Source: Zootoca vivipara
Lineage: Eukaryota
NCBI RefSeq assembly: GCF_963506605.1
Contig: NC_083287.1
Coordinates: forward strand, 59,458,001-59,522,000
Direction: 5' to 3'
Length of the DNA: 64,000 nt
Positions 1 through 64,000 of this stretch are shown piece after piece. The notes beneath the pieces are model-generated. The model was not told the DNA's origin. It ran no database searches and saw only the letters and a list, made by a program, of their open reading frames with translations. How positions within the stretch are numbered: position 1 is the first letter of the stretch; each line of letters begins with the position of its first letter. A program made the position numbers and the translations under genes.

Positions 1-235
1 TCTGCTTCAACTGCAAGGAAGGAGATTCCTGCAAAACACAAGGAAGACCTTTCTGGCAGTAAGAGCTGTTGGGACAGTGGAACGGTCTCCCTTGGGAGGT
101 GGTGGCCTCTCCTTCCTTGGAGGTTTTTAAGCAGAGGTTGGAGGGCCATCTGTTGGGGATTCTTGAGCTGTGATCCCTGCCTTGCAGGGGGTGGGACCAC
201 TGACTAGATGATCCCTTGGGACCCCTTCCAACTCT
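1..235 (+). mobile_element. Degraded CR1 LINE 3' fragment in a NOS3 intron
   Basis: Similar to the CR1 3' ends elsewhere in the window (gtaagagctgtt...cagtggaac...ttggaggtttttaagcagagg...cccttccaactct). Confidence 0.7.
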
Positions 236-572
236 GGCTGTTCCGTGTCAGGAAGACTTAGGGCAGCCTCTGTAAAACCAGGCTGGCCAAGGAGGCCAGT
301 GCAGTTCCAGCGCCCCCACCCCCGCCCCGTGAGAGCAGTGGAACTAATAAAATGGGGGGTCCTGGGTGGGCAGATGGCAGCCACCACCATCCAGCCTTTC
401 CAGGCAGACGTGGGGAGACAGAAGGTGATTCATGCCTGTGCTTTGGGCAGCCCTGATCCCCGATCCCCAAGGAGCAGCTGAAATTCCTCAGCAAAGAGGG
501 AGTGGCACTCTGCTTATGCTCAGAGGAGCACTGCATGACGATGGACGGGCCTGGTTTCCCCTCTTCCTGCAG

Positions 573-1170
573 ACGTACGTTCAGGACCTGCTTCGCCTGG
601 AGCTGGCCAGCTACGTCCACGAGGTCCTTTGCCAGAGGGGGGGCCACATGTATGTCTGCGGGGATGTCACCATGGCAACGGGGGTCCTGCAGACCGTCCA
701 GCAGATCCTGGCCAAGGAGGGCAGCATGACGCTGGCGGAGGCCGGAGACAAGATCAGCGAACTCCAGGTGAGGGAGGAAGGGAAGCAGCCCCCCCAGTCA
801 GACCCCAGGGCAGGGTCTTACGAGGGGTGGCCCCCTTGGGTCACAGCAAGTGCATCAGCAGCACCAAATTGGGAGGCACCTTGAAACAGTCAGCAAGTGC
901 CCTCCTTCCCTGCAGCGCTGGGGGCTGGACCAGATGACCCTTGGGGGTCCCTTCCAACTCCACATTTCTATGAAGTGCCCTGGGGGGACGGGGGATGCCT
1001 GCGTGTGTAGGATCTCACGCTGCCTCTTTCTCACCCAGGACCAGAACCGCTACCACGAGGACATCTTTGGCCTGACCTTCCGCACGCAAGAGGTGGCCTC
1101 GCTCATCCGCAGCCAGTCCATCTCCCAGCAGAAGCGCCAGTCTGTGCTCAGCCTCGCCCCGTCCCTCTGA
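573..1170 (+). CDS. NOS3: Endothelial nitric oxide synthase, last two coding exons (573-767, 1039-1170); the rest of the gene is upstream of the window
   Basis: AG/GT-bounded exons translate as TYVQDLLR...[13 protein letters not shown]...[34 protein letters not shown]..., the NOS reductase C-terminus with an eNOS-type tail. Adjacency to ATG9B and ABCB8 matches the human NOS3 locus. Confidence 0.93.
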
Positions 1171-1195
1171 GACCCTCGCAGCTCCGGATCCTGCC

Positions 1196-1201
1196 ATTAA
1201 A
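1196..1201 (+). terminator. Probable NOS3 polyadenylation signal (ATTAAA)
   Basis: ATTAAA about 25 nt after the stop codon, followed by T/C- and GT-rich sequence. Confidence 0.6.
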
Positions 1202-2024
1202 AGCCTCGTTTCCCCCCTGCCCTGCTCTGTGGCCTCTCTGCACTCCTTTCTCCAAAGAGGGGAGGGTCTTAGAAGAGCAGCGCTGCCTCCGACTGGCCAG
1301 GAGCCCCTCCACAGCCCTCTCCCCCATGAATTTGTCCTTTTCTAACAGTCCATCGTTTTAACACTGCATTGCATGACCAAGTCCTCCTTCCATTGATCTC
1401 TCCTGACTCTTTTGCCAAGAGCATTTTTTGAACTGCAAGGGATGTGTCACGGCAGAAGCAGACAAGGTGTCCAAACTCCTGTGCCCAGGACGGCCTGAAA
1501 GGCAGGCTCTCTTTCTTCCTAAAATAATTGTAGCCAACTTGGGGGGGGGGGAAGGCACCACCCGGCAAAGTCTGCAGGCTGTAAGAACAGAAAAGCTTCT
1601 TAGCAAGAGAAGCCTTAGGCCAGAGGTGAAAGGGCTTCACGGGGGGTTGGACTAGATGACACTTTGGGGTCCCTTTCAACTCAACCGTTCTATGAAAGGG
1701 GACTCAGCCCCTCCTAAGTACCTTCACAGCCCTTATTTCCCGCCCCCCACCCTGCTTGGGGCGGGGGGGGGGGGCTTTCTCTTGCCCTATAATGCAGGAA
1801 CATGCCCTGACATCACAGCTTGACACAGCCAATCAGAACCAGCTACCTGCCATCTTCCCTGAAGAGCCGCTTGGCGCTTTCAAGGGGGAGGGAGCAGCCC
1901 CCCCCCCCCGGTGCAGGCTGCCATCCCCACGGCCCCTCCCCCCCGTTGCCCCAGAGGAGGAGAAAGGATTCTGCCGCCTATAGGAACCGAACCGAAACAC
2001 TCTCATTAGCCACATCTGTAAACA

Positions 2025-2030
2025 TTTATT
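2025..2030 (-). terminator. Probable ATG9B polyadenylation signal (AATAAA) in a predicted non-coding last exon (about 2005-2403)
   Basis: AATAAA on the minus strand followed by a GT-rich tract. A strong acceptor (ttttccccttccag|) at 2403 and a donor (GTGAGT) at 3096 fit a 3'UTR intron. Confidence 0.5.
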
Positions 2031-3137
2031 TGTCCCCCAAGTGTCCTGAGCTGGAGCCCCCTGCCCCCCGAGGGCTGCTTTGCAAGAGGGAGGGAGGGGG
2101 GCACAGCGCAAGTCATATAGCAGCGAGAAGGAGAGGGGGGGCATTGGGCTCCAGCCATCCTCTCATCGACCTCAGGAACCCTATAGCTCTATGAGTAGCA
2201 CCGGGCAGGGCCTGATCCGGCCCATAGCTTATTCACCCCCGCAGAGGGCACACACCCAAAGCCAGGAAGGGGGGGGTCCCCGTCTCCCGTCAGAGTCCAC
2301 AGCCAGCCAAGGGCACATTCCCAGTCCTGCTCCTCTCCTCTTCTGGCTGACCACGCTCTGGGAGGGGGGGGGAGTCCAGCGAGTCACCGCCGGCAGCCAT
2401 CACCTGGAAGGGGAAAACAGGCAGGGTTAGGCTGGGGGGGGGGGAAGAGGTTGGGGGTCTTGACCCCAGGTACTGAACCCTCATGCGAGGCAAGTAGGAT
2501 GGGCCATGGGGTCAGGCCCTACAAGGCACACACTCCTGGGGGAGGCCCATCTAGTCTAGGCTCCTGCAGGGGCCAAGCAGGAGCTGAGCACAAAAGGGCC
2601 CCCCCTCTAGCTCCTCTCTCCTCAGCTGAGAGAGCTCCACTGGCCGAGCGTGAGAGAGACATCATGGGCAAGAGAGTGGCCCCTAGATGACCCTTGTGGC
2701 CCCTTCCAACCCTGCCATTCTAGGATTCTATGCTGATTCCTCCAGGATTTATCCGATTCCCCTTTAACACCATCCAAGTCAGTGGCCATGACACCCCAGG
2801 GAAGGAAGGAAATGCGTCTGAAGAAAGCCAGCCTCCCAGAGCTGCTGGCCTCTCTGCAGACACACAGAAAAAATGGGGGGGACCCTAAAAAAAAAGCAAG
2901 GTGACTCTCCGCCCCACCATTTACTGTCCCCCCCCCAGGCCTTCACATCTCTAGCCACATCTCTCCATCAAAAATGGCTGGGAGCAGGACCCTGGGAAGG
3001 AAGCAGCCTTGATCCCAGGAATCCTTGCCCTGGAGCTGCCCCCCTCCCCTAACAGGGAGGCTGTGGGTCAGAGAGCAGGAGGGGAAAGAGACTCACGTCA
3101 AGAGGAGGGGGGGCGATGGGAAGGGCGAGGGCAGCTG

Positions 3138-6100
3138 CTAGCTCTTCTCCCCCTGCTGCTGCTGTTGTGCCCGAGACTCTTCTTCCTCTTCCCAGCCCCC
3201 AAGGGTTAGATCCTGGCTGCGCACATGCGAAGAGGGCCTGGGGGAAGCTGCAGGGCGGAGAAGGAACGAGCAGTGGACCAACATGAGATTTGTATTAAAT
3301 GTGTATTTTATGTTCAAAACATAAAACTACACTATAGGAAAAGCAACATCTCTCTCCCTCTTCCTCGCTCCCCCAGGGGGCAGGTAAATATGACACCCCA
3401 GGGAGTTTTGTACCTTGGCCACGCAGGGAGGGCCACTGGCGGGCAAGGGACCCCCTAACCCCTGGCTGGGGCAGGGAAAGGCAAGCAGAGGGAAGACGGC
3501 CCTCCAGGTGGGGCGGGCCATTGGGATCCAGCCCCCTCCTGGGCCTTCTGCCCTCGGGGACTCTCAACTCGGCCATGGCTGCTTTGACAAGGAAACGGCT
3601 CTTGCCCTGGAGCAGACCAAGCCTCCTTTCCATGTCCCAAGCGGACTCCTCCACGCTGGGCCACCCCCAGAGGCATCGCCTGGCTCTCCAGCCAGCAGCG
3701 TTGGCAGGGAGGAATCTCGGGGAAAGCGCCCCCAGGGGAGACACCCCGGGAAGGGAAGGAAGCCCCTCCACCCCTGCCAACAGCCTCTGGCGTGTTGCGC
3801 TTCCACTACCCACAGGGGACAAGAGGCTCTCACCTGCTTGAGCCAAGGGCTGCGAGGGCGAGCGTGGCGACGTCTGGTGCTGCTGCTGGTGGTGAAGCTG
3901 GAGGAGAGACGGGAGTCAGGAGGGTGGCCGGCTGGGGGTGGGCATACTGGATCCCTGGGGGATCTCACCCAGGACCAAGCACCCTCAGCCAGGGATCCCA
4001 CACAGGTGAGACCCAGGAGACAGAGGAAGCAGAGAGCTGGAAGGGATCTCCAGAGGCCATCTAGCCCAACCCCCTGCTTTCCCACTCCCCCCACCACCAC
4101 TCACCTCATGCATGTAAATGGCGTGCAGACTCATCTCGGCCGAGGCAAACTCGGAGAGCAGCACTGAGCGGCTGAGGGGCCCTGGGCGCGTCTCAGGCGG
4201 GGCAACACTGGCGGGGCACAGAAAGGCAGGGACCCATTGGCACACCGGCTGCAAGAAGCAGGAACTGGGCGGGGGGCGGCCCCCCACCCACCCTCCTCCT
4301 CCACCCGCCCCTCTGCAGCCCAGGCGGCTCCTTTCTTGACGGCAGAAGGAACCAGGGTGGGGAATGGCAGGGGCAGAGCCCAATGGAGCCCCCCAGGGTC
4401 TCTTTCCAGCCCCCCACCGGCTCCCTCCTTCCCTATCTGGGAGTCAGAGCACCGGAGCCAAGCAGGCCTGGGCCTGACCCAGCGCCGCCATCCTTGCGCC
4501 CGAGTGCGTGACCTGGACCCCAGACCACCCAGGTCTCCCCTCTCCCTACCTGTCTCCGAGGAGGGTGCTGTCGCTCTGGTAGACGCCGTTCTCGCCCCGC
4601 CGGGGCAGCTGTGAGCAGGAGAGAGAGGCCAGGATGCTGGCGGCTGCCCCGGCTGCGCTGCCCGGCTGCCCAAAGCGGCGCCTCTCTGCCTGGGACGCCA
4701 GACCGCCACTTCCCGCTGCCAGGACACTGGCCAGGAGGGCCTCCGGCTGCAGGGAGGGAGAGGCGGTTAGAGGGAGCGCCCGGAGGGGAAAGGGGGTCCC
4801 AGAGGTGGCTCCCTCCCTCCCCCCGTCCCCAGGACTCACCACAGTGCAGGGACCCTCGTCCGACAGGAAGGAGGCGCCCAGGGGGGCCTCGGCCAAGAGG
4901 CGCTGGGCAGGGGGTGCATGGGCCGCATCCTGCTGCACCTTCTCCTTGAGGTGCCCAATGAAGAGGGAGCTCTCAGGGGGAGGCTGCCAGCGCGGGTTGG
5001 TGATGGCAAAGTGGACGAGGGAGAGCTCCGTCTTGCCGTTCTCCGCCTGCTGGTAGACAGAGGCCTCTGTCCGGCCCTGGGACAACCACTGGGGGGGCAG
5101 GGGGGGGAGAAAGCAAGTCAGAGGGGACGTGGGCGCAGGGAAGGGGATGGTTGGGGATTCAGGAGCAATAAAAGGAAGGACTTTCTCCCGCAGGAGGCAG
5201 CGGGGGGGCCGCCAACCTGTGTGGAGCAAAGGCTACCAGCCCCATTGGCCAGGCTCTGCCCTCCACGGCTGGAGGTAGTATAGAATCATAGAATTGTAGA
5301 GTTGGAAGAGACCACAAGGGCCATCCAGTCCAACCCCCTGCCAAGCAGGAAACACCATCAAAGCATTCTTGACATGTGCCTGCCAAGCCTCTGCTTAAAG
5401 ACCTCCAAAGAAGGAGACTCCACCACACTCCTTGGCAGCAAGTTCCACTGCCGAACAGCTCTTACTGTCAGGAAGTTCTTCCTAATGTTTAGGTGGAATC
5501 TTCTTTCTTGTAGTTTGAATCCATTGCTCCGTGTCCGCTTCTCTGGAGCAGCAGAAAACAACCTTTCTCCCTCCTCTAGTAAATATTTCTGGATCCGTTG
5601 CTGGAAACGGCAGGATGGGAGGGGGCTCTTGGGCCTCTAGCTCAGGATGGTCTGACTCTGACTGGTAGCAGATCAAGTCTGCCCCAGTCCTACCTGGAGA
5701 TGCCACAGGGGAGGGGGCATCTGCTCTAACCACTGAGCCATGTACCCCTCCCCCCATGTCAGCTCACACATATTTGTAAGGGGAAAAAGAATAGGCCCAA
5801 GAGAGGGGAATGGGAGTCCAGCAGAACTGGGGGCTTGGCTGAAGGAGAGAAGCCCGGGAGTCACTCCCAGTCTCAGTCTTCCTGCCTATAAAATGGGACT
5901 GCTGTGTGAGACGAGAATTGCCACTGGGTATTGTGTTATTTATACACTGACTGGATACGGGGAAGGCACAGGGTCACACGGCTGCTGGCAAACAGGCCTT
6001 GGCAGTTGAAATTTCCCCCACCCACCCCACCGCCCGGTGAGGATTGCCACCTCCAGCTCCCCCCCCCCATACCTGTGGGTTGCCATGGTTGCGGATGTCC

Positions 6101-9100
6101 AGCTGAGCGAAGGAGCAGATGTCCCCCACCCCCACCACCTCGACCGAGAAGTTGCGGAAGAAGTCGATGATGTCGAGGGCTTTGGCGCGAAGGGCAAAGA
6201 TGAGCAGGAAGGGGGTCACAATGGGGCTCAGCAGCTCCTCCAGGATGAAGACCTGGGGGCACAGGGGGGGTGTCAGCTCCAGAGGTCTCCCCTCCCCAAA
6301 ACCCACCCTGGCAGGTGGGATGAGAGGGAGCAGAGGGGCTGGGCTACAAGGCTCCCTCCCAGGAGAGCGAAGAAGCAGAGCTGCCTCCTAAGAAGCTAAC
6401 GGGAGCTGGCGGATCCTGCCCTGTCCCTCCTCCTAATTGTGCAATGCCGCCGCCTTCCCCCTGTAACCCTGTGGGTAGCACTGCCTCCCACCCTCGGTGG
6501 GCACCCAGAGAGGCCTTCTGGGTGGGGGCTGCTCCCAGGCAACTCTGGAACTCCCTGCCTGGAGACGCCAGGCAGGCTCCGTCCTCTGGCAGCTGAGACC
6601 TCCTGTTTCCAACAGGAAAGGCCTGGCACTGGCATGTCTCTTGCTGAGGCCTGTGCTCTTAGCACACCTTTTAAATATTAGTTTTAATTATATTAATGAT
6701 TAATTACATTTTAACAATTGCCTTTTCTAGCTCATGTTTTTGCCTTTAATGTCTTTCGCTATCTGTGTAAGTCGCCTTGAGTCCTGGACTGTGAAAAAGG
6801 CAAGATATAAAGAAATATTAACAGCAACTACTGATTGCCTGCATGTCAGCTGCTCTGAGCACCTGGTGACGCTGTGGTTAAACCACTGAGCCTAGGGCTT
6901 GCTGATCAGAAGGTCTGCAGTTCGAATCCCCGCGACGGGGTGAGCTCCCGTTGCTTGGTCCCAGCTCCTGCCAACCTAGCAGTTCGAAAGCATGTCAAAG
7001 TGCAAGTAGATAAATAGGAACCGCTACAGCAGGAAGGTAAACGGCGTTTCCATGCGCTGCTCTGGTTTGCCAGAAGCGGCTTTGTCATGCTAGCCACATG
7101 ACCTGGAAGCTGTACGCCGGCTCCCTCGGCCAATAATGCGAGATGAGTGCGCAACTCCAGAGTCGGTCACGACTGGACCTAATGGTCAGGGGTCCCTTTA
7201 CCTTTACCTTTACCTAGGCTGTTTTGTTTTTAACACTCGATTGGGAGCCGCCCAGAGGGGCTGGGCAAACTCAGCCAGATGGGTGGGGTATAAATAATAA
7301 ATTATTATTATAAATTATTATCATTACAAATCCTCTAGAAATTAAATCCCTCCTCCCTTCTCCCCCCCCCCAGCTCACTCACCGCCTTGTACTGGAAGAG
7401 TTGGGCCAGCTCCTCCCGCGTCTCTGCCTTTTGGGCATTGCCCTGCCAGTGGTCAGGCATGTAGTGAATGTGCGCCAGGACACACTGCAGCAGCTGCTCT
7501 GGGCACCACACCAGGTGCTCATCCGGGATGAAGGACCTGCCGGGGGGGGGGGAGGAGACGGGTCTCGTCAGCACCCAGGAAGGCTGGCCCCTAAAACCCT
7601 CCCCCATGAATTGGGGACATCAAGGCATGGGGATGTGGGGGGAAATGTCCAGCACCAGGCGAAAGGAGCCTTCCCGCACCCCTCCATGACTTAATCCAGC
7701 GCTTCACCCCCAGGATTTGCTATCTTGGTGGATCTCTGGCGGAAGGGGGAGGTTCGAAGGCAATCTGCCGGGAGGTTGAGCTGGATGACCCTTGGGGGTT
7801 CCTTCTGACTCGACCATTCTACAAAATTCTGTTACCCACTGAAAATATGGGCTTGCGCTCATCTAAACAGACCCACTGAAGTGAACGGATGGGACTGTGG
7901 TCCATCCATTTCTGAATAAAACTTAAGCAAACGACAACCCCTAAAATGCCACACATGTGCTCAAGGCGAGAAGAACCTGGGATCTGGAGAGGGATCAGTG
8001 CCAGGCCCCCCCCATTCTTCAGGACAGAGGAGGCCAAACCCGAGAGAGGCCTGTCTGCTGGAGACTGGCCTTGGTTAGGACACCCCAGGCCTGTTATGGG
8101 GCTGGGTTTTAATCTCAGGGCAGAAATCACAGCTGAAGACTCGCCGGGGTTTCCCTTTGAAGCCCTTGGGCCCCATAGACCTCAATGGGCTAAAACTCCC
8201 AGCAGCTCCAGCCGCCAGCCTGGCCAAAGGCCACAGGGACAAGGGGAACGGGAGATGGGCTTCAGGAACGGGAGATGGGCTTCTTTCGGCCCTGCCCCAG
8301 GGCCTAGAGACGAGAGGCCTGGCTCTCTGGAGGGCCCCACCCACCCGCCCTCCTGACCTACCTGGCGATGGTGACAATGACCCCCAGGAGGGTGATGGCC
8401 GTGAGGATGTGCTGGACAGTGAGAACGTCCTCGTCATATACGGTGAGGGCGATGAGGACGGCCAGGAGGGAGCCGGCAAAGAAGCAGACGTTCCTGGCCA
8501 AGAGGGCCAGCAGGGGGCTGGCAAAGGAGTTCATGTACTTGGAGGCGGGCTTGTAGCCGCGGCTCAGGCGCGCCTGCAGCTCGTGGTCCAGCTCGTTGAA
8601 GTGGCGCAGGTAGAGGCGGCCAAAGAGGGACCAGCGGCGTGCGCCCAGGCTGCCCGGCTCCCTCTTGAGCACCTCCGTGTAGCTGAAGAAGGCGTACAGC
8701 ACCTGCCACACCAGGATGAAGGGGCACAGCAGCAGGTTGGCCAGGCCCAGCAGCACCATGCCTCGCCCCAGGCGCCGCGCCAGCTCCAGCCGGGCCCCCG
8801 CCCGCTTGTACTGGGGCTGCAGGCTCCACTTGCCCTGGAAGAGGGAGCCCGGCCCCCAGAAGAAGAGCAGCTCCAGGTTGTACTTGAGGCCCTGCGTCAG
8901 GAAGACGGCCTCGCCCAGCAGGGGCAGGCGGAAGCGCACCGGCAGCAGCGCCTTGTTCACCATGGCCACCAGGTAGTTCTTGAAGCGCAGGACGCGGTGG
9001 TGGATGTCCAGCTCGCTCAGCTCCCGCTTGTGGACGCACATCGGCTGCTCCCGCTGCAGAGAGATCAGCCGCGCCTGCACCTCCTGCCAGCTGCAGTTGC

Positions 9101-11326
9101 ACAGCTCATCCTGTGGGGGGGGCGCAAAAGAGAGAGGGTGAGGGACATGCTGGGGGGGGGGAGGAAGAGAAGCCCCCAGCCCCCAGGCTCCCTGTCCCTG
9201 GAGACTCAGCAGGCTCCTTCTGGGCCCACTTTTAAATACCTGCCAGGCCTAGGCAGGCAATTCAGAACCTGGGTTTTTATTGCTGTAAACTGCTTTCATA
9301 GAATGAATGAATGAATGAATGAATGAATGAATGAATGAATGAATGGACATCCCTACAGGCACATCCCATCTTGCTGAAGTGGGGCTTAGGAAGTCGTAGC
9401 TCCTGCTCAGCTCAGAATTAAGCAGGCAGCCTCCGCAAGATAAGCCCCCCCCCCCCCGCTTCACACCTGATTCACAAAGGATCTCTGCTTAAGGCCATAG
9501 AGGCCACTTAGTCCAAAGGAAGAGTCAAAAATGACATTCAACCGCCCCCCCCCCGGGGCAAAAGATCAGCCTACAAAGTAAAATGCAGAAGCTGGGAGCC
9601 AAAGTTTTGCAAAGCAGGCAGCTCCGGAGGACTCTCCCCAAAGACAGGCCGCTATCCCTGGGAGAGGCGAACCCCCAACCTGCTCACTGGGTCTCTGACC
9701 ATCAGGACCCAAAGGGGAAGAGCGGGGGAAGCCCTCCTTAACCCCTCAAGTCCTGCCCCTGACTCCTTATTCCACCGACAACATTGCCCCCACGGCAGCA
9801 AGGAAACACACACAGATGCTCAAGCACGAGGCGCTTAGGAACTGTGCACCTCACAGGAATGGCCCTGCTCAGGCAGGCAGGAGGGAAGACACCCCCCCAC
9901 ACACACACCTTAAGGATTCGGCTGCTATTTGGAAAACAGAGACCATCCCCTTTTGCTATTGGCAGAAATGCAGGCCTCCCTTGTTGCGATGAAATTCTAC
10001 TTAAGCCGTGGAGCCAGACATGCAGGAGTAATCTGGGGGGTGGGGGGGTCAGCAGCCTCTGGGAGCAGCTAAAGGAGGCGTCAGAGGGGAGGTAATGGGG
10101 GGATAAAGGAGAGGGGGGCTCGCCAGACCCACTGGCCGCCTCCTGAGCAACAAGGGGGGGGAGTCCCTTGCTGCAACCATCGCCCCCTCTGTGCTGGGAG
10201 GTTTTTAATGTCAGAGGTTGCTTGTTGGCTGAGGCATCCCAATCCGATGGGTGGCAGCATACAAAGAATCAAGTTGTCCTTTTTCTTCTTGCTCACTCAC
10301 CGAGGGGATCTTGAGGCCCTTGGTGTAGAAAGTGCGGATCTCCCAGTAGCCCAAGAGGCTGCAGAGGACTTTCACCAGGCGGTAGACCCAGAAGGTGGCA
10401 GCCATCACCAGCAGGAAGATGATCCAGCCGCTGGAACGGATCCTGCAGGGAGGGGAGGGGAGGGGGGCACCAGGGCCCTCATCAGCCTGGCCAGGGGAGG
10501 GTCAGCCGAGGACAATGGGAGGGTGACCCCAAGCAGGACCCGGGTGCGAGACCAACACTCTCCCCTAGCAGCCTGCGGGCACTGGCAGCAGCATTCTCTG
10601 AGGTCGATGCTGGGGAAAGGCTTAAGGCTGTTGGGCAGGGAGGGAGGGAGGGAGGCACTCCTCCCCTCCGAGGGACCTTGGCTGGGTTGCACTGGGTCGC
10701 TCCAGATTCATCCACCTGGATGAACTCCAACCCTTTGCTAAGGGGTGTGCGTGTGTGTGTCTGTGCGTGCGCACATATGCACATACAGGTGTATAGAACC
10801 ATAAAGTTGGAAGGGGCCCCAAGGGCCATCTAGTCCAACCCCCTGCAATGCAGGGGCGGGTGTGTATCTAGCTATGTTTCATAAAATTTCCACTGTGTAA
10901 AAAAACAAGGAAAACCCTCAAAGCAGTTCACAAAAAGATAAAACGATCAAACCCAGAAAAGCACACAACATACAAGAGTGAAATCATTAAAACTCACACC
11001 AACTTGTCTAAACCGGAACGTTTTCCTTTTTTTTTTTTTAACCATCATTTTTTATTTTATTTAAACATTTCTAAGTTAGGTACATACAGCAGTAAAATTA
11101 ATATATATACAGAAATAAAAACAAACATACAAATCTGTGTACCTTTCCAATAAACTTACATTTGTACAATCAAACTTTGGTTGTGTCATATTTATCTTTA
11201 CTTCTCTTATAGCGTTCATCTTCTCCACTTGTTCTTTCGAACTGGACTTCCTCCTGTTTTCTTTCTTGGTTTTATTTATAATTTCACCGTTTTCGGTGCC
11301 ATACTCTTTCTTGCCTGTCCATTTCC

Positions 11327-11382
<56 letters not shown>

Positions 11383-14330
11383 TCTTTCTATTTATTCTCA
11401 TCTGTGTTTAACACATAGTTTTACTTGTATTTTTTGTGGACAATGGCTTATAATTCTTTGTTGTATTTTAAATGTAATTCTACTAGTGTTTTTAATCATT
11501 TGACATAATCCTTCAAATATTTCCTAAACTTATTCCATTCTTTTCGGTACCTTTGTTCTTTTTGGTCTCTTAGACTTCCTGTCATTTTTGCCAACTCTAA
11601 ATATTCTGTCATTTTCTCTCTCCACTCGTCTACACTTGGGACCTCTGGTGTCTTCCACTTTTGGGCTAAGACGATTCTCGCTGCCGTAGTAGCGTACATG
11701 AAGAGGTTTTGGTCTTCCTTCTTAATCTCCCTCCCCAGTATACCCAACAGCATTTCTTCAGGTTTCTTTGGGAAAGTGTAACACAATAATCTTTTTAATT
11801 CGTTGTAGATTAATTCCCAATAGATCTTTACCTTGTTGCACGTCCACCAAAGATGGTAGAAATCCCCATCTTTTATATTACATTTCCAACATTTCTTATT
11901 ATTTGTTTTATATATTTTAGCCAGTTTGACGGGCGTAAGATGCCACCTGTACATCATTTTCATGATGTTTTCCTTCAATATTATACAGGCAGTGAACTTG
12001 ATCTGGTGGTTCCACAACTTTTGCCATTGATCTATATTTATATTATGGCCCAGGTCCACTGCCCACTTAATCATACATTCTTTTGTCGCCTCGTCTTTCG
12101 TGTGCCATTCAAGTAAAAGATCGTACATTTTGGACAGTAGTTTCTCGTTACCTTCCACTAATTCTGATTGGAATTTAGATTTTTTGTTTTCAAATCCGTG
12201 GTTCTTCCTATCTTTCATGAACAGGGCATTAATTTGATGATACTGCAGCCATCCTATTCCTATTTCTTTTAGTTGTTCGTATGGCTTAATTCTCCAGCCT
12301 TCTTTCGAATCTATGAGGATATCATCATACCGTAACCAATTTGCCTCCATGTTTGTCTTTTTTATACTTAGGACCTCTGTTGGCGACAGCCACCTTGGAG
12401 TTTTCCTTTCTAGGAGATGTTTATTTCTAACCCAAACCTCATATAGTGGTTTCCTAATTACATGGGTTATAAACCCTTTATGTCCCATTTTTTTCTCATA
12501 CCAAAGGTAACTGTGCCAACCGAACACGTTGTTAAACCCCTCGAGGTCCAGGAGGTCAGTATCTTTAAGTGTCACCCATTCTTTCAACCATGTAATACAG
12601 GATGCCTCATAATACATTTGGAGATCTGGTAGTGCGAAACCGCCTCGTTCTTTTTTATCAATTAGGAGTTTATGTCTTATTCTAGGCGGTTTCCCCTGCC
12701 ATATATATTTCGAAATCTCCTTTCTCCATTCTGAGAATTGCCCGGTACCTTTTATAACCGGTGCCATCTGAAATAAGAACAGGAACCTTGGCAAAATGTT
12801 CATTTTCACGGTGGCAATCCTGCCCCATAACGACAGCTGTAGATTCTTCCAGATTGCCAAGTCCTAAACCGGAACGTTTTCCGCAGGCGCCAAAAGGAAT
12901 CCTGTGAAGGCGTTTGCCTGGAGTCAAGAGGCAGGGAGTTCCAAAGCATCTACCTAACACCTGGCTGGGAAGGAGGTTTGGGGCTCCTGAGGGCCTCGAG
13001 GGGGACTCTTCTCCTCCCCCCCCCTGCCACTCACCTCTGGGCGCACTGAGGCGTGGGCAGGATGGCATCAGGCAGCGTCACCTTGTTCCTCTCGGGGATG
13101 GCGCCCCCTCCGTGGTGAGTGTGATTGACAGGTCGGTTGGCAAAGAGCACGTCATACTCCACACAGCACAGGAGGAAGGTGGTGAAGGTGACCACAAACA
13201 GGAACTGCCTGCGGGGAGAGGAGGAGCCCAGGGGGGTCAGGAGAGCCCCCTCTGCCCAGGCCCAGCCAGTCCCAGAGTTGGAAGGGGCTCCCAGGGCACA
13301 CCTGGTCCAATGCGTTCCCTGGTGGGACCCTTGGCTCAGGCACACCCACAGCCGCCGTGGGGGCTCCCTCTCACCCCCTGCCCTGCCCCTGGGCCTCCCC
13401 ATGGACGAGAAGATCGAGGGGTCATACGAGGGCTCCCTCCAAATATCTGAAGGCCTGCTGTGTGGAAGATGATCAGGCTTGTTTCCTGGTGGGCTCTCCT
13501 TCCCAGGAGGTTTTTAAGCAGAGCTTGGATGGGAATCCTAAGCCACAACCAGAGGACCCTTGGGGACCCTTCCAACTCTAGGAAGATCGGTCCCAGAGCA
13601 AAAAGAGAGGAGGGTGGGCAGATGCTCCCCACTTGGGAGCAGCCCTGCCCCAAATGCCCACCAGCTCCCCCCTCCTCCTCCTCCTCCTCCCAGGGCCCAG
13701 CAATGACTTTTGGGGTACTCACACCAGCTCAAAGATGTCAGAGAGCATCATGCAGGCAAAGCCGTTCTTTTGGTGGAAATGGTAGATGTGCAGGATGTTA
13801 AGGAAAACCACTCTGATACGCTTTGCCTTGAAGACCCCCCCCTGCAAACGCCTGGAAAAGAGGGGGGCAGCACATAGCACCCCCTTCCCCGGGATTCCAG
13901 GTGCCTTCTGGGGCCCCTGAGCTCCACATGCTCCTCCAGCCCCGCACAGGGAGGGAAATGCACTTTGCTCGTGCTCGGAGGTGCTCCCCAGCTGCTGGGA
14001 AGTCCTTGGAACATATTCCTGCCAACTCTGGCCCAGCGGCTCTGCAGAGCAAGAGAAGCCCAAGAACCAGGAAGGATATTTTGGTGAAGAAGTTGTCCAA
14101 GTTCTTGATGTGATGCCAGGAATCTGCAAGGGAGGAAAGAGTGAGAAGGGGAGCTTGGCTGAAAGGACCCCCCCGGCTGCCCTCTGCCCTCCCAAGGCCT
14201 GGGGAGGGGTACCTTTCAGCCCCTCTGTGACGTGCACCAGCAGCTCCTTCTCATCCTCGGGGGGAGAGTCTTCCTCTTCGTAGTCTGGGAGGCGATGATA
14301 ATCGCCATAGTGGCTCCCACTGACCTCCAT
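3138..14330 (-). CDS. ATG9B: Autophagy-related protein 9B, about 782 aa. Coding exons: 14330-14213, 14123-14080, 13787-13723, 13208-13035, 10442-10301, 9110-8362, 7536-7383, 6252-6073, 5088-4840, 4746-4550, 4207-4105, 3897-3834, 3247-3138
   Basis: ATG9 motifs are present ([82 protein letters not shown]) and all intron phases are consistent. Position between NOS3 and ABCB8 supports the B paralogue. The last three exons are less certain and an extra exon at about 3600-3720 cannot be excluded. Confidence 0.9.
5280..5578 (-). mobile_element. Young CR1 LINE 3' fragment
   Basis: Encodes [39 protein letters not shown] (CR1 ORF2 C-terminus) and ends in an ATTCTATG-like tail. Confidence 0.9.
6864..7214 (+). 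mobile_element. Sauria SINE
   Basis: tRNA-like head with B-box (gttcgaatcc), characteristic body (gcagttcgaaagc...gtgcaagtagataaatagg) and (ACCTTT)n tail. Confidence 0.88.
9300..9344. repeat. (GAAT)n microsatellite
   Basis: Seen directly in the sequence. Confidence 0.95.
11027..12863 (-). mobile_element. 5'-truncated L1-clade LINE with open ORF2 C-terminus (454 aa, 11496-12860), 3'UTR and poly(A) tail
   Basis: Translation contains [32 protein letters not shown] and a CCHC knuckle (CWKC...HLWWTC). Poly(A) at 11027-11039. A perfect 19-bp TSD (ctaaaccggaacgttttcc) lies at 11008-11026 and 12864-12882. Confidence 0.92.
13788..14079 (-). other. U12-type (minor spliceosome) AT-AC intron of ATG9B, 292 bp
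   Basis: Donor ATATCCTT at 14079-14072, branch site TTCCTTAAC at 13805-13797, acceptor AC at 13789-13788. Splicing joins ...NFFTK|[10 protein letters not shown] in frame. Confidence 0.93.
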
Positions 14331-15009
14331 GGGGTTCGCTGAGCTGCCCGGCTCCCGTCAGACCCTGATTGGGACACAGGGAGAAGGGGCAGATTATCAC
14401 TGCTGTTGCATTTCTATCCCACGTTTCCCCCTCCAAGGAGCTCCAGGTCATGTGCAGAGTTCTCTGCCTCCCCATTTCATCCAGTAGGTTAGGCTGAGAG
14501 GCAGTGACCGGCCTCCTGAGTCACAAGCGGAGGCTCTGATACAAGGCCATCTCCAAGACCCTTGGGGAGGGGCAGCCCCCCAATTCCAGCCGGGGGTCGC
14601 CAGGGACCACTCCCCACTAGCCAGCATTGGGGCTGTGGTCAGGGAGAGTGGAGAGACTTGGCTGAAGGGGGGCAGGGGGTCCCAGGAGGGGAAACTGGGG
14701 GCTGACCAGTTGCTGGATATTGGGAAGAGGAACAAGGAAGTTTTTAGGTAACCATCAGTAGAAAGCAAGTGGGAGACTTTGGGCCTGTTTCTCCTCGTCT
14801 TCCTCATTTTGTTTGCATGCCACTTTTCCATAGTTAAAGCAACATGCTAAGCTTTACATAATCACAAACATTACAAAAGTTAGAGATCAGTAAAACACAT
14901 CAAAAAGTACACAACCAAATTGAAACAATTTATACATAAATCAAAATAAGATCTAAAAATGCAGATACAAAATTTCAAAGAGGCCTAGAGCAGTAGAGGT
15001 GGAAGGGAA

Positions 15010-15235
15010 AAGAAAGAAGATTCCACCTAAACATTAGGAAGAGCTTCCTGACAGTAAGAGCTGTTCGACAGTGGAATTTGCTACCAAGGAGTGTGGTGGA
15101 GTCTCCTTCTTTGGAGGTCTTTAAGCAGAGGCTTGACAGGCATATGTCAAGAATGCTTTGGTGGTGTTTCCTGCTTGGCAGGGGGTTGGACTGGATGGCC
15201 CTTGTGGTCTCTTCCAACTCTAGGATTCTATGATC
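15010..15235 (+). mobile_element. Young CR1 LINE 3' fragment
   Basis: Near-identical to the other CR1 3' ends in the window. Confidence 0.88.
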
Positions 15236-17045
15236 CTAGTTGCACTAGGGTCATCTAGTCCAACCCCCTACAATGCAGGACTCTCCGCTAAAGCAGCCGT
15301 GTCGAGAGGCCACCCAAGGAAGGAGAATGCACCACCAACCTCTGCCAAACAGCTCTTACTGGTAAGGTAAGGATGGTAAGGAAAAGGGGGGACCTGAGAA
15401 TTGGGGGTGAAACAGCAAAGATGGAGATAGGAGCAGAGCCTGGGAAACAAGAGAGCAGGTCTCCCCAAGAAAGAAGGACCCAGCTGGCCTGGGCTTCAGA
15501 AGCAAGTCTCCAGGGTTTTTCCAGCTGACAGGCTGGCCCGGAAAGAGAGAGGAGCATTTATTTACTTCCTGTCCTTCAGCCCAAGGTCCCATGGTTGCAA
15601 CTTTAAAAGACAATATTGAAAACAGTTCAAACAACTTGCCACCAGAGAGATACGGTGGGTCCTAAATATATACACCTTAAGTGTCCAAGGTCAGGGTGAG
15701 AGAGGCGCATCTTCGCATCCTCCAGAAGCTGTACAGTGGGAAGCAGTCCTGCAGCTTAGGGGCTGCCACAGAGAAGACCCTTTCCTGGGGCACCTGCTAG
15801 CTACCCCGAGCCTCTGAGGGCAGAGGAACAACCCCCAAGCCCCCCCCCCCTGCTGATCTCAGCACCCAAGAGGGTCTGTAGGAAAGGAGGCAGGTTGGGG
15901 CCGGGGCTGTCTGAATAGCTGTCCTTGTTTGGCCAGGCTTGGTGTTTGGCAAGGGACAGGGAGAAAAGGGGCGAGAAAGCCGGGCGGAGAGGAAGTCTCT
16001 CGGGCAGCCTGCCTTTAAGGTGAGAAGCATCTCTCTTCTTCTCAAGCGGGGCTTGTACATTCACAAAGAAAACAAGGACAGTAAATCGTGTCTGCTGAGG
16101 GTTTGAGAAACGGGTTCTGACTTTTCAGGTGGGGTGGGGGTGGGGAGAGTAACTTGATCTCTTGGGCTCTGCTGGCAAAAGCCTCCGGCTATTGCAACCT
16201 GGGGAGTGGGGTGAGGAGGAAGGTAAGGCCTTAGCTTAAGAGTCCCAGAAGGAGCCTGGCATTCCCTTGTTTACTTTTTGCAAATGACAGAGATTGACAG
16301 GAGAAAGGAGTCTGCCTGAGTGGTGTGATGGGGGTCCTTCTTCACAACTCCAGGCCAATATCTAGCCTCCCTTCTCATGCAGATGCTTGCCTGGGCAAAA
16401 CCTGGCTCTTTCCTTTGAGGGCACTTCCAAACAAGCCCTGCTTGGTGCGCTCCGGCTTGCCAGAGCCTAGATCCAGCCCTCCACGCGGAAGACCCATTCC
16501 CTCTCACACTCTACACCTGCAGAGGCCAGGAATGCCCTGGATCCGGTCCACCTGCCTTGCCCCATTTCCTGCCACTTGCTGAGTCACTTCCCAGCCTTCC
16601 CAACCTGGCGCCTTCCAGCTGCTTTGCGCTACAACTCCCACCAGCCCCAGCCGGCACACCTGGGCTGCTCCAGGCAAAGCTCCAGCAGGACAGATCCACC
16701 CCCCCCCCCCGGCCACTGGACAAAGGAGGGAGGAGAGAGGGCTCAGCTTCATGGTTCTCCAAGATACCAACGCAGAAAGACAGAGCAAGAAGCTCAAGCA
16801 GAGATCAACACAAGTGTGTGTCCCCCACGCCCTCCTCCAGGGGCATCCCTCCCACCCCTCAGAAAGCCCCCTTGGACCGGGACAGACTCTTGGGCCCCAG
16901 GCCCAGCCCCAAACTGCCACAGACAAGATTGTAGTGGTTGGGTCAGAGTTGCCATCCAAAGCATCGGGGGGGGGGCACCAGGTTGAAGAATGCCGAGTTC
17001 CAGCTCCTGTCCCCCCTCTGCCCCCCCCAGCCAAGAGAGCTCCAC

Positions 17046-17087
<42 letters not shown>

Positions 17088-17103
17088 AACAAACACACAC
17101 ACA
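17046..17103. repeat. (CT)n(CA)n compound microsatellite
   Basis: Seen directly in the sequence. Confidence 0.95.
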
Positions 17104-17779
17104 ACTTTCTTTTAAGAAAGTGACAGCCGTCCCCCCTCTCAGGGCTCCCCCCCTCCCCGCTTTACCGCTGCCCAAGAGAGATCTGCTTGGGGTGTCTGGG
17201 GGATCCGCCAGTGTTGGTGTCCGGCAGGGAAAACAGCCCTTTCCTGCTGGCCTTGCAAGAGCCCTGAGTCACCCAGGAGACGGCTCGGGGCAGAGGGAGG
17301 ACCAGATCCCAGCAGCGGCTCAGAGAGGCTCAGGACCAGGGAGGAGAAGCAGACAGAACCAGGATTCAGCCCCCAGCCAGGGGGAAGACAGGGGGCTGGG
17401 CTTCTCCCCTATCCCACCATATGGAGGCGGGGGGGGGGAGGGAGGGAGGCACCAGGCGAGCTAAAAATACCCAGGGCAGCAAATTCATAAACAACCCCGG
17501 ACCGGGTAAACATGCTGTACAACTGGCAGGACGCCACCCGGGTGACTCTTAAGGAAGCGGGGGGGGGGGGTGAGTCACTGGCAGGCACTCTGCATCCCCA
17601 CTAGGCCTCACAGTCCCCCCCCCGGAAAAAAAAGGAGAGAGAGGCTCCTCCATGGCAAGGTGCCCTCTTGGGCAAGGCAGGACCTACTCTGGCTCTGACC
17701 AGAGGCCCTCTTGGCACAGAAGCCCCCCCCCCCAGGCCATGCTCCGCTCCCAGAACCCCCCTGCCCCCAAAACCACAAC

Positions 17780-19050
17780 AGCAGCAGCAGCCGCCCCTTC
17801 GAGGATCCTGGCCTGCGCGGAGCCAGAGGCGCCTCGTCTCCCCTCCTGGATCTTGGGCTGGAGGCGGAGGGACCGCGACTGAACCCTCCCAGACTCCGTA
17901 GACCCATGCAAGAAGAGCAGCAGAAACAGACCCGCCCGGGGGGGGGAGGGGGCCGGCTTGGCAGGGCTGGCGTGGCGGCCGAGGGAGCCTGACCTGGGCG
18001 GGGGGCTTTCTCTCGCTTTCTCCGCCCTAGGGCTCCGCGGCGGCGGCGGCTCCTCCCGGGCCGGGCCGGGCTGCTCCTGCTCGTGCTGCCATCGCTGCGC
18101 GCGGCCCGAGGAGGCTCTTCCGGGGCTGGCGCGGGCCACCTGCCAGCTGTTTCGCTGGGGCTCAGCGGCCGCGGGAGGGGAGCTGGGGGCCCGCCCGAGC
18201 GGTGGGGCAGCGGCGGCGCATGCCGGGCGGAGACGAGGCCTGGCGTCGGCGATCGCTGCAAGCCCTTCGCCCGGGCCAGTCAGCGCTTGGCGATCCGGCG
18301 TCGGCGGCCGGGCATGGCTCCCCCCGCGGCGCTGCCGCCCTAGCTTCCCTGGGCGCGGAGGCAGGAGGCAGGGCACACGCCGCGCCCCTCCTCCTGGCTC
18401 CGCCCCCCGGCGCCAGCCACGCCCCCGCCCCCTCGCGCGCAGGCGCGCAGGGCATTGTGGGCCGGCGTCGTTGGAGGCGGTTTCAACATGGTGGCCGCGG
18501 GGCTGCTGTGAGGAGAGGGAGGACGGGGACGCAGCGGCGGCGGCGCCCGCTACCGCCATGTTGGTGCGGCTGCTGCTGCAGCTCCCGCGGCCGGGGCCGC
18601 TCTCCGGGGGCCGCGGCGGCGCGTCCTACTGCTGCTGGCGGGCCCCGGGGCGGGCGGCCGAGAGAGGGCCCTTCCGGGCCTTGCTCGTTGCCAGGTAACC
18701 GTCGCCCGCGCGGGGCAGGCCGGGAGCGCCTCGCCTGAGCCGCCTTGGGGGGCTGGTTGTCTTCCTCTCCGCGAGGGGCAGCCTGGTCGCCGGAGTCCGC
18801 GCTCCGCCTCGGCCTCCCGCGCAGCACGCTGGGAAGTGAAGTCCGCTGCCTGCCTGTGGAGCCCGTCTGCCCCCCCCCAGGGGACGCTGGGAAACGGACT
18901 CCTCGCGCTCTCCTGGCCCTTTGGCCCGAGGGCGTCCGGCCCGTGGGGGGGCAGGTCCAAAAAGGGGGCGGGGAGACACAGCAAGCGGCCCCCCTTCGCC
19001 AAGAAGCCTGCGAAGCGAGGAGCCAGCAGTCCCGAGCCTTTGCAGAGCTC
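17780..19050. promoter_or_regulatory. CpG island, probable bidirectional ATG9B/ABCB8 promoter
   Basis: Very GC- and CpG-rich with GC boxes. It contains the ABCB8 start codon and lies upstream of ATG9B on the opposite strand. Confidence 0.8.
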
Positions 19051-22000
19051 TCCACCTTCCCCAGTAGCTCCTCCCAGAGGCCCTTGGCAGGTGCAAGAGT
19101 TTTTCACAATTTCAGACGTGTAAAAACATTTAAAAGATAATTGCAATGAACACAAAGCTAAAGAGATCAAAACACACCAACACCCCCCTTCTTCTAGATA
19201 AAAAGGTAAAGGACCCCTGGCAGTTAAGTCACTCTGGGGTTGCGGCGTTCATCTCGCTTTATTGGCCGAGGGAGCCAGCCGACGTTTGTCCGCAGACAGT
19301 TTTTCCACGTCATGTGGCCAGCATGACTAAGCTGCTTCTGGCGAAACCAGAGCAGTGCAAGAAAAAGCCGTTTAGCTTCCCGCTGGAGTGGTACCTATTT
19401 ATCTACTTGCATTTTAATGTGCTTTCAAACTGCTAGGTGGGCAGAAGCATGGACCGAGCAACGGGAGCTCACCCCGTCGCGGGGATTCAAACTGCCAATT
19501 CTGATTGGCAAGCCCCAGTCTCAGTAGTTTAACCACAGCGCCAACCGCGTCCCTCCTAGATAGGCTTCCTGAAAAAGCCTGGCAGAATAAAAAGATACTT
19601 GTCCCCTGGTTGAATATTTAGCCTTTGCTTCCACCTAAGATCTCAGGGTGGCAAATGGAGGAGGGCTTCCCATCTGGCATCTTCCTGGCTAGGAGCCGTC
19701 TAGGCCTAACTAAGCCATGCTGGTCCAGTTGCAGGCTCTCAAAGCAGGGAAAAGGACATGCCACAGGCAGGCTTCTGCAGAGAAACTTGTTTCCTGAGCG
19801 AAGACAATTTGGTTCAGCAGGAGGCTTTTTCTGTGAGAGCCGCTTCCTGCTGAATGGACCGGCAGCTACTTTCACTTCCTGTTAACAAATGAGAGGCAGA
19901 AAGAAGCTTCACTGAGGCTGAATAAGGGGGTTGCATCCAGGATTCCTACATCCAGCCCAAAGGCCTTTTTGAACCAGTCTGACTTTCCCTGCCTTTGTAG
20001 TCCCAGATTTGGTGAACTCAGCCAGGCCACCTCTCTTAAGGAGAGAGTGTGGTCCTGGGGATGGAGAACAAAACAATGGTCTTGCCAGGGATTCCCTAAG
20101 TGTCCTGGAGTGAGTTGTGCCAATGACCCCTCAGCTTCATTTTCTCACCTGCGAATAACAGTAACTTATGGAGTTCTTAGGATTACATTTTTCTGATCAC
20201 TATGGCATTCAGGGGATCGTACGGACTTTGGAAGCAAACTGCTCTGTCAGTCAAAAGCCCTACCTAACGGTGTCTTTTTCAGCCATTGACCTGAATTGAG
20301 ATGATTGGCTTTCTTTTCCTCCTCGCAGGTACTCAGGCAGCCATGCCAGGTTTTCATGCTTCCTGCGGGGTCCCAACCGCTTGGCCAAGCCATTCCCAGC
20401 CATGCTGCTGCTCTTGCCCCGCAGCCCCCTCCCACTGGGGCGGGTGGCTGCCTTCTTGGCAGGGCCAGCCTTGTTGGGACTGGGGGCGGGCTTCCGGCGG
20501 GCCTTCTGCCAGGAGGTCCAAAGGATTGAGATGGTGTGTGTCCCCCCACCTGTGGAGAAGGAGCCAGACTTTAACTGGGCCCTATTCTGGAAGTTCCTGC
20601 GCCCACAGCTGCTGGCACTGATTGCAGCAGTCTTGGTGAGTGCCCCTTCCTCTTCTCCCATTGATGGGGGGGGGGGGTTGTGGCCAGTTGTGTCCTGTGC
20701 AAATGATGGGGAAGGGGGTGTTCAAATTTTTGAGGGTGTGCACACGTGCCCAGGCCAACAATCACACCTGTGCAAAGGCTGACAAAGTCAGAAGGAAATG
20801 GAGCCCAAAGAAAGATGTGTAATGTGGGAAGGAGCAGAAAACCCCAGCCTGAGAGTTTGGACCAGAGGGTGAAATAACCATAGGCACAAATTGTGTAGTG
20901 TGACATTTCTGAGTCCAGCTGACTTTCCTCACCTTGCTTCTTTCCCTGCCTTCAGTTTGCCTTGGGAGCTGCATTGCTCAACATCCAGATCCCACTGTTG
21001 TTAGGCAAGATGGTAAATGTGGTGGCGCAGCACATGCGTGTGGCCGATTACCTCCGTGTGGCACGTCGGCCTGCCCTGCGTCTGTTGAGCATCTATGGTC
21101 TCCAGGTGGGTGCTAGAGGGATCTTTCTGGGAAGCGGCTCTTTGGCCCCAAGCTCAATTGCATTTGGGTGGATTTGGGTGGGGAGATGAGGGGACTGATG
21201 TGCATATGAACAACCAGGAGTCTTGTGGCACCTTAGAGACTAGAACATTGTGCATAGGTTTTCATGGACTCAAGCCCTCTTCTGCACATACATGTAGCGA
21301 AATCCTAGCAGGTATTTAAGGGATAAATTATAAGGTAAGAGTTGAGTGACAATGAGATGCAAAAAGTGCAGGTAGTGATAATTAGAGCTTAGGTAAAGGT
21401 AAAGGGACCCCTGACCATTAGGTCCAGTTGTGACCGACTCGGGTTGCGGCGCTCATCTCGCATTATTGGCCAAGGGAGCCGCCGTACAGCTTCCAGGTCA
21501 TGTGGCCAGCATGATAAAGCGCTTCTGGCGAATCAGAGCAGCACATGGAAACGCCGTTTACCTTCCCACTGTAGCAGTCCCTATTTATCTACTTGCACTT
21601 TGACGTGCTTTCAAACTGCTAGGTTGGCAGGAGCTGGGACCGAGCAACGGGAGCTCACCCCGTTGCAGGGATTCGAACCGCCGACCTTCTGATTGGCAAA
21701 CTCTAGGCTCTATGGTTTAACCCACAACGCCACCTGCTTAGATGTATGTTAATTTTGACTTTGCATTGCCAAGTCAAAGGGCAGGGAACCATTCACAAGA
21801 AACCCCCATAGACACAACACAAATAGTCTGGCACAGGTCAAGCTGTTTAATTTCATTTATTCATTTATTCATTCATTTATTCTCTCACCCTTCACCCTAA
21901 TGTCCCAGGGCAGGTTGTAACATAAAACACATTAAAAACAGTTTAAAACATTTTACAATCACAAAAGGAGATGGGTCCTAAGAATATTCACCCCAAGTGT

Positions 22001-25000
22001 CAAAATCCAGGGTAAAGAGGTGTGTCTTCAGCATTTGCCAGAAGCTGTATGATGAAGGTACCAGACACACCTCTGTGGGAACGTAGTTTCACAGCTTATG
22101 GGCTGTCGCAGAGAAGGCCTTCTCCCCCTTGCCACCCCCCTCAATCCTCTGAGGGTGGGGGATCCCTCTGTGGATCTCTGCACCCAGAAGGGTCAGTAGG
22201 GAAGTAGGCTGTCTTTCAGATATTTGGGGCCTGAGTCGTTTAGCTCTTTAAACACTAACATCCAATTAACAACTGTAGTGTGATAGAAATCATTTGTCTT
22301 GGTTTTGCACTCAAGTGATATTGTGCATCTCACCCCACCCCTTCTACCATTTTTCAGGGGTTGATGACCTTTGGGTATATCCTGCTTCTCTCCTGGATTG
22401 GGGAGAGGGTGGCCAATCGGATGCGCAAGCAGCTTTTTTCTTCCTTCCTCAGGTAACTGGCCTGGGGATGGGGGAAGGGCTGCTGTGGGGTGCAGGGTGG
22501 GTGAAAGAGAGAGAGAAGGGTGGAACTTGAGATGCACCCAGGGGCTTGAGCTATTCAAAATAAGAGAAGTGGAGTGACTTGCCGGCTTCTTCCCTAAGGC
22601 AGGAGGTGGCCTTCTTTGATGCCAACCAGACGGGGGAGCTGGTGAATCGCCTGACCACGGACATCCAGGAGTTCAAGTCCTCCTTCAAGCTTGTCATCTC
22701 TCAGGTGTGGGGACTGGGCTGGGTCAAAGCTGGCCTGGATTTCCCGGGACGGGGTGGGGATGGACTTGAAGAATGCATGAGATGTTTTCCGTGGGGAGGT
22801 GAGTCTGATGTGGGGCCAAGGGCTCTTTCCTTCATGGCATGTTTCTCTCTCCTTAGGGCTTGCGCAGCCTCACCCAGACCGTGGGCTGCTTTGTGACTCT
22901 CTACTTGATCTCACCCAAGTTGACGGGAATGCTGGTGGTGGTGATGCCCATTTTGGTGGGGGCTGGGGCTTACATTGGCGGCGCTCTGCGCAAGCTTTCA
23001 CGCAAAGCCCAAGAACAGGTAAGAGAGGCTCTGCCAGTGTGCAGTGTGGGTACTGAAGCCCCACCCAGGCCATTGGGGAAAAAACTCAAGTCCCCCCCCC
23101 AAAAAATACTTTCTGGTCTGTGACTGAGCTCCTTTATTCTCCATAACGGCTTTCTAGAATTCTGCTTTATGTCGTTGCTTCTTTTTTGCTGGATTCAGCC
23201 AATTATTCTAGGTGAATGAGCTGTTTTTGTGTGCTGCCCGCCCCCACCCCCTCTACCAACCTCGGAGTGGCAGACTGGAGCTATGGTGGTTATTTGCAAA
23301 GGAGAGAGTTCTGATCTCCCCATGTCAGCAAATCATCCTACCCGCCCCACATTATCATGGGTTCTTTTCTGGAGTAGCTCGTGCCTTTCCCTCCCTCCCC
23401 CTTCCCATTTTAAAAATGCATTCCTTTGTAGAGTGTCCTGACTGGAACTGATTCCCGGAGTTAGCCAAGCCAGGAGCCTCCAGGTTTGCTCCGGGAGCTT
23501 GCTGACCCCCACAGTGACTTCTGCTTCTTTCTTGACTGCAGGTGGCCAAGGCCACAGCAGTGGCCAATGAGGCTTTGGGCAACGTCCGGACGGTGCGGGC
23601 CTTCGCCATGGAACCCAAAGAGCTCCAGTGAGTCCCTCCTCTCCTGGACTGGAAGTGGCCAGCTTCAAGATCACCACTCCCTCAAAATCCCTGAGGGGAA
23701 CCCAATATGTTGGTAGTCCTCCCTACTCCCACCCCAAGGTGGGGGATGCAGATCAGCTAGTTGCTCCCTTTCCTTCTGTGTGAGAGCCCTGAGTGGGGCA
23801 TATAGCCACCCCGTAACTTGGAGGTCCTCTCCCCCCTTCAGTCCTCCCGAAACTGCTGGCCTGAGCTGCTTTCTCTGTCCCTTGCAGGCAGTATGGCGCA
23901 GAGGTGGATCAAGCTAGTCACCTCAACATGAAGCTGGGGCTGGGCATTGCCTTCTTCCAGGGGCTCTCCAACGTGGCCCTGAACTGTGAGTGGTGCTGGG
24001 GGGGGGGGAAACTGATGAATCTTTGGGCTGTGACGTGGCGGTTCTCTCCGTTGCCCTGCTCTTTCTGGGACAGCAGGGTGGTTGCTGGAGCAAATGCACC
24101 TTAAACCTCCTATGTTCTGAGAACACGCAGTTGCCCACTCAATAAAAATGCACTCCCTCCCTCCCCCTTTTCATAAGTTTCCCTAACATAGCTTTTGCTA
24201 ACCCAGTGCCCTCCAGATGGCTGAGACTGATGGGATTGGTACTTCAGAATATCTGGAGAGCACCAAGCAGGCAAAGGCTACCTGAACCGTCCCATCACCT
24301 CCATCTGCTGCCATCTTGTTTTCTCCCCCAGGTATTGTGCTAGGTACCATCTTTGTAGGCGGCACCCTCCTGGCTGGGGAAGAGATGACACCAGGCGACC
24401 TCATGTCCTTCTTGGTGTCCTCGCAGACTGTGCAAAGGTAAGGCCCTAGCAGGCCTCCCATGTGCCCCAGTGGCTGGTCAGAGACTCCCCACCCCCCTGC
24501 CATGTGTTCCGTCCTTTGCCCTGACAAAATCCCTGCTTGTGTTCCTCTAGGTCCCTGGCCAGCATGTCCATCCTGTTTGGGCAGGTACGTGGGGGGAGGC
24601 TGCAGGGTGTGGAGGGCATACGGGGCCTCCTTCTCCCACACAATAACTGGACACAAGCTAATATGCACCCAACCTTTGTGAAAGGTGGTGGAGCAGTTCC
24701 TGGGGATGTGGCCCAAGCTGCCATGCTGCTGGCCGCTGAGCAGGGAGGGGACTGGGTTCCCCGAGGCGGCTTCTCCTCGCAACCTGTGGCTCTTGATCTC
24801 CTCCAGGTGGTGCGGGGAATGAGCGCTGCGGCCCGTGTATTTGAATACATGACTTTCCCACCAGAGACCGGGGTCTGTGAGAAAGAGCAGCTTGCCTGCA
24901 GCATGCTGAGCGGGCACATTGAGTTCCATGATGTCTCCTTCAGGTGAGAGCGGCTGTAGGGGTTGGGTCAGCAGACCTCTCAGGAATGGATGGGCTGGAA

Positions 25001-28000
25001 AAAGACAGCACAAAATCTATAGTACACGGACAGACTTGGTTTTCACTTGTCATTCCAGGCATTTTGTTTCTTTTGTAAAAAGCTCAATGGTTGGAGGCAG
25101 GGCAGGATGCTTCTGAATCCCAGGTGCCAGAAAGGCTCTTGTGCTCAGGTCTTGTTTGAGTGTTCCTCACACGCCTCTGGTTGGCCACTGTGAGAAAGAA
25201 CAGGATGCTGGAGTAGATGGGCCCCCTTTGGCTTGATTCCTCAGACTCCTCCCAGTCACTCAAAATATCCCTTCTGAAGCTTACCAGGCATTGTTCAGAT
25301 GTGATCAGGCTTACCTCAGCAGCCACACAAGCAAGCAGCTTGCTAATATTTTTCATTTAGCAAAACTCCTTTGCCAGATATGAGACACTGCAGTGGGGAG
25401 ATGTGATCATTTGCTCCTGCAATATGCTCAGCCCTTTCTGTGCACAGCCCCCCTTCCTTCTGCTCTCCTTTCTCCTGGCTCCACCACCTCAAGGGTCCCT
25501 CTCGGTTGCCCTGGTAAAGCCACCCTACTCTGGGATTGGCTCCTGCGCCACCCCTTCCCTCATCTCTTGGTGTCCTTGAATGCCAGTGGGATCAGCCAGT
25601 CTCTGGGCTAACCATGGGGCCTGATCTCTTTCTTCTGTTCTCAGCTATCCCACCCGGCAAGGCGCCAAGGTCCTGCAAAACTTCTCCCTCACCATCCCTG
25701 CTAACAAGACAGTGGCTATTGTGGGGCCGTCGGGAGGAGGTAAGAGTCTCTCTCTTTCCCCCCAGCAGGCCAGGTCAGCAAAGGCTTCACCACGTTTTGA
25801 CTTCCCACCTGCTGGAGTGAGTGGTATCTCTTCATCTCCTCCCGAGATTGCGATCAGTGAGCTCTTCAGATCACCTAAGATGGAACTAGCCATTTGGTCA
25901 CACCATAATCACGACTCCTTTCTGAAGTGCTTCTAAGGCCGCTTTCCCAGAGTCGCTTGTAAATCCTTTTGTGAGGTGCTTCCTCTTCACACATTGCCCA
26001 CCTTGGATTTGCTCATTAGATTGTTCCTTTGCTAAGCCCCACACTTGGTTGAATTTCACCTTCCCAAATGGGTCCATCTGTGTCCTGTGTTTCTTGAAAA
26101 CTTGACCCCTCGTTCACCATGTGCTGTTTCATTTGAGTAATGGCCAAACCCCTCGCTAACCACTTCTGCTGATCCTGACTGAATACGTAGTGCCAGATCC
26201 TGGCCTCACGGCAGTCTTCCTGTTCCTGCCCTCAGGTCAAGTGCCACCTGGCAACCAAAGTGCCAGCAAAGGGGGGGGGCTCTGCATGGCCTGCAAGGAG
26301 GCCATGCAAGGAGCATTCGGTGACTCTTCTCTTCCTTCTGCCCAGGGAAGTCTACTGTGGCAGCCCTTTTGGAGCGGTTCTATGAGCCCACTGTGGGCGC
26401 CATCTTTCTGGATGGCCGTGATATCTGCACTCTTGATCCCACCTGGCTCCGTGGGGACGTCATTGGCTTCATTAACCAGGTGAGAAATGTGGAGGAGGGG
26501 AAGAGAGAAATTGCCTGCAGAAGACGGAAAGCAGGGCAGTCTTTTTCTAAGATGAAAAAAGAGGGCAAACAGAAGGGGGTGCTGCATGCAGTCACAGATC
26601 ATGGGGAGAGAGGAAGGAGCTTTCTTTTCCCCAAACCACTAGGACAGTGAACCTGATTAGCAGAGAACCATAAGAAAGAGATTCTTTCTGAAAGTGGCAT
26701 GCAATTAACGTATGGAATGGAGTGTCACTGGCTGGTGTGATGGCCACCAACCTAGATCTGGTTTCTTTTTCATAGGATAGGTTTTTCTTTGACTGTTGAT
26801 TGTGATAGCTGAAGATTTATTTATTCATTGCATTTCAGAATTTAGAGACAACTGTGCATTCAGAGAATACCAGGATGCAGAAACTAAATATAAAACATAA
26901 TATAGATAAGAAAACAGTATTAAAAAAAAACAACAACAACAAGGATTGAAAGCTGTGGGGCTGCTGTGGGAATGGGACCTCCCTGCTCAGCAGCAGCTAC
27001 CAGCATGTGGTGGGGATGGCGGCCTCTGCTGTGCAGTCTGCTTAGGGGTTCTCCGGACCAAGTGGTGGTCATGGGAGACATGGGAGTACGGTAGCTGGCC
27101 ACATCCACCACCAGCCTGCTGCAGCAAGGCAGTGCTGGTGGTCTTAAAGAAGATGTCTTGGGCTGGAGTAAGAACATGAATGATCTCACTGGAAGAACTT
27201 CTAGGGGAGAGGTAGGAGGTGCTAGTGTTTTTGCTGAGGCGTCAACAACAGCAGTTGTGGGAGATGTTTTCCTTGGGCTTATCCCTGCGTCTTGAGGCCT
27301 CACTCCTCCTCCTGCTTCCCCAGGAGCCTGTGCTGTTCAGCACAACCATAATGGAGAACATCCGCTTCGGCAAGCCTTGTGCATCGGATGCCGAGATCTA
27401 CGCCGCTGCTCGCCTCGCCAATGCGGATGAATTCATCCGCAGCTTCCCAGATGGCTACAACACTGTTGTGGGTGAGTCAAAGCAAAGGGGTGGGGTGGGT
27501 GGCAGGCTGGGTAACGTGGCTGCTCTTAGAGGTGTGTTATTAGGCAAATCTTTCCCTGCCCTCCCACAGCAGAGGTATTAAGCTAACAGTTTGTGGTAGG
27601 AACCTGCTAGAATTAGGTAAAGAGGAGTCTGTGACCACTTAATCCTCACTCAAAGGAGCTAAGTAAGGATTAGACACTTTCAGAACAAAACTAGAACTTT
27701 TATTGGTTTACCCTCAGTAAGGTTCTAGCTTTGTGGTTACTTTTCTGAAAGGCACAGCACTTTGTTTCAAACAAACACTCTATACAAATATATTTTAGAT
27801 CTTCGATAATTTCATGCTGCAAATCTGTCACTGGACAGTTAAATTAATTCTAGGGCAGCCATTGTCTTACATTACCTGGAAAAGACTCCTATCCCCTAAC
27901 CTTCCCCTTGGTAGACGGAACCTTCTCTGCCCACAGACAATCCCTATCTGTGTCTTGAGAGCCCATTCACTCTGACGGACAGACCTTTCTGAGTCTATTC

Positions 28001-29851
28001 AGATAGCCAGAGACACCCTTCCACCCACCCAGACAGAAAGTCCCTCTCTCTAATCCCACGTCCCTGTCTAACCCACAGACAGTTCCTGTCTGACTCTTGA
28101 ACTGATGGATTTGGATCCTCTTAAACCTGGCAACCTCTCCTGGTTGTGCCACAGACTCCTCCTCCTCCTCCTCCTCCTCCTCTTCCTTCTTGCATCTTTT
28201 TTTTTTCTAAACTCAGGCTGCAGTTCCCCTCCAGCCATGGCACAAGGCAGATTTGTTGTGCTTTATTCCATGTTCTTTTTGAAAAGTTCAGCTAAATGAC
28301 TGGTTCCTGCTCTAAGTGGGTTCACGAACACCTCTAGAAGACGAGGTAGAGGTATTGGAAGTGGCATCCTCAGGGTAACATATTCTGGGGCTATTTTGTG
28401 GCAATTATTTTCATCTCTGTAGATTTCTGGCTGCCAGATTTGGTGTCACTTGGTGCCAGATCCAGGCCTTGGCCACGAGGTTTTCCCATGATGCTACAAC
28501 CTCCTATAGGATGGAAAAGGGCACATCTGCATGCCCCCCTCCCTGTCCTGTGCCACGCCAACTCCAGGGGAGTGGGCTGTGGAGAGGGAAACGGGGGCAA
28601 TGTCAAGAGGACACACTTAGTTGTCCTGGCTGTCTGCTTCCCCATCATCTCTCCCCTCCGCATTCTCTCTCCCATCCCAGGTGAGCGTGGGGTGACCTTG
28701 TCTGGGGGGCAGAAGCAGCGAGTGGCCATTGCCCGAGCCCTCATCAAGAACCCCAAAGTGCTGATCTTGGATGAGGCCACAAGCGCCCTGGATGCGGAGT
28801 CGGAGCACGTGGTGCAAGAAGCCCTGGACAGGGCAGTGTCCGGCCGCACCGTGCTAGTCATTGCCCATCGTCTCAGCACGGTGAAGGATGCAGACCTGAT
28901 TGTGGTGCTGTCAAAGGGTCGCGTGGCTGAGGTGAGGCAGCAGGGGAGGAAGGCGGCAGGCAGCCTTGATGGCAGTCCTGGGAGAGGGGGGGAGTTGCGG
29001 TGAACACTTGGGGCCTCTCCCAGCTTGCTAATGAGAAGTGGATTTGGGGGCACTTTGTGGATTTCAGCATCCTTGGGTCCCAGACCAATGCAGCTGGGCA
29101 TTCCTAAACCCATTGATTCCTCTGGGCTTACAAAGGTTAATAGATAAATATCTCACCAGTAATTCACTTATAGATAAATAGATAAATATCTCACCAGTAA
29201 AAAAAGTGAAGGGCAAGGTGTACGGAAGTTCTGTGACAGTTTTGTTCAACATTCAGGTGCATACAAAAACAGCAACTGAATAAGCCTTCAGACCTGCAGA
29301 TCTTTCTCAAGTTTGCTGTACCAAAGCAACACCTATTGGGAGTAGAAACTGATTGAGCCCTAAAGAAATAGAATGAAATTTGCTAATAAATTCTAAAACA
29401 GCAATTTCATGCTGGAGTCCCAGTTCATTTATAGAAACATTTATATACCACTTTTCTGCCTGAAGGCATTTTACCGCAATTTAAATATTACTACAATTAA
29501 ATAAGAGGATTAAAACAAGTCATAATGAAACAGGCAGAACGGGCAAGATTAAAATTCCCTTAAAGTTTGGTGTAACAAAAAACTCTTGACTTCCATGCTA
29601 GAGGACATGATAGAACGGGCCAATCTAAGCTGCTCTTATTCTTTGTAGGAGAATGGTGCTTGTGTCGTATTGACTGGTAGGATCTATGCAGCTCTTGGCA
29701 CTTCTCTTGACTTTGGGGGACTGGAAAGTGGGGCTCTTGTTTCCTGATCTCCCTGTTTCTCTCCTTCCAGTCCGGGACACACACGGAACTACTACGGAAG
29801 GGTGGCATCTATGCAGAGTTGATCCGACGCCAAACCAAAGATGGAGTCTGA
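18558..29851 (+). CDS. ABCB8: Mitochondrial ABC half-transporter ABCB8, about 708 aa. Exons: 18558-18694, 20329-20635, 20956-21105, 22358-22452, 22599-22704, 22857-23018, 23542-23627, 23888-23985, 24332-24437, 24551-24584, 24807-24943, 25645-25739, 26346-26479, 27324-27471, 28681-28931, 29771-29851
   Basis: Arg-rich presequence-like N-terminus, [42 protein letters not shown], Walker A (GPSGGGKST), signature (LSGGQKQR), Walker B ([10 protein letters not shown]) and H-loop (IAHRLST). All 15 introns are GT-AG with consistent phases. Confidence 0.95.
19201..19555 (-). mobile_element. Sauria SINE
   Basis: Reverse-complement match to the copy at 6864-7214. Confidence 0.85.
21205..21385 (-). mobile_element. 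Degenerate Penelope-like element fragment
   Basis: gagtcttgtggcaccttagagact...cataggttttcatggactcaagccctcttc resembles the Penelope terminal repeat at 49170-49380. Confidence 0.45.
21391..21735 (-). mobile_element. Sauria SINE
   Basis: Reverse-complement match to the copy at 6864-7214, with an aggtaaaggtaaagg tail. Confidence 0.88.
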
Positions 29852-30672
29852 AGCAGGAAAGCTTGTTTTGTTGCCCTCGAGGAAGTATTACTGCCTGATC
29901 TGCCCCCATTTCACTCAGGAGCTTATTTGGATTCTGATGCAATCCCAGAATTGGTTTGCAGGGGTGCAGAGGGCCAGGTCCGGAGCCTGTTGCCCTGGAA
30001 TCTGTCTAGTGTTAGAATATACCCCCCCCCCCAAATTCTGCCTGAGTCCCACCACTGAACAGAGCTTTATGTAATTTAAATGTGTGTTTCAAATACAGTA
30101 TTTTTGCATTTGGATGGTGTGTCTGAAGTGTTTTTAGATGCCTTGAAACTTTGGCTTTATTAGGCCTCATCCAGCCTCCAAGCACTGATTCAGGATGAGG
30201 AGGCATCCAGGCCCCTGGTCAGCCTCTCCTCACGCTTTCCTGCAGCTGCTAGGTTGCAGCATTTGGGACTTTTTAGTTTAGAGAACAAGTGAGTGAAAAG
30301 AGATGTGATAGAAGTTGATAAAATTTTGCATGGCATGGAGCTGAATTTTGGGAAATTCAGGAAATAAAAGGAAGTCCTTCACACAGCACATACTTAAACT
30401 ATGGAACTTGTTCCTCCAGGAAGCAGTGGTGGTCTCCAACTTGGGTGGCTTTGTGCAACTTCATGTCCATTTGAAGGCTCCTAGGCAGGATGGCTCTGCT
30501 CTGCCTCCACAGTCGGGCAGCAATGTTTCTGAATCCCAGTTGGTGGAAAGCCCAGGAGGGGAGAGGGTCTGGTGCTCTGGCTCAGCTCGCTGGTTTCCCA
30601 CAGGCATCCAGTTGGCCATTGGGAGAAGAGGCTACTGGACTAGAGGGGCCATTGGCCTGATCTGGCAGGCTA

Positions 30673-30915
30673 CAGTGGTACCTCTACTTACAAATAACTC
30701 TACTTACGAATTTTTCTACTTACGAATGGAGCTCCGTCCGCCATCTTGGATGCGGTTTAGATAGGATTTTTTCTACTTACAAATTTTTAGATAGGGTTGC
30801 TTCGATTTACACATTTTTTCTCCCAATGCATTCCTATGGGATTCGACTTACAAATTTTTTCGACTTACAAATGTGTGTTCGGAACGCATTAAATTCGTAA
30901 GTAGAGGTACCACTG
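30673..30915. mobile_element. Tc1/mariner (pogo/Tigger-like) MITE
   Basis: TIRs cagtggtacctctacttac and gtaagtagaggtaccactg, flanked by TA on both sides, with internal cttacgaa sub-repeats. Confidence 0.9.
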
Positions 30916-31049
30916 TATTCTCCTATTCTTGTGTCAAATAGCACAGGAGATCACAAGAGAAGGGTGACAGCTGTGGGAAGACATCAATTCCTGGTGCGGT
31001 TTGAAGAAACAATGGTGTCCATCTCTTGTTGGTGTCCATCAAGGAAGGC

Positions 31050-32250
31050 GGCAAGATGTCCTGCTCCAGAGGACGCCTTTGCCAACCCTCTCTGGCCACT
31101 GTCTTCTGGCGGGAAGGGGCTCCGGGGGACCCCCGCCCGAGGGCTGCCCAGACCGTCGTGTCCAGCTGGGCCGGGCGGCGAGCAGCCAGCGGAAGGTCCC
31201 GGCCCGGCCAGACTCATCTGCCCTCTCGCCTCGGGCTCCGCAGCCCAGAAGCGGCGGCAGCGGCAGCAGCGGGCAACCGAGCGCCGCGCTCCCTCCGGCC
31301 GGGTCTCCGAGGGGGCAGGACTCCAAGTCCCGTCGTGCACCGCGGCGGGGGCGGGGCCTGCGCGGCCAAGGAGCGTGACTGCGACCTCCCCGGGAAGCGA
31401 AGAAGGGAGACGCCGCCGCCACCGCCGAAGGAGCCCCCGGAGCCCCCGGGCCAGGGAGGCAGGCAGGCAGGCAGGCAGGGAGGGGGCTCGGCGATCCCTC
31501 CCCCAGGTGGGTCCCCTTCGCGCGGGGCAGCAGCCCCTCTGCCACCCCCCCCCGGGAGTCGCACGGGGGAAGAGGGGCGCCCCCTCCCCAAACCCCCCTC
31601 GGGGGGGGCGGCAGGCTGGGCCGATCGGTGGCTGACCCCACCCCACCCTGGGGCTTGACCCCCCCGCCCCCGCCACGCCCCCTCCCTCCCTCCCCCCGCG
31701 GGTGTCGCGGGCGGGGGCGGCCTCAGAACAAAGGCGGCCCCGGATCCCGGCGGGGGGGCAGGGGGCAGCAGCCCCGCCCCCCACGCCCACCCCACCCCAA
31801 GGGCGCCGGGCGCAGCCAGCCCATGATGACCGCCGGGGGAAGGGAGGGGGGGTCAGCGACCCCCAGGGCGGGCGCGGCGGGGTCGGGGCTTCGCTGTCCT
31901 CCTTTGGGCGGGGCGGCCGCGGGGCACATACCTGCTGCTGCTGCATCCAGGGCTGAAGAAGCGGAGCTCATCTCTTGCACAGCCCTCCTCAGAGTGCGGG
32001 GGGGGGGGTGTAAGATGTGGCCGAGCCCCCCAAATGTGGCAGGGCTTCTCTTCCTGCCCTGCAAACACTTCACAATCTATTTCAGGCCAGTCAAGGATCT
32101 CAGCCGGCAGGTGGATTTTGACATTCTTCCAGGCAGGCGGGTCAAGGGCGCAAGGGGCGGGCAGAGTTCGCACCCAGGTCCCAAGCAATCCATTGCATAG
32201 GCGTGGAGAGCGCGGCCAGGAGAGTGGAATAAAAAGGTGAGAGAGAGAGT
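31050..32250 (+). promoter_or_regulatory. CpG island: probable promoter and non-coding first exon of the KRAB-Harbinger fusion gene (candidate donor CAG|GTGGGT at 31506/31507)
   Basis: Strong CpG island about 1.2 kb after the ABCB8 stop and upstream of the first coding exon. No protein-like ORF lies within it. Confidence 0.65.
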
Positions 32251-33405
32251 AGAACAACCTAGCCGAGGCCTTTGTGTGGCAAGTGGGTCCGTTTTGCCCA
32301 CGTGAAGATAATAAATATCTCTACACTCACAGAAGCCCCTCTGCCTGTAGGGCCACATTTGACACATTACTGTACATGGAACAAATCTGAGTTTGCAACT
32401 GGAAGATGCATTCAGTCGCGATGTTTGCATTTTCAGGCTCACACCAAAAACTTCAGTTTGCAAACAGCCCCTTATAAGCAAAAGAGAGGGTTGTGATCTG
32501 GGGGTGTCCCTCTATGTAAGAGGCCCTTTTGCTGACCCATTCCCCCCCTTGCAAGTCAGGGCCCCCCCCCCGGCCTTTGCCAACAGCTGTGACCTTGAAA
32601 GATGCGAGTTCAAGTGCCATTTTGGGTGCACACCCAAGATCATGTCTCCTGGGAGCTGGATTGTTTGGGCCTGTTAAATTTGTATTGTTGCATTTATAAG
32701 AAGATGTTGTTGGTTATTTTGAAATTAACCTGGAATAGAAGGGCATGCTATAAGTTGAGAGAGGAAGAAAGTGGGGGGGGGATAAACCTCACATGAAGGA
32801 GTGGGTGGGTGGCTTAGGGTGGCTGCTGCTCAGTTTCTTTATTCATTTTATTTCATAAAATTTATACTGCACTTCATTGTTAAAAGAAAAGCAACAACTC
32901 TCAAAGTGGTTTACAAAAAGATAAAGAAAATGATCCGTAAGGAAAAATAACAACAATAATAATGGAAAACTTTCAAAAAGTTAAAATGGCCCCATAATTG
33001 AAAACAATTTAAAGCTCACATCACCTTCCTAAGCATCTAGGATAGACTTGTCTAAACAATGATGTTTTTAGCAGGCACCTGCCTGGTGTCAAGAGGCAGG
33101 GAGTTCCACACACTACAAGATTGAATTCTTACAAATGCAGAGCAGGGGTTATGTGGCCCCTGTAACGGTTCCAATTCAGTTAATCAGAGCAGAATGTCTT
33201 TTGCAACCCAGTTACAAAAATGTGGGGTGCTGATCGCTGTGACCGCTTGATGTAATCTGCCATGTAGGATTTAGCTAAGATTCCTGCCTCGTAGGGGGTT
33301 GGACTGGATGACCCCGGGACCCTACCAACTCTGCAATGCTATGATTCTATCTTGCAGGTGCTTCAAGGACACTCAGACCTGTTTTCCCGCAGGAGGTGCA
33401 AAAGG

Positions 33406-36400
33406 ATGGCAGAAGGGGTCCAAATGCAGAGGGAGGTGATGCTGGAAAATTGCAAGCCAGTGGCCCCACTGGGTGAGGACAACCCCCTCTTTCCTCTCTT
33501 TATCAAAGATAGTTTTTTTGGGGGGGGGAGATCTGGGGGTTTCTGCTGCGTGAAGAGCTCAGGGTCCGAGGCACCCGCTCCACACAGACACAGACTAGCA
33601 AAGGGTCAGCAAAGTTTTGCTGGCAGGCAGTCTGGCCACTAAAATCGGTCCAGGAAGAGCAGGGAGTGGATCAGAAAGGGAGGATAAATTGGATGCCCCT
33701 TTGAAGAAAGCTCTCCTTCATGGGGAAGTTAAGGTGTGGTGGTTGGGGGGGGGACAGGATGGGAAGGAGGGGGAATGGCCTCTTTGACAGTCCCTCTTTA
33801 TCCAACTTTATCCCAACCCCCACCACACACACAGACACTATATTTAAAATCAAAAGAATATTGTATTTAATTTATAGTGAAATGGGGGGGAGGGAGAGGT
33901 TTATGTGTGAATGTAACCAAAAAGGAGGAACCAAATAAACCACCTGTGACTTGTTTTCACAGACCCATCCTGGCTCTTCTGATGTAGAGTTCCCTTAGTT
34001 TTAAGGTGTTTTTTACTATTTCTACAGATTTCCAAGGGTGGGGAGGTGCAATGTCATCCCCCCTCCCCACACACGCTTCTTGAGTTGGACAAAGTCCTTC
34101 AACGTGGGCAATTTATTTATAAAATTTATAAATATATACACCACTTGATTGTTTTTAAAAAACAAATTCAAAGCAGTTTACAAGAAAGAGGGGGGAAATA
34201 AAATTTTCAGTAGGAAAATTTTAAGACCTTCTAAAAGCTGGGTGGTGGGGTCTGAACTTGGGCTTAGTGCAGACCAGGGTTGGCTACCATTTGGGGGCCC
34301 ATCAGCCCCGTCCACAAAATGCTCAACCTGAGTTTAGTGGCTCCCTTCGCACGCTCGCGGCGTGTCGGGGTGTACACCTTGTTGGCCTGCCTTTGGGTGA
34401 AGGCGTGCAGGAGGCACAACCCCCCCCCCTTCACCTTACACAAAGGTAGGCTTGCAGCGTGCTTCTTTTGTACACTGGGGTCGTCTTTATGAGGCACAGA
34501 GGGGAATGACCGACCAGTTGCCGACATGCGTCACTCAATACTTAGATTTGTGGGTTTCTTTCTTTGGTAGCTTTTGTGCACCCCTTTATTTGAGTGCTGT
34601 CTGACCGAACCTTCCAGCTCCGCTCTTTAGCTTTTAAATTCTGACTGTCTTTTGGTTTGAAACATGAGCTGTTTTGTGCAATGGGTCCAGTGCAGGAGTT
34701 TTATGATACCTCCGTGGGAAAATCTGCATTCAGAGTTGCAAGGGAGCAGCTGCCTTGGAGAGACTTTGGGGACTCTGGTGGTGGCTGTTTTCATAGAATC
34801 ATAGAATCATAGAGTTGGAAGAGACCACAAGGGCTATCCAGTCCAACCCCCTGCCAAGCAGGAAACACCATCAAAGCATTCTTGACATATGGCTGTCAAG
34901 CCTCTGCTTTAAGACCTCCAAAGAAGGAGACTCTACCACACTCCTTGGTAGCAAATTCCACTGCCGAACAGCTCTTACTGTCAGGAAGTTCTTCCTAATG
35001 TTTAGGTGGAATCTTCTTTCTTGAAGTTTGAATCCATTGCTCCGTGTCCGCTTCTCTGGAGCAGCAGAAAACAACCTTTCTCCCTCCTCTATATGACATC
35101 CTTTCATATATTTGAACATGGCTATCATATCACCCCTTAACCTTCTCTTCTCTAGGCTAAACATACCCAGCTCCCTAAGCCGTTCCTCATAAGGCATCGT
35201 TTCCAGGCCTTTGACCATTTTGGTTGCCCTCTTCTGGACACGTTCCAGCTTGTCAGTATCCTTCTTGAACTGTGGTGCCCAGAACTGGACACAGTACTCC
35301 AGGTGAGGTCTGACCAGAGCAGAATACAGTGGTACTATTACTTCCCTAGATCTAGATGCTATACTCCTATTGATGCAGCCCAGAATTGCATTGGCTTTTT
35401 TAGCTGCTGCATCACACTGCTGACTTATGTCAAGTTTGTGGTCTACCAGGACTCCTAGGTCCTTTTCACATGTACTGCTCTCAAGCCAGGTGTCACCCAT
35501 CCTGTATTTGTGCCTTTCATATTTTTTTTTTTTGCCCAAGTGTAGTACCTTACATTTCTCCTTGTTAAAATTCATCTTGTTTGCTTTGGCCCAGTTGTCT
35601 AATCTGGTTTTAGACCACGAAGCAGCAAGAAAGGAAGATTCCCCTTCTCCCCTTCTCTCTCTCTCTGTCCTATATTGGAGGGTCATGGTCTTCTTTCAGC
35701 TCCTCTAAAGCCGGGAGCTAAAGAGAAGACCTTGGCTTCTCTTTTTGGCACTCGCTTTGGGCCTGTAAGGAGTCAAATCCATGTTTCCACAGGGTGAATA
35801 TGGATTGAATCTGCTTTGCGGACATGCCCCAGATCTTTGCAAACGTACACCGATTAGACTTCCAGGCCTGACAAGGGACTGAAGGCAGCCTAGTGCTGGC
35901 CTCCCTCCATGGCCCAGGCCGGGACCCCCAGCCGGTTGCCATGGACTCGCCCTTCTCTTCCTTGCAGAGGGAATGGAGGGGGCCTGGCTTCCTCCCTTGC
36001 AAGAACTGCCCTCGCCCTGGAAGGCAGGGGGTTCTTTGCCCCCTCATGGGTGCCCAGACCCAGCGAGGTGGGAGCTTGACCTGACTGCCGCCGGATGGCT
36101 CATTTGTGGCCCCTTTGGAGACCCCATGGCTCGAAGCAAGGCAGTCTCGTGGTGCAGGAGGCCCAGCTGCGCTCCTGCTTCCCCATGGAAGGATCCCAGG
36201 GGCAGCTCGGGGCTTTTACGTCCTGTTTTCAGGCCAGGAGGCTGGGCTTGAATGTCTGCTGAGGACAGCCTGGCCTCTGTGGGCATCTTAAGGACAGAGG
36301 AAATGCATCACACGCCATGCCATGTGTTTGGTCCATCTTCCCTACGAAGGAAGGTCGCAGCATTTGGGACTTTTCAGTTTAGAGAATAGGAAACGGAGAG

Positions 36401-38946
36401 GCAACATGGTAGCGGTTTATCAAATGATGTGTGGCCTGGGGAAAGTGGAGAGAGGAAAGTCACGTAAGAAATCGTGGACATCCAAGGAAGCTGAATGTTG
36501 GGGTATCCAGGACAGATGAAGAAAGTCCTTTACGCTGCACAGTGAATCTGTGGAACTCTCCGCCTCAGGAGGCAGGGGTCGCCACCAACCTGGATGGCTT
36601 GAAAAGAGCACTCGACAACTCCACAGAGGACCAGGCTCTTGGTGGCCACTAGCTATGATGGCTCTTCTTTGCCTGCACGGTCAGACACAAATAAAGGGCT
36701 TGGCCCTTTGGGGGCGTTTGCCTGGCATGGCGGGAGGCAGAGATTTCTGGTGACTCACTGGCTGGTGACTGATGCAGGCAGCTTCACACCTCCAGGTGGT
36801 TGCTCAATGATGTGGGGTGAATAAGGGCAGGTGTGACCTCGCTCCCCAGGTGGGAAAGCTATAAGGGGGAGGGAGAGGCAGGTGGACGGACAAGCAGACG
36901 GATGGAAGCAGAGCTCTGAGGGCTGCCGGGGGTGAAAGGGGCAACTAGCCCCTCAGAAAGGAAAGGGGTGAGTGGGTCAGCCGGCGGCGGGTGGGCACGG
37001 TAGATGATGAAGGGAGAGGGGAGGTGTGTGGGAAAGAGGGTCAGGAAGTGCTTGGTTAATGGAAGGGAAGGGGCTGGGGTGGGGCTTCACCTGTCCTGGG
37101 CATCTCTGTACATCATCCAGCCGCCCCCCCCCCCGGTCTTGTGGCCCCAAAGCCAAAGTCTGATATTTCCCTTCCCTTCCCTAGGTTCCTTCCTAGTCTC
37201 AGATTCTATGATTCTTCCCCTGCTTCCCCAACTCCCAATGATTCTCAGCAACTGGCCTTTATGGGCATCCTGCTGCCCTCATGTGTAGCCTTGTCTCCAC
37301 GAGTTTGTCCAGCCCTCTTTCAACCCTGTCTAGTTTGGTAACCATCAGTACTTCTTGTGGCAGCGAGTTCCACAGTTTATCTGTACGCTGCATGAAGAAT
37401 TGCCCTCTTTGATCTGTTCTGAATCTTCTGATGTTCAGTTTTGCTGGAAGAACACATCCGGTTCTAGTATTTTAAGAGTGGGGCGAGAGAGACTTCTCTC
37501 TAGCCGCTCTGCATGCCTTCTGTAATCTCGCCCTCCCCTGCAGCATAAATCTGCCTCCCTTTTGCTTCCTGTTGGCTGGCTGTTCTTGATCCGGCACCAG
37601 CGTGGCCTAGTGATTAGAATGCCAGGCCAGGACCTGGGAGAGACCAGGGTTCGAATCCCCGCTTGGCCGTGTAGAAACCAGTCATTGCCTCTCAGCCCAG
37701 CCTACCTTGCAGGGTTGCTGTGGGGATCAAAGGGGAGAAAGGATAACTATGCTTGGAGGCACAGGTAGGATATAAATGCAATGAATCAACGGGAACAGCT
37801 CTTCCCAGCCTTCTCTTTTGGAATGCAAGCACCGCCAACATGGGCAACCGCCTGGATGTGAGTCAGGCTCCCAGAGGCCAAGTAGCACCTTTGGGAGCCA
37901 AGTCGGAAGGGGTTTTACCTGCTGCGCCCGGGAACCGGATTTCCTCCAGGCATGTTGGAGGAGCAGAGGTTGCCAGGCCAGACACCCTTGGGATAAAGCA
38001 GCCCAGAACAAGCGGAAGTTTCCTTCTGCTCCTTTGGGGACGTCACAGGCAGGGGGGGCTGCCTCCTCATCCTCCTCATCATCCTCACAGCGGCTTTTGC
38101 TGCCCGGGTGAGAGCTGCTGAAGTCGGCACTTAGGGGGCAGGTGTGCTGGGACAGTCTGTGGGTCTGGATAGTGGTTGTGGGGGAGGCCGAGGGCCAGGT
38201 CCAAGCCCAGCACTGCCAGGAGCCAGGCAGAGACGCCTCCTGCGGTGCATGGGGTTCAGCTGGGCTGCCTCTGGATTTGAGATGGGATTGCCCAGCAGTC
38301 GCTTCTCCACCCCATTTTGACATGGCAGCTGCACAATCCTCCTTTGCATGGCGCCCAGCTAAACTGTGGAACTCCCTCCTGCAGGACGCAGTGAGGACCA
38401 CTGGCCTCGGTGGCTTAAAAGAGGGTTAAACTGATCCATGGTGGAGGCGAAGGCTCTGGGCGACTCTCGCTAGGATGGCTCTGCTCTGCCTGCCCAGCCG
38501 GGGGTAACAATGGCTTCTGAATCCCAGTTGCTCTTGTGCTCAGATCCTGCTTGTGGTTTTTCTCATCTGGTTGGCCCCAAGGGAACAGGAGGCTGGACCA
38601 GACATGCCCCTGGCCTCATCCAGCAAGCAGGCTTTCCTTATTATGTTCTCATGGAACTCCAGGTCCAGAGGCAGGGAGGGAGGGATCTGTGGCCGCTCCA
38701 CTTGATCCTGCCCCTTTGGCCTGATCCAGCCAGGCTCTTTGGGGTTTCTTAGGCTCCCAGCGCCTCTGCCTCCTGACTTTCCAGGATGTGTGGGAAGGAG
38801 CTGAGCCTTCCCTAATCTCTGGAGGCATCAGCGGAGGGGGAGTTGCATCTCGGGTTCAAACTCAGGCTGTGGAGCAGAGAGGTGAGTGAGACTCGGCCCT
38901 GAGTCAGGAGTGAGTCAGGAGAGCTCAAACCCCCAGGAGGACAGAA

Positions 38947-38987
<41 letters not shown>

Positions 38988-41900
38988 GCAACACTGCACC
39001 AAGGGGAGGGGGTTGGCTTCCTTGCGGTGCAATCTGGTGACAGTCACATGGCTTTTATAATGAAGCGCCTTAGATGCCCCTTTGTCCATCTCTGGCATCA
39101 GGACAAAGGCTCTGGGCCTGGGCTGTCCTTCGGGGAGAGCTGCTGGGCTGTGAGGGGGTGCTCTTTGAGGGGCACCTTGAGGTGGGGCTCTGGGGTGCCC
39201 ATTTCAGCTCAGCTGCAGGCCTTCCTTTCCTCAGGGGCCCAGAGTCATCGGCTTGTAGAGCTGCAAGGGACCCTGAGGGAATTCCAGACCAACCCCCTGC
39301 AATGCAGGAACTGTGGCAGAAGAATGGCCTGTGCTCTGGGTCTCAGAAGGATGGCTGCTGTTTGCGCATGGGCAGGGTGGGGTCTTAGGGAATAAACCCT
39401 GTGGAGTCGGCCTGCACACACCCAGGATTGCCGTGATAGCAAGGGTTGAGTTGAGTCTTTGCATATATAAAAGGATGTCATATAGAGGAGGGAGAAAGGT
39501 TGTTTTCTGCTGCTCCAGAGAAGCGGACACGGAGCAATGGATTCAAACTACAAGAAAGAAGATTCCACCTCAACATTAGGAAGAACTTCCTGACAGTAAG
39601 AGCTGTTCGGCAGTGGAATTTGCTGCCAAGAAGTGTGGTGGAGTCTCCTTCTTTGGAGGTCTTTAAGCAGAGGCTTGACAGGCATATGTCAAGAATGCTT
39701 TGATTGTGTTTCCTGCTCGGCAGGAGGTTGGACTGGATGGCCCTCGTGGTCTCTTCCAACTCTACGATTCTATGATTCTACCCCCTAGGGAACAGCTAGG
39801 GATGTCAGCTTCAAAGTGCCCTCTTGGGGGCAGGTTGTGCTGTGCAAAGGTTTTGATGTGCTCCCCAACCCAAATTGTTAGCTGTTGTAATCTTAGCAGC
39901 GGTTAGAAGGTTGGACACTATTTATGGATCATTTTCTGGAATAACATCTTTTGGATGTTATCTTTTAGAAGCCCCAAGGCTTCTAAGACAAGGCAAAGCG
40001 GGTGGCTTGCGGATAAGCTTCCGCCCAGCACCTCTCTCTTTGGAAACATACTACTGGTTGGAGCCCCCCATTTGTTTATTACATTTGCACCCCACTTTTC
40101 CTCAGGGAGGTCCAGGTGGTGTCTAGAGGTCTCCTCCTCACAATGACCCTGCGAGGGAGGTTTGGCTGAGAAGCAGGGACTGGACTCAAGGTCACCCCCA
40201 GCCAGCTTCCTGGCCGAGGGGGGATTTGAACCCTGGTCTCTCCCAGTCTGAGCTGCTAACCACTATGCCACACTGCTTGCAGAGAAGTGTCGTGTGGCGG
40301 ATATCTCACCTGCCACACCTGCAGGAAAAGGACAAGCCACGTGGTGGAGGGAGAGCCAGGATCAGGATCGAGTGGGTGGGTGGGTGGGGGTTGCAGGCAC
40401 CCAGAATGTTGTTTTCTTCCACTTCCCAAGAGGCTGCTAGCTGGCCACTCTTTGGTTCAGAGTTAGCAACTCAGATAGGTCAGCTAATTGCCAAATGGTA
40501 CCTTAAACTTCAGTTGTGGTCCCCGCAATGGAATGGCTAGGCATCATTTTTTCATCTGTGAATCCCCTCCCCCATTTCTATACCATTTTATATTTTAAAG
40601 AAAAAAATCTCAAAAGTGCTTTACAACCCATTGAAACATCAAATAAAACCATCCGGAACAAAATAAAAAACCCCCCAAAAAATCAAGCTTCAAGGGGAAT
40701 ATTTCAGATCCTTCTCCAAGCGACATTTTGGTTTCCCCATATTTATTTGGCGACTTCATTTATAGAGCTGCCCTACAGCAGAAGAACGGCAGGAAGGCAG
40801 CGTGGGGCAGTGGTGAGAGTGTCAGATGAGGACCTGGGAGATCAGGGTTCAAATCCCCACTCGGTCCTGAAGCTCACTGTGTGACCTTGGAGTTAGTTGC
40901 AACCTCTTAGCCTACCTCACAGGGTTGTTGTAGGGATTAACTCACTAAGGGGCATGAACCATGTACTCCTTGGGAGATAAATGCAATAAATGAGCTCTTC
41001 TGCTCACCTGATTCAAAAAGCTGGAGGTGCCTGGGGAATTTTGAGCACTGCTTCTTTCTCCTTGGCAGACTCTGCATCCACCAAAGATTTAGCCGCCTGT
41101 GACCTTGAGGAGGAGGAAGAGGGCGAGCAGAAACAAGGGGAGGCCAACGGGGCAATGGAGGAAGACATGTATGTCGGGGAGCCCCCTGGCGAGAGAGAGG
41201 CAGCCCTCACTGACCCCCCTGCGCAGGACGAACCAGGCAAAGGAGCCTCCCCCAACAGCAGCAGCCCAGGTAGCACTTTGGGGCTGAATGTATGGGGCAA
41301 AAGGGAAAAGCCATTCCTCAGATCAGAGCCTCCCACACTTTGGGGGCCACAACCCCCCCCCCAAGTCCCATAAACTCATCCCAGTGCCCCACCCCGGCCC
41401 TATTAAATGCATTATTCAGAACAGTGCTTTACAGCGAGGGAAATTACAACAATGGATTTCACATCGAGAACAATTAATTGCTTGTTCCAATTAAATCCAA
41501 TTAAAATTATTCATGTTATTCATTTCATTTCTATATATCTGTAAGCCACCTTGAGTCCCTGCCAGAGGAAAAGGCAGGGTCTCAATAAATATAAATATAA
41601 AACAATAAAGTCGTACTTTGGAAACCAAATGGAATCCGTTCCGGAAGTCCGTTCAACTTCCAAAACAGTTGGAAACCAAAGCGCGGCTTCTGATTGGCTG
41701 CAGGAAGCTCCTGCAGCCAATCGGAAGCTGCAGGAAGCCCTGTCGGATGTCCAGCTTCCAAAAATAGTTCCCAAACCAAAACAGTCACTTCCAGGTTTGC
41801 GGCGTTCGGGAGCCAAAACGTTCAAGAACTAAGCTGTTGGAAAATCAAGGTACGGCTATATAAGCACTTTTTATTTGTGACAAAAAACCTTCAAAATGGT

Positions 41901-44900
41901 TTACAACTTGCATTAAAATGTTCCAAAATAAAACATCAAATATAAAATATGCATTCTGAGGGTTTTGTTTTGTTTTTGTTTTTTTTTACAATAAAGCAGT
42001 GTGTAATTTTTATGAAATAAATAAATGAACGAAATGGCAGCATCTTGGAGCAGTGCTTCCCTGCCGGAGCCCCATTTGGCAGCCCTGCCTCCACTGCAGA
42101 GCCACATTATGCCTGCTCTGCCATTGTAAGAGCTCGGTCTTGTCGTGTGGATCTTTTACACTTTGGAACTCCCTGCCTGTTGACTTCCAGCAAGCGCTTT
42201 CGCTGCGCTCCTTTCGGCACCTGCGAAAAAACACCCCTGTTTTAGAGAAGCCTGCCCAGATGTTCAGGAAGCTGATGGGAGATTTAATCTGCTCTGCGTC
42301 TGTTGTTTTAGCTTTTCCAAAGTCTCGGATGTTTGTTATGAGTTCCTCTTACTAGTAAAGTCTTGTTTTATCTCTTTTTTTGGTCAAACACTTGGAGGTT
42401 CTTCCTTTTTAACTGAAAATCTTACGGAAGAAATGACTCCTCAGAGCAGCCCTGTCTCTCCACTTTGGGTTGCTATACATCTGGAATTTCCTGGACAAAT
42501 CCAGAATACTGCAATCGCAAGCTGTGTCTGGGCAAAAATCAGGGAAATGTCCAGGGCAATCCAATGTTGGCAGTGTTGGTTTTGCACAAAAAAGGTCAAC
42601 AACTGTTTTGTCCAGATTTTCACTTTCTGAAATATGTCAACCCTCTCTCCGCTTGCTCTCTAGGCTGCCAAGGCCCCCCCTGGATGTCCCCCCGCCCTCC
42701 AGATCCACCTGGCGCCTGGCAGGGCCTCTGCACCTGGGAGTGCTGGCACCAGCGAGTCCTGGAGCTCCTGGAGCAGGAGCCGCCGGCCAAGAGCCCCCCA
42801 CGGGCCGCTCAGGTGAGCCGAGGGAGTGGGCCGTGGGGTCCTTGGCAGGAGGGAGGGGGAAGAAGCAAGAGGGGAATGTCCCTTGCCAGTTGCTGGACGC
42901 CACTGGGGGGGAGGAGGAGACTCTTGTGGGCTCTTCCTCTATTCTTATGGAGCCTCCAGGTCCAGAGGCAGTCTATCTGGACTCCTAGGTTCTTTGGGGA
43001 GTTTTTCCTGCTGAGAACAGGAGGCTGGCTAGAGGGGCTCCCTTTGGCCTGATCCTGCAGCCCCGTCTCCTGCTCTTACGTCCAGGGCAGGGCCGAGCGG
43101 GAGTCACTGCTGGGGACGCAGGGCGCTTCCTCCTCTCCCGCAGGGTGGGTGGGACTTCTCTGTGCCAGACGGCCTTTCTCTTTTTGTGCACGGCACCCTC
43201 CCCTCTTGGTGTGGGGTCTTTGTGGGAGATCTGCCCCAGCCCCCTGCAGCAGACGGGCCTTGGCTGTCCTCCCCTGGGGAGGGACCCCTCTCTCAGTGCC
43301 TTCTGCCTCACTCCTGATGTTTGGGGGTGCTCAGCCCAAGCTCTGAGCTGCCACATTCTCCCCCCCCACTTCTCTGGAAGAGGCTTATTTTCAGAGGGTG
43401 GGCAGAGGGTGCTAGCTCCCCTGACACCGAGCAGGATCCGGCCTGCTTTCCTTCCAGGTGACGTTTGAGGACGTGGCTGTCTACTTCTCGCCTGAAGAGT
43501 GGGCCCAGCTGATGGCGTGGCAGAAGGACCTGTACTGGGGTGTGATGAAGGAGAACCACGCCCTGGTGGCCTCGCTGGGTGAGGGTCCCCCTCCGAAAGC
43601 CCCCTGGGGGAGGGGGGGTCGCAGCCGCTGGCCCCGAGACACCCCGGAAGGGGAGGCAGCGGCTCTCTCGGGTGGGGTGGGGGTGATGGCGGAGCCTTCA
43701 AGTCAAATCAGGCAAGCTTCACCGGTGATCCACTGGATCCCTTGAAGTTCTGGCTTTACCCCCCCCCCCCATCGCCAGCTGAAGGCTCTTTGTCCTCCCT
43801 TCAGGCCCTTCCACCTCCACAAGGTCCAGCCTCTTCCTGAGGCCTCTCCTAGCTAAGCCTGGCTTGACATGGGCTTCCAAGGGGGGTGAGGCACATGGTC
43901 CCCCCTAGCCGGGACCATTAGGTGGAGCCTCCATGTTCTGCCGCAGTCTTCCTGTGAGTTCCAGAGAGGGCACCTGGCTGGGCCCTGCTCTCCAAGACCC
44001 AGGGGGCTGGGCTGGATTTGGCCCTGCTCTCATCCGGCCACCAGGCTCCTCTTCCTCCTTTTTGGCAAAAGTCCCCTCTCAGGGTGGCAGCGGACTAGAT
44101 GCCCCTTGGCGATCCCTTCCGACGATGCTTCTACGTCCAAACTCTTTTTCCGTGGCCAGGAAGGCCTGAGGCAAATCTCTGACCATTGCCATGGGGAAAC
44201 CAGTTAGAGGCCCTCTCGCTGCTTCCTTGCTCCTCCAGACATGCCACATCCACCCCCCATCTGCCCCCTTCAGGCCCTTGGCACACCCTTGGGCCCAAGT
44301 CTTTCCCGCAGGTGGTGACTTTTCCACTTTCTCTCCCTCGCATGCAGCACCTGCTCGTGTCCCCCAGCCAGAGGTCTTGGGCCGGATAGAGCGAGGGGAG
44401 GCCCCTCCTTCCGAGGCCCCCATGGAGGAAAAGCAGGAAGAGGCTCCCCGAGTGCCCAGCCCAGGTGAGTGAGGCCCCTCGAGGGGCGAAGGTACTGACT
44501 GAGTCCTGCCTTTAAGGGGGTTGGGCTAGATGACCCTTGGGGGTCCCTTCAAACCCTACAACTTTGTGAGCAGCAAATGCGGCCACTGCTGAACCCGATG
44601 CCTCTCAGTTGGCATCAGTTGGTGACCTGGTGCGCATGTGGGTTGGCTGCTCTGGGCTGGCTATGGAGAGCAGTGAGTGGGAATCCTTTTCTGGAGCTCC
44701 TGTCTCCTTTGTGCATCCACAGGAGAAACCCCTTGACAGGCAGGAGTCTGGGGGTGTCTTACCCCCAGGGTTACACCACCCCTGAGGTGTGGCTTCTTAT
44801 CCAAGGCGAGCAGGGAGCAGAGGAAGCTGCTCGATGTTGGTCTGTGGAGCTCAGGATTGCCTACACTGGCTGGCAGCAATCCCTGGCAGCGTTTTGCTCT

Positions 44901-46180
44901 TGTGCCCATCCTGCTGTGACCATCAGTGACGTCCAGCTGAGCTTCGGAGTTTCCTCCTCCTTGCCGTTGTCAGCCTTTCCCAGCATTTATGGTGTAGAAA
45001 CCTCCTTGCAAATTCTGCGGGAACAGTTTATTGCCTCAGGACAACTCAAACCCACGAGGGGCATCGAGTTGAGAGGTGCTGGGGCTTTAGACCTGCCAAT
45101 GCACATACACACATTCTTAGAATCATAGAATCCTAGAGTTGGAAGAGACCACAAAGGCCATCCAGTCCAACCTCCTGCCGAGCAGGAAACACCATCAAAG
45201 CATTCTTGACATATGCCTGTCAAGCCTCTGCTTAAAGACCTCCAAAGAAGGAGACTCCACCACACTCCTTGGCAGCAAATTCCACTGTCGAACAGCTCTT
45301 ACTGTCAGGAAGTTCATAGAATCATAGAATCCTAGAGTTGGAAGAGACCACAAGGGCCATCCAGTCCAACCCCCTGCCAAGCAGGAAACACCATCAAAGC
45401 ATTCTTGACATATGCCTGTCAAGCCTCTGCTTAAAGACCTCCAGAGAAGGAGACTCCGCCACACTCCTTGGCAGCAAATTCCACTGTCGAACAGCTCTTA
45501 CTGTCAGGAAGTTCATAGAATCATAGAATCCTAGAGTTGGAAGAGACCACAAGGGCCATCCAGTCCAACCCCCTGCCAAGCAGGAAACACCATCAAAGCA
45601 TTCTTGACATATGCCTGTCAAGCCTCTGCTTAAAGACCTCCAAAGAAGGAGACTCCACCACACTCCTTGGTAGCAAATTCCACTGTCGAACAGCTCTGAC
45701 TGTCAGGAAGTTCTTCCTAATGTTGAGGTGGAATCTTCTTTCTTGTAGTTTGAATCCATTGCTCCGTGTCCGCTTCTCTGGAGCAGCAGAAAACAACCTT
45801 TCTCCCTCCTCTATATAACATCCTTTTATATATTTGAACATGGCTAGCATATCACCCCTTAACCTTCTCTTCTCCAGGCTAAACTCCTTGGCAGAAAGGG
45901 AGGGAGGACAAATCATGCCAGAGGCCTGGGGCCTTGAGCTGCTTCAGACAGGGCCCCGCAGCCAGCATCCTGAAGACAAACCAGCCAAGAGCCAGACCCA
46001 GCAGCTAGGGCCATTTTGCACATACTGTACACCCAAATGGCACCGGCAAGGCCTCTCCAGGCTTTCAGGCTCAGGGGAATTTCTACACACAGAGTAAGTG
46101 CTCCGTCAGAGAGTTAGGGCTTCCCTCCAAGCACAGTGGCCTGTCCTGTGTGCCTTGGGGATGACTCTCTCCTGCTTCCC

Positions 46181-46218
<38 letters not shown>

Positions 46219-49200
46219 TGGCTCTGGCTGCGGCAGGACTCGCCCCCAGCCCCCTCCCTCTCTCCCCCTGGGTGGCAGCGGCAAAGGCAGTCCCTTCCCC
46301 CGGAGACCTTGGGGGTTCCCTCCTCCAGCCTTAAATTTAGACACAGCTGGATTGTAAGCAAGCAAACAAACTTCAAGGCAGTTTACAAAAAAGATAAGCC
46401 CATCAAATGATCGTGAAGAAAAATTAACAACAATTTAAGACTTTTGAAGAGGAAAAATAACACCAAACTAAAAAGCAGAATTAAAACTCGCGCCAGCATT
46501 CTAAGCACCTGGTTGGCTTGTCTAAACAGGAATGTTTTTTAGCAGGTTCTGAAAGGGGGGAAGGCGAGTACCTGCCCAGTGTCAATAGGCAGGGAGTTCC
46601 AAAGGGCAGCTGCTGCCGCACTAAACAACCAAGTTCTTACAGATGTGGAACAGGTCTTAGGTGGCACCTGGAGCTGTGCCCGTTCCTCTGATCAAAGCGG
46701 TCAAGTGACACCTGTGGGGTCAGACGATCTCCTAGGGAGACGGGTCCCAAGTTGTTAAGGGACACTAATAGTAGCTCTAGGAATTCTCTTTCCATCCCTT
46801 TTCCTTACAAACAGGTAGGTGCAATTTGACTCTACCTTCTAAGGTTCCCTTCTCCTTCTCTCTCCCACTCTCTCTTCTGGGGGCAGGTTCTGGGGCTAAG
46901 GGGCAGCTGGAGGTCAGGAGAGGACCAGGTGGGGAGCATCCCTGCAGCAAGACTCCGACAGAAAAAGCCAAGAGGGACGCTCTGGGTGAGTGGCGCCAGA
47001 AGGCTTAGTGGCAGAGGCCCTGCCTTGCAGGAAGAAGGTCCCGGGTTCAAGTCCCGCTGGCATCTCCAGGGAGGGCTGGGAGAAAGACCCTGCTGAGACC
47101 CTGGAGAGCCATTGCTGCCGGTCAGTGCAGGCCACCCTGGGCTAGAGGTATGCAGCTGGATGGTCTGGGGCATGTGCTCCCTCTCCACCCACCCTGGGGG
47201 TGTTTTCCTGCCCTCCTGGGAAGGAGTGGCTCTGGGCGAATCAGGCTGGCCAGAAAGGGAACCTGAGGGGTGGGGGAAGGGGCACGGGAGCACAAAGGGG
47301 AGCTCTCTGCAAATGGGGGGGGGCTACTTGAGTTGCAGGTGAGTTTCTCCAGGGACACAGAGGGTCTCTGCCTCCCTCCGGAGCAAGGCTGTTTGTGCCC
47401 CTTTGTGATTTGAAATGGGGTGGTCCGAAATGGGCAGAGTCACTGGGGGACCTGCAAAGGCCATCACATCCAGAAGAAGGTTGCCTTGGCGACCTTTTAT
47501 TTCTTCCCCCAGCCACCTGCTTTTTTGCTGAAGAACCTTGAGCTTCCCAGCTTGGAGTGCACCCTCTTTCCTAGCCCTGGCATATAGACGTCATGCCGTG
47601 TCACTATTCATTTATATGGCACCTATTGGCCTAAAACGACACCCTGGGGCAAAGCAGAGAATGCAAACACAACAGAAATCAAACTAAATCTTGTTTCAAA
47701 AGTATTCAAAGACATCTGTTTTCCTTCCCTTAAAGTCCTTCAAGAGCAGCTCCTGGCTTGGAGGGTCCCAGGCAGGGTGGGGGCAAGGCAGGGGCATGGC
47801 TGGCCCTCTGGTCTCTCACCTGTATTGACCTGCCCTTTCTCCTCTGTCCTCCTTCCCCAGCTGACACCAAGCCCCACATCAAGTGCGAGGAGCAGCGGGG
47901 GGACCCCCAGGGGCCAGCCACCCACCACTGCAAGGACTGCGGCTCCAGTTTCCCCGACCGGGACGCCCTGATTTCCCACGTCCTGCGCACCCACTTTGGC
48001 GAGCGAGCGCTGCCTTGCCCGCAATGCGGAAAGTTCTTTGGCAGTGACAGCAGCCTGGCGGCCCACCAGAGCACCCACGGCCTGGAGCGAGTCTTCACCT
48101 GCATCGACTGCAAGAGCACCTTTGTCTACGAGGAGCAGGAGGCAGGCCGGATCCACGCCCAGCTGGCCCTGGGGAAGCTTTTCAAGTGCTTTGGCTGCAG
48201 CTGCAAGATCGCCGCCCTCCTGGCCAGAGACCAGAAGCCAGAGGCACAGGAGGGCTGCCCTCCCTTTGGGGAGCTGGATGCCACCTTCTACAGGTGAGGA
48301 GTCTGGGATTTGCGGGAATGGATCCTCCAGAGTCAGGGGTCACCTCCAGGCATCCTTGACCTGAGAAATTCATCTTGTGGGTTTTTAAAATAAAAAGCTC
48401 CTGGCCTTTGGTCATTCTCTTCCCAGCCTTCCACCATCCAAGGGCCAAAACTAACAAGATTGAATTTCCAAAGCAACAAATGTCAGGTTCTGCAATTAGG
48501 CAGGAAGAATCAGATGCACAAATCTAGGATGGGGGATGCCTGGCTTACTAGCAGCGCATGTGAGAAGGATCCTAGGGGTCTTGGTGGACCACAAGCTGAA
48601 CATGAGTCAACAGTGTGATGCAGCAGCAATAGGAAAAAGCGAATGCTATTCTAGGCTGCATCCACAGAAGTCTAGTGTCCAGATAATAGAATCCTAGAGT
48701 TGGAAGAGACCCCCAAGGGCCATCCAGTCCAACCCCCTGCCGAGCAGGAAACACCATCAAAGCATTCTTGACATGTGCCTGTCAAGCCTCTGCTTAAAGA
48801 CCTCCAAAGAAGGAGACTCCACCACACTTCTTGGCAGCAAATTCCACTGCCGAACAGCTCTTACTGTCAGGAAGTTCTTCCTAATGTTTAGGTGGAATCT
48901 TCTTTCTTGTAGCTTGAATCCATTGCTCCGTGTCCGGTTCTCTGGAGCAGCAGAAAACAACCTTTCTCCCTCCTCCATATGACATCCTTTCATATATTTG
49001 AACATGGCTACCATATCACCCCTTAACCTTCTCTTCTCCAGGCTAAACATACCCAGCTCCCTAAGCCGTTCCTCATAAGGCATCGTTTCCAGGCCTTTGA
49101 CCATTTTCGTTGCCCTCCTCTGGACACGTTCCAGCTTGTCAGTATCCTTCTTGAAGTCATAGAAGGGAAATAAAAAAATTCCTTCAGTAGTACCTTAAAG

Positions 49201-52200
49201 ACCAACTAAGTTTATATTTTGGTATGAGCTTTCGTGTGCATGCACACTTCTTCAGATACCAAGAAGTGTGCATGCACACGAAAGCTCATACCAAAATATA
49301 AACTTAGTTGGTCTTTAAGGTGCTACTGAAGGAATTTTTTTATTTTGCTTCGACTCAGACCAACACGGCTACCTACCTGTATCATAGAAGGGAAGTCATA
49401 GTCCGGCTCTCTTCTGCCTTGGTCAGACAAACACCTGGAACACTGTGTCCCTTTCTGGGCTCCACAATTTAAGAAGGATGTTCACAAGCTGGAAGGTGGG
49501 CAGAGCAGGGAAACCAAGACGATCAGGGGTCTAGAAGCCAAGCCTTATGAAGAGCAATTGAAGGAGACGGGAAGATTAGCCTGGAAAAGAGGAGTGAGAG
49601 GAGAGGAGTGAGAGGGACCCAAGGGAGAGCCATATTCAAATATCTCCACGGCTGTCACAGGGAAGAAGGAGCAAGCTTGTTTTCTCCTGCTCTGGAGGGC
49701 AGGATCCAAACCAAATGTCAGGGAGGTTGCTGGCTACCCTCGAGCAACGACACTCCAAACCATCTTGTCTTTAGTACTTTTATTGTGAAAGCTATTTACA
49801 ATGCAAGAGCTTCCTCGAAAACATGTCTACTCAGTACGATCAGATTCTCCCAATGGCGCTTTTCGGCTCCTCCCCCAGCAGGGTAGTTTGGGGACCCCAA
49901 ATCTCCTCCCCCTGCATTTGCGAGCCGCTGATCGCCTCAGTTCCGGGGTGAATTTGAAAGGACGCCCCTCTGCTGTTTCCCCGCTGGAACTCTCTGCCGG
50001 CCCCTCCTTCCTTGCTGGTATCCCAGGCTGCAGGTAGGGCTCTGAGCCCTGGCCCGCTCCTCTCACTTCCTCCTTCCTGTCTCCTGTCCCTCCGCTGTTG
50101 TCCGAGCCATTCGAAGAGCTGGATTTGATGAGGGGTGGCTGTTCCTTGCATACCTGCCAAGTTCCTCTCTGAAAAATAAGGGACCGGACGGAAGTAGCAT
50201 ACCGGAAGTAGCGCGGCGGCCATTTTGGAACTGGGCGGAGCATGCTCAGAAGTGACTTTTGATGCTGCTGTGCCCAGTTCCAAAATGGCCGCTGCACCAG
50301 AATAAACCGGGGGGAAACAAAAAAAATCGTTTTTTCGGCTGGGGACAGCTGGAAAAACGGGGTTTTTCCTGGGAATACGGGAGACTTGGCAGCTATGGTT
50401 CCTTGTAAGCCCATCCCTTACACCAATGGATTCAAGTTACAAGAAAGGGTATTCTGACTAAATATCAGGAATAAGCTTTCGGACAGTAAGATCTATGCCA
50501 CAGCAGAAGGGTCTCCCTTATGAGATGGTGGACTCTCCTTCCTTGGAGGTCTTTCCCATCTCTGGAAGAACTATACAATTCCTGTTGCCTTACAAAACCA
50601 AATAATATTTTACAGGATTCATCTCATCCTGGATATAGTCTTTTTGCACCATTGCCTTCAGACAAGAGTTACAGAACAATTAAATCAAGAACGAATAGAT
50701 TAAAAAACAGCTTCTATCCAAGAGCTATAACCATCTTAAATGCTGTAACTAAATAATATGATCTTGGGGAGTTGTGATGGGTGTGGGTGTAATTGTGTTT
50801 TTGTTTTGTTTTTATGGGATGGCATTCAATTTCGTTGTACTATGTACAATGACAATAAAGTATCTATCATCCATCTATCTATCTATCTTCAAGAGAGGTT
50901 GGATGGCCACCTGTCAGGGATGCCTTAGCTGTGATTCCCCCATTGCTGCGGATTGGCCTGGATGACCCCGGGGGTCCCTTCCAACCCCTCCATTCTGCCT
51001 CACTGCCCCCCTCTCCTTTTCATCCCTCAGCCGCCAGCGCGCAATGGAGCAGGTCCGCCAGCGGGCCGCCCACTGGACCACCTCTGAGACCAAGGCTTTT
51101 GTGGAGCTGTGGGGGGACGACCGCGTCCAGACGGCCCTTTTTGACAACTATCGCAACGAGGTGCAGTACAAGCGGCTGTCGGACAAGATGCGGAAGATGG
51201 GCTTCCACCGCAACCTGGAGCAGTGCCGCCAGCGGGCCAAGGACCTGCGCAGGGGCTTCAAGGAGATCCAGGACGGCAACCTGCACTCCAACCGGGCACG
51301 GCAGACCATGCCCTTCTTTGCCCTCCTGGACCGCTTCCTGCTGATGAGCCGGGGGCTGGTGGTGCCCAAGGTGTGCGTCAACAGGACCAAGCAGAGGGGG
51401 CGCAAGGGCAGGGGGCGCAGGGAGGAGCCCCAGGGGCAAGCCCCCTTCCTGCTCGCCCAGCACCCCAACTTGCAGGACCTGGCGCTGCAGGAGCAGGATC
51501 CGTACCTCCATGCCCTGGCGCTCCCTGGCTTCCACCTGCAGAGCCACTTCACAAGCCAGTATCGCCAGGGGGCCAGCCTCCCTGGCTACCAGCTGCCGCC
51601 CCCCGACCAGGACCCCCCGGGCAACGCTGTGGGGCTGCCTGGTGGTCCGCTGGAGGGGCAAGACAAGGACTCGCCTGCCCTGCGACTGGCGGACTTCTCC
51701 CTACGGCCGCAGGACCCAGACGCCTCTCTCGCCATGGAGTCCTGCCGGGCAGCTGCTCGCAGCCAGAGCCAGGACATGGTGCTGAGCCCCATCAATGGGC
51801 TTTCAGCCACCAGCAGCCTCTGGTCAGAAATCGCCAGCATGACTACTATGGAGAACCCCACTGGCGTGGCAGCCCCAGGAAGTGCCCAGCGTGAGTATCT
51901 GCTTATTGGCTTATTTATTCCTTCACAGTATTTACAGCCTGACCTTCATTGAGCGTTTTCCATCCCAGAGCAAAGTAGTAGAAATGAGCACAGAAGCAAA
52001 ATATATAAAAACTGCAGAATCATATAAACAGGACCACTAAACAACTAGAAAACTTCTATCATACGCTAAACCAGGCACCCCCAAAATATGAACAACCAGA
52101 TTAAAAAAATTATGAATGACCAGATTTAAAAAATTATGAACGACCAGATTAAAAAAATTATCTACAATTATCAACAGGGTTAATGATTGAAAAGAAAATT

Positions 52201-54540
52201 AAATATTTAGGAGTGTGGTTAACTTGTCACTTATGGGAGGGATATCCGATAAAAATGCATGTGCTAACAAAAATGTTATTTCTGTTTCAAACAATATCAG
52301 TGATCACCAATACAATATGCTTTTAAAAATGGCAGAAAAATATCACTAGATTTATCTGGCAGGGGAAGAAACCAATAATAAAGTATGCCAAAGAAAGAGC
52401 TGGATTCTCCTTACCAGATCTGAAATTATATTTTGAGGTGTCTTGTCTTTGCCAGTTAAAGGAGTGGATGTCATTGGAAAACTGTTCCATATTAGATCTT
52501 GACGGACATTTGGCTGGCACGCCTATCTGTGGTATGACAAGGTTAAAGTTCATAAAGCTTTTTTGAATCATGTTATAAGAAAACTGGTGTATGAAGTATG
52601 GGACAAATACAAAAAATTATTAGAACACAAAACACCATGGTGGCCCTCTCCACTTGAAGCAATATTGGTGAAAAAAAGGAATACGAGAAATGATTGGACA
52701 ACATATAAAGAATTATTAAAAGTAGATCAAGGTTTAAAATTAAGGAGGTTTTAAGATATAAGGGAATTAGTACCCATTTTGTTGCAATATCACCAACTTA
52801 ATAAAGTGTTTGAGTTGTACAAAAAGAAGGGTTTTTTAAAATAAAACCTCCCAGTTTGAAAGGGAATTGTTAGAAAATAATTTAATAAATGGGGAAAGTT
52901 TGAAAAACTATTGTAAACAATGACACACATTGGTAGGGTTGACAAAAATTGAACTATAAAGAATTTATAAGAATAGAGTTATGAAAGAGATGCAGAGGAG
53001 GAAATCATTATATTAAGATCCACAATTGGGGGAGGGGGGAGTCAAAGGGAATTATATGTTTGTTTTTATTTCACTTGTATGTGTAAAATAGAAAATGCAA
53101 AAATAAAATAAGAGTCCGGCAAAAGCACCTTCCTGGTGTCAATAGGCAGGGAGTTCCAAAGTTCTGCCACACTAAAAGATCCAAGTTCTTACAAAGGTGG
53201 AGCGAGTATTCTGTGGCACCTGCACCCGTCCCGTTCTGCCATGTGGGGCAGGGCTATTTTGCAGAAACCGAACTATAAATATTGAGAAAGCAACTCATGC
53301 CTCTCTTTTTCTTCCTTCCACCCCCCCCCCATCAGCCTGGCACCCTGGGAAGGCCCCCAGCTCCTCTGCAAAGCGGATGCGCGACCTCCGCTTGCGCCGC
53401 CGGAGGCAGCGGGCCGCCATGGCACGGGTGCTGCTGGGCGCCAGCTACCGCCCCAACGACCGGACAGTGTGGAGCAAGACGCAGAAGACGGACTGGTGGG
53501 ACAACCTGGTGGCCGGGCCAGCCGAGGACGGCGAGTGGGTGCGCTACTTCCGCATGTCGCGGGAGGCGGTGCTGGAGCTGGTGGAGAGGCTGCGCCCCGT
53601 GCTGCAGCGGGAGGACACCAACATGCGGGCCGCCATCCCCGTCGACAAGCGCGTGGCCCTCACGCTCTGGAAGCTGGCCACCTCGGAGAGCTACCGCTCG
53701 GTGGCCCACCAGTTTGGCGTGGGCGTCTCGACCGCCTCAGTCATTGTCATGGAGGTGTGCGAGGCCATTCACGACGTCCTGCTGCAGGACGTGGTCCAGC
53801 TGGGGGATGCCCAGGCCGTCATGGAGGGCTTTGAGCGGCTTGGCTTCCCCAACTGCATTGGCGCCGTGGACGAGACCCACATCCCCATCCTGTGCTCACC
53901 CCACGGTGCGTCGGCCTACATCAACGGCAAGGGGCTGGTTTCCATGGTGCTGCAGGCCCTGGTCGACAGCGCAGGGCGCTTCATGGATGTCTACGCCGGC
54001 TGGTCAGGCGGCCTGCAGGACTCGGGCCTGCCGTGGGGCTCCCCGCTCTTTGAGCGCATGGAGAAGGGCACCTTTGGCCCCCAGACCACCACTGAGATCG
54101 AGGGTGTGGCCGTGGGACCCGTCCTACTGGGGGGTCCTGCCTGCCCCCTGCGGCCGTGGCTGATGAAGCCGTACACAGACACCCCGGAGGGGCCTCGGCA
54201 CCACTTCAACCTGTTGCTGGGCAAGTGCCGCAGGGCCGTCACCTACGCCTTTGAGCGGCTCAAGGGCCGCTGGCGCTGCCTCCTCAAGCGCCTAGACGTG
54301 GCGGAGAAGAACGTCCCGCTGGTCATCGTCGCCTGCTGCATCCTGCACAACATCTGCGAGAGCCGCAACGAAGCCATGCAGGAGGGTTGGGAGGAGGGCA
54401 TGGACTACGCTGACCTGCCCTCGGCGGAGGGCCACGCAGACGCCTTCTCGGACGCGGAAGAAGGGGCTGGGGAGGCGCACGGCGTCCGTGAGGCCTACTG
54501 CGCATTCTTCGAGAAGAGGCGGCAGGCAGAGGAGCTCTGA
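33406..54540 (+). CDS. Predicted KRAB / C2H2 zinc finger / Myb-SANT / Harbinger transposase fusion protein, 1083 aa. Exons: 33406-33472, 41069-41269, 42664-42812, 43458-43578, 44348-44464, 46887-46985, 47861-48293, 51031-51890, 53336-54540
   Basis: Nine exons with polypyrimidine-AG acceptors and GT donors. Phases 1,1,0,1,1,1,2,1 all match, giving 3252 nt (1084 codons) with no internal stop. AATAAA lies at 54809-54814. The first three exons and 46887-46985 are less certain than the KRAB, zinc finger, Myb and transposase exons. Confidence 0.8.
34791..35605 (-). mobile_element. Young CR1 LINE 3' portion (about 0.8 kb)
   Basis: ORF2 C-terminus ([12 protein letters not shown]...[18 protein letters not shown]...RRLRGDMI) and a TCATAGAA-repeat tail. 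Confidence 0.93.
38948..38985. repeat. (CA)n microsatellite
   Basis: Seen directly in the sequence. Confidence 0.95.
39460..39780 (+). mobile_element. Young CR1 LINE 3' fragment
   Basis: Same family as 34791-35605. Confidence 0.9.
40798..40940 (+). mobile_element. tRNA-derived, MIR-like SINE (a related copy lies at about 37598-37730)
   Basis: A/B-box-like head (cagtggtgagagtg...ggttcaaatccc) and core ctcacagggttgttgt. Confidence 0.6.
41617..41860. mobile_element. Partial Tigger-like MITE with an internal hairpin
   Basis: Palindrome gcttctgattggctgcagga-agc-tcctgcagccaatcggaagc and a TIR-like end (aaggtacggctata). Confidence 0.55.
43458..43578 (+). CDS. KRAB-A box exon of the fusion gene
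   Basis: [40 protein letters not shown], with the typical phase 0 / phase 1 boundaries. Confidence 0.95.
44348..44464 (+). CDS. KRAB-B-like exon of the fusion gene
   Basis: [15 protein letters not shown] resembles the KRAB-B consensus KPDLISRLERGEEP. Phase 1-1. Confidence 0.8.
45118..45883 (-). mobile_element. CR1 3' end present as three tandem copies (199-bp period)
   Basis: Units start at 45118, 45317 and 45516. The third unit extends further into ORF2. Confidence 0.92.
47003..47150 (+). mobile_element. tRNA-derived squamate SINE (related minus-strand copies at about 5630-5740 and 6525-6665)
   Basis: agtggcagag...ggttcaagtccc...ggcatctccagg...gagaccctggagagcc. Confidence 0.6.
47861..48293 (+). 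CDS. Zinc-finger exon: two canonical C2H2 fingers and two degenerate CxxC units
   Basis: [29 protein letters not shown] linker, [21 protein letters not shown], then CIDC and CFGC without His pairs. The exon ends at a strong donor (CAG|GTGAGG). Confidence 0.9.
48686..49156 (-). mobile_element. Young CR1 3' fragment nested in the older CR1
   Basis: [34 protein letters not shown]... with a CR1 tail. Confidence 0.9.
49170..49381. mobile_element. Penelope-like element terminal-repeat foldback
   Basis: 85-bp inverted arms (49168-49252 and 49261-49345, one mismatch) with an 8-nt spacer. A 13-bp direct repeat (tcatagaagggaa) lies at 49157-49169 and 49382-49394. Confidence 0.8.
49219..49262 (-). ncRNA. 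Minimal type I hammerhead ribozyme motif
   Basis: Minus strand reads UUGGUAU CUGAAGA A GUGUG CAUG CACAC GAA AGCU C AUACCAA: stem I of 7 bp, CUGANGA core, stem II, GAAA, palindromic mini stem III and a UC cleavage site. Confidence 0.75.
49716..50422 (-). mobile_element. Solo LTR (about 450 bp excluding the nested MITE)
   Basis: TG...CA ends with terminal inverted repeats tgtcaggga and tcccttaca, flanks ccaaa/ccaat, and AATAAA on the minus strand. It splits a CR1 sequence. Confidence 0.7.
50149..50397. mobile_element. hAT-superfamily MITE
   Basis: TIRs catacctgccaagt and acttggcagctatg, with a perfect 8-bp TSD (gttccttg) at 50141-50148 and 50398-50405. Confidence 0.88.
50553..50886 (+). mobile_element. 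Rex1/Babar LINE 3' fragment
   Basis: PSLEELY...[41 protein letters not shown] followed by AATAAA and a (TATC)n tail. Confidence 0.8.
51031..51890 (+). CDS. Myb/SANT-like (trihelix/MADF, MSANTD-type) DNA-binding domain exon
   Basis: [16 protein letters not shown]...[36 protein letters not shown]...[12 protein letters not shown] matches the Myb_DNA-bind_4 pattern of Harbinger Myb proteins and ZSCAN20/29-type domains. Confidence 0.9.
52087..53112 (+). mobile_element. Degraded L1-clade LINE fragment in the intron between the Myb and transposase exons; starts with a 24-bp x3 tandem repeat (52087-52158)
   Basis: Broken frames ([49 protein letters not shown]) are homologous to the L1 at 11496-12860. 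The end is A-rich. Confidence 0.8.
53336..54540 (+). CDS. PIF/Harbinger transposase-derived (HARBI1/ALP1-like, DDE_Tnp_4) terminal exon
   Basis: W..YFRMSR, HTH-like [66 protein letters not shown] and [10 protein letters not shown]. Confidence 0.93.
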
Positions 54541-54808
54541 GGGGCGCTGTGCGTTGTGTGTGTGTGTTGTGCGAGGACACCCCCTTCCCCACCCCACCCC
54601 GTGGGTGTTGCAAAGACGCGGGGGGGGGGGGGGAGAGAGACAGGAACTCAGGCTAACTCAGGTTACAATTCTCTTCCGTGACTTCGCAGGGGGACAACGT
54701 CCAGGGTCCCCCTCGGTGAAGTCTGCCTGCTCACCGGTTGCACTGTTTTGACCTTTTATAAACTTTTTATAAAAATTGGCTTAGTACCAAGTTTTCACCT
54801 TGGACCTC

Positions 54809-54814
54809 AATAAA
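54809..54814 (+). terminator. Polyadenylation signal of the fusion gene
   Basis: AATAAA about 270 nt after the stop codon, with T/GT-rich sequence downstream. Confidence 0.7.
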
Positions 54815-55293
54815 TCCTTGTTCTTCTTGAAAGGAATTTGGTGGGCGTGTCTTAAATGTGAAATTTCTCAGGTTTCCCCAGTCGTGAATGAGGCTGGCAG
54901 GATGGGGGGGGGAGGCCCCCAGTTCACTTTGCAAAACAGGGCTTGGTGCAGAATATGAATGAGCACAAGAAACACATGGGTTGGGGACAGTGAAGGGACA
55001 AGTTCAGTAGGGTGCGCTGATTTTTACAACAAAGTTGTAATGATTTGGGAATTCAAGAGATTTCTTGGTTAAATTAATATAGCTTAGTTTTGCTTGGTAA
55101 GTAAACTGTAAGATGGCATGGACATCATTAAAAATGACTGCAGTAATTTTATATTAATATTTTTACTTTTATTTATTAATACTATTTATTTTTAGCATTA
55201 CCTGACACTTTCAAAAGGTAAAATTAAAATAATTTGGTTTTCCAAAAGCAGTTGATGTGCTTTTTAATCAAATGTAGATTTGCCAAGCTAAAC

Positions 55294-58062
55294 GTTGTTG
55301 TTGTTTAGTCGTTTAGTCGTGTCCGACTCTTCGTGACCCCATGGACCATAGCACGCCAGGCACTCCTGTCTTGCACTGCCTCCCGCAGTTTGGTCAAACT
55401 CATGTTCGTAGCTTCGAGAACACTGTCCAACCATCTCGTCCTCTGTCGTCCCCTTCTCCTTGTGCCCTCCATCTTTCCCAACATCAGGGTCTTTTCCAAG
55501 GATTCTTCTCTTCTCATGAGGTGGCCAAAGTATTGGAGCCTCAGCTTCACGATCTGTCCTTCCAGGGAGCACTCAGGGCTGATTTCCTTAAGAATGGATA
55601 GGTTTGATCTTCTTGCAGTCCATGGAACTCTCAAGAGTCTCCTCCAGCACCATAATTCAAAAGCATCAATTCTTCGACGATCAGCCTTCTTTATGGTCCA
55701 GCTCTCACTTCCATACATCACTACTGGGAAAACCATAGCTTTAACTATACGGACCTTTGTCGGCAAAGTGATGTCTCTGCTTTTTAAGATGCTGTCTAGG
55801 TTTGTCATTGCTTTTCTCCCAAGAAGCAGGCGTCTTTTAATTTCGTGACTGCTGTCACCATCTGCAGTGATCAAGGAGCCCAAGAAAGTAAAATCTCTCA
55901 CTGCCTCCATTTCTTCCCCTTCTATTTGCCAGGAGGTGATGGGACCAGTGGCCATGATCTTGGTTTTTTTGATGTTGAGCTTCAGACCATATTTTGCGCT
56001 CTCCTCTTTCACCCTCATTAAAAGGTTCTTTAATTCCTCCTCGCTTTCTGCCATCAAGGTTGTGTCATCTGCATATCTGAGGTTGTTGATATTTCTTCCG
56101 GCAATCTTAATTCCGGCTTGGGATTCATCTAGTCCAGCCTTTCGCATGATGAATTCTGCATATAAGTTAAATAAGCAGGGAGACAATATACAACCTTGTC
56201 GTACTCCTTTCCCAATTTTGAACCACTCAGTTGTTCCATATCCAGTTCTAACTGTAGCTTCTTGTCCCACATAGAGATTTCTCAGGAGACAGATGAGGTG
56301 ATCAGGCACTCCCATTTCTTTAAGAACTTGCCATAGTTTGCTGTGGTCGACACAGTCAAAGGCTTTTGCATAGTCAATGAAGCAGAAGTAGACGTTTTTC
56401 TGGAACTCTCTAGCTTTCTCCATAATCCAGCGCATGTTTGCTATTTGGTCTCTGGTTCCTCTGCCCTTTCGAAATCCAGCTTGCACTTCTGGGAGTTCTC
56501 GGTCCACATACTGCCTAAGCCTGCCTTGTAGAATTTTAAGCATAACCTTGCTAGCGTGTGAAATGAGCGCAATTGTGCGGTAGTTGGAGCATTCTTTGGC
56601 ACTGCCCTTCTTTGGAATTGGGATGTAGACTGATCTTCTCCAATCCTCTGGCCATTGCTGAGTTTTCCAAACTTGCTGGCATATTGGGTGTAGCACCTTA
56701 ACAGCATCATCTTTTAAAATTTTAAATAGTTCAGCTGGAATATCATCACTTCCACTGGCCTTGTTATTAGCAGTGCTTTCTAAGGCCCATTTGACTTCAC
56801 TCTCCAAGATGTCTGGCTCAAGGTCAGCAACCACACTACCTGGGGTGTACGAGACCTCCATATCTTTCTGGTATAATTCCTCTGTGTATTCCTGCCACCT
56901 CTTCTTGATGTCTTCTGCTTCTGTTAGGTCCTTACCACTTTTGTCCTTGATTATGGTAATCTTTGTACAAAATGTTCCTTTCATATCTCCAATTTTCTTG
57001 AACAGATCTCTGGTTTTCCCCATTCTATTGTTTTCCTCTATTTCTTTGCATTGCTCATTTAAGAAGACCCTCTTGTCTCTCCTTGCTGTTTTTTGGAAAT
57101 CTGCATTCAGTTTCCTGTATCTTTCCCTATCTCCCTTGCATTTTGCTTGCCTCCTCTCCTCCGCTATTTGTAAGGCCTCGTTGGATAGCCATTTTGCTTT
57201 CTTGCATTTCCTTTTCCTTGGGATGGTTTTCGTTGCTGCCTCCTGTATAATGTTACGAGCCTCCATCCATAGTTCTTCAGGCACTCTGTCCACCAAATCT
57301 AAATCCTTAAACCTGTTCCTCACTTCCACTGTGTATTCATAAGGGATTTGATTCAGATTGTATCTTACTGGCCCAGTGCTTTTTCCTACTTTCTTCAGTT
57401 TAAGCTGGAATTTTGCTATAAGAAGCTGATGATCTGAGTTACAGTCAGCTCCAGGTCTTGTTTTTGCTGACTGTATAGAGCTTCTCCATCTTTGGCTGCA
57501 GAGAATATAATCAATCTGATTTCGATGCTGCCCATTTGGTGATATCCATGTGTAGAGTCGTCTCTTGTGTTGTTGGAAGAGAGTGTTTGTGATGACCAGC
57601 TTGTTCTCTTGACAGAACTCTATTAGCCTTTGCCCTGCTTCATTTTGAACTCCAAGGCCAAACTTGCCAGTTGTTCCTTTTATCTCTTGATTCCCTACTT
57701 TAGCATTCCAATCCCCTGTAATGAGAAGAACATCCTTCTTTGGTGTCATTTCTAGAAGTTGTTGTAGGTCTTCATAGAATTGGTCAATTTCACTTTCTTC
57801 AGCACCGGTAGTTGGTGCATAAACTTGGATTACTGTGATGTTAAAAGGTCTGCCTTGGATTCGTATCGAGATCATTCTGTCATTTTTGAGATTGCATCCC
57901 ATTACAGCTTTTGCCACTCTTTTGTTGACTATGAGGGCCACTCCATTTCTGCTACAGGATTCTTGCCCACAGTAGTAGATATGATAGTCACCCGAACTGA
58001 ATTCGCCCATTCCCTTCCATTTTAGTTCACTGATGCCCAGGATGTCGATATTTATTCTTGTC
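55294..58062 (-). mobile_element. BovB (RTE clade) LINE, slightly 5'-truncated, with an uninterrupted 919-codon endonuclease and RT frame
   Basis: APE motifs (ILGISELKW, QVYAPT, GDWNAKVG, NQIDYIL, SDHQLL), RT motifs (FIDYAKAFD, GVRQGCILSP, LRYADD), C-terminus WRAMVHGVTKSRTRLND and a (CAA)n tail. Confidence 0.96.
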
Positions 58063-60386
58063 ACAAAAGTAAGAAATTTGAATTCCTCACGCCCAGAAAC
58101 ATATATTTAAGACCGCTCACTGAAGAAATTCCCAAAAATTAAGTCCCGCCCCATAAAACGACTCGCCTTACTAGCTCAGGCTGGGAACTCTTGCCCAAGT
58201 GCTGTATGTCGTCTTCTGCCCCTGGCAAGCACCTGAGCCTTGTGGAGAGCCCCTCTCCACCCACCCACCCACCTTTGGGTTTCCCAGGAAGACCCTTCTT
58301 GCCCCCTCCTACCCAAAGCCCAGGCCTGCAGTTGTCCTCAGCGACGAGGGGTTCTGCTGCTTCAGTTCCATGGTGCACCCATGCCAGAGTTTGCCAAGCT
58401 CTCTTGCCCAGAGGTCTGCCCCCAAAGTCCACTGCATATTTTCTAGAGCAGGGGTGGAGAACCAGTGGCTTTCCAGACAACATACTACAATTCCCATCAT
58501 CCCTGACCATCAGCCAGTGTTTGAACCGAGAGGAGCTGAGTAACATCTGGAGAGCCACTGGTTAGGCACCTTCTCACATTTGAGGGAAACTGGGGCACCA
58601 GTTAGGACTCCTGTCCCTGTTCCCCATCCGTGCAGCCAACTTGTCCTGTTCATTTCTGAGATTTCTGCCCATTCTTTATACTCAAGAGTGCCTCTGAGCA
58701 TGTGAGGGGTGTCTTCCCCTCAGCAATTACAATTATTCCTTACACCTCCAGGAGTGTTTTTCAACCTGTCTCAGAGAAGTCCTGCTATGGGGCACTGGAG
58801 GAGGAGCTTGCGGCAGCAGCAGATGCTCCAGAAAGGGAGAGTTGCAAGTCAGGTAAGAAACCAATTTCTGCCTCCTCGGCCAGACTTGGTGAAGAGAGAC
58901 CTTGCTCTGTCATTCTGGCTTTGGCCAAACAAGTGACTCGTCTTTGGGTCTGCTTGGGCAGAGAGCAGCTGGCTAATGCTCCAACGCTCGTCTAACCAGC
59001 AAAGAGGAGGCAGGCACATCCTGTTGCATCCGTGAGCATCCCCACTCTGCATGCACCTTGCCCCTGAATGGTCCTGGAAGGCATTGTGGCAAGACCTTTG
59101 TTGCAGCAAGAAAATCTCCACCGATGTACCGTTAATGTTCAGGGGATGCTGCGCCTGGGTAGCTATAACAATCGAGGTGGGTGCAATTTCCCTATTGCTG
59201 AACATTGAGGCAAAGCACCTTCTCCGCAGCTAAGCAGAGGAGGGGCTTGCATCCAGGCTGCCATTAACTTTCCACAACCAGTGCTTCCAGCTGTCCCTAG
59301 TAGAATGCCACCTTAAGAGCAGTTGCCAGCCCTCTAGGCAAAATCACAGCTAGCCAGATCAAGGTTTTGAGAGGAATTGCAGTATCTAGGTATAAAAATT
59401 TAATAAAGGAGAGAATATTTGAGATCCATATTACCGGGCTGCTTCAAGAGGAGGCAAGAGTCGCTGCTGTATCTGTGGCCATTGTGCCCAAGGAGACTTT
59501 CCTTGCCCTAAGGCAAGCTGTGGGTACAGTGAAAGGGCAACCGCAGACTGCAGGGAGGTGCAGGGACCCCCAGCAACACCTTTATGTGAACAATGGATAA
59601 CTAAGACTAGAGCAAAACTAGCTGGCACAAAAATTTTGCTTCCCATTTCTGAAGATGATACACAATCCTTAAACCTGACAAAGGGTGATCTCTAAGCATC
59701 AGAAACAGCTTCTCTTACGTAGGAGCAGCCATATCAAATGATAGGTATGGAGAGTCTGGAATCCAGCAAGACTAGTGTTAAGAGAATAAAGGATTTTACT
59801 AACATTGTCCAGTTTTCAATCCCTATTCTCTGTTTTGTCTCATAATTGTATGGTGTTGACAGCAAAGGCGGGAGAAAGGAAAGGAAATGCAAGAAAGAGA
59901 CTAATGGTTTGGTGTGTTTTCCCTTATTGACACACACAGTCACAAAATATGAAGGTAGCTTGCATCTGCTGTGGTGGTGGAGAGAGACATCTAGCTGTGA
60001 CCTGCTTCTAAAAGAAAGGAAACCAAGGTAGACTTCACGCCACCTCAGGAAGCCTCTGGCCTTGCCCAGAGTTGCCACTGCAAAGGAGCAAAAGATCAGT
60101 GGGAAGCTATGCTGAACAAGTGCTGATCTAGTTTCCTTCTGGTTATCCCAAAAAATAATTCCAACCAAATTAAGATATCTCGGAATGTCCCCGACAGTCA
60201 TACGTTCAAAGAACATTTGAGGAGAGACTGAGTATGAAAGAGGCCAAGGCAAGTGTGAGTGTAGAATTGCAGAGTTGGAAGGAACCCAAGGCAGCATCTA
60301 GTGGTCCAACCTCCTGCAGCGTAGCACTCTATGGGTTTGAATCCATCTCTCCCAAAGACTGAGGCAGGGAAGTTACCATGGCACTC

Positions 60387-60392
60387 TTTATT
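60387..60392 (-). terminator. MRPS12 polyadenylation signal
   Basis: AATAAA on the minus strand about 305 nt after the stop codon. Confidence 0.65.
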
Positions 60393-60697
60393 TAGGAACA
60401 GAAAACTCCCCCTCTCCCCCGCACCATGCCCTGGTATTCTCCTCATTCTCTTGGCATGCTGCAACTGCCATCTATACATATAAGAAGGAAGAGGCAGCCA
60501 ATTGCCTTGAAAAATTCCAACTGGAAGAGTTCCAGGCACCCTCCAAGCCAAGTCTGCAGGGACGGAAGGGAAAGTTTTCTCCCAGAGAGCGATCCTTTGC
60601 TCTGCCTCCTTCACTGCAATCCACAGCCCTGGAGGCTTCTGGAAGCTGCGTGTGAAAGTGCAGGCCCAGTTGGCTCCATGCCTGGCCCAGTCTGTGC

Positions 60698-62170
60698 TCA
60701 CTTCTTCTTCTGCACATGGGCACAGTCATACTTTCCCCGCACGACCTTGAGCTTGACCCCCGGCAGGTCCTGCGTCCTCCCGCCCTCCACCAGGACGATG
60801 CTGTGCTCCTGTAGGTTGTGCCCTTCACCCGGGATGAAGCAGATGGCCTCCTTGCCGTTGCTGAGCCGCACACGGGCACACTTGCGGTTGGCCGAGTTGG
60901 GCTTCTTGGGCTTGCGGATCATGGTCTTCAGCACCACCCCTTTGAGCTGGGGGCAGCCACTGGTGGGGCCGGGCTTTGGCGGAGGCAGCTTGGGGCGGCC
61001 TTTGCGGTGCATCTGGTTGAGGGTGGCCATAGGACAGCTCGGGGGTGGCAGCACCAGGCAGGGTGGTGGAATGAAGCTGCGAGGAAGGGCAGCAGCTCCT
61101 GGCAAAAGAAAAAGTTAAGGGTCAGGAAAAGGGACACCCAAATGATCAAGGGGATGGAGAGACTCCCCTAGGAAGAAAGGCTATGGCAATTGGGGCCTCT
61201 TAGCTTAGGTGAGTAAGAGGCAAAATGGAGAAGTTTATAAAGTTACGTCTGGCATAGAGAGATTGGATGGAGAGTCTCCTTAGACAGGGAATCATGGACA
61301 TGCAATGAAGCTAAATCTTAGAAGATTCAGGACAGATAAAAGGGAGACTTTTTTCATGCAGTTAAACTGTGGAACTTGATGCTACAGGAAGCAGTGATGG
61401 CCACCAACTAAGACCAATTGACAGAGGAGGAGAGGGCTATTAATGATGGCTGTGCTCTGCCGCCATGGTCCGAAGCAGCAAATATCAGTTTCTGGGAACC
61501 CCCAGGCAGAAATAGCATTGCTCTTGTGCTCAGATCCTGCACCCGGGATTTGCATAATGGGCACCTGTTGGTGACTGTGAGGACAGGATGCTGGACTGGA
61601 TGGGGCCCCTTTGTCCTGGTCCAGCAAGGCTCTCCTTGGAGAGGGCACACTGCCCTACACCTGACCCCACCATGCACCCAGTTTCAGGCAGGGGTGGGAC
61701 TGACGTACCACTCGCACCAATGAATCATAGAGTTGGAAGAGACCCCAAGGGCCATCCAGTCCAACCCCCTGCCAAGCAGGAAACACCATCAAAGCATTCT
61801 TGACAGATAGCTGTCAAGCCTCTGCTTAAAGACCTCCAAAGAAGGAGACTCCACCACATTCCTTGGTAGCAAATTCCACTGCCGAACAGCTCTTACTGTC
61901 AGGAAGTTCTTCCTAATGTTTAGGTGGAATCTTCTTTCTTGAAGTTTGAATCCATTGCTCCGTGTCCGCTTCAATGCCCTTATGGAGCCTTCCCAGCCCC
62001 CCTCCCGCATGGGGATCAGCTGCCCTCCATGTTCTCCGAGAGGAAGGGGTCTGTCTCCCCCAGCTCCTCCCGGCAAGAGGCTCCTGGCTGAGCGACTCTC
62101 AGGGCAGCCACCTACCCCAGCGCAGAGGAGCCGCCAGCGCCCTCAGCAGCCCAGCAGGAGCCATCATCAT
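60698..62170 (-). CDS. MRPS12: Mitochondrial ribosomal protein S12 (uS12m). Coding exons 62170-62116 and 61098-60698; a probable 5'UTR exon ends at 62484
   Basis: Presequence [19 protein letters not shown] spliced in phase 1 to ...MATLNQMHR...[18 protein letters not shown]...GHNLQEH...[11 protein letters not shown]. Confidence 0.95.
61722..61971 (-). mobile_element. Young CR1 3' fragment in the MRPS12 intron
   Basis: Same CR1 family as the other young copies. Confidence 0.88.
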
Positions 62171-62329
62171 GCGCAGACGCCCCGAGTCTCTCTTGCTGAC
62201 GGGGACCTGCAGGAAGGAAGGTCGAAGGTCAGAGGGGGGGAGAGAGAAGCCCCTTGAGATGCTGGAGTTGAGATTCCGGCCTAGATGACCCTCGGGATCC
62301 CTTCCCGCTGATTCAGCCCCCAGGGTCAC

Positions 62330-63030
62330 GTGCCTTCCCGCTCCCCTTCCCAGGCCCTGGGAGCGGGGGAGCGAGGCCGGACTGCCGAGGGGCGTGGCCT
62401 GGCGACAGCCCTGAGGGCCGCATGGAGAGGTTTGGAGGGCCGCTTTCGTGTGCCCCTCCTCTCCCCCTTTCTGGGCAGCCTACCGCGCGGCCTTCTTCCG
62501 CCTGACCCAGCAGGACCCTCCCGCCTCCGCCGCCCCCCCCCCGCTTGGAGGGAGGGAAAAGGGGTCGCTCACTCTAGTGTGGTTCCGCTGCCGCCAGGCC
62601 GGCCCCGGGAAGGAAGTGCACTGGCCAGGGGCTCCGCCCCTCAAGCGGCTCCTCTTCCGATTGGGCGACGAAGCGAGAGAGCCACGCCTCTCTTCTCATT
62701 GGGCGAAAGAGGCGGCGCCCTCCCTGTGACACCCCAGAGAGGAGTCGAGCTGCTCGACGATGATTGGCCGCAAGGGGACGAAGGCGAGAAGGGACGGAGC
62801 CTGAAAAGGAAGGAAAAAGATGGCCGGAGGGAGAACTTCCGGGGTCAACGACAGAGGCCTCCCCCCCCCCTCCCGCCCACACTGCACTGACTGTGACCAC
62901 TGTCTTGGCCGGTGTTGGCAGCAAAGCTCCGCCGGCTCCGTAGTGCCGGAAGTGACCATAGAGTTCCGCCATAGAGCTTGCCTATCCTTGTGCGCATGCG
63001 CAGGGCGCTCTCGCGCGCTCTCCATTCCAG
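62330..63030. promoter_or_regulatory. CpG-island promoter of MRPS12
   Basis: Three CCAAT boxes (ATTGG at 62660, 62698, 62763), a GC box at about 62633, ETS/GABP CCGGAAGTG at 62946, NRF1 palindrome TGCGCATGCGCA at 62991-63002 and YY1-like AAGATGGC at 62817. Confidence 0.8.
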
Positions 63031-63574
63031 CTGAGAATTGACGCTCATTTTCCCAACATCCAAAATGAGCAAAGTTTTCTTTGCTTATCGGGATGCAGAC
63101 GCGTGAGCTGGAGGGGAAGCTGCGGAGATTTGTAATTCTTTATTTGCTTGTAAATTGTTTTGATTTTTAAAAATGATTTTGTTGTATGGTTTTTTTAAAT
63201 CTTTTAAATGTAAACTGCTTTGAGAGATTTTGTGCTTTAGCAGTACATACATACTTTTACAAACAAATAAATAAAACAAGTGAAGCTGAGGGTGGCCCAC
63301 CATGGAGCACCGGAGGCTCCTCTGCCTTTTTTTATTTATTCCTAAAGAATTTTATTGATTTGTTAGCACACAAACAAAAGTGTTTAGGTAACAAAAAGAA
63401 GGAAAGGGAAGAATCAAATATTTAAACCACAAAGCACCACAGACTGGAAGGACAAAGTACAAAGATACAGTGCAGCCCCAAAGGGATAAAAAAAAGTGTT
63501 AACTTTATTAAATCTTCCCTGTGGCAGCTGTTCAGATATTTCACAGAACCATCAAATTGTAGAGCTGAAAGAGT

Positions 63575-63880
63575 TGGATGACGCAGCCTTGACAGCCTTC
63601 TCTGAGGAAGCTCCACAGAGACTCACTCACTGTTTTGCTGAAGTCTGCAGAGAGTTTGGCTTCCCCATCAGACCAGCGAAGGCCATCATTCTGGGTCAGG
63701 ATATGTCCAGCACTCCGCGCATCATTCCTGCATCACAGCGGGTTGGACTAGGTGACCCTTGGAATGCCTTCCAACACAACAATTCTTTGATTCTATGCAT
63801 GACGTGGAAGATGATGTTGTCTACCTGGGCTCCACCATTAGAAGCAACCACTCCATTGACGCTGAGCTGAACAAGCGTAC
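63575..63880 (+). mobile_element. Degraded RTE-clade LINE RT fragment
   Basis: DDAALTAFSEEAPQRLTHCFAEVCREFG...ILGQD, and later YLGSTI...IDAELNKR. Confidence 0.7.
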
Positions 63881-64000
63881 CGTGGTACCTCGCTAGACAA
63901 AGGCCCTGAAAGACTAATTTTTCGCTTAACGAATAGGTTTTGCGATCAGAGGTTGCCTCGCAAGACGACAAGGTGATGTAGGAGGTCTCCAAAGCTGCGT

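Follow-up and report, generated by a model that had tools for sequence, protein, structure and literature searches.

Organization of the locus

The window, i.e. the whole stretch of 64,000 nucleotides of Zootoca vivipara DNA that was analysed, contains LOC118092265, a single-copy-looking host gene formed by nine coding exons (3249 nt in total, or 1083 codons). Its features are the following:

31100..31507, + strand: CpG-island promoter and probable 5' non-coding exon (GC 0.77, CpG o/e 0.79; donor ...ccccag/gtgggt near 31507)
33406..33472, + strand: coding exon 1, 22 residues (100% match to residues 1-22 of P0170; donor G/gtgagg)
41069..41269, + strand: coding exon 2, acidic low-complexity N-terminal region (tblastn of P0170; splice sites read)
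42664..42812, + strand: coding exon 3, with the start Met of the shorter isoform P0168 (tblastn of P0170; boundaries read)
43458..43578, + strand: KRAB-A box exon (Pfam KRAB, 1.5e-20)
44348..44464, + strand: KRAB-B-like exon (read from sequence; without a Pfam match)
46887..46985, + strand: alternative 99-nt coding exon (present in P0170, skipped in P0168)
47861..48293, + strand: zinc-finger exon, two canonical C2H2 fingers and a conserved CxxC...CxxC block (Pfam, sequence, and the end of an X1 contig at 48293)
51031..51890, + strand: Harbinger Myb/SANT-like exon (Pfam, 9.4e-17; a transcript contig covers 51028-51890)
53336..54540, + strand: Harbinger transposase exon, HTH and RNase H-like DDE_Tnp_4 fold (Pfam, 5.6e-19; spliced contig 51890/53336)
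54808..54816, + strand: AATAAA polyadenylation signal (read from sequence, about 270 nt past the stop)

A first-pass annotation had described the KRAB, zinc-finger, Myb and transposase exons as co-oriented, joined through canonical splice sites in phases 2 and 1, and forming an uninterrupted frame of 1083 residues, all of which was borne out when the junctions were read. The zinc-finger exon ends ...TTC TAC AG/gtgagg at 48293 and is continued in phase 2 by the Myb exon, which follows the acceptor ...tcatccctcag and begins at 51031 (C CGC CAG). The Myb exon in turn ends ...CCC CAG C/gtgagt at 51890 and is continued in phase 1 by the transposase exon, which follows the acceptor ...ccccccccccatcag, begins at 53336 (CC TGG) and reaches its stop codon at 54538-54540. 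The same length, exon order and junctions are found in the RefSeq model XP_034986032.1 (“uncharacterized protein LOC118092265”, Zootoca vivipara), with identities of 100% for the KRAB-A and zinc-finger exons, 99.65% for the Myb exon and 99.25% for the transposase exon. The exons were searched individually, and the database proteins P0001, P0170 and P0168 stood in for the full-length product. The earlier suggestion that the architecture does not correspond to a named gene holds as regards the name, but RefSeq already contains the gene, as an uncharacterized LOC, and the gene model itself is not new. No published description of a gene of the LOC118092265 type was found, the databases labelling it “uncharacterized” only.

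The compositional features reported at first pass could also be located. The upstream CpG island extends over 31050-31950 (GC 0.78, CpG o/e 0.66), and isoform X7 of Podarcis muralis (P0171) aligns with its N-terminus to 31137-31514; the downstream AATAAA is the one given above. GC3 is 0.85-0.90 in the zinc-finger, Myb and transposase exons, against an intron GC of 0.35-0.48. The decayed L1 described between the Myb and transposase exons corresponds to a frameshifted L1-like fragment at about 52249-52811, which shares 46-48% identity with an L1-like ORF at another place in the window.

Domains of the protein

The product of about 1083 residues carries KRAB-A and KRAB-B boxes, two zinc fingers undergoing decay in several lineages, a Myb/SANT domain, and a transposase fold with a D-G-T triad. 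The four Pfam families expected at first pass (KRAB, zf-C2H2, Myb_DNA-bind_4 and DDE_Tnp_4) were all matched. The KRAB-A box scores 72.9 bits (PF01352, E 1.5e-20) over profile positions 2-42 of 42, and the KRAB-B exon is without a match because the Pfam KRAB model spans the A box only. The DV and EEW motifs of the box are kept, and the canonical VMLEN is replaced by VMKEN (MLE to MKE), a variant that is conserved in the orthologues. In ZNF10 the MLE motif matters for KAP1 binding.

The zf-C2H2 family is matched over two stretches (5e-8), and Zootoca has two canonical fingers. Across squamates this region shows 46% identity and is degenerate in several lineages, with fingers eroded or absent in Tiliqua, Varanus, Phrynocephalus and the geckos. 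Myb_DNA-bind_4 (PF13837, 9.4e-17) occupies residues 14-101 of the Myb exon; after it come a basic stretch, a linker of low conservation and a conserved PINGLS..LW.E motif. In the transposase exon, DDE_Tnp_4 (5.6e-19) is accompanied by a weak HTH_Tnp_4 signal (21 bits, against a cut-off of 27). In the AF2 model of this exon (pLDDT 89.2), strands and helices are ordered as in an RNase H-like core. In the Foldseek comparison with the PDB nothing was matched at E 0.001 or better and no Harbinger transposase structure was among the matches, the weak matches being nearly all DDE transposases or integrases.

Transcript evidence

Of the two junctions for which RNA had been proposed as a check, 51890/53336 is seen directly, since a transcript contig of 2009 nt (X1) joins the two positions exactly, while 48293/51031 was not seen directly in the reads of three raw RNA runs. 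The 2009-nt contig reaches 23 nt beyond 51028, where a shared CAG makes the end of the zinc-finger exon and the end of the intron indistinguishable; the X1 contig of the zinc-finger exon ends at 48293, and k-mer depth is similar between the zinc-finger and the Myb/transposase contigs (5.5 vs 6.9). Raw stranded reads over the exons have the first mate mostly on the minus strand, and in the three raw runs 48000-48399 has zero depth and the Myb and transposase exons have 1-4x. In-frame joining of the host domains and the transposase in one spliced transcript is supported directly at 51890/53336 and only indirectly at 48293/51031.

Orthologues and constraint in squamates

Orthologues, whose absence from related lizards had been named beforehand as grounds for doubt, exist in number. 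Proteins combining KRAB, Myb_DNA-bind_4 and DDE_Tnp_4, most of them also with zf-C2H2, are predicted in 13 squamate species (12 besides Zootoca), belonging to Phrynocephalus, Pogona, Sceloporus, Varanus, Rhineura, Podarcis (two species), Zootoca, Hemicordylus, Tiliqua, Eublepharis, Sphaerodactylus and Gekko; in the listed Pogona isoform the KRAB is only partial. In the RefSeq and GenBank models of these 13 species the exons are in frame with each other and the residues at the junctions are conserved. Of 12 aligned models, 11 are colinear at both junctions; the Gekko model is without the zinc-finger exon and has its Myb exon joined at the same place. Since the architecture is found in geckos through iguanians, the fusion is likely to predate crown Squamata.

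Mean pairwise identity among 12 squamates, including three geckos, is 88% in the Myb domain, 91.5% in the HTH region and 86.6% in the DDE region, compared with 81% for KRAB-A and 37-48% for the linkers. Between the window and the X1 transcript, seven of the eight listed exon differences are synonymous. This pattern of protein identity, together with the synonymous variants, suggests that the gene is conserved across species under purifying selection.

Loss of the catalytic triad and absence of terminal inverted repeats

In the numbering of the transposase exon, the triad reads D178/G266/T302. The aspartate at position 178 is kept in the 14 sequences compared; position 266 is G in all 14 orthologous sequences and D in 87 of 111 relatives, and position 302 is T, S or A in all 14 and E in 81 of the 111. 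In the AF2 model, 178 lies on strand 1, 266 just past strand 4 and 302 in the next helix. Because its triad is D-G-T, the protein is predicted to be unable to cut DNA, i.e. to be a dead nuclease in which the fold is retained. A parallel triad pattern, ‘DGA’, is known in plant ALP1 (PMC4671723), which makes this loss a neat case of convergence.

No credible terminal inverted repeats (TIRs) were found, in agreement with the first-pass annotation, nor was a 3-bp target site duplication (TSD), and inverted repeats around 50400-55400 occur at chance level only. The conserved domains, the lost DDE triad and the missing TIRs each speak for domestication, and the domesticated fusion that was originally proposed is supported by these three observations along with the 13 species and the RNA contig.

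Origin of the fusion and alternative explanations

The reading that we favour, with a probability of roughly 0.7 for the explanation as a whole, is that of a KRAB gene conserved across squamates that unites both Harbinger proteins in a nuclease-dead form and exerts KRAB-directed silencing. An artefact, in which gene prediction has stitched a decaying transposon to a neighbouring KRAB zinc-finger gene, is extremely improbable. Nothing favours it except the general risk of automatic models, whereas the frames stay open at 86-92% identity between geckos and lacertids, a spliced RNA contig exists, TIRs are absent and the triad loss is common to all orthologues, and on these grounds it was rejected. 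A locus yielding mainly two products, i.e. a short KRAB zinc-finger protein and a separate Myb-transposase from an internal start, with the full fusion being minor or existing in prediction only, would agree with several aspects of the RNA data. A retained intron would meet an in-frame TGA at 48295-48297, one codon beyond the zinc-finger exon donor, with an AATAAA about 100 nt downstream; the raw runs cover the Myb and transposase exons and leave the end of the zinc-finger exon without reads; and the X1 contig breaks 23 nt beyond the junction, as expected for an isoform branch point. On the other hand, the depths of the raw runs are too low to compare, the X1 contigs of the two parts are similar in depth, and the zinc-finger contig stops exactly at the donor with no read-through. 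Moreover, 6 of 12 species have Leu in place of the Met that opens the Myb ORF; a start of its own is therefore not conserved at that point, and the Myb ORF is best read as an internal exon rather than as a separate gene. With the in-frame joins and conserved junction residues of the 13 species added, a two-product locus appears unlikely.

Comparably unlikely is that only the transposase was captured from Harbinger and that the Myb_DNA-bind_4 exon was already a host exon (ZSCAN20/29-like or MSANTD-like), in which case the two proteins of one element would not have been united. This domain does occur in host transcription factors, e.g. ZSCAN20, itself thought to be Harbinger-derived (PMC9392472), and the preprint version of the table of Cosby et al. 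gives it as a host domain in TIGD-G4-Zscan29 (bioRxiv 10.1101/2020.05.07.082677). Searches with the Myb exon, limited by length and shared words, returned three orthologous fragments only; a Myb profile search added two stand-alone lizard Myb proteins, and the ESM Atlas returned generic Myb_DNA-bind_4 clusters only. Against a host origin, the Myb exon consists of one ORF without introns, similar in size to those of Harbinger, and lies 1.4 kb upstream of the transposase exon in the same orientation; its domain begins about 10 residues past the likely ancestral ATG, the ORF stops 20 codons past the donor, and the closest relatives other than orthologues are free-standing Myb proteins of 298-376 aa. 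The order of zinc fingers followed by Myb also differs from that of ZSCAN20/29, which counts against a host Myb. Adjacency, orientation and ORF shape thus suggest that the Myb exon comes from the same element as the transposase.

A further possibility concerns function: the fusion could be real and yet independent of TRIM28, acting as a chromatin-complex adaptor, as ALP1/ALP2 do with PRC2 or HDP1/HDP2 with a histone acetyltransferase complex, with the KRAB being a variant box that has another partner. The conserved VMKEN variant and the same D-G-x triad loss in ALP1 (PMC4671723) are in its favour, and variant KRAB domains without KAP1 binding have been reported (PMC6745500). The high Pfam score over the whole A box and the kept DV and EEW motifs speak against it, as does the repression seen with the KRAB-transposase fusions tested by Cosby et al., according to the abstract and tables of their preprint (bioRxiv 10.1101/2020.05.07.082677). 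We consider it rather improbable, if the least so of these alternatives.

Proposed mechanism and significance

In the favoured model of a silencing KRAB-Harbinger fusion, an ancestral KRAB zinc-finger gene would have taken in a whole PIF/Harbinger element through splicing, the donor at the end of the zinc-finger exon being now spliced to the Myb-like ORF of the element, and another donor, close to where that ORF ends, to the transposase ORF. Sequence-specific DNA binding would be supplied by the Myb domain and the transposase HTH. The partnership of Myb protein and transposase, with nuclear import, is established in Harbinger (PMC9392472, PMC9710019), and the two modules probably still dock, as they do in trans in Harbinger3_DR, HARBI1/NAIF1, ALP1/ALP2 and HDP1/HDP2. 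The KRAB would recruit TRIM28/KAP1 and lead to silencing of the bound sites, although such recruitment is not assured because the box carries VMKEN instead of VMLEN. Originally these sites might have been the ends of Harbinger elements or MITEs derived from them; today, regulatory sites of the host may have taken their place.

Harbinger is a textbook cut-and-paste transposon with two obligate proteins and, to our knowledge, every Harbinger domestication studied to date keeps two genes. LOC118092265 might be the first described case of both PIF/Harbinger proteins in one polypeptide together with a KRAB, kept for about 200 million years across squamates as a nuclease-dead ‘holo-transposase’ that guides heterochromatin formation, a tentative claim that could fall either way. 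If true, a single-chain holo-transposase would offer a natural way to ask why DNA binding and catalysis are normally encoded by separate Harbinger genes. A squamate-wide cis fusion behind a KRAB widens the “transposase capture” route by which new transcription factors arise, and offers a tractable system for the intramolecular contact between Myb and transposase, the binding targets of the module, and the possible origin of KRAB silencing in defence against the parent element.

Comparison with known systems

As in autonomous PIF/Harbinger elements, Myb-like and DDE_Tnp_4 ORFs of typical sizes lie side by side at this locus; unlike those elements, it has no TIRs or TSD that could be found, carries a D-G-T triad, and exists as one orthologous gene per species rather than as many copies. 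Single-ORF Harbingers have been reported only outside vertebrates (PMC9179366). With canonical KRAB zinc-finger proteins the gene shares a CpG-island promoter and KRAB-A and KRAB-B exons followed by a C2H2 exon, but only two canonical fingers are left and the zinc-finger exon is spliced onward instead of being terminal.

Host-transposase fusions of KRAB or SCAN with Harbinger have been described by Cosby et al. as KHARBID1-4 and HARBID-G1-3 (bioRxiv 10.1101/2020.05.07.082677, Table S3). According to that preprint, purifying selection acts on these genes, which are found in reptiles, and four KRAB-Harbinger genes are listed, which agrees with the earlier statement that KRAB-transposase fusions have arisen repeatedly. 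KHARBID1 corresponds to Pogona 110070590 (P0022) and KHARBID3 to Python 103055168 (P0010). As in these genes, a Harbinger DDE_Tnp_4 transposase was captured by splicing downstream of a KRAB in LOC118092265. They differ from it in being 41-46% identical to its transposase and in having no Myb_DNA-bind_4, and identity with KHARBID1-4 was rejected. Identity with HARBI1 was likewise rejected, the best non-orthologous transposase matches being 55% or less. In the preprint version of the table, Myb is listed for no Harbinger entry and the gene IDs Pogona 110082590, Gekko 107118608, Podarcis 114607153 and Zootoca 118092265 are absent; LOC118092265 would thus be an old member missing from that version of the published fusion catalogue. 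Among the relatives checked, Myb and transposase occur in one chain in no other.

Further close parallels are HARBI1/NAIF1, ALP1/ALP2, HDP1/HDP2 and the insect DPLG/MADF pairs, in which both Harbinger proteins were likewise domesticated together, and in which the Myb partner binds DNA and the transposase (PMC4671723, PMC9392472, PMC9710019). Such pairs, as the first-pass annotation correctly stated, consist of two genes and two polypeptides, whereas in LOC118092265 both proteins are exons of one ORF, joined to a KRAB and zinc fingers.

Gene structure and annotation

The fusion gene is Zootoca vivipara LOC118092265, whose sequence is 99-100% identical to the exons of the window and whose label is only "uncharacterized protein". 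Its 1083-aa isoform (P0170, XP_034986032.1) shows 99.25-100% identity to these exons, and a shorter isoform of 954 aa (P0168) is 100% identical at the zinc-finger and transposase exons. Since exons match and the P0170 junctions are exactly those proposed in the first-pass annotation (Ser 396 from AG plus C, Pro 683 from C plus CC), the gene model is already public; the gene is annotated but apparently undescribed. The main exons are as follows.

33406-33472, first coding exon, peptide resembling the C-terminal half of a KRAB-A box
47861-48293, zinc-finger exon, ending TAC AG before gtgagg
51031-51890, Myb exon, preceded by a strong polypyrimidine tract and cag, starting C CGC and ending CAG C before gtgagt
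53336-54540, transposase exon, preceded by ccccccccccatcag and starting CC TGG

With the database protein mapped on the window and the splice sites read, the model has nine coding exons totalling 1083 codons, the frame length first proposed. The other structural claims of that annotation all hold, including the splice sites and phases at the zinc-finger, Myb and transposase exons, the upstream CpG island (31.05-31.95 kb; GC 0.78, CpG o/e 0.66) and the AATAAA, about 270 nt 3' of the stop. GC3 is 0.85-0.90 in the zinc-finger exon and in the Myb and transposase exons, described earlier as GC3-rich, against a GC of 0.35-0.48 in the two introns, and the decayed L1 reported between the latter exons is a frameshifted L1-like fragment within their intron. 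A Pfam scan recovered all four expected domains, KRAB (E 1.5e-20), zf-C2H2 (5e-8), Myb_DNA-bind_4 (9.4e-17) and DDE_Tnp_4 (5.6e-19), with HTH_Tnp_4 scoring below threshold. One conserved ORF carries these four modules; the original finding is real and its interpretation correct.

The KRAB-A-like peptide of the first coding exon is not common to orthologues beyond lacertids. If the zinc-finger donor is left unused, a stop follows immediately in frame (AGG TGA; 48294-48400), with an AATAAA-like signal about 100 nt downstream; these may mark the 3' end of an ancestral KRAB-zinc finger gene, or a short isoform.

An ABC transporter gene lies about 2 kb before the start of the fusion gene, whose upstream neighbours look like a NOS3-ATG9B-ABCB8 block. 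The surrounding features are the following.

432-884, plus strand, NOS3-like gene, by eye
8358-9080, minus strand, ATG9B-like gene (Pfam ATG9, 6e-82)
28398-29003, plus strand, ABCB8-like gene (ABC_tran)
45195-45916, minus strand, three ORFs that overlap, spaced by about 199 nt, with a near-identical CR1-tail peptide, apparently a LINE 3' end repeated in tandem
55305-58064, minus strand, intact 919-aa ORF (Exo_endo_phos and RVT_1), just 3' of the fusion gene on the opposite strand, possibly a young LINE

Transcript evidence

Assembled contigs (Logan) were available from X1, a sequencing run of the same species whose data type is only guessed to be RNA. One contig of 2009 nt matches 51028-51890 and then 53336-53999 without gaps, and shows that splicing joins the Myb and transposase exons at the bases predicted; it is cDNA, because a GT..AG intron is skipped, and the proposed 51890/53336 junction is joined exactly. 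It reaches 23 nt past 51028, and the three extra matched bases are CAG, common to the ends of the zinc-finger exon and of the intron, for which reason it very probably continues into the zinc-finger exon. A second contig stops at 48293 at similar depth (5.5 versus 6.9). In three raw stranded RNA runs, first mates fell mainly on the minus strand, an orientation that denotes plus-strand RNA for most stranded library types; their depth on the exons, only 0-4x, is too little to give weight to the lack of reads over 48000-48399.

In the intron between the zinc-finger and Myb exons, CR1-like or Penelope-like repeats (48600-49400) reach hundreds-fold RNA depth, and loose ends and strand-switch joints are numerous there; this signal is from repeat-family transcripts, not the fusion gene.

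Distribution and conservation

The transposase exon was used in an exhaustive HMMER search, whose top match was a 1125-aa Phrynocephalus protein, 85% identical and aligned at its C-terminus. With this protein as full-length query, its Pfam architecture was recovered in the taxa listed below.

Squamates with the same architecture
Iguania: Pogona, Sceloporus
Anguimorpha: Varanus
Amphisbaenia: Rhineura
Lacertidae: Podarcis (two species), Zootoca
Scincoidea: Hemicordylus, Tiliqua
Gekkota: Eublepharis, Sphaerodactylus, Gekko

As the architecture extends from Iguania to Gekkota, the fusion is older than the crown squamate split. Snakes and Anolis, which have RefSeq annotations, returned no orthologue in this search, whose length and word filters leave the absence saying little; it could reflect a loss or the limits of the search. 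Of 12 models, 11 are colinear at both junctions; the twelfth, from Gekko japonicus, has no zinc-finger exon, and its entry point into the Myb exon is that of the others.

Constraint was measured as mean pairwise identity across 12 species. It is highest in the HTH region (91.5%), the Myb domain (88%), the transposase N-terminus (87%) and the DDE region (86.6%), followed by KRAB-A (81%), and falls to 46% in the canonical fingers and 37-48% in the linkers. Because the fingers are so poorly conserved, these sequence comparisons suggest that the Harbinger modules, rather than the fingers, form the functional DNA-binding part. Six species have Leu in place of the Met that heads the Myb ORF, and therefore an independent start at the Myb exon has not been preserved. 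Eight exon differences are listed between the window and the X1 transcript, of which seven are synonymous.

Two shorter elements also stand out. A CxxC...CxxC block (48100-48230; P0170 residues 331-372) has 65% mean identity against 46% for the adjoining canonical fingers, and may constitute a distinct element for zinc binding or for contacts. The Myb exon ends in an otherwise variable linker within which PINGLSA.S.LW.E (51788-51829) is conserved; this motif is a candidate site for docking of the transposase part or of another partner.

Catalytic residues and proposed function

Alignment with 111 related Harbinger transposases indicates that the first catalytic Asp is retained (GAVDETH, exon residue 178). 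The 14 orthologous sequences all have Gly for the Asp of LLGDxAYP (D in 87 of 111 relatives) and Thr, Ser or Ala for the Glu of RxxVExxFGxLKxRW (E in 81 of 111). An AlphaFold model of the transposase (pLDDT 89.2) agrees with the usual DDE positions, with residue 178 on strand 1, 266 immediately past strand 4 and 302 in the long helix that follows. Catalytic residues have been lost, and from its sequence the transposase is predicted to be a dead nuclease. A parallel exists in Arabidopsis ALP1, which has DGA instead of DDE (PMC4671723).

By analogy with established Harbinger biology, the Myb domain and HTH would bind DNA and the Myb part would dock onto the transposase part; KRAB biology suggests that TRIM28 could then be recruited for local silencing, with the caution that the KRAB box has MKE where the canonical sequence is MLE. 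The most economical reading, not a proven one, is that the Myb exon derives from the same element as the transposase, because it is adjacent, co-oriented and intron-less, and has a likely ancestral ATG and a stop 20 codons past the donor.

Relation to known fusions

KRAB-transposase fusions had been described as recurrent, and the Cosby et al. preprint table bears this out with KRAB- or SCAN-Harbinger fusion genes (KHARBID1-4, HARBID-G1-3); that table contains no identifiers of the present gene and gives Myb for no Harbinger entry. Domesticated Harbinger proteins were likewise expected as two genes, and reviews describe only separate pairs (PMC9392472, PMC9710019) and report single-ORF Harbingers to be unknown in vertebrates (PMC9179366). 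Among the 150 best transposase relatives, Pfam architectures were scanned in every protein that is substantially extended at its N-terminus, and only the orthologue group of the fusion gene combined Myb and transposase in one chain. At least seven KRAB-DDE_Tnp_4 clusters were recovered (P0006, P0008, P0010, P0012, P0016, P0022, P0041), all 40-46% identical to the fusion-gene transposase, but, unlike the fusion gene, none has a Myb domain. The squamate gene is a new, unusually complete variant within the known class of KRAB-Harbinger fusions.

Follow-up and report, generated by a model that had tools for sequence, protein, structure and literature searches.

Exon layout and RNA evidence

The window, a 64,000-nucleotide stretch of the Zootoca vivipara genome, carries on its + strand LOC118092265, a KRAB–zinc finger–Myb/SANT–HTH–DDE gene whose last of nine coding exons is 53336..54540. 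The initial annotation placed a Harbinger transposase domain in this interval. Its transposase coding is borne out, but position 53336 is a splice acceptor and the interval is therefore an exon, not a stand-alone ORF. An in-frame GT-AG exon chain matches protein P0002 at 1067 of 1083 residues, and six orthologue models carry the same KRAB, C2H2, Myb and DDE_Tnp_4 architecture in Pfam searches. As in the host-transposase fusions of Cosby et al., a transposase domain lies in frame with a host domain over at least two exons, here nine with GT-AG boundaries.

31001..32000, +, CpG island (GC 0.75, CpG o/e 0.66), inferred to hold the promoter and the gene's 5′ end
33406..33472, +, coding exon 1 with the ATG of the 1083-residue isoform (GT-AG chain)
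41069..41269, +, coding exon 2, acidic and of low complexity (GT-AG chain; joined with exons 3 and 4 in one run X1 contig)
42664..42812, +, coding exon 3, preceding KRAB, with a conserved Trp/Cys motif assigned to no known family
43458..43578, +, coding exon 4, KRAB-A box (Pfam KRAB, E 3e-21)
44348..44464, +, coding exon 5 (GT-AG chain)
46887..46985, +, coding exon 6, present in P0002 and skipped in P0001 (gene models, GT-AG chain)
47861..48293, +, coding exon 7, two C2H2 fingers and a CxxC...CxxC module (X1 contig covers 47892-48293)
51031..51890, +, coding exon 8, with the Harbinger Myb/SANT trihelix at 51071-51337 plus a variable linker (Pfam Myb_DNA-bind_4, E 1e-16)
51891..53335, +, phase-1 intron attributed to the Harbinger Myb gene (phase and position match; spliced out in RNA)
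53336..53442, +, basic helix or NLS-like stretch, 5′ part of Myb-gene exon 2 (profile score)
53420..53460, +, inferred Myb/transposase DNA junction, approximate (likeness boundaries)
53458..53805, +, helical N-terminal domain of the transposase with HTH at 53644-53778 (HTH_Tnp_4, E 2e-4)
53806..54363, +, RNase H-type core, predicted pseudo-nuclease, triad D (53869)/G (54133)/T (54241)
54364..54540, +, acidic tail, terminal helix and stop codon
54809..54814, +, AATAAA, candidate poly(A) signal (sequence motif)

A Podarcis gene model aligns to 31165-31394, inside the CpG island. The exon 3 motif is 68-96% identical in 11 of 12 orthologue models and is missing from the 5′-short Pogona model; a genome search gave no paralogue of it below E 0.2. 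A search of the ESM Atlas with residues 95-200 returned KRAB clusters only. Within the 64-kb window, no second Myb or transposase remnant was found. Inverted repeats around the fusion unit belong to other repeats or resemble chance, and no credible terminal pair was found in 48300-55300, where the best candidate is 26 nt at 73%.

RNA from three species shows the Myb exon spliced to the last exon: a contig splices 51890 to 53336, and the end of the Myb exon stands directly before 53336 in three raw RNA reads and in contigs of two other species. Over the last exon, the strandedness of raw reads fits RNA of the + strand, and no depth is seen in the intron bin 52376-52849. Among the junctions listed, three of eight introns are seen spliced (exons 2-3, 3-4 and 8-9); the KRAB-to-Myb exon link comes from the in-frame GT-AG chain and public gene models, with no listed read or contig spanning both. 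Of 17 named species, 16 have Myb and transposase within a single annotated protein, and 14 have KRAB there as well. Expression is low: about 6% of one raw run gave 31 reads on the last exon, paralogue-derived ones among them, as might be seen for a decaying transposon copy or an annotation artefact. We consider that explanation extremely improbable, given an open frame in 17 named species, a dN/dS of 0.15, exact splicing in three species, and a single genomic copy.

Catalytic triad, predicted fold and constraint

The last exon matches Pfam DDE_Tnp_4 (E 5e-19) and HTH_Tnp_4. The triad codons read GAC (Asp, 53869-71), GGT (Gly, 54133-35) and ACC (Thr, 54241-43), exactly where they had been placed in the initial annotation, and the structural motifs named there are present in frame. 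The spacing of the triad positions (D1-D2 88, D2-E 36) is identical in the three intact relatives checked, an Arg at -4 and a Lys at +7 are retained around the lost Glu, and across 117 relatives the first column has D in 103, the second D in 104 and the third E in 104, with all three in 88. The alignment register is therefore secure. D/G/[T,S,A] is the triad of all 21 fusion-clade sequences, which come from 17 named lizard species ranging from geckos to iguanians, so that orthologues share the substitutions and none has an intact DDE. A contig from a second species has 52 differences, and the 40 that are listed all lie outside the triad codons. Because all 21 clade sequences share the loss and no listed difference falls there, it is neither a sequencing error nor recent decay. 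The domain typical of active PIF/Harbinger elements is thus present, but with D/G/T in place of DDE.

An AF2 model of the transposase part (pLDDT 84, pTM 0.84) keeps the DDE-transposase fold, and its N-terminal helical domain (53458..53805) has pLDDT mostly >90. The closest folds to this model are piggyBac (Z 9.3, rmsd 5.9, 244 aligned) and Tn5 (Z 8.9, rmsd 5.8, 245 aligned); neither a sequence search nor Foldseek at E<=0.001 returned a solved Harbinger transposase structure. The full-length AF2 model, built from 16 close sequences, has pLDDT 35 and is uninformative, as is a homodimer prediction for the transposase part that scored 0.00 with the alignment not used. Taken with the triad, the model gives a predicted Harbinger fold whose triad is broken, as in ALP1 and HDP1. 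The sequence and the model support the earlier proposal that the core is a pseudo-nuclease that retains its fold, with two of the three cutting residues gone. Triad loss by itself is ordinary and a familiar outcome. The likeness to plant ALP1 suggested at the outset holds, since ALP1 has a DGA triad, and a single triad change is reported to cripple Ping (PMC4671723).

The possibility that the core has kept residual nuclease activity was judged by alignment and secondary structure. In this case the kept Asp together with Glu 53872, Glu 54253 or Asp 54019 would rebuild a metal site. Glu 53872, at D1+1, is found in 21 of 21 clade sequences versus 1 of 117 relatives; Glu 54253, at +4 and one turn past the lost Glu, occurs in 13 of 14, and position 54019 is acidic in 12 of 14. 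However, the D1+1 Glu is the next residue in the beta strand and therefore probably faces away from D1, and active Tc1/mariner enzymes commonly have Asp-Glu at this position, with the Glu not known to act as the ligand. In 7 relatives the +4 Glu is found alongside the true Glu, and in Varanus it is replaced by Gly. Invariant columns make up 58% of the core in any case, and conserved His, Phe and Tyr residues nearby are also altered. We therefore regard a rebuilt active site as very improbable.

Purifying selection on the transposase part is evident from one species pair (dN/dS 0.15, Fisher p 3e-9, worst case 0.30, calculated from 40 of 52 differences) and from core identities of 76-92% across lizard families outside lacertids, in agreement with the suggested domestication of a conserved scaffold. 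The corresponding identities are 85-95% for Myb (85-100% over all orthologues) and 31-54% for the linker, while the N-terminal transposase domain is 82-97% identical. Myb, the basic helix and the transposase are the most conserved parts of the protein.

The tree was built from 52 rows picked from the matches, with HARBI1-like loci left out, and orthology is based on it. The fusion clade has support of 100/99 and a DDE-intact sister family, and a clade with support of 99/98 unites the fusion gene with sauropsid Harbinger transposases of turtle and alligator and with the domesticated squamate families A-D. These relatives share 42-57% identity and the same motif spacing with the lizard protein, but are mostly DDE, have a longer N-terminus, and carry no Myb in the same protein. 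Snake, tuatara and teiid members of the fusion clade were not seen among the matches, which is suggestive only. The domain is not a HARBI1 orthologue: it nests among sauropsid Harbingers, and Zootoca has a separate intron-split locus, L116/L117, that keeps D/D/E and is not among the 7 matches to the fusion core. We take this locus to be HARBI1-like.

The probable Myb–transposase junction and its proposed origin

Coding exon 8 corresponds to the first exon of the ancestral Myb gene, and the Arg-rich, NLS-like stretch that follows the intron, although present in frame as first noted, is exon 2 of the Harbinger Myb protein and not part of the transposase. Against a BLOSUM profile of Myb exon 2, this stretch scores 36.2, compared with a shuffle maximum of 18.0 (0 of 2000) and a maximum of 12.8 among 122 transposase proteins. 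The score is not a blind test, because the five seeds were chosen by eye after the likeness was noticed and a sixth, weak seed (P0192) was left out. Independently of the profile, a phase-1 intron lies 12-14 codons before an [EDK]R[MA] motif in all three Myb paralogues examined. The stretch is 89-100% conserved among orthologues. Myb likeness stops near 53442 and transposase likeness begins near 53458, and relatives have about 50-145 extra N-terminal residues upstream of the equivalent start. The shared motif and shared intron phase thus suggest that Myb and transposase were joined at the DNA level inside the last exon, a fusion in which the C-terminal, transposase-binding half of Myb appears to have been lost.

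In the order of events that we propose, a rearranged Harbinger would have placed the Myb gene head-to-tail ahead of the transposase gene before the split of geckos from other lizards. A DNA junction in Myb exon 2 could then have merged the two frames, removing the C-terminal half of Myb and the first 50-145 transposase residues; the Myb-transposase unit would have been spliced onto a host KRAB zinc-finger gene, and the catalytic D and E would have been lost before the lizard radiation. Every one of the 29 metagenome Harbinger loci that have a Myb match carries Myb on the strand opposite to the transposase, and a tandem origin therefore requires an additional, unobserved rearrangement. The Myb search of a 5.8-billion sequence set gave only 11 candidates. 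If correct, this history describes a route to new transcription factors beyond splice capture, in which a DNA junction joins two transposon genes and can be read through the inherited intron.

Proposed function and known relatives

The Zootoca KRAB-A box has 12 of 12 named KAP1-contact and silencing residues (Ile11 as Val), as listed for KAP1 binding and silencing (PMC9753469). Of 15 full models, 8 have two intact C2H2 fingers, 4 have one and 3 have none. The gene therefore lacks the tandem C2H2 array of classical KRAB zinc-finger proteins, having two fingers that are decayed in 7 of 15 full models, and this decay points to targeting through Myb rather than through the fingers. On balance we favour a spliced, single-copy squamate gene for a KRAB–finger–Myb–dead-transposase protein, a reading that is fairly probable. 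Its Myb domain likely binds DNA, its KRAB box likely recruits KAP1/TRIM28 and represses nearby transcription, and its predicted dead transposase is likely a DNA- or protein-binding module. Such a protein is likely a DNA-binding gene repressor rather than a mobile element. The interaction or DNA-binding module of the initial annotation was correct as to the domestication of a pseudo-nuclease but incomplete, because this domain forms the C-terminal end of a KRAB–zinc finger–Myb protein, an architecture that points to KAP1-type repression.

Alternatively, Myb and the dead transposase could be the functional core of a KAP1-independent chromatin adaptor that brings a histone-modifying complex to DNA, with KRAB as an accessory. 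We consider this rather unlikely. By analogy it would be a one-chain version of the plant HDP1/HDP2, ALP1/ALP2 or HHP1/SANT pairs, and it would be compatible with the favoured repressor. Myb, basic helix and transposase are conserved better than KRAB, and Glu35 and/or Asn36, essential in human KRABs, are lost in 4 of 14 KRAB models (Sceloporus, Sphaerodactylus, Varanus and Elgaria); KAP1 recruitment may therefore not be the core function. HDP1 is also reported to bind IDM1 directly, with full length required (PMC5339849). Against this, all 12 key KRAB residues are present in the other 10 of 14 models, which span geckos, scincoids, lacertoids and iguanians.

A dominant-negative action on active Harbingers had also been suggested, and the protein could be a dominant-negative or KRAB-armed guard that binds Harbinger ends or poisons transpososomes. 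The Harbinger Myb domain is reported to bind terminal repeats (PMC9392472) and KRABINER its cognate transposons (Cosby et al., bioRxiv 10.1101/2020.05.07.082677), and the lizard gene may have begun as a guard. Such a role now appears improbable. The fusion gene is single-copy in a lower-bound genome search that gave at least 11 matches at 9 DDE_Tnp_4 loci from 16 candidates, all open-frame singletons, none with stops, and the nearest 57% identical. This search found no young or multi-copy Harbinger transposase, leaving the dominant-negative idea without a target. In addition, the lizard protein lacks the transposase-binding Myb half of HDP2, NAIF1, ALP2 and Ping, ALP1 and ALP2 are reported not to bind Ping proteins (PMC7282668), and the slow, uniform evolution of the gene is unlike an arms race. 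Nor does the gene have the separate transposase and Myb/SANT ORFs of an active Harbinger, but instead one spliced frame.

KRAB-transposase fusions are a known class, four of which are reported to repress sequence-specifically (Cosby et al., bioRxiv 10.1101/2020.05.07.082677). Like KRABINER, KTIGD, KMARD and KHATD, the lizard gene has host KRAB exons spliced onto transposon exons, is under purifying selection, has RNA support for three of its eight introns among the junctions listed and is lineage-restricted. Unlike them, it contains both proteins of the two-gene Harbinger, with predicted Myb/SANT DNA binding, an internal DNA-level junction and a dead core. The main text of the Cosby preprint has 0 matches to PIF, Harbinger or Myb, although its Table S3 may list the gene under RefSeq entries LOC114607153, LOC110082590 or LOC107118608; that table aside, a single-chain Myb and transposase was not found in the literature searched.

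The Arabidopsis pairs ALP1/ALP2, HDP1/HDP2 and HHP1/SANT1-4 likewise combine a Harbinger transposase of lost triad (ALP1 DGA; lizard DGT/DGS/DGA) with a Harbinger Myb, and act in chromatin control. They are separate proteins in contact through the Myb C-terminus, whereas the lizard protein is one chain, without that C-terminus and with KRAB added, and is of independent origin. HDP1 and ALP1 are reported to oppose silencing (PMC5339849, PMC4671723), which speaks against the favoured repressor. Insect DPLG7/DPM7, APLG/APM and LPLG2/LPM2 similarly keep both genes of one PIF/Harbinger insertion at one locus, but as neighbouring genes that stay separate; neither "fusion" nor "chimeric" occurs in PMC9710019. 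Vertebrate HARBI1/NAIF1 and MSANTD1-4 are also domesticated Harbinger transposase and Myb genes, unfused and older (jawed vertebrates or sarcopterygians).

HARBI1/NAIF1 function is described as largely unknown (PMC9392472, PMC8616336), and the lizard gene bears on what domesticated Harbinger transposases do in vertebrates. One protein ties a DNA-binding part and a dead enzyme to a well-understood effector, so that simple deletions can probe where it binds, what its partners are and what the dead core does. Tentatively, a peptide bond may have replaced the non-covalent Myb-transposase contact and placed a one-chain Harbinger complex under KRAB, with the dead core, conserved as strongly as the DNA-binding domain throughout the lizard radiation, acting as a chromatin-complex adaptor. 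Were this so, plant ALP1/HDP1/HHP1 would gain their first counterpart in vertebrates, and the gene would sit at the hub of a squamate set of domesticated Harbinger transposase and Myb genes that is so far undescribed.

Structure, transcription and surroundings of the fusion gene

The last exon of LOC118092265 (53336..54540, forward strand) is preceded by a pyrimidine tract and AG, and matches the final part of the named Zootoca vivipara record LOC118092265 at 100% identity. Between 33406 and 54540, nine exons linked by GT-AG introns form one 1083-aa frame, which agrees with its 1083-aa protein match P0002 at 1067 residues and encodes, in order, KRAB-A, two C2H2 fingers, Myb/SANT, HTH and DDE_Tnp_4 domains. 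A contig from sequencing run X1, presumed to be RNA, splices 51890 to 53336 (Myb exon to last exon), and a second X1 contig, likewise presumed RNA, connects exons 2, 3 and 4. Three raw RNA reads of run X23, and contigs of two other species (organisms B and C) from runs presumed to be RNA, also place the Myb-exon end immediately before 53336, with the presumed-RNA contigs omitting the last intron at its exact borders. Joins 2-3, 3-4 and 8-9 are seen among the matches listed, with those from exon 4 to 8 lying outside these matches, and read depth on the gene is low. The fusion gene is real, conserved and transcribed.

The gene is neighbored by an ATG9 gene, an ABC transporter and a ribosomal S12 gene.

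Features in the window.
429-884: NOS-like gene, presumably NOS3
8358-9248: ATG9 gene, presumably ATG9B
11496-12863 (-): AT-rich LINE-like remnant; 455-aa open frame with no Pfam match
28350-29003: ABC transporter gene, presumably ABCB8
33406-54540 (+): fusion gene
42664-42812: conserved Trp/Cys-rich motif upstream of KRAB; no Pfam family or paralogue found
~48092-48206: CxxC...CxxC module 3' of the two fingers, kept in 14/15 full models, unlike the decaying canonical fingers
49162-49351: near-perfect MITE-like palindrome, 91-nt arms (97%), abundant among RNA reads and contigs
50213-50295: 41-nt hairpin
52100-53100: AT-rich LINE-like remnant
55305-58010 (-): LINE frame, 901 aa open, endonuclease and reverse transcriptase; likely young, presumably RTE/BovB type
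60722-61030: ribosomal S12 gene, presumably MRPS12

In human, the counterparts of the NOS-like, ATG9 and ABC transporter genes adjoin an old cluster of KRAB zinc-finger genes at 7q36.1, and the host KRAB gene may have come from such a cluster.

Age and constraint

Members of the clade of lizard orthologues come from 17 named species of geckos, scincoids, lacertids, an amphisbaenian, anguimorphs and iguanians. In a tree of 52 chosen Harbinger transposases they form a single clade (support 100/99); its sister group is a squamate family of stand-alone transposases whose DDE is intact (97/93), and both are nested in a clade of sauropsid Harbingers that also includes sequences from turtle and alligator. 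Squamate history spans >200 million years (accessible part of PMC10379679). No snake or tuatara member occurs among the protein matches, where snake members of three sister families are present; loss in snakes is possible. Compared with Zootoca, non-lacertids are 85-95% identical in Myb and 89-100% in the basic stretch. For the transposase, the values are 82-92% (HTH part) and 76-92% (RNase H-type core, 53806..54363); complete KRABs reach 78-88% and the linker 31-54%. The 40 of 52 differences listed between Zootoca and organism B amount to 27.5 silent changes and 12.5 replacements (dN/dS 0.15, worst case 0.30), and that the gene is debris is scarcely credible. It is single copy in the Zootoca genome (7 matches from 31 candidates, the next at 57%) and family matches number at least 11 at at least 9 loci (from 16 candidates), none with stops; both counts are lower bounds.

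Myb/transposase junction

The nearest relatives of the fusion Myb are other squamate Harbinger-Myb proteins, which are laid out as trihelix, linker, basic motif and long helical C-terminal half. Against a profile of five relatives' basic motifs, chosen by eye and excluding the fusion family, the last-exon start scores 36.2 and 13 orthologues score 35.6-37.6, compared with 30-50 for the seeds when each was left out, a maximum of 18.0 in 2000 shuffles and a maximum of 12.8 in 122 transposases. Independently of the seed choice, a phase-1 intron lies 12-14 codons upstream of the basic motif in 3/3 Myb paralogues examined in the Zootoca genome, and that of locus L025 is in register with the window's last intron. 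Therefore, the last intron and first ~35 codons of the last exon derive from the Myb gene, and the Arg-rich stretch, which the initial annotation described as NLS-like and preceding the transposase domain, is a Myb-gene exon start. On sequence evidence, the junction is inside the last exon, near 53420-53460.

The fusion has lost the Myb C-terminal half, as well as 50-145 residues found in relatives upstream of the first conserved Trp motif. In ALP2, HDP2, NAIF1 and Ping, the Myb C-terminus binds the N-terminal half of the transposase (accessible parts of PMC7282668 and PMC5339849). Because most of this half persists, the fusion transposase may, by analogy, still bind other Myb proteins. A role as a guard against Harbinger transposons is unlikely. 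Of 80 Harbinger loci from metagenomes (identity 28-45%, not the donor; 1.5 kb upstream present in only 19/80), 29 have a Myb hit, on the opposite strand in 29/29 and the same strand in 0, so that origin of the fusion needs a rearrangement or an atypical donor. By Zootoca genome coordinates, the remaining 16 Myb matches and 8 transposase loci include no Myb-transposase pair <100 kb apart.

Transposase core and predicted function

Pfam DDE_Tnp_4 and HTH_Tnp_4 both match the last-exon frame, and its triad codons read Asp (53869), Gly (54133) and Thr (54241) in the window sequence, as initially annotated. In an alignment of all 143 protein matches, the 117 relatives outside the clade have D in 103, D in 104 and E in 104 at these columns, with complete D/D/E in 88. 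The spacings of 88 and 36 are equal in Zootoca and relatives, Arg at -4 and Lys at +7 of the lost Glu are retained, and by sequence comparison the columns are unambiguous. All 21 clade sequences share the changes (D-E / G / T, S or A). Intact relatives share 108 columns conserved at ≥90%; of these, 88 are retained and 20 altered, the latter including two triad positions and neighboring His, Phe and Tyr. An AF2 model of the transposase part from 78 sequences (pLDDT 84, pTM 0.84) best matches piggyBac (Z 9.3, rmsd 5.9, 244 aligned), then Tn5 (Z 8.9, rmsd 5.8, 245 aligned) and TnpA (Z 8.2, rmsd 4.7, 210 aligned). With this fold predicted intact and the triad broken, the proposal of a pseudo-nuclease holds. 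A rebuilt nuclease site could use the Glu new at D1+1, which is invariant in the clade, but 58% of core columns are equally invariant and this Glu is the next residue along the same beta strand, making such a site very unlikely.

We consider that the protein is probably a Myb-guided, KAP1-recruiting repressor. Two intact C2H2 fingers remain in 8/15 full models; because fingers decay and the Myb domain hardly varies, the likely guide is Myb, which would steer the protein to DNA. KRAB would recruit KAP1, leading to repression: Zootoca has 12/12 residues named as required for KAP1 binding or silencing (accessible part of PMC9753469), with Ile11 replaced by Val. The KRAB is complete in 10/14 models and lacks Glu35 and/or Asn36 in 4/14; a KAP1-independent adaptor has a modest chance of being the right description. 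In the repressor, the dead core would supply DNA or protein contacts, since 8 of 11 columns basic in ≥85% of relatives remain basic in ≥12/14 sequences.

KRAB-transposase fusions are an established class (Cosby preprint, bioRxiv 10.1101/2020.05.07.082677, in part). By criteria open to testing, the fusion gene is within the host-transposase fusion class, and its protein is predicted to act like a KRAB-transposase repressor. That screen took in RefSeq lizard models, and its Tables S2-S3 could list the gene. The dead core resembles those of ALP1 (DGA; PMC4671723) and HDP1 (PMC5339849), domesticated Harbingers already known, from the accessible text, to have lost the triad. In known cases both Harbinger genes were co-domesticated as separate genes (accessible parts of PMC9710019, PMC9392472 and PMC8616336). 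No account of LOC118092265 or any one-chain Myb-transposase Harbinger protein was found in literature that mostly leaves subscription journals uncovered, six orthologue gene ids had no literature match, and the accessible parts of PMC9179366, PMC9004415, PMC4482050, PMC5753468 and PMC10162687 do not mention the gene. The Harbinger noted next to TRIM genes of squamates, apparently domesticated (PMC12262214, in part), is at another locus, as far as the window shows.

The Zootoca genome holds at least 7 further open-frame Harbinger transposase loci (L002-L007, L116-L119; proteins P0027-P0039, P0058, P0123). Orthologues of four of them (families A-D) occur throughout squamates, and their triads range between intact in B and G/G/E in C. 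Together, these loci are apparently an undescribed set of domestications. Other host fusions of Harbinger transposases are SCAN-KRAB-transposase P0019 (Sceloporus, D/D/K) and KRAB-transposase P0063 (Emydura, DDE intact). Relatives of 16 further Zootoca Myb/SANT loci (L009-L024; P0147-P0149, P0184, P0188, P0197) include SCAN-Myb, KRAB-finger-Myb and 4-8 Myb-repeat proteins.
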